Shown: one piece after another, positions 1 to 64,000 of the stretch
How positions within the stretch are numbered: the first letter of the stretch is position 1
How the letters are laid out: each line of letters begins with the position of its first letter
Assembly: GCA_036172245.1 (NCBI GenBank)
Contig: JAYWIR010000036.1
Coordinates: forward strand, 1,426,001-1,490,000
Length of the DNA stretch: 64,000 nt
Origin: Raillietiella orientalis
Taxonomy: Eukaryota
Direction: 5' to 3'
Translations under genes and position numbers: made by a program
The notes under the pieces: generated by a model
The model's database searches: none
What the model saw: the letters and a program-made list of their open reading frames with translations, nothing else
What the model was told of the DNA's origin: nothing

Positions 1-438
1 GCGACCGCAGCCTTGCCGCCACGGCGCCAACGCCGCCTCACGGGTTTGAGGCGGCAGCCAGTGTCCCGCGAGGAGCCACGCGAGCCTCTGGTTCTAGCAC
101 GCGCTCGCCTCGTCATCGTCGTCGTCGGCACGCGCCTCGCGCGCCGCGCGTTTGTCGATGAGGGCTTACGCGCGGGCATCAGCGGCCTCGCCCCTCTCCC
201 CTCCGGAAGAGAGGAAAAGAAACAGACGGTCTCCCAGGAAACGTGCCAGTTTTGTTGGAAGCATCGATCGTCAAATTTCCGCCTCCCTCGAGCGGAAGGT
301 GAAAAAAAATTCCCGCTCACCGGCTATCCCGTCCCGATACTCCTTCTCTCTCTCCCACCGGCGCCTTCTGCGCCTCACCCCTTCTCTCCCCCGCGCGACC
401 AGACCTCCTGACCCCTGAACCCGGCGCGCCTGGCCAGC

Positions 439-879
439 ATGCCCAAGCGAGAAGCCTGGCAGGGATCGAAGGTGCTGCACGACCTGGAGTGCACGCTGCA
501 GGCGCCGCTCCCCCCCAAGATCTCCCCTAAGCTCTTCCGACTGCTGAGCTCCGAGAAGTTCCAGGACTTCCTCAGCAACGTGCAGTGGTACGACGGCCTG
601 CAGAAGATACCGGGTGTCGGCTTCAGCTTCGCTGACCAGCTGCGCCAGGCGTCCTACCTCACCGTGGACAACTTGCACTCCCTGTACCTGGAGTGCAACG
701 AAAGCAAGCGGGACTTCGAGGAGATTCTTCGGGACCACGTTCTCAAACGAAGCAAGAGCTACCAGGACAACATAGAGGCCGTGTTCCAGGCGATGAAGTT
801 GTGGGACCGGAAGAAGAGAATGCTTCCTCGCAAAGGAGAAGAATGGTCGCGCGCCCCGTGCAAAGCGGCTGAACCGTGA
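439..879 (+). CDS. Divergent BAF (barrier-to-autointegration factor)-like protein A, 146 aa, intronless CDS
   Basis: SEKFQDF...LQKIPGVG...L...F...VFQAMKLW aligns without gaps to human BAF S4-F59 (SQKHRDF...LAGIG...F59), then to the C-terminal F78/W84. ATG in CAGCATGC context, GC3-rich codons, AATAAA at 909-914. Confidence 0.8.
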   Translation: MPKREAWQGSKVLHDLECTLQAPLPPKISPKLFRLLSSEKFQDFLSNVQWYDGLQKIPGVGFSFADQLRQASYLTVDNLHSLYLECNESKRDFEEILRDHVLKRSKSYQDNIEAVFQAMKLWDRKKRMLPRKGEEWSRAPCKAAEP

Positions 880-1532
880 GCGCGCTCGCAGAAAGGCAAC
901 ACCTTTTCAATAAAAAGGCTGTGGTGCAACTGCTCCGCCACCCCTATACACGGGTACCTCCTCCCCTTGTCGGCAAGAACCGGAGTCTCTTTCCAGGTGG
1001 CCTTTCTCGGCTCACGTCAGGTAGCGCTCGAATCGCAGTCGTCCATTGCGCGCGCAGCTGGAGCGAACCCCAGGCGAGAGGCGCGTTCAGCAGCTGAATC
1101 CGCGCGGAATCCCTTTCCTTGCCAGCTCCCCGGCCACGGATTCCCGCCGATCCACAAAGAGACCTGCCGAGACGCGCCGCGGCTACGCTTCCCGGTGAGG
1201 AGGGTCCTATGGGGTGTTCCACACCCCACGGTGACGACGCAGCGGCGTCGATTGGCCTCGAGACCTCCCCCTTAAGGTATCACCAAGGCAACGTCCACAA
1301 TCACCTCTCGACTTCATCTTCGTTCGAGTTTCTTCTCCTCCTCACCCTTCCATCCGGGGCTCCTCCAGCCGCCTTTCCGACCCTTCACTTCCAAGACGCG
1401 GCAGCAGCCACCGCCAGCAGGGCACGCGCGATCATCCCTGGAAGCCGGAAGACCCTCGTCCTTACAGATCCACCAACGATCGACGCAGAGATAGGGGAAA
1501 GGAGTACAAAATAGATCATCTGCAAATTCTCC

Positions 1533-1946
1533 ATGCTGAAGGAGACCCTCCCAGAGTCCCTGCCGCTACCGATTCACAGGGTTCTGAGCTCGCGGAAGTT
1601 TGCCCGCTTCGCGAAGAAGGTGCGAAGCGCGGATGTCGTCAAGAGAGCTGCCGGCGTGACCGCCGAGTTGGCTGCACTGCGGAGAGCGGACCACGTATAT
1701 ACCGTAGGGCAGCTGTTCGCGAACTGCATGCTCGACAACTACTTCGTGTTCAACCTTCACGAAGACACGTTTGGAGGACACCCCTATGACAACGCTTACC
1801 TGATCCACCTCGTCATGACTACGTACGCATTCAGGCAACACAACGGCCTTGACACCATGGAACGGACGAAGGGCAAGGGGGGGTCTTCCTCGGTAGACCT
1901 GCAGCCCAACAAAACAAACCTTTCGTCCACTCCACCATCCCGCTGA
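1533..1946 (+). CDS. Highly divergent BAF-like protein B, 137 aa (left arm of inverted duplication)
   Basis: RVLSSRKFARF...VVKRAAGVT...VYTVGQLF matches the paralog pattern RLLxSxKFxxF-x14-G[VI][GT]. DNAYLIHLVMTTY corresponds to DNIEAVFQAMKLW of protein A. The C-terminal half is shortened and more divergent. Confidence 0.55.
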   Translation: MLKETLPESLPLPIHRVLSSRKFARFAKKVRSADVVKRAAGVTAELAALRRADHVYTVGQLFANCMLDNYFVFNLHEDTFGGHPYDNAYLIHLVMTTYAFRQHNGLDTMERTKGKGGSSSVDLQPNKTNLSSTPPSR

Positions 1947-4084
1947 TTCCATTTCCAGTGGTCGAAGCGAAAGCAACCGCAGCCGGGGTCCCGCGGCAAC
2001 CAAGACGAGAGCGCCCCGGGTGCAAGGCGTCGGCCTGGATGCGGGCGTAGCAAAACCCTACGGCAGCTACGCTTCGGAGTAGGGTGGCGCGCCTGCACGA
2101 GCAAAGCAGGTCACGGGATGCGAAGCCTCGCCTGCCGCCGCGCCAGGGCACGGGAAGGGAGGGGGGAGAGGGGAAGAGAGGAATGCGGAAGGGAGCCGAG
2201 GGCCCGCACGAAACGACCGGAGTGTCCGTCGACAGAGAAGGGGCGAACAGCACAGCGGCGGAGAGGGAGGGGGCATCCAGGAGGCCCCCGGAGTCTCGGG
2301 AGGGAAGCGCCAGAGTCAAGAGAGTTTTGCTAGGAGGGAGGTGCCAGGGGGAAGCGGAGCGCTCGGAACCCGGAGAGGCGTGCGCGCAGATGCCACGCGC
2401 GGGAGCGGCGATGCGCGGCGCTTTGCGAGGCGAATGGGCCGCAAACTTCGCAAGCACCACCCTCCCCGCCTGGCAGATGAGGAGCAGGGAGCCATCCTTG
2501 GTGGCTTTGGCCTCCGCGCGCAGCCTTCACGCCAGTAGCGACCGCATTCCGCCGCCGTCGACGGCAAAGGCGCCAGCAGTGCGGTGGTTCCGCGCTCTCT
2601 CGGCGCGCCTGCCTCCCGCGCCAAGAGAGCTTCGGAGACTCGGCGCTCGTCCCCCGGGGAGGGTCGACCCGAGACGACCGACCAGCGGCGTCCCGACTGG
2701 TGGTGGCGCGAAGCGAACGAGGTGACACTCCTTCGCCGGCGCACCTTACCTCTTGGACTGTGGCGGCAGCTGCTAAGCTCGGAGGCGGCCCCAGCCCTCA
2801 TGACGGATCCCCGTCGCTGGGCGCAGGGAGCGATGGCGGCAGGTAGGGAGGCAGTCTCGCGCGGACGATGGGGCAAGAGGAGGGGAGCGTCTGGCAGCAC
2901 TGCCGAGGACCATCCTGGGGACGAGTTGGCCGTGCCGTTCGCAGAGATCGCCCCCTCCGGCGGCCGACCGACCGACGCAGGCAGCGGAACGCGCCGCGGA
3001 GTGTGCGCAGGCAGGGACGACCGCCCGCTTGTCGGGTGCACGCCCCCGGAAGAGCCCGCCACCACCGCTCCCGTGCGGCAGTCGCCCCGAAGCGTCGATG
3101 CCGCCCGCGATCACCCATCCAGAGGAGCCCCCCGTCGACTCCGCCCCCCTACCGAATGCGCCCTCCGACGAGCTCGCTCCCGATGCAGATGGAGGAGCAC
3201 GCGATCCGCATCCCTTCCGCCGGGAATCGCCGGCAGTGACTCCTCCCGCCCACCGCGCACCTGCTGCGGACCTGACGCGCGCTCACACAAGCGTCTTCGT
3301 CCGGAAGAAGGTCGCGGCGGCGACAGGTGGCGCTCGGTCGCAGGAGGGAGGGACAGGAGTCGGGCGGGTGCGTGGCGCGCGCCCAAGGTCCCGCCCGGCT
3401 GGCCGGACGCTGAGCGACCGCAGATCTCCAAGAATGGTGGTTAGGTTCTGAATGACTCATAGAGAATGACCATAGAATTGGGTTGAGGCTGCTCCCCGCG
3501 GACGAGCGGCTCCTCTGCTGGCCAGTTGAGGCCGCTGGAGGTAAGAATCCCCTCCGACGGTGGCTCCTGCCTGCCCTACCATCCTTTGCTCCGCCTCCGC
3601 CGCCCCGCCGCACTCCCGCCGATGTACCGCGGAATCCTCGTATCGCGCGTGGTCGATAGCTTGCTCGGGATACGAGGCTGTGCCATGGGACGATGTGTGG
3701 CGCAACATGCTGACCCGCCCCACTCCCGCTCCGTTTCTCGCTCGCGATCGGTCCACCCCCCTGTCGCACCCTGACACGGTCAACGAAGACCGACCCGACC
3801 TTCGAAAACCGACCGCCCCATCAGCTTGGGCGCGTTTACAATGCAGAGGTCTCCTAGGAGACGCGAGGAGCTTTCCAGTATTTCCTCCCTCTTCCACTCT
3901 TCTGACCGCCTTGTCGACCGAACGGCTTTTCCGGGAGCGCGCTTGCTGTCCGAATACGCTGCAAGCAGGAAGGAAAGAAGTCAGTGCGGTTTGCCCCCCC
4001 TTCCCTCACCCCCACCGAACGATCGTCGGAAAGAGTTGCGGACGGACGCTGCCGAGGCGGTGCGAGTAACCGTTCGCCAGCAAA

Positions 4085-4492
4085 ATGCCCTGCGGGGTTA
4101 TGAGCAACCTCCAGTTCCTCGGGAGATTCCCCACGCTGCAGGCTGAGATCGAGAGGAAGAAGTGGGGTTCCAAAAAGACGAGACTGCTGAACTCGAAGAA
4201 GTTCGAGCACTTCGTCAGGAACGGGCAGCTGAGCGACCGCGTGAGGGAGATCCCTGGGATTGGCTCTGTCTTCGATCAGCGTCTGCGGTTGCACGGCGTC
4301 TTAGCGGTGGAGGACCTGTACTACGTGTTCCTGGAGGGCCAGAAGGACGAGAAGCGGTTCATGGACTTTCTGTACGGCGAGGTGCTGGAGAGGGACACCG
4401 GTTTCCGGAAGAACGCGGAGATCGTGTTCCTGGCGCTCCGCTTGTGGGACGAGGTCCACGGAGACGAGATTCGGCTGGCGGCAGGGTACTGA
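4085..4492 (+). CDS. Divergent BAF-like protein C, 135 aa (left arm of inverted duplication)
   Basis: SKKFEHFV...VREIPGIGSVFDQRLRLHGV...FLEGQKDEKRF aligns ungapped to BAF S4-F59 (GIG HhH motif, L34, G38, F49-L50, KDExxF). It ends in VFLALRLW. AAAATG start context. Confidence 0.85.
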   Translation: MPCGVMSNLQFLGRFPTLQAEIERKKWGSKKTRLLNSKKFEHFVRNGQLSDRVREIPGIGSVFDQRLRLHGVLAVEDLYYVFLEGQKDEKRFMDFLYGEVLERDTGFRKNAEIVFLALRLWDEVHGDEIRLAAGY

Positions 4493-5049
4493 CGGGACGC
4501 CCGAGGTCCACTGCTGCTGAATGAAGTGTGTTTTGCTTGATGGTCTATCGAGGTGAAGAGCATGGGCGCCGTGTCCATCCTGACCTTCGTGTTCTGCTAC
4601 GGCGCTGTGCCTTCTTTCAACGTGATTCCGATTGCTCCGGTGGACCGTTTTGCTTGTTTTCAGCGCACGTGTCGGTATGGGGAAAATTCTCATTCGTTTT
4701 GGAGTTCTGCTTCCCCGAATGGAGGATTGCTGGTGAGGAGGGTAGGAATAGAACGTGGCATAATCTCCGGGGTCTTCGTGCTGGATTGTGTCCATGCGTC
4801 CATTTCGGGAGGTAAACCGGGGGCTCCAAGATGGCGGACATGCCGTGCAGCTCGCCCCTTCCTCCGATTTGTCATCTGGCACTGTCTCCTGAGGGTCGCT
4901 TTTAGGCGAAGGATGGAATTTTTTTTCGTATGGGAGGATAATGGGAGACCAAGCGGACAACGATGGAGAGTTGTGGACTGTGGCTGACGAGGTAAGAGGC
5001 AGAAATGCATGGGGTGGGCTACGGTCATAGGGTCTGGAGTGAGTGTGAG

Positions 5050-8000
5050 ATAACAGGATATTGACAGGAGATGCTGACAGGCGTACACTAAGATGATGAC
5101 TAAGATGTTTAGCTACTGCGGTTCAAGTTGTACAAGTATTTACATATTTCCTACATTCCAGTGGAATGTGGAATGTAAAGACATTATTCTAGGACTCATA
5201 GGTTATTGAAGTGGATGTTATGATTGCCGTTTTATTTGGAGTTTTAAAGGTTTTCCATTCTTGGACAACTAATCTTGGGAAGGTTGTTGCAGTTGGCATT
5301 AATAATGATTGCAAGGTTAAGGTGTTTTTCTCTTTAGGAGATACAAGTTAGTGAGGTTGTGCACAAAATATTGATTTTGATTTTATCTAAAAATTTGCGA
5401 GGTAACAGTGGGCTTCTGCTTCATTGTTTTAGTCAGTGAAGGTGATGTGCAGTTGTGGCTGGGAGGATTGTTTTTTGTTTCTCGATCTATAACTGTTTCA
5501 GAGAGTTTGGAATTGTATCTTTATCACAAGTCATGTGCTCATTTGGGGTGTGTGGGGGGGGATCCTTTTGTTGGTATCGATACTTTCGTGGGCGAGTTTT
5601 CAAAAAAAAAAAAATAAAGTTTTTCCTGATATAGTTGAGAGAGAAGCAATTTTCAGAAAGACAAAGAATGGATGATGGTTTCAATTAGAATTTTCTATCG
5701 ATAGTATTCGTTTATACTTTGTCGTAAAAATCAGGTAGTACTGGTAGGAGAATTAGGGTTTGATGTATATGGTGGTGATTAGGTAAAGGGTCATGGCCTT
5801 ACGAATTGTTGCTTCATATTTTATCTTTTATTTGAGCATGGACGCATTCTAATGGGGAAGACTGTGGGCCGGTATGAGTCCCAGAAGTGAGTGCTACAGA
5901 TTTTTCTCTTCATTTATACGGTTTATAGACCTTTTTGATGCTAACAAGCGTGGATTCCCTTCCGGTTTTTATGGGCATAGTCGCTGGGTTGACAGACATT
6001 AGAATAAATTTGGTATTAATGGAGGTGTTTTTTTCGTTCAATTGTTAATGTGTCGATTCACTCAAGGCTTTGTAACCTCACGAAGGAACAGCTTGTTTGG
6101 ATGGTTAGGTTCTTAAAATTCAAGAATTATTGACATATGCAGGCATCTTTAGTAAATGTACATCTAGGATTGTTAAGGCATTAATGAGAATAAGTGTATT
6201 GAGTGATGTGCTTAGGATGTGTTTTGTTTTCTGTTAATTGCTCACAAAGGTGTCACATGATGGTAATTATTGGTAGAATGGTGGGTGGTGAAATGAAAAT
6301 AATAGGGTATATTGATGATGGGATTTCATGGATATGTAGCTTCTAGTGCATTTTTTGTGAAAAGGCTGGTACAGAAGTGGTTGGGGAGATTTCAATTTAG
6401 GGGCCAGAAGAGCACATGGTTTTATAATAATTTGATTTAATGTGTCATTTCCATTAAGATTGGAGTTACTTGAGGAAATTATTGTGCATATCTTTATTAA
6501 AAGGCGAAAGAATTATGTGTTAGAATGGCGACCAGAGTTGTACATATCTTATAGTAGGATAAGAATTTATATAATGTGTGCTTAAGGATTCTTACTTTAT
6601 TAGAGGAATGAATAGAGATAGATATGAGAGTGAGCAGAATGCAACACGGATTTATGCTCTCAGAGGGAGTTCAGGGTGATTATAAAACATTTGTCATTAT
6701 TCTGCATGTATTAATTGGATTGTGGATGTTGTGATCATTATGGTTTATTGTGAAGTATTTCAAAGTAGTTTAAGAAAATAGGATGTTAATGCTTGTGATA
6801 TCACAAACAAGTCCTTGGTTTGTCGTAGTTTAGGTTGTTATTTTGACTTTATATATGGGACTATGGTAGGTTTGCTGAGATGGTTCGATTATATTGGATT
6901 AGTTTTATGTTATGAGGAGAGTTCATGGACTCACATAAGGATGATGATTGTTTGGGATCACAAATGTCTGTTATTTGTGGAGTGTGTATTGATAGTGCCT
7001 GTTTTGGCGTTGACTCCTAATTAGGAGCATGTTGATCTGAGTGAGGCAATCCTTTATGGCTTTTGTTCTGACTTGTGGTTAAAACAATATCCCAAATGAG
7101 CATCAAAATGTTTCCCATCATTTAGGATGGGATGGGTTGGGTATTATCTGTTATTTCTCAGTTTTTTTATGGACATAATTCCCTGATTCTAATGAAATGC
7201 TTGCAGTTTTAAGCATGAGAGATCGAATTTTGTTAATGAGAGTGAAATTCCTTGTTATGAAGCATTCCTACTATTTTGCATTTTTAGATATTGGTATATA
7301 GTATAAGGTTGAGGGAGTTAAATAGGATTGATATAAATTTGTGATTAATTCAACAACTTTCTGATCATTAACCAAACAATCTGATTATATGTGCAAGAGT
7401 GGAATTTTCATTGAGGAGGTTTGGGACTGCACCAGTTTCCACTCTTAGAAAAGGGATAGCTCTTGATTGGTAGGATCCGTAGTGATTGTAGTGATAGTGT
7501 TGCAGGCTATCATAATGCTGCAGTGAAGGTGTGGATCAGTCTCATTGTGAGTTACAGATGGATCAGATTGGGATCTTTAAAAGTCTAGATTTCCATATGA
7601 TCAGAATCCTTGGTTGGTGATGGAGCTCTTGTAAAAGAGGATGAATAGCTACTGTCCATCAAGCAGTGGGTATTAGGGAGTGGATTCCTATTGAATACTA
7701 CATGTTATTTATTAGCTAGGAGGATGAGGATGAGAAATTTTGAAATATGGAACAGGCAGGTATATAGTGATTTGGATTACTGTGATGTCATCATGAAGAA
7801 AGAAGAAGTGTTATGTGGGAGAAGACTTTGAATTTTGGAATATTAATGGGATGTTGCTAACTATTTTGTGGATCTTGAAGAAGCTATTGTATTAATTTCG
7901 TCATATTTAAACAGTGGAATGAGTGGATGAAAGTGTGTGAATGAATACACAATTCATTCTAGAAATTTTGATGTTGATAAGGGATCAATTATATTGTTTA

Positions 8001-10300
8001 TGGAGTTTGCCAAAATAATAATAAAACGATTGTAGATAATAAACAAATTGTGGAGATTTATAATCCTGGGGTTGGGATTATGTTTTTTAGTTTGAAAATG
8101 TTTGGATAAATAAAATAGCATAATGCAACAGCATGATTTTTATGAGGCTTAAGAAGGGTACCTTAATGTCAGTAAATGGTGAAGGTTGTTGAATATTAGG
8201 AAATAGATAGTTGTTTTAGAGGGTATTCCTTGATCAAGGTAGTGATGAAACTGAGAAGACAACTCTTGTTGATAAAACATAATAGAAGTGGGCTATAACT
8301 AGTTATCATCAAGGGATGTATCAATGGGAAGCAAAGGTATCTTAGTAAGTCTCCCAGTCATAAAGATTTAAATAAAGCCACCACAGAGATGTGCCATGGG
8401 AAAGCTTAGAGCTATATAGAGCACCCAGTCGTATTAAGTATTGACATTGACATGGACGTAGGTCTTATATTTTTCCTTGGCTATCATGATGATCCCAAAG
8501 ATGTCAAAAACTTTTATTTATTTATTTTTCTTAAATAGGATGATGGGAAATATAATTTCAAATCCAGGTGGTATATGATTTGTGTTTGAGGATATCCAGA
8601 GAGTCAGAATAAGTTTTTGAATATCATGGTTTCCCTTTTTTGTGGATTGAAGAAGGATTTATTGAAGTTATGATTGAACAGAAGTATGGTAATGCTGCTT
8701 GATTCTAAGATTACCAGAATGGCAGTTGTGAATGTGGTTTCTGTAAGAAGACACATTGAAGAGACTGATGTGTTTGCTAACTTTATGATTGGGATGATAG
8801 TGGTGAAATGGAATGCTCTTGGAATTGAAGATTTCCTCCTGTTGGATGAGTGAAACTGATTCAATCGATTCCTTTGGAGTAACTGACGAGTAAAGGGTAC
8901 TTCTTGTTAATAATCATTGAAAACAGCATTTTCTGGGGATTATTTTGGCCAAGGCTGAGGAGAAAACTCAAAATTTAAAGTTCTTCAATTGAGAGGATGC
9001 CATGGCCTGGTGAGTCTTATAGGGGGGGAATTAGTTCCAAATATCCTTGTTATGACTAGGCAGAAGATTATGGTGAGGGAGAAAGTGATGATAATGTTAG
9101 TGTTGATTTTTTATGAAGGAGGCAAAATTATTGATGGCTTAAGCCTTCACCAGCTGGGCTGTTGTTCCTATTCATAAGAATTTCAGCTTCTTTGAACATC
9201 AGATCTAAATGTTGTCAAGTGGGAAGATAACAAATTTCATAGGAGGATGGACAGGAGGAACATTGGCGATAGTAAGGCAAAATATGTGAAATGATGTTTA
9301 TTAAGGGTGAGGAGGGTAAGTGTTGATAATCTGATGTTAAGGTAGATGAAGAAAGGTTGGTAGATAGGTTTAAGTATGGAAAAGGGATAAACGAAAAAAT
9401 AATTTGAAGAAAAGAGTGGGGTTGTAAATGGGTAATCATTTTTGAATTAAAACTTTGGATCTAGCTTTTTAGGTGAATGGGATTTTTGATGTTTGAATGA
9501 GGGAATTAATTGTGAAATTCATGGATAATATTGATCTGGTCCCCATTCCAATGGGTAATTCTTTCGCTATTTGCTAGAGAATTTCGTTGCTGAAAAGGTC
9601 TAAAGAAGATTGATGATCAGTCAATCTAAAGAGGTTAATAGGGCATTTATTGGGTAAATGATACTTCTGAGTAATATTGAATGAGGATGATGGTGGAGGA
9701 TTGTAGAAAAATGATGAACAGTGGGATTTAATTTTGTCAAATGAATACAGTGGTTCTAGATATTTGTCAGTTGTGGATGGTGTACATAGTAGTGGAATTT
9801 TACCTCACTAATTTGATTTCTGAGGAAGATTGTATTGGTTCAATTAATACATTCCTAATGATATTATTAGTCAATTTTGTTTATAACTCGGTTTGTAATT
9901 GTATTGGAATTTGAGCTAGAATATTGAGTACAGTGTAAGGTTGAGTGAGAAAGTAATAGAAGGTTCAAAGATACGCTTCACTACTGAAGTGCGAGTCATG
10001 AGCTCAGATTGGCTTATCTTGAAGAGTAATGGCACCAAGTGCGGTATCTGCATTGAAGAAAATTTAACCAGTATTGGGATGGTGAAGAAGGAGGATGATA
10101 ATTATGGATGGATGCTTCTCCAGTGCAAGATTAAGAAGGTTGTTGAAGTTTTCAAGTTCATGATAGATGTCTTTGAAGTAAACTATTCATCCGGGTTGTT
10201 GAAGTCTCTCAAAAAGAATTTCACTGAAACCATCAGTGTTGTTTCTGTTCTGACTATGGCTTCTAGGTGCCTTTGATAGGAGAACCTGTGTAAGCAGCAA
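5050..10300 (-). mobile_element. Old, heavily decayed AT-rich LINE-like retrotransposon in the spacer of the inverted duplication
   Basis: Strong strand skew (plus strand G/T-rich, C-poor) with no long ORF. Minus-strand vestiges occur in EN-then-RT order: DSDH (~7600), IKKLRNN (~7160), LFVISQA resembling LxDxxKAFD (~6800). Confidence 0.4.
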
Positions 10301-12149
10301 AGAAGCAAGACCTGTAAAGGAGCTAGAATAGTACCTGAAAGGAAAACATCACAGATCCAAGAATTCACCGATTTTTTCGGGAAGGTGTTATGACTTACGG
10401 TTCTATTAATCATAGAGAACCGGACAAACTATTCTCGAGAGTATATTAAAGAATATCTGTTTGTATTTGTTGCCAACACGCAGGTAGAGGGATGTACAGT
10501 AAACAATGCGAATGATCTATATTTTAAATTTGCGGATGCCAGTTGGCGGCAAAGCAGCATGATAGCTAAAAAGTTCCCACCTGGAAAGAAGAAAAACCTT
10601 GCAATGTATCGGAAAAAAAACCTTCCAAGAATTGTGAGCTGGTTTGGCTGTCGGATACAAGAGTGTTAGCTCTTGCATCCGACAGCAGGATAGTGTTAGC
10701 AGATGCATAAAGTACGCTCCAGCTCGTGGAAAAATGCTAACTCGTGCTTCTGGAGCATCCATGAACTGATTCCGATTGAGTTTCTCGAAGAGAAGCAGCT
10801 CTTATAAACATCTTCCCCAAGTTCCTATTCCCAGAGAAGCCCACGTTGGTTTCTATCTGCGAACTCAAACGCAAAGATTGAAGTGTTTATTATGCATTTG
10901 AAGTTACACTTAACTTTAACGGCCCTTCGGCATTCCTGGCCAGAGCTAGAGTCAGCCGGTCTCCTCTCCTGCTCTTTAGTCACCATGAAAAATTGGCATT
11001 GGACGAATCGGTGATATGTCATACCATTCCAGGATTGCAAGGAAAACGGATGGAAACTTTGTGGACATGTCATTCTGCAGTTTTAGTTGCGCTTGTAAAC
11101 TTCTTAGGAGTCTCATGCCAATTCTTTTTCTATCCTCACATATCAGCATAACGAATACTAGAAGACATTCGATGGGAACCTTGTTGAAACCCCAAGCTTC
11201 CAGCTTGGAAAGATGAGTTCCTGTGAATCCATCTTGCAATATAGCTTCCTCTGCTTCTGAGATGCAAGCAGACCCCCCCCCCCTTCCTCCCCGGAAGAGA
11301 GTATTACTGTACTAGTTGAGAGGTGATTAATATTGTATCGAATGTTGTGATGGTTTCCCAACATCAGTGCCACGAGCACTAACATAAGTCGAGTTTCATC
11401 TGCAGCACATTTCTATGACCCCCTACCCTCATACAACTAGAAGAGATGGCCAGTTTCCACTTTACCAACAAATTCTGAAAGGCTCCAGCGATGTCTGAGG
11501 AGAAGCGGAGGCAGTGACTCGCCCACAGTCGAACGCGTAAGAAGCTCAGGAGGGCTAAACGTCGACGGCAGGTGGAAGTTGCTGTGACGAGAAAAATAAG
11601 ATCAAGTTTGCTGTTATCTATCGTGCGCTTACCTTTCGCAATGCTCCTTCCTTACAGTGCACAGCCAATGCGAACAGAGATTTATTACTTCACAGAACGT
11701 CCCTGCAAAACAGAAATCCCCCAGAAGCCGTCTTGACGTATAGCCAGTTTTCTTTCATCTCCTGCAATGTTTGTGTGCAAAATCCATCTCCTGCGGCTCA
11801 CATACACGGTATACAAACTATGCAAATGTACGTATAGCTACCAAAAATCCGATGCAAACAAATAGGTGAGAACAAAGTACAAGTATAAAAAGATGAATCT
11901 CCGAGCATCATTGGATGCAAGGTTTCTGAATCTTCATTTGGGCTGAGGATTTTATTATCCTAATGATGCGTTTGTGCGTCATGGAGTGCGTTTTGTGCAG
12001 TTTTTATTGTTTTGATGTAGAATTAGATAACATGTTACAGGCGGGGCTCTTGACATTCTTCTGGAAGTCCTCTGTCCATCTGGGACTCTCGTCACCCCTC
12101 ACCTTGTCGCTTCCTCGACTTCCTGTTCTTCGTCTCGCGAGAGTTGACC

Positions 12150-12780
12150 GCTGGGGTTCTGCTTCACCTGTTTGTCGGTCCTTCGTGTGACGTGGGCTGC
12201 ATCGATGTCCCTGGAGCACCGGGTGCACGAGGCCACCATCCGGTGCCTCATCGTCCCCAAGTTCTTTTTTGGAATTCCAGGGTCCTGTAGTGCTTCCTCT
12301 TTACTGGATCCCAGGCTCGCAGAGAGCCAATGATGAAAGCATGCACCCTGCATTGCTCCCCCTCTACCTAACTGGAGGGCTGCTTTCTTGTACTTTTTTC
12401 TGTTTTCTCTTCCAAGCTGCGCTGAACTCCTCTCCACCCTCGTAAGGCAGCAGACGCCCAGCACTATAAACCGGTTCCCCTTTTTCATCACTAAGGAGTT
12501 CTTTCCTGAAGTTCCCTGGTTAGTGGACACTAGGATCAATTTGCTTCATCCACTGCGGTCTTGATGATCATCTCGTGAATCACATCGTGTCGCACAATGG
12601 ACAGATGAAAGTGTCTCCTGCATTTGTTTAGCATCACGCACTTCCCCACATGCGCAGGCTAAGAGACTCGTAAGAGACAGCCACCCTTTTTATCCTAGGC
12701 CTCCTGCATCCTGTGACCACCAAGCTCCATTTCTTGACAAGGGTAATACTCGATTTTGAGCGTGGTTCATCTTAAGCCTT
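12150..12780 (-). mobile_element. 3' fragment of an RLE-type non-LTR retrotransposon (Utopia/NeSL-like), pseudogenised
   Basis: Minus-strand HAQNRVLPL, CRR...ESL, LNKCRRHFHLSIVRHDVIHEMI (CCHC finger plus RHD motif), then RKKY...SLGSSKEEALQDPGIPKKNLGTMRHRMVASCTRCSRDIDAAHVT. This matches the remembered Utopia C-terminal pattern GxLGSW..NE..L..LGI...M...MVS..I..SRDIY.EHVTG. Frameshifted. Confidence 0.7.
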
Positions 12781-13308
12781 ACGAGTCTCTTCTGATAGCA
12801 AGTTAGGAGGATCAAGAAAAGATCAGATAAGGTCATCAGAAAGATCTCGTTGGTAATCAAGGATATTCAGCTGCGGGCACATTCTTAAAAAGCTGAGGTG
12901 TTCCGGGGTGAAAGTGCATCCCGATAACAAGTAGGAGAGCTAAGGATGGGAGAAATTAGAAACGAGGAAGGGGGAACTGCACGGGATGAAGGAAAAGTAG
13001 GAACAGAAAACGAGGGAAAAGAGGAAACTTAGGCGTTTATGCCGAGCTGCGGGACACAGGGATCCATCTTGCAGGGTACTTGCAGCCTCGATAGGATAGC
13101 ACAGCAAACAAAACGATACCAGAAAGGAAGTTCAATAAATAAGAAACTCAACATAAGGACGTAATCAGAGCATCCTGATAAACCAGCGAAGAAGAGCAGT
13201 TTTCAGCAAAAAGAGATTTCAACTCCGCTTCACTTCCCCCTCTCAAAAAAAAAGAATCCATCAATTCAAGAACACTTCATTCAGCAGCAGTGGACCTCGG
13301 GCGTCCCG

Positions 13309-13716
13309 TCAGTACCCTGCCGCCAGCCGAATCTCGTCTCCGTGGACCTCGTCCCACAAGCGGAGCGCCAGGAACACGATCTCCGCGTTCTTCCGGAAAC
13401 CGGTGTCCCTCTCCAGCACCTCGCCGTACAGAAAGTCCATGAACCGCTTCTCGTCCTTCTGGCCCTCCAGGAACACGTAGTACAGGTCCTCCACCGCTAA
13501 GACGCCGTGCAACCGCAGACGCTGATCGAAGACAGAGCCAATCCCAGGGATCTCCCTCACGCGGTCGCTCAGCTGCCCGTTCCTGACGAAGTGCTCGAAC
13601 TTCTTCGAGTTCAGCAGTCTCGTCTTTTTGGAACCCCACTTCTTCCTCTCGATCTCAGCCTGCAGCGTGGGGAATCTCCCGAGGAACTGGAGGTTGCTCA
13701 TAACCCCGCAGGGCAT
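13309..13716 (-). CDS. BAF-like protein C, identical second copy (right arm)
   Basis: The translation is identical to 4085-4492 and the coordinates mirror (x <-> 17801-x). Confidence 0.85.
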   Translation of the reverse strand: MPCGVMSNLQFLGRFPTLQAEIERKKWGSKKTRLLNSKKFEHFVRNGQLSDRVREIPGIGSVFDQRLRLHGVLAVEDLYYVFLEGQKDEKRFMDFLYGEVLERDTGFRKNAEIVFLALRLWDEVHGDEIRLAAGY

Positions 13717-15854
13717 TTTGCTGGCGAACGGTTACTCGCACCGCCTCGGCAGCGTCCGTCCGCAACTCTTTCCGACGATCGTTCGGTGGGGGTGAGGGAA
13801 GGGGGGGCAAACCGCACTGACTTCTTTCCTTCCTGCTTGCAGCGTATTCGGACAGCAAGCGCGCTCCCGGAAAAGCCGTTCGGTCGACAAGGCGGTCAGA
13901 AGAGTGGAAGAGGGAGGAAATACTGGAAAGCTCCTCGCGTCTCCTAGGAGACCTCTGCATTGTAAACGCGCCCAAGCTGATGGGGCGGTCGGTTTTCGAA
14001 GGTCGGGTCGGTCTTCGTTGACCGTGTCAGGGTGCGACAGGGGGGTGGACCGATCGCGAGCGAGAAACGGAGCGGGAGTGGGGCGGGTCAGCATGTTGCG
14101 CCACACATCGTCCCATGGCACAGCCTCGTATCCCGAGCAAGCTATCGACCACGCGCGATACGAGGATTCCGCGGTACATCGGCGGGAGTGCGGCGGGGCG
14201 GCGGAGGCGGAGCAAAGGATGGTAGGGCAGGCAGGAGCCACCGTCGGAGGGGATTCTTACCTCCAGCGGCCTCAACTGGCCAGCAGAGGAGCCGCTCGTC
14301 CGCGGGGAGCAGCCTCAACCCAATTCTATGGTCATTCTCTATGAGTCATTCAGAACCTAACCACCATTCTTGGAGATCTGCGGTCGCTCAGCGTCCGGCC
14401 AGCCGGGCGGGACCTTGGGCGCGCGCCACGCACCCGCCCGACTCCTGTCCCTCCCTCCTGCGACCGAGCGCCACCTGTCGCCGCCGCGACCTTCTTCCGG
14501 ACGAAGACGCTTGTGTGAGCGCGCGTCAGGTCCGCAGCAGGTGCGCGGTGGGCGGGAGGAGTCACTGCCGGCGATTCCCGGCGGAAGGGATGCGGATCGC
14601 GTGCTCCTCCATCTGCATCGGGAGCGAGCTCGTCGGAGGGCGCATTCGGTAGGGGGGCGGAGTCGACGGGGGGCTCCTCTGGATGGGTGATCGCGGGCGG
14701 CATCGACGCTTCGGGGCGACTGCCGCACGGGAGCGGTGGTGGCGGGCTCTTCCGGGGGCGTGCACCCGACAAGCGGGCGGTCGTCCCTGCCTGCGCACAC
14801 TCCGCGGCGCGTTCCGCTGCCTGCGTCGGTCGGTCGGCCGCCGGAGGGGGCGATCTCTGCGAACGGCACGGCCAACTCGTCCCCAGGATGGTCCTCGGCA
14901 GTGCTGCCAGACGCTCCCCTCCTCTTGCCCCATCGTCCGCGCGAGACTGCCTCCCTACCTGCCGCCATCGCTCCCTGCGCCCAGCGACGGGGATCCGTCA
15001 TGAGGGCTGGGGCCGCCTCCGAGCTTAGCAGCTGCCGCCACAGTCCAAGAGGTAAGGTGCGCCGGCGAAGGAGTGTCACCTCGTTCGCTTCGCGCCACCA
15101 CCAGTCGGGACGCCGCTGGTCGGTCGTCTCGGGTCGACCCTCCCCTGGGGACGAGCGCCGAGTCTCCGAAGCTCTCTTGGCGCGGGAGGCAGGCGCGCCG
15201 AGAGAGCGCGGAACCACCGCACTGCTGGCGCCTTTGCCGTCGACGGCGGCGGAATGCGGTCGCTACTGGCGTGAAGGCTGCGCGCGGAGGCCAAAGCCAC
15301 CAAGGATGGCTCCCTGCTCCTCATCTGCCAGGCGGGGAGGGTGGTGCTTGCGAAGTTTGCGGCCCATTCGCCTCGCAAAGCGCCGCGCATCGCCGCTCCC
15401 GCGCGTGGCATCTGCGCGCACGCCTCTCCGGGTTCCGAGCGCTCCGCTTCCCCCTGGCACCTCCCTCCTAGCAAAACTCTCTTGACTCTGGCGCTTCCCT
15501 CCCGAGACTCCGGGGGCCTCCTGGATGCCCCCTCCCTCTCCGCCGCTGTGCTGTTCGCCCCTTCTCTGTCGACGGACACTCCGGTCGTTTCGTGCGGGCC
15601 CTCGGCTCCCTTCCGCATTCCTCTCTTCCCCTCTCCCCCCTCCCTTCCCGTGCCCTGGCGCGGCGGCAGGCGAGGCTTCGCATCCCGTGACCTGCTTTGC
15701 TCGTGCAGGCGCGCCACCCTACTCCGAAGCGTAGCTGCCGTAGGGTTTTGCTACGCCCGCATCCAGGCCGACGCCTTGCACCCGGGGCGCTCTCGTCTTG
15801 GTTGCCGCGGGACCCCGGCTGCGGTTGCTTTCGCTTCGACCACTGGAAATGGAA

Positions 15855-16268
15855 TCAGCGGGATGGTGGAGTGGACGAAAGGTTTGTTTTGTTGGGCTGC
15901 AGGTCTACCGAGGAAGACCCCCCCTTGCCCTTCGTCCGTTCCATGGTGTCAAGGCCGTTGTGTTGCCTGAATGCGTACGTAGTCATGACGAGGTGGATCA
16001 GGTAAGCGTTGTCATAGGGGTGTCCTCCAAACGTGTCTTCGTGAAGGTTGAACACGAAGTAGTTGTCGAGCATGCAGTTCGCGAACAGCTGCCCTACGGT
16101 ATATACGTGGTCCGCTCTCCGCAGTGCAGCCAACTCGGCGGTCACGCCGGCAGCTCTCTTGACGACATCCGCGCTTCGCACCTTCTTCGCGAAGCGGGCA
16201 AACTTCCGCGAGCTCAGAACCCTGTGAATCGGTAGCGGCAGGGACTCTGGGAGGGTCTCCTTCAGCAT
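15855..16268 (-). CDS. BAF-like protein B, identical second copy (right arm)
   Basis: The translation is identical to 1533-1946, with mirror coordinates. Confidence 0.55.
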   Translation of the reverse strand: MLKETLPESLPLPIHRVLSSRKFARFAKKVRSADVVKRAAGVTAELAALRRADHVYTVGQLFANCMLDNYFVFNLHEDTFGGHPYDNAYLIHLVMTTYAFRQHNGLDTMERTKGKGGSSSVDLQPNKTNLSSTPPSR

Positions 16269-17348
16269 GGAGAATTTGCAGATGATCTATTTTGTACTCC
16301 TTTCCCCTATCTCTGCGTCGATCGTTGGTGGATCTGTAAGGACGAGGGTCTTCCGGCTTCCAGGGATGATCGCGCGTGCCCTGCTGGCGGTGGCTGCTGC
16401 CGCGTCTTGGAAGTGAAGGGTCGGAAAGGCGGCTGGAGGAGCCCCGGATGGAAGGGTGAGGAGGAGAAGAAACTCGAACGAAGATGAAGTCGAGAGGTGA
16501 TTGTGGACGTTGCCTTGGTGATACCTTAAGGGGGAGGTCTCGAGGCCAATCGACGCCGCTGCGTCGTCACCGTGGGGTGTGGAACACCCCATAGGACCCT
16601 CCTCACCGGGAAGCGTAGCCGCGGCGCGTCTCGGCAGGTCTCTTTGTGGATCGGCGGGAATCCGTGGCCGGGGAGCTGGCAAGGAAAGGGATTCCGCGCG
16701 GATTCAGCTGCTGAACGCGCCTCTCTCCTGGGGTTCGCTCCTGGAAATGTGTCCCCAGCGTGCCAGGTTCACCATATCCATCATCTCTCTTATAAGGTAC
16801 TTCGAATGCGCACACGAGTCTGGTGGATTAACCTGTATGGTGGGTACAAATGAGTTCCGAAGTTGTTCGTGATCTCCGCCAGCCGAGAAAAAGCAATCTC
16901 GACCGCAGTTGGGCTGCGGTTTGCTCCTCTTTTCCGTCTTACGCCTCCTGCAGCAGCGAGAGGTCTGGCAGTAGTTCGCCAAGAGCCCTCGTGGGCAGCC
17001 ATGCCCTTTTGGGTCGCTGTGCCAGTGCAAGTGGTTCGCCTTGCGGCCGGGCAGGGTCCTGGAAGTCGAGAGCCAGCCTGTGCGCTGCGTGCGAAGATGT
17101 CGGCTGATGGATGCTGAATGTTGCGGAGCATGGTGGTGGGTGCACACGCTTGGTCTCTGCAGCGCGGCTCGCAAGATGAGGACTGCGTACTGTTGGACGT
17201 ATCAGAGACGCGCGGGGTGAGACGATACGCAGCCAGCGCCTTCCCGTGCACGAACTGTTCGCGCGGACCTGTCTCCAGCTCAAGGCAGCCGACCGAGGAG
17301 GAGGATGCTGGCACGCGCGGTTCGTTCTACCCTTGGCAGAAGAGGTGC

Positions 17349-17670
17349 CCGGGTTGCCTGCGTGCTTTCGTAAGGAGCGCTGGTCCCTTGAGTCTGCAGG
17401 CGCGTGAGAGCGGCCCCGCCCTCGCGGCGTTGGTCCTACAGAGAGATGGTCACACAGTTCGGCTCCGAAAACAGGAAGTGGAACGAATGGGGTGTCGGCG
17501 GCTGGGGAGCTGAGGGACGTCCAGATGACGTCCATCTCTTCACTGACATTTTGCAGCTCTTCCCGTAACACCTCCGCTCCGGACGCACGAGCAGAGCAAC
17601 AGCGTACAATCAATGGCAGGATGCTGATGCAGGATGCAGGTCTCCGGGAGACGGTTCGTTCAAGTCATCC
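17349..17670 (+). repeat. ~322-bp diverged direct repeat, copy 1
   Basis: Aligns with 19641-19962 (shared CAGTTCGGCTCCGAAAACAGGAAGTGGAACGAATGGG...GGACGTCCAGATGACGTCCATCTCTTCACTGACATT), with scattered substitutions and small indels. Confidence 0.9.
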
Positions 17671-17896
17671 CTGGCGAGGCGAAAGCTCGGGAGAGGCGAA
17701 TGCTGTCGGTGCGCCCTTGAGAAGCTCGGAATCATTTTTGCGCGCAGTCAGTAGGTGGTGGCAGCCGCGGGAAGGACCGCCATCCCAGCATCTGCCCCGC
17801 AACAGAAAGAGACCAAGAGAGAGAGAGAGAAAGAATGAGAGAGGGAGAGTTACTGCGGTTGTTGGAGGTTTCTTTATTCGCGCTGGGCCATTTACG

Positions 17897-18283
17897 TCAC
17901 AAGTGCTCCTTATTCCACATTTCTATTGCAATGAAGGCCACTTCGCAGTTCTCTCGAAACCTCCTATTGCACTGCAGTATCTGTTCATACAGGGAGTTTA
18001 CGAAGGCCTCCTCGTTCCCGCTGCACTCCGTGAACAGGTTGTGGAGGTCATCAATTGTTGAGATTTTGAATCTGCCCAGGTGCTCCGCCATCACTCCGCC
18101 TATCCCGGGCACCTTCCTGACGCTTTCCGTCGGCAGCCTCCGGGTGAACTTCTCCAGCTTTTCGGAGTAGAGAAGCCTTCTCTTCTTGGGGGTCGTCGCC
18201 CTGTGGCCCAGAGTCGGCTCCAGCGTGGCGATGCGCTTCTCTTTGCTCTCCGAGCCCATTCGTTCTGTCCTCACCCTCGGCAT
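17897..18283 (-). CDS. Divergent BAF-like protein D, 128 aa from ATG 18283, with basic NLS-like PKKRR
   Basis: RLLYSEKLEKF...VRKVPGIGGVMAEHL...LFTECSGNEEAF...NCEVAFIAIEMW. First in-frame ATG at 18283; AATAAA on the minus strand at 17878-17873, just past the stop. Confidence 0.8.
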   Translation of the reverse strand: MPRVRTERMGSESKEKRIATLEPTLGHRATTPKKRRLLYSEKLEKFTRRLPTESVRKVPGIGGVMAEHLGRFKISTIDDLHNLFTECSGNEEAFVNSLYEQILQCNRRFRENCEVAFIAIEMWNKEHL

Positions 18284-19640
18284 CTTCGGTCTTTTGTTTC
18301 GGACGGTTCTTTCGAGATTTCTTTCCTCCGTGTGCTCTCCTGTAGCAAAGAGTTCTCTTGGGGTATTTCCTTTGTGGCCGTGAGCCAAATCAAGGTCAGA
18401 AACGTAGGGTTGGGCGGAAGGTTAAAAAAACTCGTGCTCAGGGAGTGGATTTTGGGAAGAATGTGAGGGCGTTCGAGGATTCTAAGCGTAACCAAGGTGA
18501 TCCATTCTCGAGAATGATTAGAAAAGTTGGAAACGAGGGCATTATTGGCAAGACGATCTATAAATGGCCGATGAAGCCACCTCGCCCCTTCTCTCCGCTT
18601 TGGGCGAATCTTGACACGCCTTGGGCTTGGGTGACCTGCATCTGACCCTTCTCACTCCTCCCTCGCACCGGCAACTAATAAAAAATAGTACTCGTGAGCT
18701 CTCGATCTCTCAGCTTCCTCCTTCTCCTTCCTCGACAGGATCTTCCAGTTTCTCTCCGTCCCACGTCACTCTCGCACCTCGGAGCCACTTTCCTTTCAGA
18801 CTCAACCTGCTCGTAGCCCGTGAGCGCGCGCTGCCACGGGCAGTATCTTCCCGTTCCCTCCGCGCAGTGTCTACGCAGAATGACGGGACCGCAGAGCCTC
18901 GATAGGGGGACGGCGGACGATTTTCCGTGGCTGCATTACCCTGACATCGACATGCCATTGGGTCGAGACATACCGTGAGACCCATCATTTGTCCCGGCGA
19001 TCCTCTTCAAAGCCCGCTGGGCCGCTCCTTCCCCTCTGCCCATTTCGAAGGCTCACGATGCGCCTCAACTGCCCGCGCGGGGTCTTGCGGCAGCATGGGA
19101 AGGAGGCGAGGGACGTCCGTCTGCTGTCCGTGAGATCCGGGACGAAACGCGTTCGTCCCCAGGACATCGACTGTAGGCTGCCACGCGACCGCGCGTTGCT
19201 CTGCGTCGAAGGTGGCGTTCAGAACGCCCCTTGCGGCAGCGAATCCGAGTTGCGGCGTTGACGCTCCTGCGGACGGCGGTGGCTTTAGCTGCCTTCTCTT
19301 CCCAGGAAAGAATGGACTAGGCTGCTTCCACTTACTGTTTGCGTTGTCCCATTTCCCGGGAACTCTCCTTGCAGCAGCGAGAAACCTATCGCCCGTTCCC
19401 CGAGAGCCCTTGGAAGCGCCGTCATCTGGCACCGTCCCTCGTGGACCCCACACAGCGCCTTCGTGGCGTGGCGAAATCCCGATCGGAGGCGGAGTGGTGG
19501 GACGATTTTTTCGCTGCTGGCGTTCGCAGCGGCATCCCGAGAGGAAGTGGCGGCTGGCTCGCGGTGGCATCCGCTCTCCCTGTTCACCGAAGAACGGTGG
19601 CCCTCCTGCGACGCCACTTCGATCGGCACTTCGGGGTCGT

Positions 19641-19962
19641 CCGGGTTGCCTGCGTGCGTCCGTAGGAGCGCTGGATCCTTTCGCATGCAGGTGCGTGAGA
19701 GCGACCCCATCCTCGCGGCGTTGGTCCTACAGAGCGATGGTCACAGTTCGGCTCCGAAAACAGGAAGTGGAACGAATGGGATGTCGGCGGCTGGGGAGCT
19801 CAGGGACGTCCAGATGACGTCCATCTCTTCACTGACATTCTGCAGCTCTTCCCGTAACACCTTCGCTCCAGACGCACGAGCAGAGCAACAGCGTACAATT
19901 ATCAAGGGCAGAGTGCCGCTCCAGGATGCAGGTCGCCAAGAGACTGTCCGTTCAAGTCATCC
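19641..19962 (+). repeat. ~322-bp diverged direct repeat, copy 2
   Basis: See 17349-17670. Confidence 0.9.
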
Positions 19963-21231
19963 TCATCGCAGGGAGGACGGCGCGAACGCGTCTTGGGTGC
20001 CCTTCACCTTCCTAAGACTCTTCGCGGTCTCTCGCCTGCCAGCGGGAGTCGGTGCGGTCGCAGCAACGAGAACACCGGCCATTTGCGAGCAGGAGGGGAC
20101 GCTCCTCCTCCCTCGGGGACGGCAGACGCTCCCGAGCCTCTCTGGCCACGCCGGACGCTCCCGGGAGAGACGCCGGCCTGGGCGCCTTCATGCGGCCGGT
20201 TGCCTCCTGGCGCCAGGGGGATTGCCACGGCGCGGAGGAAGGAAGGGAGAGGCAGGGCATCTCCAGGGATCCTTCCCCCCTCTGTTTCTCCTCCTGCTCG
20301 CTCCCACGGGAGAGCGTCCCGCCGCCTTCACTGCTCGGAGTGTGTTGCGAGGACTTGCGCGAGTGTAAGGTGGGAAGGGCGTGCATTCCTCCAGGATTCC
20401 TCCTTCGGGAATCGGGCTTAAATGAGCGGAAGGTGTCGGAATGCAAATCGGATTGGCTCCAGACCCTCCAAGCCCTTTGTTCCAGGACGCGCGAGTATTT
20501 TCGGGAACCGCACGTCGAAGACGTCTACCCTACCCGCTCCTGACGGGAAGAAGGACGGGGTTTCCGGCAGATCCGCTCTCTTCTGCTACCGTCTTTGGCA
20601 TGCAAAAGAGGCGCTTCCACCATGGGAACGTCATCGATAATGGGTAAGACCCCATCCAGATGCCTCCGTCTCCGTGGCTCTCCCGGTCGCTTCCCAACGG
20701 CGGCAGGAGACTAAGAGGGAGAGGGGGGCTTCCCTGGGGCACGGACACGGGCAGCGTGGTCACTCCCCGCCGCTGTCACGAGGGTGCCGTTCTTTCGCCC
20801 CTACCTTCTTCCCTCAGGCAGCCCAGACTGCACGTCACAGACTGGGGAAAGGGGAGGAGGAGAACGGTTGAGAAGGAAGGACGCGCACGTCAGGAGAGCG
20901 CGATCGTCGCGTCCTTCGCGGAGGAGCCGTCTGAGCGCGGTGGGGTCGCCGGACGCCGCGCGCAAAGGACACGTTGCCTGGAAACTGTCTCCTCGGTCAA
21001 ACTTAAAATTCCTAAATCGAATGTTTTTCTCTTCCCCTTTTCGCAGGTGTGCTCTGTGCCAAAGAGTGCAGAGGCTGCTGCGAGCTGCGAGGGAGTCTCC
21101 GCACCTCATCTCTTGTCCGCCTGTCTGGAAGAAGGAGGAGGCTGAGACAAGGAAGCGTTCCCGAGTGCCGCGCAAGCGCAAGATATCCAGCTCGTGGGGA
21201 GTTCTCCTGAGTGTTCCTCCAGGAGCTAAGC

Positions 21232-22218
21232 ATGGAGCCTCTTCCGGGAGCCGTGAACTATGTCACGATATTCCCGGGCGAGGACGAAGGATTCTACGCC
21301 TTCCTGAGGGAGGAGGTCGCCAACTTCTTCTTCCTCATAGGCCAGATTTCTGCGTTGGAGGAGGAGGGGACGCAAAGAACGGATGAGGAAGCGGCAGTGA
21401 TCCCTCCGCCGAAAAGCACTAGAACACCGCCTTCCATCCCAGCCAGGTACGACCGCGCCCTCGGGTCGTTGCCCGAGGAGGAATTCCACCTGACGGACGA
21501 GCAGAAGAGGCTGTTGCTGAGCAGTCTGCAGGTGCCAAAGTCGCGCGAGGACCAGCTCTTCCTGTATCTGGAGAACAGCATCAAAAACTACAGGTGGATG
21601 GTGGCCGCGCAGAGAAACCAGGCGATCAACGCCATGAGGGTCAACCTGAACATGCAGATGAACCAGGAATTCAACGACCACATCAAGTGGCTCTCGAGGA
21701 TCTTCCTCGAGGATGGGAAGATCGCGCACCCCTTCCTGGTGCAAGAGCAGACACAGAGGAGAGCGCCCGCAGTCCGGTGCGCCATCCACGAGCTCGAGAG
21801 AGAGAGGAGGGCCGGCTCGTCCCGGGAGCGGGACTCCGTCGAGAGGAGAGCGAGAGCCTGTCTGGCGGGGGAGGCCACGAGTCTCATACAGACCCTGATG
21901 AACAGCTCCGCTTACACAAAGTTCGTCTCTGATCCCAATCTCTGCAAGTCCGTGCGGTGCATACCGGGAGTGACCCAGAAGTTCCACCTCTACCTCCTGA
22001 ACGCTCACATCGGCACGGCGCAGAAGCTGTACGACGAGTTCTTTCGAAGAGACGGGGACGAAGAGAAGTTTATGATTAGCATCATAAACTCCGTCCTGAG
22101 TTCCGACAAGACCCTGCAGCCCAACGTGCAAGTAGTCTTCCAGGCGCTGAAGGACTGGCACGAGAGGCACTCCCAGAAGGCGCAAGAAAAGGAGGAGGAG
22201 CCAGACGAAGCTCACTGA
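21232..22218 (+). CDS. 328-aa protein E: unknown N-terminal region (~225 aa) fused to a C-terminal BAF-like domain (~21904-22160) and an acidic tail
   Basis: C-terminal SSAYTKFVSDPNLCKSVRCIPGVT...FFRRDGDEEKF...VFQALKDW keeps BAF F10, V11, P14, K18, V20, G25, F59 and W84 spacing. An in-frame stop at 21208-21210 precedes ATG 21232. A probable 5'UTR intron lies at 20644-21046 (GTAAGA...CCTAAAT...pyrimidine tract-CAG). Confidence 0.8.
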   Translation: MEPLPGAVNYVTIFPGEDEGFYAFLREEVANFFFLIGQISALEEEGTQRTDEEAAVIPPPKSTRTPPSIPARYDRALGSLPEEEFHLTDEQKRLLLSSLQVPKSREDQLFLYLENSIKNYRWMVAAQRNQAINAMRVNLNMQMNQEFNDHIKWLSRIFLEDGKIAHPFLVQEQTQRRAPAVRCAIHELERERRAGSSRERDSVERRARACLAGEATSLIQTLMNSSAYTKFVSDPNLCKSVRCIPGVTQKFHLYLLNAHIGTAQKLYDEFFRRDGDEEKFMISIINSVLSSDKTLQPNVQVVFQALKDWHERHSQKAQEKEEEPDEAH

Positions 22219-22449
22219 AGAGAAGGAACACGAAGAGAAAAGGCCGGTCGGAGGACGACCTCTGGCGAACAGTAATGAATCCTTTGTAGCTAAAATATCT
22301 TAGCAACATCAGTGTTTTCTCTGGACGGGACGCGAGCCAAACCGTTGCGGAAGAGGACTCTCGCTCCGGGAGCGTCTCCCGGCGCCAGACCCTCTTGCGC
22401 CGAGCACCTGCACCGCCAGGGAAGCCGCACAGCTCGGATAGCGACGGCT

Positions 22450-25400
22450 GGCGAGACACCCGGAGGGGTGGAGAACGAAGGAGGCTGCCCATCTGGCGCA
22501 CGGAGGGGAAGGGGACTCGTTCCGTTCCTCCGGCAGCGGCGCGCGAGAGCCTTTTCACTTCCTACGCCGGACTGTGGCATCCTCGGCGGCTTCGCGCAGC
22601 CAACGCGAGGCGGTGCTCGCACGCATCCTGGGCCGCGCTGCGAGGGCACGCTCGCGGATTCTGGCAAGAGCGCGGGATTCCCGAGAGGTTCCTAGAGGCG
22701 CGCCGCTCCGCCACGGTACCGCACGGGTGGACTCCGCGGACGGCCCCGGTACGAGGGATACGCGCCGACACTGTCGTTCCCGAGCGACGTGACGTCAGCG
22801 CACTCCGTCTGGAGCGGCGCGAAGCGCGCGTCCCGCCATACGCGTCGTGTGGAGGTGACTGCAGCAGCCGTACCGGTAGGTGCCGCGGAGCGCGGACGCC
22901 ATCCCAGAGTGCAAGGAAACGTCTGGAGAGCAGAGGAGGCAGGGGACGGAAAGAACATGGGCGCGGGAGTGGGAGGTCGGAAATTGCGACCGCGCGTTTA
23001 GCGAGTCACCGATGTTTGTGGCCCCGGCTTGGGTCCTGTTGCGGTAGCCTGTGTTTCGGACTCGTCCCAGCGTCGGGTCGCAGTCGCTATCGCAGAACCC
23101 GCGGCGGTCGGCGATGGAAGTTACGAGAGCGCCTCCGGAACGGGATGCCGCACGACTTCTGCTTCCGGAAGTTGCTCCAGCGATCGGGGAGGAGGAGAGA
23201 AGAAGCCTCGACGAGCCTTTCACGACGGGCGAGATAATCTCGGCTATGGGAAAGCTCAAGAGGCGCAAGGCTCCAGGGGAGGACGGCCTGCTCGCGGAGT
23301 TTTATCAAACTTTCGCGGCAGAGCTTACCCCCTTGGTGCATCAACTCACCTTGCTGATACGCGAAACAGGTGACGTTCCCGCCTCATTTCGCTCGGCAAA
23401 GGTGCGACTCCTCTCTAAGGGAGGAGATCTGAGGAGCATGAGCAACTGGCGGCCGATTACCGTGGTAAATGCGAACTCCAAGTTGCTAGCGAAAATGTGG
23501 ACTCGGGGTCTAGGACGGTTGACACAAGGCTTCATCAGCCCGGAACAGACATATGCTGTTCCCGGGCGAAGCATGGATGCCAACCTGTTCCTCGCCAGCA
23601 TAGGGTTCGCGCTCCAATAAGAAAGGAGCAGGATGGACAACCGGAATTCCGGAAGCTCCGTCGGCGGAGGACGGGATGGTCGGGAGGGGAGAGGAGCCTT
23701 TGAGGTCGTATTCGACTTGCATAAAGCATTCGCCTGCGTCGACCATCGACTCCTTATGTAGCTCCTGGAACGCTTGGGCTTCCCGGCCTCTTCGATGGCC
23801 TACCTGCGCTCCAGATGTCACGATGCTCTCATTAAAGTCTTTTTCAGAGGGCATACCGTGCACGGCGTACCGGTGCGATGCGGCATACGTCAGGGAGACA
23901 GCCTGAGCCCCTTGCTCTTCAGCACCTATTTTGAATTGGTTCTGAGAGCGTACAGGGAGACTCTGACGCACCCGCTGCGCGATTGTCCCGGTACGCCTGC
24001 GGTTTCAGCATACGCGGGCGACCTCTGCTGCTGCTGTTCCTCACATCAACTCCGGCTTCCGCGGTCGAGGAGTTCTTCGACCTGCTAAGTCCGGGAACAG
24101 GGCTAAGGGTGAACAGGGCGAAGTCGTCCGTGATGCCAGTCGGAGCGGTGTGGGCAGGGCAGTTGGACTGGATCCGCTTAGAGATCCCTACGGTACGGTA
24201 TTTCAAGTACCTTGGTGTACCGTTGGGGGATTATCTCCCTTCGGATGCGTGGTCCAGCTGCCTTCAGAAGGTAGAGAGGGTGATCGGCCCGTTCCAAGGT
24301 GTCAGGTTGTTCCTTCAGGAACGGGCCGCGGTGTGGAACGCGTTTGCGGCCCCCCTCCTTCGCCCCTTGCTTTTTGTTTGTTCTTCCTCAGCGGAGTCGA
24401 AAAAGAGGACGAAGGACTCATGATCTCTCTTTGGAGCAGACGGAGGCCCCGAGTCCGGCTTGTGGACTTGTGCGCTCTGCGTCGGGACGGCGGTCTTGGC
24501 CTTCTGACGCTGGAGCAGTTGGAGCTTCAGCTCCAGTTCAGGATTCTTGCCCTAGTGGCGAAGTCATGGAGCACCAACTGATGCGCTCCTAAAGAACTTC
24601 CCTTGCTGCGGCACTGCCTACCCTCTAGGAACATTTGGGCAGCGAAATCGCAGCAAAATGGGAGGTTGTTATTGTTGTTGTTGTTTCTCCGTTCCGGAGA
24701 TCAAGATCTCCGGAACGGAGAAAAGGATCGGAGAATGGAGAACGGGTCAGTTTATCAACTCTGCGAACCCGCGTACCACCCCACATGGACTCTGCTCCAT
24801 GTTCCGGTGGAACACCTGAAGTGATCTCCGGTGCTCATGGACAGGCGCACCCTCTCCATGAAGTGGCAGCAATCGGCGCTCTTGGTGCCGCATTGGGGTT
24901 CCCAATGCAACGCCACACCACTGGACGTGGGGGGATGTCAACCCGAATTGTGTTGGGTGCGGGGAGAGAGAATCCCTCCCCCACCTATTAGTAGATTGTG
25001 TTGCCCTCCAGCTCCTGTGGGAACGCTTTGCCGCGGCCCTGGGAGCCCCCGGAGGCAATCTCAGAGACGCTATACGACCCCTCTTTGTCCGAGACACTCT
25101 GCCGCCAGCGGCCTGTCTAGCAGTCCTCTGCTGCCTACGCAGGATCGTCGCTGCATGGAGCAAAGCGACAGGAGGATCTAGCGACAGGGATGCCACCGAA
25201 TACGCTGTTCCCTTCCTGAGGATGGTGACGCGATGGTCCCATCTGGAACCCAGCATTCAGCAGCAGCTTGCCGACATCCTCCAGAGGATGACGGACACTC
25301 TCAGCAGACTGTGATCCCTTCCCGATCCCTCCCCAGTTTTGTTTATTTTTTGTTTTTTGTTGTTTTTTGGCTCCCTCCCCACTGCTGCCGATGTGGATCG

Positions 25401-25495
25401 TACCGGTCTTCGTACCGGTGACCCGGCAGGCTGACAACATCTAGAACGTGGCCGGACAGTGACAGAATTTATGGAGGTTTGTTCGAAAGAATAAA
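22450..25495 (+). mobile_element. Degenerate L1/Tx1-clade non-LTR retrotransposon ORF2 (EN remnant, RT, C-terminal zinc finger, 3'UTR)
   Basis: KAPGEDGLLAEFY, NWRPITVVNANSKLLAK, ISPEQTYAVPGRS, FDLHKAF, GIRQGDSLSPLLF, AYAGDL (YADD mutated), VNRAKS, FKYLG, RRDGGLGL, CVGCGERESLPHLLVDC. Several stops and frameshifts; T-rich 3'UTR at 25335-25370. Confidence 0.9.
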
Positions 25496-28390
25496 CGCCC
25501 CGGAGCACCCGGGTGTAGAGTGATGGAAATTGCCTCGGGCATCGCAGACGGGCTGCACGCCCGGCGTGCAGCGGAGCGGAGGACCATCTCGAGGCGTGCG
25601 CCCTCCCGCTTCCGCGAGATGGCAGCGTCGCGGTCGCGGGAAACCTCGGCCACCTGAGAAGGCCTCGCGGTCACGCCTCTGCTCCTGTGCCCGGGGCACG
25701 GGTAACGCCACGCATCCTTGGCTCCGCAGGAAGGCACGGAGACGCTCCACGGCTGCTGCGTACACGCCGACTATTGAGACGCTGCCACCCAGCCATCTCC
25801 TCGCGTTTCTCGATTCCAGGTACACCCAGGAAAGACGATGGTATCATAGGAATCCGGCGACGCGTCACTGGCGCAGCTCGGGAGGCCTCTTCACACCGCT
25901 GCCGTGCGAGCACCACCCAAGTGACCCCCGTGAGCAGGGGAGACTAGGAGGCTGGCGACCGCAGCACGTCCCGCGGGACCGCGGGGTCACGTTGGGTCGC
26001 ATCCCGACAGTATGGCGTCGGCTTGCGCCGAAGAGGCGGGCGAACTGCACGCCATCTTCTGTCCCCAGCTGCCTTCTCCTGGAACTATTGGCGGATCTGC
26101 GACCCGCTCCTCTGGAAGGCGGCTCTTCTTCCTGCGTAAACACCGCGCTGAGGGTCTCGGTGCTGCCCTGGACCACGTCCGGCAGCACCGCGGTGTAGCG
26201 CCCCCCGCCGGCCGGCGAGCGAATTTCACGGAGATCGCTGCGAGAGCGGCAGACGGCCCTCCGTCGCGGAAGTGGCGTCGCCAGCCTGGCGCAGGGACAC
26301 CACGCCCATCACGGCGCTGCCAACGCAAATCTGTTCGGGGTATCTTCCTGGTCGCTGGACCATCTCGCTGCAGCCCTTCCAAGGCCTTCTCGGCCCAAGG
26401 ATGAGTCGACAAGCGACCTCGTGCGAGCGGCGGGGCAAAGGGGTGGTCGCGTTCGTGCCAAGTGGCAGTGTCACCGTGTGGCGGCACCTACAATAGGACT
26501 GGAACCCGCCGAAAAGGCATCGAACGCACCCCTTTCGTTGTCGGGAGCGCAAAAGGTTAGCCTCTCGGGTCCTGCGTTAGCCTCCCGGTGACCCGCTACT
26601 GCGCACCCTTGAGGTGCGGTCCCTTCGGGGAGTGGCGGCGTCTGCCTCTCCCGTGGGGCGAGGCGACGGGATGGACCGGTGGGCGTGCGGGAGAGGATCG
26701 GATGCGACGAAGGCAGCAGACGGGGAGCTTGGGGGCGGGAAACGGACCCGGAAGAGGTCCACCATCCGCTCGCTCCTCCACCCTTGCGACTGCTCGTGGT
26801 TCGCCTAGTGTGCTGCTTCGTTGGTAGCGCCGTCGCCAGTGCGGACGCGGCCGGGCGAGGGCGAGCTCATCTGGGCATCCGGCGGGCATCGATGCGTTCC
26901 CCGTTGCCGGCGGGCCCGTCGCTGGGGCACTTCCTGCTTCCGCAGCCTCGGAAGCCTCGGGCAAAGGCGCGCCGGGTCGCTTTCCGAACGCAGCGCTTTC
27001 CCGGGCAGCTTCGGACGGCGACCGCGAGAGGCCTTCGGCAGCGCCTCCGCTCGCACCGCCTGCCTGTCCTCCACGGCGCTTCCACGGTCGGTCCGCGCCT
27101 CGGTGGACGATGGCTGTTCGTACGGAGGATCGGAGACCCGACGGCGCTCCTCCACCTCCACCCAGATGGACCTACCTCCCTTCCCGGTGATGCAGCCGCT
27201 AGACGGAAAGCGCGCATCCACGCCTGGCGGTGCCCGCAGGCCGCGATGGACAGGCGAGGATGCGTCGCTTGGGGTCCTCCCTTTCTGCTCCGGCTGCACG
27301 CGGAGAAGGGTGGCGCCCGTCTGGAACGCGCGACTCGGAGAGGCATCTCCCGCGCTCCCGCGGGGTCACCTTCCCTCTGCCTCGATCGTGGATCCGGTTG
27401 GCTCCTCTCCTGGTCACTGCGCCGCCGTCTCTCCTCCCTCTTTTTTTGTCCGCAAAGCTGCGCGCGGGGGAAACACGCCGCATTTTCGCTGGCGCTTGTT
27501 CGTGGCGCCGGATGGAGGCAGGGAAGGCGGAGCATCGAAAGGGCGGCTGTAGGACTGCGGGCGAGAGGGGGGGGGGGATAGGAACTGCGGGTCGAGGGCA
27601 CGCGCACGGGGGAAATGCCCTGTCCCTCCTCTTCTTCTTCCTGCGGGGCCCCGGGCCGCTGGGACGTGAAGATGGCGCGCGGCGGCTGCGGTCCTGGGAG
27701 GCACCGACCCGCACGCTACGCGGGAGCTAGCGGAGAGGGCGCCACGACCGCCCCCTTGAGTCGTCATCGTCGTCGGCATTCCCATCGGGTTCGAAACCCG
27801 ATGGGAATGGAGGCGCCGGAAAGGGGGAGGGGAAGGGAAGGGAAGGAGGAGAGCGATAGGCGCGTCCGAGTGGCGGTCGGTCGGTCGGTGCGGGCCGCGC
27901 GGCTGCGCACCCACCCCTCGCGCGCTCTCCGTCCGTGACAACACCCTCCGGTGCTCTCGCGCGCGCCCAGAGGAGAGGCGGCCCGATGGCCTCGGCGCCT
28001 CCCCTCCGTCGCCGCCGCGCGTTGCTGTTGTTTGTAACCTTTAAGAGAGCGCCCCCTTGGGGAGTGGACAACAGTAGTCGGCCGCGCTGCTCTCCGGCTG
28101 CGTCCGCACGGCTGAGACGCGCGCTCGCCTTCGCTCCTCGCCCGCCGGGAAGAGTTTGGTCGGTCGGTCCAGAGGACGAGGAAGACGCTCCCTCCTCTTC
28201 CCCGGTTCCTGTCCGCCCCGTCCCCTCCGAGCCCCACGAAGAGCTGACGGCAATTCCCGTCCTTCTCCTTCTTTTTGTTCTTCGGAAGTGGATCGGTGGC
28301 TCCCGAAACGCCCGAGTGGGGTCTCCGCCGCCCGTCCTCCCTTCCCCTCCTCCCGATCGTGCTGGTTCCCTGTCCCTTTCCCTGTTGGAA

Positions 28391-29803
28391 ATGATGACCG
28401 CCCAGTGCTTGCCAGTCTGGCTGCTGCTGCTACTGCTGCTGCCGCTTCCCTCGTCGCTGTTGTCCGCCTCGCCTCCTTTCGTTCGTGAGGGACGGGGCCG
28501 AATGGTACCTGTCCCTGGCAACCAGCCTCGGCACGTCACCGTGTGGCTGGATCCCCCTGTCCACGTCGCGATCCCCAGAGTGACTGGCCCAGGTTCCCAC
28601 CCCGTTGACTCTCAGAAGGAGGTGGTACTCTTCAAGGTAAGAAATCTTGCCTCCGGCATCGGGCCGGTCCCTCGTAAAGCGGAAGAACACAGGAGGGGGA
28701 CCTCGGTCGAAGGGCATGCTGCGAGTAGTGCTGACAGTTCGGAAGGGGAAATCGGTGGCCCGTGGGAGGAGCTCCTCCAAGCGGGGAAGCCCAGGGTCAG
28801 GAGGCAGGAGAACTATGATTACCATTACTATGACGACGATTTCCTGGAGTACGAACTGAGAACCCGAGAGGTCTCGACGCGCGAGCTGCTGCACACCACG
28901 GGTGGAAGCCACGTCTCTGACTGGACGCCGGCTCCTCTCACGTGGAAGGACCTTCCATCGACCTGGCATGGGACCTCGTCGAGCGGCTCCGCCTCCACCG
29001 ATCTCGTTGGCCTCGAACTCTTGTCGGAGACGACCTCTGTCGCCCCCCCGCACCTCCCTCCGACGCAAACTTGGCCCCCGGACCAAACCCCTTCCTACAC
29101 GGAAGCGATCTTCCCCACTCTGGACCAGTTCCTGACCGACGAAGCCTCCAGCACGCCGCCTTCTCCCAGTGGCCTGGCTTCCTCGATGGAGGTAGCGCAG
29201 CCGGCGGCCACAGCGACGACGACAGGACTCTTCCGAAATCCCTGGGACGCTGAAGACGGGGCAGGAGCATCCGCGCCGGACCTTTCTGGCGAGTCGAGCA
29301 CGCCGCCTCAGTTTCTGACTTTCCCGAGGGAGACCTCGATAGGAGATCCCTCCGTCCCTCTGTCGGGCAAGGCCGACGGAAAACCTGGCCCACTGGAGCA
29401 GCCGGAGGCTACAGATCCCGCCGCCTGGGAAGCCGACGCCCCGAGGACGCCGAGCTCCGCTCCCGACAGCCACGAGCACCTGCTGAAGGCCAAGGACAGA
29501 GCCGCGTCCGAGATGGAGTTTGTGGAGACGGAGGTCGCAGTGGCGCTGAAGATCTTCCGCTGGTTGTCACTAGAGAAGGAGGCGAACAACGTCGTCTTCA
29601 GCCCCCTCCTGTTCATCTACACCCTGTCCATGCTCTTCCTGGGTGCGAGGGGCAAGTCCTCCGACGACATAAACAACGTCTTCCCTTACGACAAGTTCGT
29701 GTTCTTCAACCCCCACAGGAAGCTCAAAATGATGTCGGAGGAGCTCACTAAAGGGTCGCCCTTGGGCGACTCAACCCTGAAGACGCAGCTGATCCTGGAC
29801 AAG
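28391..29803 (+). CDS. Serpin gene exon 1 (signal peptide, Ser/Thr/Pro-rich extension, start of serpin domain); Spn85F-like probable non-inhibitory serpin, join(28391..29803,32829..33023,38205..38831), 744 aa
   Basis: MMTAQCLPVWLLLLLLLPLPSSLLSA signal peptide; NNVVFSPLL...LSMLFLGARGKS...FNPH serpin motifs; AAG|GT donor at 29804, phase 0. Confidence 0.85.
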
Positions 29804-31349
29804 GTTGTTGCCAATTTTCTGTTCCCGGTCATCTCCCGCGCCTCCGACCGATGCCGGGAGTCCGCGAGGGGGAGGTGTCTGCACCGAGGATGGGAGGCGC
29901 CGAGTTCCGTGAGCCCCCTTCCACCTCCACTCCCTTCCAAGGGTCGTGAGTTCGTCCCGGAAGTTGACGAGCGATTCGCTGCTGCCACGTTCACCGTTGA
30001 GGCCCTGGGGTTCGCCCCTGGTGCCTCCCTCGCAGGGATCGGCGCCGCTTTGCTCTCCCTCCGTAGGAGTCGCGAGCTCCGGAAGGACTTGATGCCCCCC
30101 GCTCCAAGACACAGGAATTCAACACTGGCTCTTCCCGTTGCTGGCGGGTCGGGGCTCCATCGGCAAGCAGGGATGGCACCGGGAGGGATCAGAGCCACCT
30201 CCTGGCCTAGCGAAAGACTGCGAATAGTGGACCATCGAAGGGGTCGGCCGCGGACGGGAGCGCGCTGAGGGAATCCATGAGGAGCTTCTTGCCCGCGAGA
30301 CCCTACTGGGAGGGATCGAGAGAGAGGACCGGGGAGCGGCGAGCTCGCCTGGGGTCACTTCGGAAAGGAAGGATGGGCCAGAACGGAGAGAAGGGAGAAA
30401 AGGGGCGTGGAAGACGGAAGAGAGAGAAATGGCTTAGAAATTGAAGGAAGGAGGGAGCGAGGAAAGAGGGTCGAGAAACGCCCGTCCCAACGGCACAGAG
30501 GCCTGGAGGGGAAAGGTCGAAAAGGACTCGGGACGCGTGCGCGCTCCTTCGGTTCCGAGACGTGGGGCGCAGCGTGTGACTCGCTCCCGGAAGATCGGAA
30601 CGAGTCACCTGGCTGACTTCGAGGAGTGCAGCCGCCTCCTCTCGTGTCGCCGAGGTGGGTGCGACGACAGCTCCGATCGCAGACACAGCGGGGACGTGGG
30701 TCTCCCAGAAATGCACCCGGCTTCCGAGGGAAGGTCACGAACACGCTCGAAAAGCGTGCGGTTGCCACGCGTCGCTCGAGCAGTAGGCCTCCTCCCCTCA
30801 CAGCGCAACGCGCGGCAGCCCGGAAGGAACGGGCGCGGGAGGCGGACCTTCCCGAGAGAGGAGCCGTGGCTACACGCGCGACGACCCTTCTCCTCGATCC
30901 TGGTTGCGAGAGATGGAGGTCAGGGGAGACCCAGATGCTGTGCAGCGCGCCGGAAGGAGCGAGAGAGGAAGCTCCTCCGGTGCGACTGAAGAGCTCCGCT
31001 CGACCCGCTTCCCACGGGCGTGCGCAGCCCGGCGGGAGTGGCGGGCGGCTTTCAGACTGGCCGACCCGAATTACTCAGCTCGCAGAGGCACCGCCCGTCG
31101 CGACCGCGAGAGGGAGCCGAAGAGGAAGAGGAAGGGCAGGAGGTGGTGCGCCTCGGTCTGCGCCGAAACAGCTCACATTCCATTAGAGCTCTTCCCGAAA
31201 ACTTCCCTTCGGGTGCGTTCTGGATCTGCTCGCTTCTAGATGCTGCTTCCTGGCGCAGCGGGGAAGGCGGTGGCTCGGTGGACAAGCACGATAGGACGGA
31301 CGGTTTTCCACAGAGCTCTCCCGGAAGGGCGGATGATTTCGGCATGTCG

Positions 31350-31900
31350 CGGAGGAGTAAGGGTCGAGGAGCAATTTCCTTGAACAGCCGTCACCTCTCT
31401 GCTCCCACTCGGTAGCGCCCGTTCCAGAGTGGTCCAGCTGGGAGCCGCATCTCCTGTGGTTGCGATGGCTGAGAAGGAACCGATTCGGGTCCATCACGGC
31501 GTGCTCCTCTCGACACCCTCAAAAGGTTCGGCAGTGCCTCGTCCCGAAGACCATCGAAGAATCTCCTGAAGTCAAGAAGTGACCACGAATGTCGAGGCGA
31601 GATGACAGCCCGCCTGCCACCATAGCTACTCGTCTCCTACGCATTCCTGTCTGAAAGAACGGGAAGAGATAGGAAACCTTTGCACGGGTGCGATCTGTCC
31701 TCCCGCGTCCCGATCTGTCCCGTCTCCGCTTTGCGCTCCGCAAGGTGCCGATGAATCGCCTCGCAAAGGTTGCCTTGATTCCTGCTCCTCCTTTCCTGGA
31801 AGCAGCTACTGCGTCTCTACTGCGCTGAGTGTTCTTCTCGATCCCAGCCAGGTGCCAGGGCACTCGGGAGGATCCGAGTTTCCCTCCTCCCTTTTCCGCG
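31350..31900 (-). mobile_element. Decayed L1/Tx1 endonuclease fragment in serpin intron 1
   Basis: Minus-strand KGGAGI...DRSGR...VSYLFP...FLTSGDSSMV follows the order of the APE motifs GVxI, DxxGR, NVYxP and ILGGDFN. Confidence 0.4.
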
Positions 31901-32828
31901 AGACCCTATTAGGAGGGAAAAGAAGGACAGAGTTTGGTGGGGCACAGAAGGAGGAGAGGGAGGAGGAACTACCCTCCCTTCTCGGTGTGAAACTGCGCTT
32001 TTGTAGCTGCCAACAAGGAGCCCCGACTAATGTCGTAATTCGGAGGCGATCGCGGGACCAGAGGAAGTGTGTCCCCTTTCGCAGGAAGACACCTATCGGC
32101 ATCGTGGATGCCGGAAGAGTCCTGGGGAATCGATGAGAGGCCTTCAGTGGAAAATTTCGGCTTGGCTCCTTGGGGATTCGAGAGCGCGCAACTGTGACGT
32201 CGCCGTTCTTCTCGAGTTCGAACGGGGCCACAGAGCGGGCGTCACGGAGAGTCCCTTACCCCCCATTGGGACCTGTTTGGAACGAAACACGCTCGAATGG
32301 ACAGGAACCGAATCCCAGATCTTCGAGCAGAGGCTGCGTGGAACCTGAATTTCCGCGCTGGAGGCGGAGACCAGCGGCTCTAGGCCACGTTGAGGAGGGT
32401 CCATCCGACTGCGCGTTTCCGTCCCCAGCCTCGAGCCAGATGGAGATAGCCTCCAGGTCGGACCACGAATGGTAGGAGGTGCGTATTGGGAACTCAGGCG
32501 CCGAATCCTCAGCGGCGTGGACTGGCACTTCAGCAGTTCGGGGGTGGTGCTCGTGTGCGCTGACGTCTGCCACGCGAAGGGTGCCATTCGCGTTCCTCCT
32601 TCATGAGGCGCAACCAGGAGCAAGGGCTCCGGAAAGCGCTCTCGTGACCCCTTGTGGATGCTAAGCGAAGCGCAGTTTCCTTGGAGATTTGCTTGCGCGT
32701 TTTGAAAAGCTCGCCGCTGCATCGGACGGTGCGAGACGGTGCCACGAGGCGGATGGGAGCGTTCATTTCCGTCCCGCTGGCCGTGATGACAAGCGGGGAC
32801 TCAACTTGTTGCCCTCTCTCCTTCCCAG

Positions 32829-33023
32829 TCCAAGGGCGGCGTACTGGACATGTTCGCGCACCACGTGGAAGAGTATTTTTCGTCCGAGGTCAAGCAGCTG
32901 TCCTTCAAGCAGGGCAACCCGAAGACGGTTTCCCTGAGACCCGACGCCATTCCTGCTGACCTCAAAGGTGAAGACATTGTCATACGATCTCCCATGGGAC
33001 TTCTTATGACGACCACGTTTCAG
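32829..33023 (+). CDS. Serpin gene exon 2 (65 codons)
   Basis: CTCTCTCCTTCCCAG acceptor and CAG|GTAC donor, 195 nt, phase 0/0. Encodes SKGGVLDMFAHHVEEYFSSEVKQLSF...LLMTTTFQ (serpin helix E/s1A and s3A pattern). Confidence 0.85.
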
Positions 33024-34399
33024 GTACGCGCGCGCAGCTCCCGGGTATGCCTGGAAGAGCGAACGCGAAATCTTTGGCCTCGCGGCCCGCGCCCTCGGCG
33101 TGACCTCGGGTTGCGCTAACGGATTTTCTCTCGGGTGGACGACAGCCGCGAGAGCGGAAGCCCCTCCCGATTCGGTTCAGCCCGCCGGAACCGACTCGGG
33201 CCACGGGCGCAGATGCTGGTGACCTGAAAGTTCCTCCCAGCAGTCACGATGTTCGCGAAAGAGAAACTCGACTCTCCTGCTTTCGCCTCTTTTCCCCCTC
33301 CTCCTCCTCTTCCTTCTTCAGCAGCGGCTCCCGCTTCCCTGCCTCCTCGAATACCTCCCGAACGTGGGTCAGATGGGGAGGGAAAAACCTCTCAGAACCG
33401 GCCTACGTGTTCCTGGCTTCAGGCTCGATCGCTTCCCTATGTCGTGATTTTTTTTTCTTTCTTCCTCTTTCCAGCCCCCTCCCCCCCTTTCGGATAGCGG
33501 GACGTGCAGGTTCCAGAATCCGCTCTTGGGATATGCTTTCGTCACGATAGGCGCCGAGCTGAGTCATCTCCACCATTGTCCTGCCATGTGTCGAATCGTC
33601 TCGTGTCAAGATCATACCCGCCCTAGTCTGGCAACCTTTCTTCCCCCTCCCACCTCCTCTTCCCCTCCCACGCACTCTCGAAAGCGTGCTCCTCTGTCCG
33701 GCGTGCTTGACCCCTCATCTACAATCCGTTCGGTGAGCCGAAAACGGCGGCAGTCGTGTGCCTTCCCGCCGGCCGGAAAAGAGGGGAAGAGACTCCGGGA
33801 GGACCACTTCCGGGTTCAGCGGACGCCTTCGACGCTGACGAGGTTGCTTATTCGTCTCCGGAAGGGACTGCTTCGCGTGACGAGAGAACCGAAGGGTTGC
33901 TCTTTGCCCGTCCGGAAACGTCCGAACGGCATCCGCGTCTTTCGCTTCCCTTTCGAAGGGCTCTGCTCCTTTTTTTCGAGAGTCTCCTGCTTCTTTTCGC
34001 TTCTCAGCCCCCTTAGGGATCCCTCGGAGGGAGCACGCTGAACCGCAAAGGGCGGCGCCCGAGCACGTGGCGACGCGTACCCGCATCCGGACGCGTGTCG
34101 TCAGAGGGAGCCCAGAAAGCCGGCAGGAGGTCCTCGCAGCAGCTTTTGACCGAAGCAGAGCAGCGGCTCCGCCCTTCGGCAGGAAGGAGGACCACTTGCT
34201 CATCTCCGTGGGGACACGGGAGACTCGATGTTTCGCTGCCCCGGTGACGGGAGGGTTTCCCGAAGAGACCTTCCTCCCTTCCTGAAGGCAGGAAGAGGCG
34301 CATTTCTCCAGGGAGGGACCGCGACAGGACGCCCAGGGAACTCGATGAGAGGAGGTGTTGGAGGTTGTCGGCTGGCAGAGGCATTCGCTCCAGAGGTCA

Positions 34400-36500
34400 C
34401 GGGGTTCCTCGGGTTTCCTTCCTCTTTGGTGCCGAGCGCCACATGGTTTCACTGTCTTCTGTTCCCTTTGGAGAAACGGCCAGTGGAAGCCGGAGGACTT
34501 CGGGTCGGCGCCGTCGCAGGCCATTGCCCGGACGTCGCCGACCATGGGGGTTTGGGGCACCAGGTTATTAACCGAGCACCCGGCCGCATGAGAGAATGCT
34601 GCAGTCGTCCTCTGCCGCGAGATCATGGACCAACGACGAAAGAGCAGCTGCTCCAAGTCCGAAAAAACTGGATGGCAAGGCAAGGTCGACCCTCGTGACC
34701 CAGAAGCATCCTCCCGAAGCGGGGTTCGTGCGTGCGCTCGAAGAGCCTTTGGTCGCCGACGCTGCCCCCCCGCCGCTACCAGCGTCTTGGAATTCTTCAG
34801 CGTCTTCTCCTCGCGTCCACAAACGGAGATCCCTGCTGGCACGCCCTCCTTCGTCTCCCACTAGCTCGTTCGAGCGGAGAAGGATGCCCGCATGGGGTCG
34901 AGAAGGGGCGGTCGGAAGATCTTCCGGGGGTTCCTTCAGAGTCCAAGTGAGGACGGACGACGTCTCTTTTCTTCGCTTTAAGGAGCAACTCAGTCCCAAG
35001 AAAGCCCTGTGGATCCCTCCCGTTCTGTGGTCCAAGCTGACTTTCGTGTCTGTCCTTCGTGTTTTCTGGAGGGAAAGAGACCACCCTCTCGCCGCTCATG
35101 CGGTCTCCGGGATGCGCACCCTGGAACCGAAGTTCGCAGTTCCTGCAAGCTGGAAGCCGGCAAGTCCAGTCCTCGGTTGTGACCTCCGCCGGCCAAACTG
35201 ACCCGAGCAGCAGCAGCAGAGCGCGCGCCTATCCGTGGTTGCAGGGGAGCCCCCCCAGCTATCACGTTTCCCTGGAAATCTTTGCGATCTCCGGAAGGCT
35301 CAGAGGCGTTTCGTTGACTACCATCGCATCCGGGCACGTGCCGTTCCGCGTTCTATGGCAAGTGAGGTCCCTGAGGAATGGGGACCTCGATCCGTTCCGC
35401 AGGGCGACCGGGGACACGCGGGTCGACCCCTCGTTCTGCCCCCTCGGATGCGTGGAGGTCCCGAAAAATCCTTCTTGCGGAATTTCTCTCTTCCGAAAGG
35501 GGAAGAGGGAAGTAAGGAGGAATCCAGGCAATGGCACGTCCCCCCCTTCCCCTCCATCCGCGAGCTCGGTCCAGCGTCCGCATCCGTGAGCCCGGAGGAC
35601 GGACGGAGCACAGGGTGGCGGTGATCCAGCGACAGGATCTCCAAACCTCTCTCCCGCATCCAACGGCTGGACCGAACGCGAGCGGAAGGGAGGGGAGGGG
35701 GAGGGAGACACATGAGGTGTGACTGCCTCAGGAAGAACCCGAGAGCCTCGGGCCGTCGCATCGCGAGGACTCTGAAAAGGAAGGCAGTCGGGGGCGGCTT
35801 GGGTCGGCTGACCCCTCCTCGCTGCGTGCCTACCCGCAAGCGGGAGAAGCTTTCCTTCGCCTCGGAAAACTGCGAAGAAGGGGGGCGGGAGGTACCTCGA
35901 AGGAGCGGACGCCTCTTGGGATATCCCGCGTTCCTCGGAACTTCTTCCTTCCAGTTCTCGAAGCTCCACCTTCTTCCCCCTCCCCTCCACCCTTCCCTTT
36001 CAGAAAGATGCGTCGCCCGCGGTTGTCAAAAGGGCACTGCAGCGCATGCCAGCGGTCGAGAGCCGCCTGCAGGTGGCTCACCAGGTGGCGAGCCGCAGGA
36101 TCCTCCGTCGGAGTGGATGGTGCAGCGGATGCTCGTGTTCTTGTCTCAGGGTACGCTGCCGATCCTGGTGGTCCTGGACGATTGCGGGAAAGCTTCAAGC
36201 CGCGTGCGCATCGTGCCCCGAAGAGGTTCGGGAAGACCTGCAGTCGGGATTCCACTCTCTCGGCAAGGTCGCGGACCGCGTCGCACCTCCTGGCGATGCT
36301 CTCCCACCTCGACCACGCGCCCCCTGTGAGCCTTGCCAGGCTGGTCCACAGGGATGACCCGCTTCCGTCCACGACACCTTCTCAGGGAGGAGCCTTGGCC
36401 CCCCCTCGAAAGTGCCGGGCGCGCCTGGCGCTCCTCCCGGGCGGACGCCACATCCTGGATGCTGTGTTACCCGCAGACCCGTGCGGGACGACTGGCCGTG
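34400..36500 (+). mobile_element. Decayed L1/Tx1 ORF2 fragment in serpin intron 2
   Basis: RARAYPWLQGSPPSY (EN-RT linker RxRxxWxxxGE) at ~35220; ILVVLDDCGKASSRV (LDxxKAFDRV) at ~36160; LVHRDDPLP (GVRQGDPLSP) at ~36345. Confidence 0.5.
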
Positions 36501-37204
36501 CGGTGATCACGACGGGGGCGGCGGCGGGTGACCGCCGTTGTAGTGCCTGCTGCGCTCCCCGCAATGGCGGCGGCGGAGGTGGCGGCGCGCCATTCTGGAC
36601 GCACCGCTCACACGCTCTCGACGGCGCTGCCGCGATCCCCTCCCCCCTTGCTCTATCAAGACTTTCCCTTTGGCTCCGGAAGCAGACGCGCCGGCGAGAA
36701 GGGTCAGCTCGTTGGTGAACTGTGCCTCAGGGCAAAGTTCCTTTGCCGAGAGTTCTCCTGTTTCACTGCTTTCCTTCTAGCCTTTTTTGGGGGGGAATGG
36801 AGGTCTCAAGAAGTTCCGAAGAGTTGTAAGCCTCCTTAGGAGGGAGGGGGAGCTCCTGAAGCCACCGGAGGGAGCGGATAATCCTTCAAGTTGAGGGCGG
36901 AGAACCGGGAGGGGACCATCCTGTGAGTCCAGGAAGGTTTCGGAGGAAGGAGTCGGTTCCTCTCTTACACTTGGGAGGGATCGTTGCCCTGGTAGTCTCC
37001 AAAGGGAACCCTGAAGGAAACCACCGCTTCCTCATCCTCTCTAGAGAAGGCGCCCCTGAAATCGCTTCTCCGAAGGGAACCCGTCAGGGAACCGCTCCCT
37101 GTTTCCTCCTATGAAGGCGCTCCTAGAAGGGAACAGCGCGCTTCCTGACACTCTGGAGAGACAACTCCCAAGGGGGATATCCGCCAGCTCCATCGCGCGG
37201 CTCC

Positions 37205-37490
37205 ATTTCCATGAATGGAGGGGAACCACCCCGGAGAGCTCCTTGATTCCTGTAAGGGACCATGGAGGGTCAGCTTCCAATCCCGACCAGTCAACAGGGG
37301 GTTTCCGACTTCCACGAGTGCCGCACCCAAAGCCCGTTGGTCCACCAGATCCATCCTGTGGGGATAGGGGAAACAGAAACCCACGAAGCACCCTTCATCT
37401 CTAGGCATCGATCCTTCCCCGGGTGGGATTCGAACCCGCGACGCTCGTGCCGCGAGCGCGGCAACCGCAACCGCACGACCGCCGGCCGTT
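37205..37490 (-). mobile_element. tRNA-derived SINE, copy A
   Basis: Pol III B-box GGTTCGAATCCC at 37436-37425. The downstream ~220 bp is homologous to 53160-53430 (e.g. GGAAGCTGACCCTCCATGGTCCCTTACAGGAATCA vs GGAAGTTAACCCTCCGGGGTCCCTTCCAGGAATCA). Confidence 0.7.
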
Positions 37491-38204
37491 GGACCGGTTG
37501 GCGGCCGCGTTGCCACGGTCTCCGAGTCGGAAGGCTGGGCGGGATGTTGTCGCGCCGCCTATGCGCGCACAGCACCGCTCTCAAAGACGCGGGAAATCCT
37601 GGAGTCCTGCCGCTTCGGCGAGCGCGAGTGCGCCGAACTCCAAGGCGTCGAGGACGTGCCGGTTGCGAAGACCAGCACCGGCGGACGGTTCCACTCTTCC
37701 GCAAATTGCCGATGTGGGAAGTAGCCCTTGGCGGGTTGCCGGTCTCGCGGGGCGTCGCCCGGCTGTCAGGTCTGACCCTGCGGAGTGCTAGCCTCCGCAG
37801 ACCGGAAATCGCGCCCTCTATCTCGAGGCTGGACGCCGGAGGGCTCCGGTCAGGAAGAGCGTGCCGGGAGGCGTGTGGAGGACTCTCCTCCACACACCTC
37901 CCGGCGCCTGGAGACGCGGAAGGGAGCAGTGGTTCCTGCCTTCCTGGCAGTCGGCCGCCGGGATGTCGCCCGACGTTGCGGATGCTCCACGGTTCTTTTC
38001 GTACACGGTGAACTGGTGACTGAACTGGCCCCGAACCCGGGATGGGCGGTCTTTTGCTCCTTTTCTCCCTGCCCTCCGGAAACAGTCGTGCGCGTTTGCT
38101 TCCAGGAGCGCGCGTCGCGTCGCACGCTCCTGGCTGGAAAACGGCCCTTCCTGCCTTCCCCGTGCCTGCTGGTTAACGCCTGCGTCGTCTTCCCATGGTT
38201 CCAG

Positions 38205-38831
38205 GTCAGCTGGAAGGACGACCTGAACGTGACCTCGGGGAAGATGGACTTCATCCTCTACAAGAAGAGGCGGAAGATAGTCAGCGTGCCCAGCGTAAGG
38301 ATAAAAGGCCGCCTGCAGTTCAACTACGACGCGGACGATGACGTCACAGTCGCTGAGATCCCGCTAAAGGACGGCAGAGTCAGTCTGCTGGTGGCCGTTC
38401 CCGGCCACACCAACTCCTTCAACGTGGGCGGCCTGACGAATCTCCTCCACGGCCTGGACAAGAACCGCTGGTCCCGCCTCGTGAACTCCCTGGCTCCGCG
38501 TGACATCACCTTGGAGATGCCCTGCATCGACCAGCTCTCCCGGACAAACATGACGGGCGTGCTGCAGAGGCTGGGGATGAGGACCCTCTTCCTAGACAGC
38601 GACTTCTCCGGGATCAACGGGCGCCACAACCTCGCGCTCGGGGATGCTTTCCAGGTCTCCCACCTTTCCCTGAACGCCGGGGGCGGGGACGGAGACGGCG
38701 ACCTTGTCTCCGGCGGTGGACCGGCCGTCAAGTTCAACAGGGATTTCTTGTACGCCGTGAGGCACAGCGCCTCCGGCTTCATTTCCTACTTAGGAACGTT
38801 CCTGGGGCCTCAAGTGGACAGGCGCCAGTGA
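38205..38831 (+). CDS. Serpin gene exon 3 (C-terminal serpin domain)
   Basis: TTCCAG acceptor, phase 0. Splicing gives TTFQ|VSW (the serpin YFKGxW motif), followed by SLLVAVP, LEMP, VLQRLGMRTLF..SDFSGI and VKFNRDFLYAVRHSASGFISYLGTFLGP. Confidence 0.9.
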   Translation, partial: VSWKDDLNVTSGKMDFILYKKRRKIVSVPSVRIKGRLQFNYDADDDVTVAEIPLKDGRVSLLVAVPGHTNSFNVGGLTNLLHGLDKNRWSRLVNSLAPRDITLEMPCIDQLSRTNMTGVLQRLGMRTLFLDSDFSGINGRHNLALGDAFQVSHLSLNAGGGDGDGDLVSGGGPAVKFNRDFLYAVRHSASGFISYLGTFLGPQVDRRQ

Positions 38832-40699
38832 ACTCAGTGACAAGTCAGACCACTGCCACCACCCTCCTCTAAAAATCAAAACAAAAAAAAAAAAAAAGGA
38901 ACAGAAATGCTCCATGACTTTGAATCCACGAAGAGGAACCTCCTGGCTGATCTTGCGGACCCCTGAGGCGCTTCCCGGAGAGGAGACGATTGGACTTTCC
39001 TCCCGCCCGTTCGGCTCCTTCCACGCCCGGCTCGCATCTCGGACAAGCGGACACTCAGCAGAGCCCTTTCGCCCCTGCACCACCATCGTCCCGGCACCTC
39101 GCTCCCTACGCGGCGGCGGTAGGCTTCGGGCAAGGAGCAGCTATCGAGTCTTCTCGCGTCCTCGACCGACCCCAGCACATTCTCATCCGCTCCTCGTTAC
39201 CTCCCCTGCGGAGGACGGGGAAGGAAGCCGCCATTCCCCTTCATCTCCCCCCCTTCCTACCTTCATTCCTCTCCCACGGAAGGAAGCACCCCAGATCCTG
39301 CTCCCCAGGGCAACCGCCGCACGTGATTGCAATGACGACGGCCGCCGACGTCACGATAACCTGTTCCTACCGGCGCCAGTGCCCTCCGCTCCCGTCTGGC
39401 GTTCCAATCCCAGGCAGAAGACAGCGGAGGGAATTTCGGAGGCAGAGACGATGACGTCTTGGATGGGGAACGCCCTGAGGGGGCAATAAAAATGCTTCAC
39501 GTACGCAAAGGTCCTCGCGTACCATACGATGAGAGGCAGGGGTCAGGGTCCGGGTCGAGGGAACGGGGAGAGGTGCAAAGGTCTCGACCTCGGAGTGCAG
39601 AGGATACTGCCCCCTTCTCTTGTCTTCCAGAATCCTCCCCTCCTCCCCTCAACACCCGGACCGACCCCTCCAGCAACTCGTCGCTCGCGGGGGGTCGGAA
39701 GCGGACCGTCGCCAGGAAGCATCTTCAAGGCCGTGCTTCTCCTGAACCACCGTGGGATCACCTCGCTACCAGCCGCCCCTTGTGCTCACGTTCCTCCGCA
39801 AGGCGGCGAACGGCGAGGTCTCTGTGACCGGTGGCCCCGGAGTGGAAATCTTCCGACTTTCAGCTCGAGCTCCGAGGAAGTGAGGGAAGGGAGAGGAAGG
39901 CAATTCCAGGACGAACGAGAGGGACGGGATAAAGAAGCTGGGGGAAGAAGGAGGGGACCTGCAAGGTGGTCACAAGCAGCAGCAGCAGTTTCCCCTTGCA
40001 GCGCGCAGCAAACTCGTCGCCTGAGAAACGCGCAGCGGAAAGCGAAACCGAGAGACGGACTGCTGCACTCATCCGCCTGAGGCGTCTCCGGCGTCGCGGG
40101 TTCCGCGAGATGCAGATGGAAGGAGGCCGAACGCCTACCTCCGGAAGCAGATCGCGTACCGTCGCGTGCCGGAAGACTTTGGCACCCCTGAACAACTTCC
40201 GAGTCCGAGGTTGCGGGCGGCAGGAGGGAGTCCCGAACACCTCCTCAGATCCTTCGGGGTTGCCATCGGGAAAGCGGTTAACTCGCTCACATTTCTTGGA
40301 AACCTCGTAGGGCACCGTCCCTCGGTTCTTTGCCTGATGGCCGGGGACAGATGTGACTTCGGAGTCGTCGCCCACTCACCCATTCTGGGGTCCGTTCGCA
40401 TCCTCAAATGACCCTCGGCTTCGCCCACGAGCGACGCTCGCTGAAGTTCCCGTGCCGACTCGAATCCCGTCGTTCCAAAGGGTCGTCGCCCCCTTCCGCG
40501 GTCATCGAGGCGAAACGCCAGTGCCCAGCATGCCAGCGGTCTCCCCAGCAACTCCGCTCGTCCATTCCGCCAAGATTCGCGCCTCTCGGGATTCGAACTG
40601 GGGTCTTCCTAGGCGTTCGAGCGTGTTGCTTAGGAAGACCCCAGTTCTAATGGTGGGCTGCCGCATGCGCTTTGGGGTCGTCGGTTCGCCGATCGCTCG

Positions 40700-41830
40700 G
40701 GAACGGCGCAGCTTCATATCACGAGGACGTTGGGCAGCGCTGACACACGGGAGCTCAGCCGGTTCTTCCGTTGTTACTGTGGGAGGGATGATGCTGGCAT
40801 CCGGAGCCGTCGACCTACGAGGGTTCGTTGGTTCGTTGGCGCGGGTGCACCGGCTGTCGCCGGATCCGCGTGCGATGTCACATGAGGACCAGGGAGAGCC
40901 GAGGGCGCTGCTCCTGCTGGTGAAGGTCCAGCGCTACCGTCTGGTGGCGGCGGCGCCAACGTGCTACCCCGAGGAGTGCTACTGGAGGTTGCGCGGAGGC
41001 ACCATTTGCAGCACCAGCAAATGACGCACTCTGGTGCAATCGAAACTGGGATGACGGCGAAGGCGCAGAGGTGCTGATGCAGTTTACCGCCTGAAACGAC
41101 GAGGCTAACAGGAGGGAGGTCCCCACTTCCTATTGGCGTGCTGCAAGGTGGCACGGTGAGTGATAGCCGCGGCTTCGTTGACGTCGTGAACTGTGGCGGA
41201 GGCATCAGAGGTGGCAAAGACGAGGAGGAGGAAGGGAGGACGTCGGTTTGGAGTCTTGAAACGACACTCCCGTCGCCAAGGAGACGGTGGAGCACGTGAC
41301 GAGGTTTCACAGACAAGATCCCGGTTCTGCACCGCATAAGGGAAGTGGCGTACTGCCTGTGGGTGGCCGGGTTTGAACGAAGAGAGAAAGTTGTGCTTGA
41401 GGATGTTCCGCGCGCTAGACCATGGATCCCCTTGCCCTCCGTCCTACAACTACTGGATCTCATAGGCGGCAGCGCTGGAATGGAGACCCGTTTGGGCGCT
41501 TCGCGGGCGTCGGCTGATCACAGCCCAGTGGACGGAGCAAAGTTTAGCTTTCTACTTTCCTGGACGATGGAACTCTGCCCGGGGAGCCAACGAAGCCTCA
41601 ATAGCAAGGAGATGATGCGGAACGCAACCGCGCACTTCCCCTTTGCCAATCACTGCTGGTGGCGCATCGTACCGCGCGCACAGTCCTCGAAGAACGCTGG
41701 GAATAATTCTGAGCAAGTGCAAAGTGGGGGAGCGTGCTTTCCCCCCTGATCTTCGAGCGGGACTCCTCTACGTCATTTCCGAGCACCGTGGGACACTGGA
41801 GCGGCTCGAAAACGCCGCCACGTGACCCTT
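40700..41830 (+). mobile_element. Decayed L1/Tx1 fragment (start of endonuclease), cut by SINE copy C
   Basis: LGIILSK...DLRAGLLYV...GTLERLENAA resembles the APE pattern GVxIL...DxxGRxLxV...LxNVYAP. Confidence 0.35.
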
Positions 41831-41859
41831 CCTCTGTTCACGTGCAACCCGAATGCGCG

Positions 41860-42100
41860 TGAAGCGGGGAGGGAGCCTCGAAGGAACCAGCCCGGATTCC
41901 CAGCAAGTCCATGGGAGCATGAGGTTGGCGGCGCTGGCGCGTCCCACCGATGCTCATACGAAGCCGCTAGCTAACCTTAGAGGCATCTTGCAGGGAGGCA
42001 CAAAATCCACGACCCATGCGACGCGCCCCTTGTGGGAGGGAGGCAGATATTCGAACCCGTGGCACAAGGTGCCGCGTGACCGCACAGCCACGGGAAGCTG
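41860..42100 (-). mobile_element. tRNA-derived SINE, more diverged copy C
   Basis: A-box-like TGGCTGTGCGG and B-box-like GGGTTCGAAT on the minus strand; patchy body similarity to copies A and B. Confidence 0.45.
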
Positions 42101-43039
42101 TGGGAAGTCGCCGAGATGGTCGACGTCACGATGCGGATTCTGCTAGGTTCGTGCGAATCCTTATCGTAGGGAGGTCACCAAAGGTCACCCCTCCGCACCG
42201 CTTCACAGGGAGACAAGGAGGACAAGCTCGCCGCAAAAGTCAACTTGCTTCGAAGCTTGACCCCATCCCGCATCCCATCTTGACCTCTCTTCCTCAGTCT
42301 CCCTTCAGATGCTGCCTTTGCATGCTGGCGGGTAAGTCTCAATTCCCTCCTTCCACCTTGAGCAGGAAACCCCGATGGTGCATTTGTAGGCACCCCAACG
42401 GCATGGAGGGCAAAGATCTCTGACACTCCCTCGTCTCTGGTCGGAGGATACTCATCTCGATGGATGCTCCGGACTACTGAGTGGGCAACTGAAGGAAGAT
42501 GGCTGCCTTTGCATTGCCGCGAGGAGTCGTCGTAGCAGCTCGCCCTCTGGTCGGTGACCACAAAACCCAATCCCTGCACATGTCTTCCTCTCGGAAGGTA
42601 AGCCGCCGCTTCGCGTGAGCTCTGCGGCGCAGACGAAGCCGAACGAGCTGCGCCGTCCTGCATCTACATCCAGAAAGGAAGAAGTCCTGCGCGCAGTCGC
42701 GCGTCCTCTTCCCGCTGCAAGGAAACACCCTCAGGTCGTGCTCGCGCCTCAGAAGAAGACGCCTCATGTGCTCTCACCGCAAAAGTCGCTCAGGTGACCT
42801 GTTGAAGAACTCCTGGAGATCATCGGAAAGCTCCAGAGATCACTCGATCGTTTCCCATAGAGACTGACTTTCACAGTTGCAAATGTGACGGTGGAACGCA
42901 CAGGCGCTCGGTGGAGGACAGCAGTCCTCCTCTTCTTTCACGGATTTCCTGGATTTCATTTTGCATTTTTTTTGTTTGTTTCCGCTTCGAGCGATGTCCT
43001 ATATTCTCACTCTGATATGCCGGGACGTTGATTTATAAA

Positions 43040-44100
43040 TTAAAGAAACATTTGCAATTCTGTGGTGGTCCAACCCCGTCCTTTTTCGATGGAACCTGCC
43101 GCTTTACCGGTTCGCAGACTGGTAGGGTTCACCACGAAAGCAGAGGGGAGGAGGCAAACAAAAGGAAAAAGAAACAAAAAATAAAAAGAAAACAAATTGG
43201 GGTGTCAGGGTGAGGGCAAGGGATCACTGTCTGCTGAAGGTGACCTCTGCATCCTTTGGAGAATGTCAGCAAGGTCTTGCTGGATATTGCTGACCATCTC
43301 GTTGCCGTCCTGATGAATCGGACGGCGAAGTGGACGGCATCCTCCTTGCTGTGCCCTTTTCTTGCGTCACTCCAGGCAGCGACGATCCCGCGTAGACAGC
43401 ACAAGGCTGCTAAGGAGGCTGCCGGCCGAAGTCCGTCGCTAACGAGGAGGGGTTTTAAAGCGGCCCTGGCTCCGGTGATTCCAAGGGTCGCAGCAAAGCG
43501 TTCCCAGAGGGACCGGAACGCAACATAGTCCATTAGCAGGTGCGAGAGGGATTCACTCTCCCAGCGCCTGCCGCAATTGGGGTCCACACATCCCCGTGTC
43601 CAGTGATGCCGACGGGTCCAGTGCAGGAGCAGCAGCGCCGACTCCAGCCACTTCAGTAGGAGAATATGTCTGTCCTAAAGCGCTGGGGGCCACTGCAGAT
43701 CTTCCACCGGAATTCCCAGTAGCTCAGCAACGTCCTGGAGGAGATTCTGGGATGAAACGGTGGTAAGTGGGATCCTAACTCAAGACTCTTTCGCTCTTCA
43801 AGGTCAGGAAGATCCTCACTCAAAAATAAATGTGTGTAAGGACCACGGACTCTGGAAGCACTGGGCGGTGCTTTCTTTGAGGAAGGAGAGCTCGGCATCC
43901 AAGGAGGGAGGTGTGCATTCCTCCCACCCACCCACCTCCCGGAAGTGCATCCGAGACACCGAGGTTCGTGCTGAGCAGGGTTGCCGCCTCCCTCGCTCTC
44001 TTCCACACCTTCCAGTGGACGTCAAGTTCCCGGACGCGACAGCAGCCAAACACTTCCCAAGGGGTAACACTTTCCATGAGGTCCTCCGGAAAAGCTCCAG
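43040..44100 (-). mobile_element. 3' fragment of the same L1/Tx1 family as 22450-25495
   Basis: DPNCGRRWESESLSHLLMDYVAFRSLWERFAATLG...LAALCCLRGIVAAWS is homologous to NPNCVGCGERESLPHLLVDCVALQLLWERFAAALG...LAVLCCLRRIVAAWS. The 3'UTRs (T-tract and following ~100 bp) also align. Confidence 0.8.
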
Positions 44101-45179
44101 TTGCTTTTTTTGTGTGTGTGCGTATCTGTGTAGGCAAAATCTCAGCAGCCGAATTCTGGAAATTTCGTTCCTGTTCAACACAAGAAGAATCAAAGGCCAA
44201 AAAAAAAAAAACTTCGAGATCTGTGTGTTTTGATTGGAGGAAAGAATTTCATTTTTTTTTTTTTTTTTCTCTCCTCGGGGAGGCGAGACGCGGAAAACAT
44301 GAAGCGTTCTTTGCTCTCGCCTCCTAGGAGCGAAGAGCTGCGATGAGCGTGCATTTCGTGGCACGTCTTCCAAATTGTGTAGGAGTAGCACATTTCCAAG
44401 GTAAACAAGAGCGGGGCCGAGTGTTAAATTGCGCTATTTATAAACCGACCGCACCTTTGATCGAAGCCTCCTCCTCCAAGGGATGCTGAGAACCTCCTTG
44501 ACGCGATCCGCCTCGCGAGAGTGAAGTGGGCACATCGAATGACCGGAGCGTGTGGCTGATGGCGAGCTGAAAGTAGCGCACCCAGTCACGAAGCAATTGG
44601 GTGGCCCATCTCGATGCGAAAGTTCGGTGACACGAATTCGCCTCCAGGATACCTCGAACAGTACTTCGTCGAGTCTCTGTTTACTGTTTGATCCCGAGGT
44701 GAAACGGCGGCGAGCAGCTGTTCAACGACTTTCCCGAAAGAGAAGCCTTCAGGGATAATTGCCAGCGATTGGGAGGGAAGCGTTACCTTCTTGTTGTTTA
44801 CCTTTTGCCATTTTGCGAAACTCAAAGTCGGCGAAAGAACTGTTAAGCTTGCGCGAATTGATAGCACTGGCCGGAAGTGCGTAAAGACCGCTCCGCCGGG
44901 CTTCGCGAAGACTCTGGACTCGGAATTGCTGCGATGATGATGGCGCTGTGGAATTTGACCTGAATTCTTTCGATGCAAGCGCTGTTCCGAAACACCCAGT
45001 TCCGCGGGTGAAGGCGAGCCAACGCGAGCAGCTCGGGGAGAAGAGGCGAAATCCGGAACTGAGATTCTTTTCGGAAAAGACTTTCAGAACAAGAGCCCGC
45101 CGGTGCTGAGGAAGCCCCGCGCCCGGTCAGGTCGGACCGCAAGACGAGCTCCTTCGGCGAGGCACGCACGCATCTCGAA

Positions 45180-45214
45180 AACGCTTCTCGGCCTTCTGGC
45201 TAAGATCGAAGTGT
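45180..45214 (+). pseudogene. U2 snRNA 5' fragment (~35 nt), truncated
   Basis: AACGCTTCTCGGCCTTCTGGCTAAGATCGAAGTGT vs the U2 5' end ATCGCTTCTCGGCCTT(A/T)TGGCTAAGATCAAAGTGT. Similarity stops before the AGTATCTG branch-point region. Confidence 0.75.
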
Positions 45215-46962
45215 TGCCCGTCTTAAGACCGAAAGTCGGTGATTTCGGTCTCCCGGGGTGTTCTTAACGCGCATGACCTCCGCGGTTTTTTCCGGTGGTC
45301 AGCGCCAGCTTTTTCTCACGCATTCCGAAAAGCGGTCCTCGCGTGAAGGCGTCGCTAAACAGCAACGGGGAATACGGCCGCTAGCATCTCGCGCCGAGCG
45401 GCGGCGTTTATTTATAGCGGTTGCCACGGCGACAGTGGTAAACAAAGATCGTAATACCGCAGGAAAACGAATTAGCAATGCATCGGTAACAACCTCGGAT
45501 TCTGGCTGCGGGCGTTTCTTTTCTTTTCTTTTTCCTTTCCAAGCGGAGCGTGTCACGTGACTGCCCACATGGCGCCGCCGCCGCGTTTGGCGGATGTTGG
45601 AAATCAGTTTTGGGTCCTGTCAGGAACTGTTCCAGGTAACGATGTGACAGTGCTCCGCTGCACAATTACAATGGGTGGTTCTCGTTCAAAGAGTGAAAGT
45701 AAGGAAGAGATTGGATAGACCAAAATGGTCATGAACACATGACGGTTTCTCTGGCCCCCTTTTCCTCCATCTTCTTCTTCCTTTCCGAAAGCCACGCTTC
45801 ACGCTGGGGAGTGAATGTGGGTTCCAGAGAGGGGCTCCGGAGGGAGTGCCTGCTTTGCGCGGCGCGAAAGGGTGGCGGGAACGTTTTCGGGCACGCTCCG
45901 ATGCTGCCGAACTCCTTCGCCCTTTCGGGCCTGAAGGAAACGCAGCGGGGTCCTCTACTAAGCTCCCTTCAGCTCAGGGGGAGCTTCCCCTCTTCTCGTC
46001 TGCTGCTGATAGAGCTGTCCCTGCAGAAGCCGCCCGTGGGGAGACCAGCTTGCCACCCGAGAGGTAGCCCTTGGACCCACAACAGAAAGCCCACTCAGAC
46101 GAAAGACCCCTTTCTACGCCTTTCCTCGCCTTCCGAACGAGGGTTCTTTCCGTAGAGCGAAGAAGCGGACTAGCCTCCCTGAGTGTGGATCCCGTGGGTC
46201 TCCCTGCGGAGCCCCCGACAACCGAAAATTGCGGGAAGCCGCATCCCACCCTCTCCTGGCGACCCAGCGGCAACATCGCACCGACGCCGTTGCCATCCTG
46301 CACGTCGTGTTCTCAGGGCACGCGGTCGCCGGATGCCTAGCGCTGGGGCTCTCCCTCCATCCCGCTATCCGTGTCGAGCGAAACCCCTCGGTTTTCCCCC
46401 CGAGGCGTGCGCCTCCGGAGAACTCTTCGGCGTGAAGAGACCTCCCCAAGAGAGCGGGTGCAGGGGTCGCTGCCCCACATCGGAAGCGACCTGTTGGGCG
46501 TCTCGGTCGATGGGCTGGTCAATGCCCCTCTGGTGGCGTCCCTGCACCTCTGGACTCGCATGCGACCGACGCCCTCCGCCCCGAGGCGGAAGTCACGCGA
46601 AGGAGACCCGGACGAGGCTTCGGCCAGGAGTGTCGCCTTCGCCTCGGGGGACCAACGGAAGACTATACTTCCTACTGCCGGTGGCGAGAGGTCACCTTCT
46701 CGGCCGTTTCCACAGCTCGAGTGACCTCACCCAATCCAAGTGCCGCCACGAGGGCAGAGCTCGTGGCCCCCGACGTCGTGCAGAGAGTGACGTAGGGCGT
46801 GCCAGAAGCGAGGGAGAAGGGCTTACAACGCTCCGCCGTCGCAGGGAATGAGGAGAGCAGACCCCCAGTGGCGGCACCGGAGGGTTGGGAAGATACACTT
46901 CCATCCGGGGGCTAGGGGGCAGCATCTTCCCCGAGCGGCTTCCGAGAAAAGGCAGGTGCTCT

Positions 46963-46990
46963 GCTTCTCGGCTTTTTGGCCAAGATCAAA
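46963..46990 (+). pseudogene. U2 snRNA 5' fragment (~28 nt), truncated
   Basis: GCTTCTCGGCTTTTTGGCCAAGATCAAA, two to three mismatches to the U2 5' end. Confidence 0.6.

Positions 46991-64000: not shown

Follow-up and report, generated by a model that had tools for sequence, protein, structure and literature searches.

The window analysed here, a stretch of 64,000 nucleotides of DNA, contains seven BAF-like open reading frames (ORFs) that encode five distinct proteins. BAF (barrier-to-autointegration factor) is a small DNA-bridging protein of the nuclear envelope. All seven are single-exon ORFs, each was found at its originally predicted position, and together they occupy a 22-kb stretch of GC-rich DNA. 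Gene A (439-879, plus strand) encodes a protein of 146 aa, in which an N-terminal extension of about 35 aa precedes the predicted BAF-fold domain. It is followed on the same strand by gene B (1533-1946; 137 aa) and gene C (4085-4492; 135 aa). Second copies of these two genes, C' (13309-13716) and B' (15855-16268), are located on the minus strand and encode proteins identical to those of C and B, respectively. The remaining genes are D (17897-18283, minus strand; 128 aa) and E (21232-22218, plus strand; 328 aa). In gene E, the C-terminal BAF-fold domain (residues 225-312, about 21904-22167) follows a 220-aa N-terminal region, for which neither a Pfam family nor an atlas match was found. The extensions of the other proteins comprise about 15-35 aa, and those of A, C, and D all begin with MP and contain a TL[QE][AP] motif. 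In D, a basic PKKRR patch lies immediately N-terminal of the domain. N-terminal extensions are indeed present on all members, with protein lengths of 128-328 aa versus about 89 aa for the compact BAF, and the last helix is longer as well. The window has 987 stop-to-stop frames with a length of 40 aa or more, and from these, an HMM built from the five proteins recovered exactly the seven ORFs, with a score of 140.8 bits for gene B.

Genes B and C reside in the left arm (1060-4543) of an inverted repeat, and C' and B' in the right arm (13258-16741). Within the cluster, there is also a 5-kb block with a GC content of 34% that is C-depleted and CpG-poor. The 3.5-kb arms are 99.9% identical, with only two mismatches within 1060-4529, neither of which is inside the BAF-like ORFs. 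The inverted duplication of B and C is either very recent or subject to ongoing gene conversion. Arms of 3.47 kb with just two mismatches, joined by a spacer that contains compositionally foreign, strand-asymmetric sequence, could also point to an assembly or amplification artefact, that is, a chimeric or fold-back molecule, in which case the real number of genes would be five and not seven. We consider such an artefact unlikely, because the identity of the arms is imperfect, the boundaries of the repeat are clean and flanked on either side by unrelated sequence, and near-identical palindromes bearing multicopy gene families are a known feature of genomes.

Assignment to the BAF family

Pfam SAM_BAF (PF02961) was the top family for four of the five proteins, with E-values from 3.6e-6 to 6.3e-3. 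The gathering cut-off of 25 bits for this family was exceeded by C (27.8 bits, E = 3.6e-6), and scores below it were obtained for E (23.7 bits, E = 6.7e-5, residues 225-312), A (23.5 bits, E = 7.8e-5), and D (17.4 bits, E = 6.3e-3). For B, no Pfam family was found at E-values up to 10. When C was used as a single sequence in a phmmer search of the PDB, BAF was not among the matches; with a profile built solely from the five paralogs, places 1 to 7 among the PDB sequences were all taken by BAF chains. The paralog-only profile retrieved 77 proteins at E-values up to 1e-3 from 1.84 billion representatives; 47 of the 77 contained near-full BAF domains, 64 in total, as delineated by a local HMM. 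A Pfam scan of 36 of the 77 proteins assigned SAM_BAF as the best family to 31, the other five being long multi-HhH (helix-hairpin-helix) repeat proteins. In a language-model search, BAF accounted for 16 of the 30 clusters closest to the query, with a top score of 0.95. No representative scored above 60 bits in the profile search, and no orthologs of the cluster genes were found. The genes therefore do not belong to an annotated widespread orthogroup; in the large protein collections that were searched, the subfamily has no near relative (best match 60 bits).

Superposition of AlphaFold models on BAF had been set beforehand as a check, and C and A were the two proteins folded. The AF2 model of C, for which the alignment consisted of the paralogs and 22 BAFs, reached a pLDDT of 88. 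With this model, the top eight Foldseek matches were all human BAF (target TM 0.84-0.89, rmsd 1.9-2.3 Å), and the next match had an E-value of 0.6. For A, a control alignment of the five paralogs only was used (pLDDT 72.7), and the top eight matches were again all BAF (TM 0.84-0.87). A VIA-align comparison, independent of Foldseek, of this control model with 48,161 chains superposed 87 of 88 residues on BAF (Z 13.4, rmsd 1.4 Å), with a runner-up at Z 6.5, although the control is independent only at the level of the alignment because the training structures of AF2 include BAF.

An alternative would be that the resemblance to BAF is convergent and that the proteins are members of a different helix-hairpin-helix or SAM-like family. 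There are weak secondary Pfam matches to IMS_HHH, IMS_HHH_1, Cdd1, and HHH, generic multi-HhH proteins account for five of the 36 profile matches examined, and pathogenicity-locus (Cdd1) clusters reach 0.85 in the atlas. However, these other families cover only the hairpin of about 30 residues, whereas the BAF matches extend over the full 88-residue domain. Furthermore, the structural Z is 13.4 for BAF and does not exceed 6.5 for SAM or any other HhH fold, and core residues outside the hairpin (F10, F59, A80, and W84) are shared with BAFs. Convergence thus appears extremely improbable. Pfam, the paralog-only profile, the language-model features, and the AlphaFold models agree on far-diverged BAF homologs, in accordance with the original prediction; homology to BAF is shown, as is a BAF fold in the predicted models.

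Conserved and replaced residues

The residues were numbered according to the 89-aa canonical BAF P0049, and 22 other BAFs served as the comparison set. S, F, G, L, F, and A are invariant in all five window proteins, and L, S, F, P, G, L, L, F, L, N, F, A, and W are invariant in A, C, D, and E, so that the invariant columns of the predicted motif are real. Across positions 4-59, A, C, and E align with P0049 without gaps and D with one deletion, which agrees with the proposed maximum of one gap; in B, there is a 5-residue insertion in this region. Ser4, Phe10, Gly25, and Phe59 are kept in all five proteins, Lys6 and Trp84 in four, and Gly27 in three. A, C, and D have the HhH DNA-contact motif G-[IV]-G at positions 25-27, whereas E and B have G-V-T; all 22 reference BAFs carry G25, and 20 of them carry G27. 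In the N-terminal segment, which we take to be the phospho-switch and a DNA contact of BAF (Ser/Thr4 and Lys6), Ser is found in all five proteins and Lys in four, with Ala in E (reference BAFs: S/T4 in 20/22, K6 in 19/22).

Three other positions have been replaced. None of the five proteins has the Gly at aligned position 47, a residue that is presumably needed for dimerisation of BAF and that 12 of the 22 other BAFs carry. Ala42 (21/22) is Val or Ile in four of the five, and Trp62 (12/22) is absent here. The surface used for dimerisation or partner binding may thus not be the same as in BAF. A, C, D, and E do carry the described 4-residue insertion before the last helix, which follows position 68, but its proposed use as a marker of the subfamily has to be given up, since this loop is also longer, by 3-5 residues, in four of the 22 other BAFs. 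We assume that this loop also contacts DNA in BAF. Gene B carries insertions of 5 and 6 residues and has lost the aligned P24, G27, L34, A80, and W84; it is the most diverged member of the family and may be in the process of decay.

Coding signals of the ORFs

The GC contents at the first, second, and third codon positions are 0.59/0.37/0.82 for A, 0.57/0.43/0.74 for B, 0.59/0.34/0.87 for C, 0.49/0.41/0.76 for D, and 0.57/0.41/0.82 for E. Altogether, GC2 values of 0.32-0.43 are opposed to GC3 values of 0.74-0.87 in all five genes, and the N-terminal part of E also shows a coding-type pattern. Six other long ORFs that were checked were flat or lacked the high-GC3 contrast (GC2 0.43-0.74, GC3 0.56-0.74). 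When all window frames of at least 50 aa were ranked by GC3-GC2, the BAF-like ORFs took ranks 1-4, 8, 9, and 13.

An AAT[AG]AA hexamer is located 19-56 nt past the stop codon in four of the five genes, with a background of 29 sites per approximately 104 kb of strand. The form AATAAA is rare (13 sites in approximately 104 kb of GC-rich strand length), and the predicted occurrence just past the stop in two genes was confirmed for A (909-914, plus strand, 30 nt past the stop), where it is a candidate polyadenylation signal, and for D (17873-17878, minus strand, 19 nt; reading from 17878). AATGAA is found 28 nt past the stop of C (4520-4525, plus strand), with a mirror copy that starts at 13281 on the minus strand, and 56 nt past the stop of E (22274-22279, plus strand). 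In the 100 nt past the stop of B, there is no AAT[AG]AA. The first ATG lies 5-9 codons downstream of an in-frame stop in four of the five genes. Taken together, A, C, D, and E carry gene-like coding and 3'-end signals.

Long ORFs often arise by chance in DNA with 60-70% GC; therefore, intactness by itself is weak evidence, especially for B. The description of all copies as intact is correct insofar as all seven ORFs are open, but it is overstated for B, which looks partly degenerate. Another explanation would be that most or all of the copies are dead, either as retrocopies or as pseudogenes derived from a BAF-like gene elsewhere in the genome, and have stayed open only because stop codons are rare in GC-rich DNA. 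The BAF-like genes are intronless, in the neighbourhood of a serpin gene with multi-kb GT-AG introns, LINE fragments are close by, and chance ORFs of 100-350 aa are numerous in the same DNA. Moreover, B is without several family-invariant residues, has two extra insertions, shows the weakest coding signal, and has no 3' hexamer. On the other hand, the paralogs are just 23-37% identical and yet have all kept open frames, the residues of the fold core, and the strong GC2/GC3 contrast, which argues that they diverged under coding constraint. The start contexts and 3' hexamers are retained in four of the five genes, and neither a poly(A) tract nor nucleotide similarity between the paralogs, both expected of fresh retrocopies, was found. 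We therefore regard this explanation as quite unlikely for the cluster.

Common origin of the cluster and composition of the host DNA

In a tree of 27 rows, a branch with a support of 96/91 sets the five window proteins apart. In a tree of 69 rows, the five group weakly in the free search (support 67), together with three domains of P0037 and P0072, and the tree constrained to monophyly gains 1.9 log-likelihood units over that of the free search, so that monophyly is not rejected (p-AU 0.54). In both trees, gene B has the longest branch. Gene C, the best match to BAF among the five, has the shortest. The five paralogs go back to one local origin, as proposed in the original prediction of a local radiation. 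The branch supported with 96/91 and the high GC3-GC2 ranks in the window place the cluster beyond chance.

The framing as an animal gene family turned out to be unsafe. In the GC-rich parts of the window, the observed/expected ratio is 0.90-1.02 for CpG and 0.37-0.48 for TpA, and a CpG ratio of about 1 indicates a host unlike a vertebrate. A virus or a mobile element could also have been the source of the genes, for instance a large DNA virus that became endogenised and brought BAF-like genes with it, in which case they would not be a chromatin family of the host. They are intronless and clustered, they surround the odd 34%-GC, C-depleted, CpG-poor block of 5 kb, and their nearest neighbours in the 69-row tree, P0037 and P0072, come from metagenome contigs. 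However, searches of 2.9 million viral contigs with the family alignment, P0072, and P0037 as queries gave no confirmed relative. PHROGs yielded a single sub-threshold match each for A, C, and D, none of them to a BAF-like family: two are families of unknown function (E = 0.066), and the third is a DNA-polymerase family (E = 9.6e-4) that matches residues 47-83 of D, which is the HhH stretch. Within 1-22 kb of the window, there are no other coding-like frames, so that no viral hallmark gene is visible there, and the GC3 of the BAF-like genes (0.74-0.87) is in line with that of the host serpin exon (0.79). A viral or mobile-element origin is thus very unlikely.

Discussion

The results described above are best explained, in our view with good though not high confidence, by a lineage-specific cluster of single-exon genes that encode proteins with a far-diverged BAF (SAM_BAF) fold, in a GC-rich eukaryote that is not vertebrate-like. 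Judged by their sequences, A, C, and D would be small nuclear proteins that bind the backbone of double-stranded DNA without sequence preference. The predicted DNA contacts are the helix-hairpin-helix P-G-[IV]-G and the N-terminal Ser-x-Lys, as in BAF, and, provided that they form dimers in the way BAF does, the three proteins would bridge DNA or compact it. The invariant Ser, which is Ser/Thr in 20 of the 22 other BAFs, would permit switching by phosphorylation. In contrast, E is probably a poor DNA binder, having lost the Lys, exchanged the second Gly of the HhH for Thr, and acquired a large N-terminal addition. The same probably applies to B, with its degraded HhH and extra insertions. E and B would serve as modulators or adaptors; alternatively, B may be en route to a pseudogene. 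Candidate uses of the family are germline chromatin, nuclear reassembly, and defence against foreign DNA, and the selection, rapid evolution, and sperm and anti-retroelement roles put forward in the original prediction are hypotheses.

BAF was named for its activity against foreign or retro-transcribed DNA. A more far-reaching but unlikely scenario would be a non-animal host with an independent radiation of the BAF fold outside Metazoa, in which DNA-binding A, C, and D are regulated via heterodimerisation by the contact-disabled B and E, the latter with its new 220-aa N-terminal module, the palindrome keeps dosage or sequence identity by gene conversion, and the family would protect the nucleus from such DNA.

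Compared with BAF/BANF1 (1CI4, 2EZX, 6GHD, 7Z21, 7ABM, 9J8M), the five-helix fold is the same over the whole domain, although the identity of human BAF to the window proteins modelled is only 16-27%. The P-G-[IV]-G helix-hairpin-helix is retained in A, C, and D, and equivalents of Ser4, Lys6, Phe10, Phe59, and Trp84 are retained in the family. BAF is compact and consists of the domain only (about 89 aa), whereas the window proteins have 128-328 aa and the 4-residue loop insertion; extended or multi-domain BAFs also occur among the database matches. BAF acts as an obligate homodimer bridging two DNA duplexes, and its partners in the animal nucleus are LEM-domain proteins and lamins. BAF is also usually encoded by a single, slowly evolving gene, in contrast to the five paralogs in 22 kb found here. 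A review treats BAF as a conserved metazoan protein (PMC3198171).

The vertebrate BAF-L/BANF2 is likewise a diverged BAF paralog with a specialised role, but, unlike the window family, it is a single gene of canonical length. BAF-L has been described as a non-DNA-binding partner, and E and B, without some of the DNA-contact residues, would fit such a role. Roles of BAF-L in the testis are the subject of several reports (PMC8877947; 10.1101/2024.05.16.594580; PMC8268354).

The best profile matches (E-values from 8e-10 to 3e-4) include multi-BAF-domain proteins that are unannotated or listed as uncharacterized, from plankton or metagenome records (P0003, P0011, and P0029) and from Littorina saxatilis (P0014), Cololabis saira (P0047), and Procambarus clarkii (P0058). 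These proteins have two or three BAF domains per chain, or one domain and a tail, whereas each window gene encodes one domain. Their scores with the window family do not exceed 60 bits, and in the trees they are apart from the five window proteins. Nevertheless, they show that lineage-specific, diverged copies of BAF occur elsewhere.

Results

Translation of the first 24 kb of the window with the standard code recovered all seven BAF-like ORFs named in the original prediction, BAF being the barrier-to-autointegration factor (BANF1). They encode five distinct proteins, and each is a single exon: gene A at 439-879 (+ strand, 146 aa), gene B at 1533-1946 (+, 137 aa), gene C at 4085-4492 (+, 135 aa), gene D at 17897-18283 (− strand, 128 aa) and gene E at 21232-22218 (+, 328 aa), together with C' at 13309-13716 (−) and B' at 15855-16268 (−), the proteins of which are the same as those of C and B, respectively. 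An HMM made from the five protein sequences was run against every stop-to-stop frame of 40 aa or more in the 64-kb window (987 frames) and matched just these seven.

The two duplicated genes lie in an inverted repeat with arms of 3.5 kb (1060-4543 and 13258-16741) and a spacer of 8.7 kb (4544-13257). Compared base by base, the arms disagree at just two positions between 1060 and 4529 (1075 and 2655), both of which fall outside the BAF-like ORFs. The palindrome is therefore a very recent duplication, a product of gene conversion or an artefact. We assign the last of these a minor but appreciable probability; it would bear on the copy number only.

For four of the five proteins, the top Pfam family was SAM_BAF (PF02961), with E-values of 7.8e-5 for A, 3.6e-6 for C, 6.3e-3 for D and 6.7e-5 for E; only C passed the Pfam cut-off of 25 bits, and the gene B protein matched no Pfam family. 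BAF was missing from the matches of a single-sequence search with C against the PDB sequences. With the five-paralog profile, BAF sequence sets occupied places 1 to 7 in the same collection, albeit weakly (E 0.07-0.16), followed by the thumb domains of DNA polymerase iota. A HMMER search with the paralog-only profile across 1.84 billion representative proteins yielded 77 matches at E ≤1e-3, the best with an E-value of 2.5e-11 and 60 bits. In a Pfam scan of 36 of these 77 proteins, SAM_BAF was the best family in 31, and the remaining five (571-3033 aa) were multi-copy helix-hairpin-helix (HhH) proteins that matched over the hairpin only. A local HMM of the BAF-domain columns located 64 near-full-length BAF domains in 47 of the 77. 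Of the 30 clusters that lay nearest in a protein-language-model atlas, 16 were BAF (top score 0.95) and seven had no name, the best of these being dominated by diatoms. Among 30 matches that were looked up, the named sources were all animal BAFs, from Steinernema, Mytilus, Crassostrea, Cololabis, Littorina and Procambarus.

A word-indexed search of 5.8 billion protein clusters of near lengths matched nothing to C, and metagenome scans with the protein-family alignment A3 and with C alone returned pattern matches, none of which was confirmed. Judged by these searches, the subfamily is new to the collections covered, given that no protein among the 1.84 billion representatives scored above 60 bits and that the word-indexed search missed C.

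Many public proteins carry two or three tandem BAF domains (P0003, P0011, P0029, P0009, P0010, P0013, P0014 and P0047 in our numbering of the database matches). The sources of such multi-domain BAFs include the animals Littorina saxatilis and Cololabis saira as well as several plankton or metagenome records. Multi-domain BAFs seem to be little described. Diverged and multi-domain BAF copies are present in other lineages.

Structure prediction pointed in the same direction. The AlphaFold2 model of C, which was built from an alignment of the five paralogs and 22 single-domain BAFs, had a mean pLDDT of 88, and the best eight Foldseek matches in the PDB were all human BAF, with 26-27% identity, a target-normalised TM-score of 0.84-0.89 and an rmsd of 1.9-2.3 Å; the next match had an E-value of 0.6. 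Because the alignment for C had contained BAFs, A was folded with the five paralogs alone as a control, which is independent at the level of the alignment only, AlphaFold having been trained on BAF structures. The control model (pLDDT 72.7, about 80-89 in the core) again had BAF for all of its best eight Foldseek matches (TM-score 0.84-0.87). In a Foldseek-independent comparison with 48,161 representative chains, it matched BAF (9J8M chain K) with a Z-score of 13.4 and an rmsd of 1.4 Å across 87 of 88 residues, and the second-best chain, a SAM-like oligomerisation domain, reached a Z-score of 6.5. Both models include one or two short extra helices N-terminal to the domain and a final helix about 10-15 residues longer than that of BAF. 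A preference for some other HhH or SAM-like fold, which had been set beforehand as the outcome speaking against a BAF relationship, did not occur, and both profile and structure searches favour BAF. That the proteins belong to another HhH or SAM family and resemble BAF by convergence is highly improbable, and the predicted whole-domain structural match to BAF rules it out. The claim that the five proteins are far-diverged relatives of BAF is borne out by SAM_BAF being the best family for four of the five, by the paralog-only profile, by the atlas and by the models; the BAF-like reading of the five proteins is supported.

The residues of the five proteins were compared with those of 22 single-domain BAFs, in the numbering of the canonical 89-aa BAF (P0049). 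Phe10 and Gly25 are invariant in all 22 BAFs and in all five proteins, and Phe59 (20 of 22 BAFs) likewise occurs in all five. Position 4 is Ser or Thr in 20 BAFs and Ser in each of the five; Lys6 (19 BAFs) is found in four, with Ala in E; Gly27 (20 BAFs) is found in A, C and D, with Thr in E and B; and Trp84 (15 BAFs) is found in four. Elsewhere, Ala42 (21 BAFs) is replaced by Val or Ile in four of the five, none has Gly47 (12 BAFs), and Trp62 (12 BAFs) is absent. A four-residue insertion after position 68, proposed originally as the mark of a lineage-specific subfamily, is indeed common to A, C, D and E; it is only a soft marker, however, since the same loop has 3-5 additional residues in four of the 22 other BAFs. 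Just before the domain there are basic patches in D (PKKRR) and C (KKWGSKKTR), which are likely to be nuclear-targeting or extra DNA-contact segments. An MP start and a TL[QE][AP] motif recur in the N-terminal extensions of A, C and D. Residues 1-220 of E matched no Pfam family and had no usable match in the atlas.

Long ORFs that arise by chance are plentiful in the 60-70% GC DNA of the window, so the intactness of an ORF alone is weak evidence for a gene. The BAF-like ORFs stand out by codon composition: GC at codon position 2 (GC2) was 0.32-0.43 and at position 3 (GC3) 0.74-0.87 in all five and also over the 216 N-terminal codons of E, whereas six other long ORFs were flat or lacked the high-GC3 contrast (GC2 0.43-0.74, GC3 0.56-0.74). 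In a ranking of the window's frames of at least 50 aa by GC3 minus GC2, the BAF-like ORFs took places 1-4, 8, 9 and 13, and the last exon of a serpin gene was 11th. In A, B, C and E, an in-frame stop precedes the first ATG by 5-9 codons. These start positions and the motifs common to A, C and D indicate that the N-terminal extensions are protein rather than read-through. Polyadenylation-type hexamers are rare: about 104 kb of GC-rich strand contains 13 AATAAA and 16 AATGAA. Five of these 29 lie 19-56 nt past a BAF-like stop codon on the correct strand: at 909 (+) for A, 17878 (−) for D, 4520 and 13281 for C and C', each on its gene's strand, and 22274 (+) for E. According to a rough calculation, the chance of finding a hexamer within 60 nt of the stop in four of five distinct genes is about 4e-7.

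Gene B departs from this pattern: a 3' hexamer is missing, its coding contrast is the weakest of the five, it carries insertions of 5 and 6 residues, P24, G27, L34, A80 and W84 are gone, and its branch is by far the longest in the trees. We read B and B' as decaying or strongly re-purposed. Dead retrocopies would be an alternative account of the whole cluster. We hold it to be unlikely, because divergence has been shaped by constraint and the start and 3' signals are preserved, with the possible exception of B on both counts.

In a tree of the five proteins and the 22 single-domain BAFs (27 rows, without multi-domain matches), the five were set apart by a branch supported at 96% (bootstrap) and 91% (SH-aLRT). 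A 69-row tree that added every near-full-length domain of the 77 profile matches was less clear-cut: in a quick free search the five fell into a weak group (67) with P0072 and both domains of P0037, these two proteins being profile matches. The tree holding the five together was 1.9 log-likelihood units above the free search, and an AU test gave no ground for rejecting it (p 0.54). With only about 91 alignment columns, the deep relations are not resolved. Pairwise protein identity among the paralogs is 23-37%, and outside the palindrome nucleotide similarity between them was not detectable. The radiation is therefore old, and synonymous sites are saturated between paralogs, whereas the palindrome is very young or has been homogenised by gene conversion.

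The surroundings contain a diverged serpin gene on the + strand, with exons at about 29537-29804 and 38205-38831, multi-kb GT-AG introns and an AATAAA at 39485. Its first exon is preceded by a long low-complexity N-terminal frame. The last exon aligns with positions 162-370 of Pfam Serpin (E 1.1e-20) and with serpins in the PDB (E 9e-11), with no close homolog in the word-indexed search at longer lengths; a candidate middle exon (32790-33116) had no Pfam match. Frameshifted, degenerate remnants of LINE reverse transcriptases, with a weak zf-RVT match (E 0.029), are located at 23048-25314 (+) and 43129-43674 (−) and share 72% nucleotide identity. In the word-indexed search one LINE reverse-transcriptase fragment found one 76%-identical protein, on a 2.9-kb contig, and one 28% match. 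Scanning the window for Rfam families, tRNAs and tandem repeats gave no matches.

Three further features were observed. A direct repeat of about 325 bp (17349-17670 and 19641-19962, 89-90% identity) lies on either side of gene D; terminal TG..CA or a target-site duplication was not recognised there, and the repeat may have arisen by segmental duplication or mark the ends of a small element. Within the palindrome spacer, the 5-kb block 5000-10000 has 34% GC, a strong strand asymmetry (C about 8-13% of the bases versus G about 22-28%) and a CpG observed/expected ratio of 0.33 versus about 1.0 elsewhere. It has no tandem repeats, and no coding-like frame was noticed in it; it may reflect C-to-T hypermutation of one strand, an insertion of foreign DNA or a chimeric assembly. 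A second inverted repeat, of about 232 bp and 96% identity, is found at 49857-50090/54537-54770.

In the GC-rich parts, CpG observed/expected is 0.90-1.02, TpA is 0.37-0.48, and GA/TC is enriched. This composition is unlike that of a CpG-depleted vertebrate genome, which makes the animal framing adopted originally unsafe. Signals of the AAUAAA type, together with long introns, suggest a large-genome eukaryote, and the dinoflagellate spliced-leader relic had no match in the window with up to three mismatches. A viral or mobile origin of the cluster is quite unlikely: viral contig scans with A3, P0072 and P0037 gave nothing that was confirmed, the 1-22 kb stretch shows no hallmark gene, and the codon GC of the BAF-like ORFs is host-like. 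In PHROGs no BAF-like family was matched; A, C and D each had a single sub-threshold, non-BAF match, of which the strongest was to a DNA-polymerase family (E 9.6e-4) over the HhH stretch of D.

Discussion

BAF normally exists as one gene that evolves slowly. The cluster comprises five paralogs that keep the fold at 23-37% identity, with the DNA-contact residues intact in some and not in others. It would thus be a natural series for the surfaces of BAF used in DNA binding, dimerisation and partner choice, and would reveal a route by which a core chromatin-bridging protein diversifies. A, C and D have kept the BAF fold, its hairpin and the Ser-x-Lys near the N-terminus. They are predicted to bind the backbone of double-stranded DNA in the manner of BAF, a prediction to which we give about the same weight as to its negation. 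They would also bridge DNA if dimers form; with the residues at positions 42, 47 and 62 replaced, dimerisation may or may not have been retained. The conserved N-terminal Ser may be a phospho-switch.

In the literature BAF is regarded as an animal innovation that goes together with LEM-domain proteins and lamins, and one review calls it 'a conserved metazoan protein' that is missing from yeast (PMC3198171). The database matches suggest a broader spread of the BAF fold among eukaryotes than this statement allows. Among titles and the opening parts of abstracts, we found no literature on BAF homologs in dinoflagellates or Apicomplexa, and nothing relevant was among the papers listed for BAF paralogs and rapid evolution. 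Should the host be a non-animal, the cluster would add to the signs of a wider distribution, namely the plankton proteins and the diatom-dominated atlas cluster. Its interest would be higher in that case, or if the split into DNA-binding and disabled members is true.

As diverged and multi-domain copies of BAF occur in other lineages, the cluster is best regarded as a variant of a known family. The vertebrate paralog BAF-L, for which roles in the testis are reported, is said to act as a modulator, and here the comparison is with E and B. E lacks Lys6, has Thr in place of Gly27 and carries a new N-terminal region of 220 aa. Both E and B probably bind DNA poorly, and both could, like BAF-L, serve as modulators.
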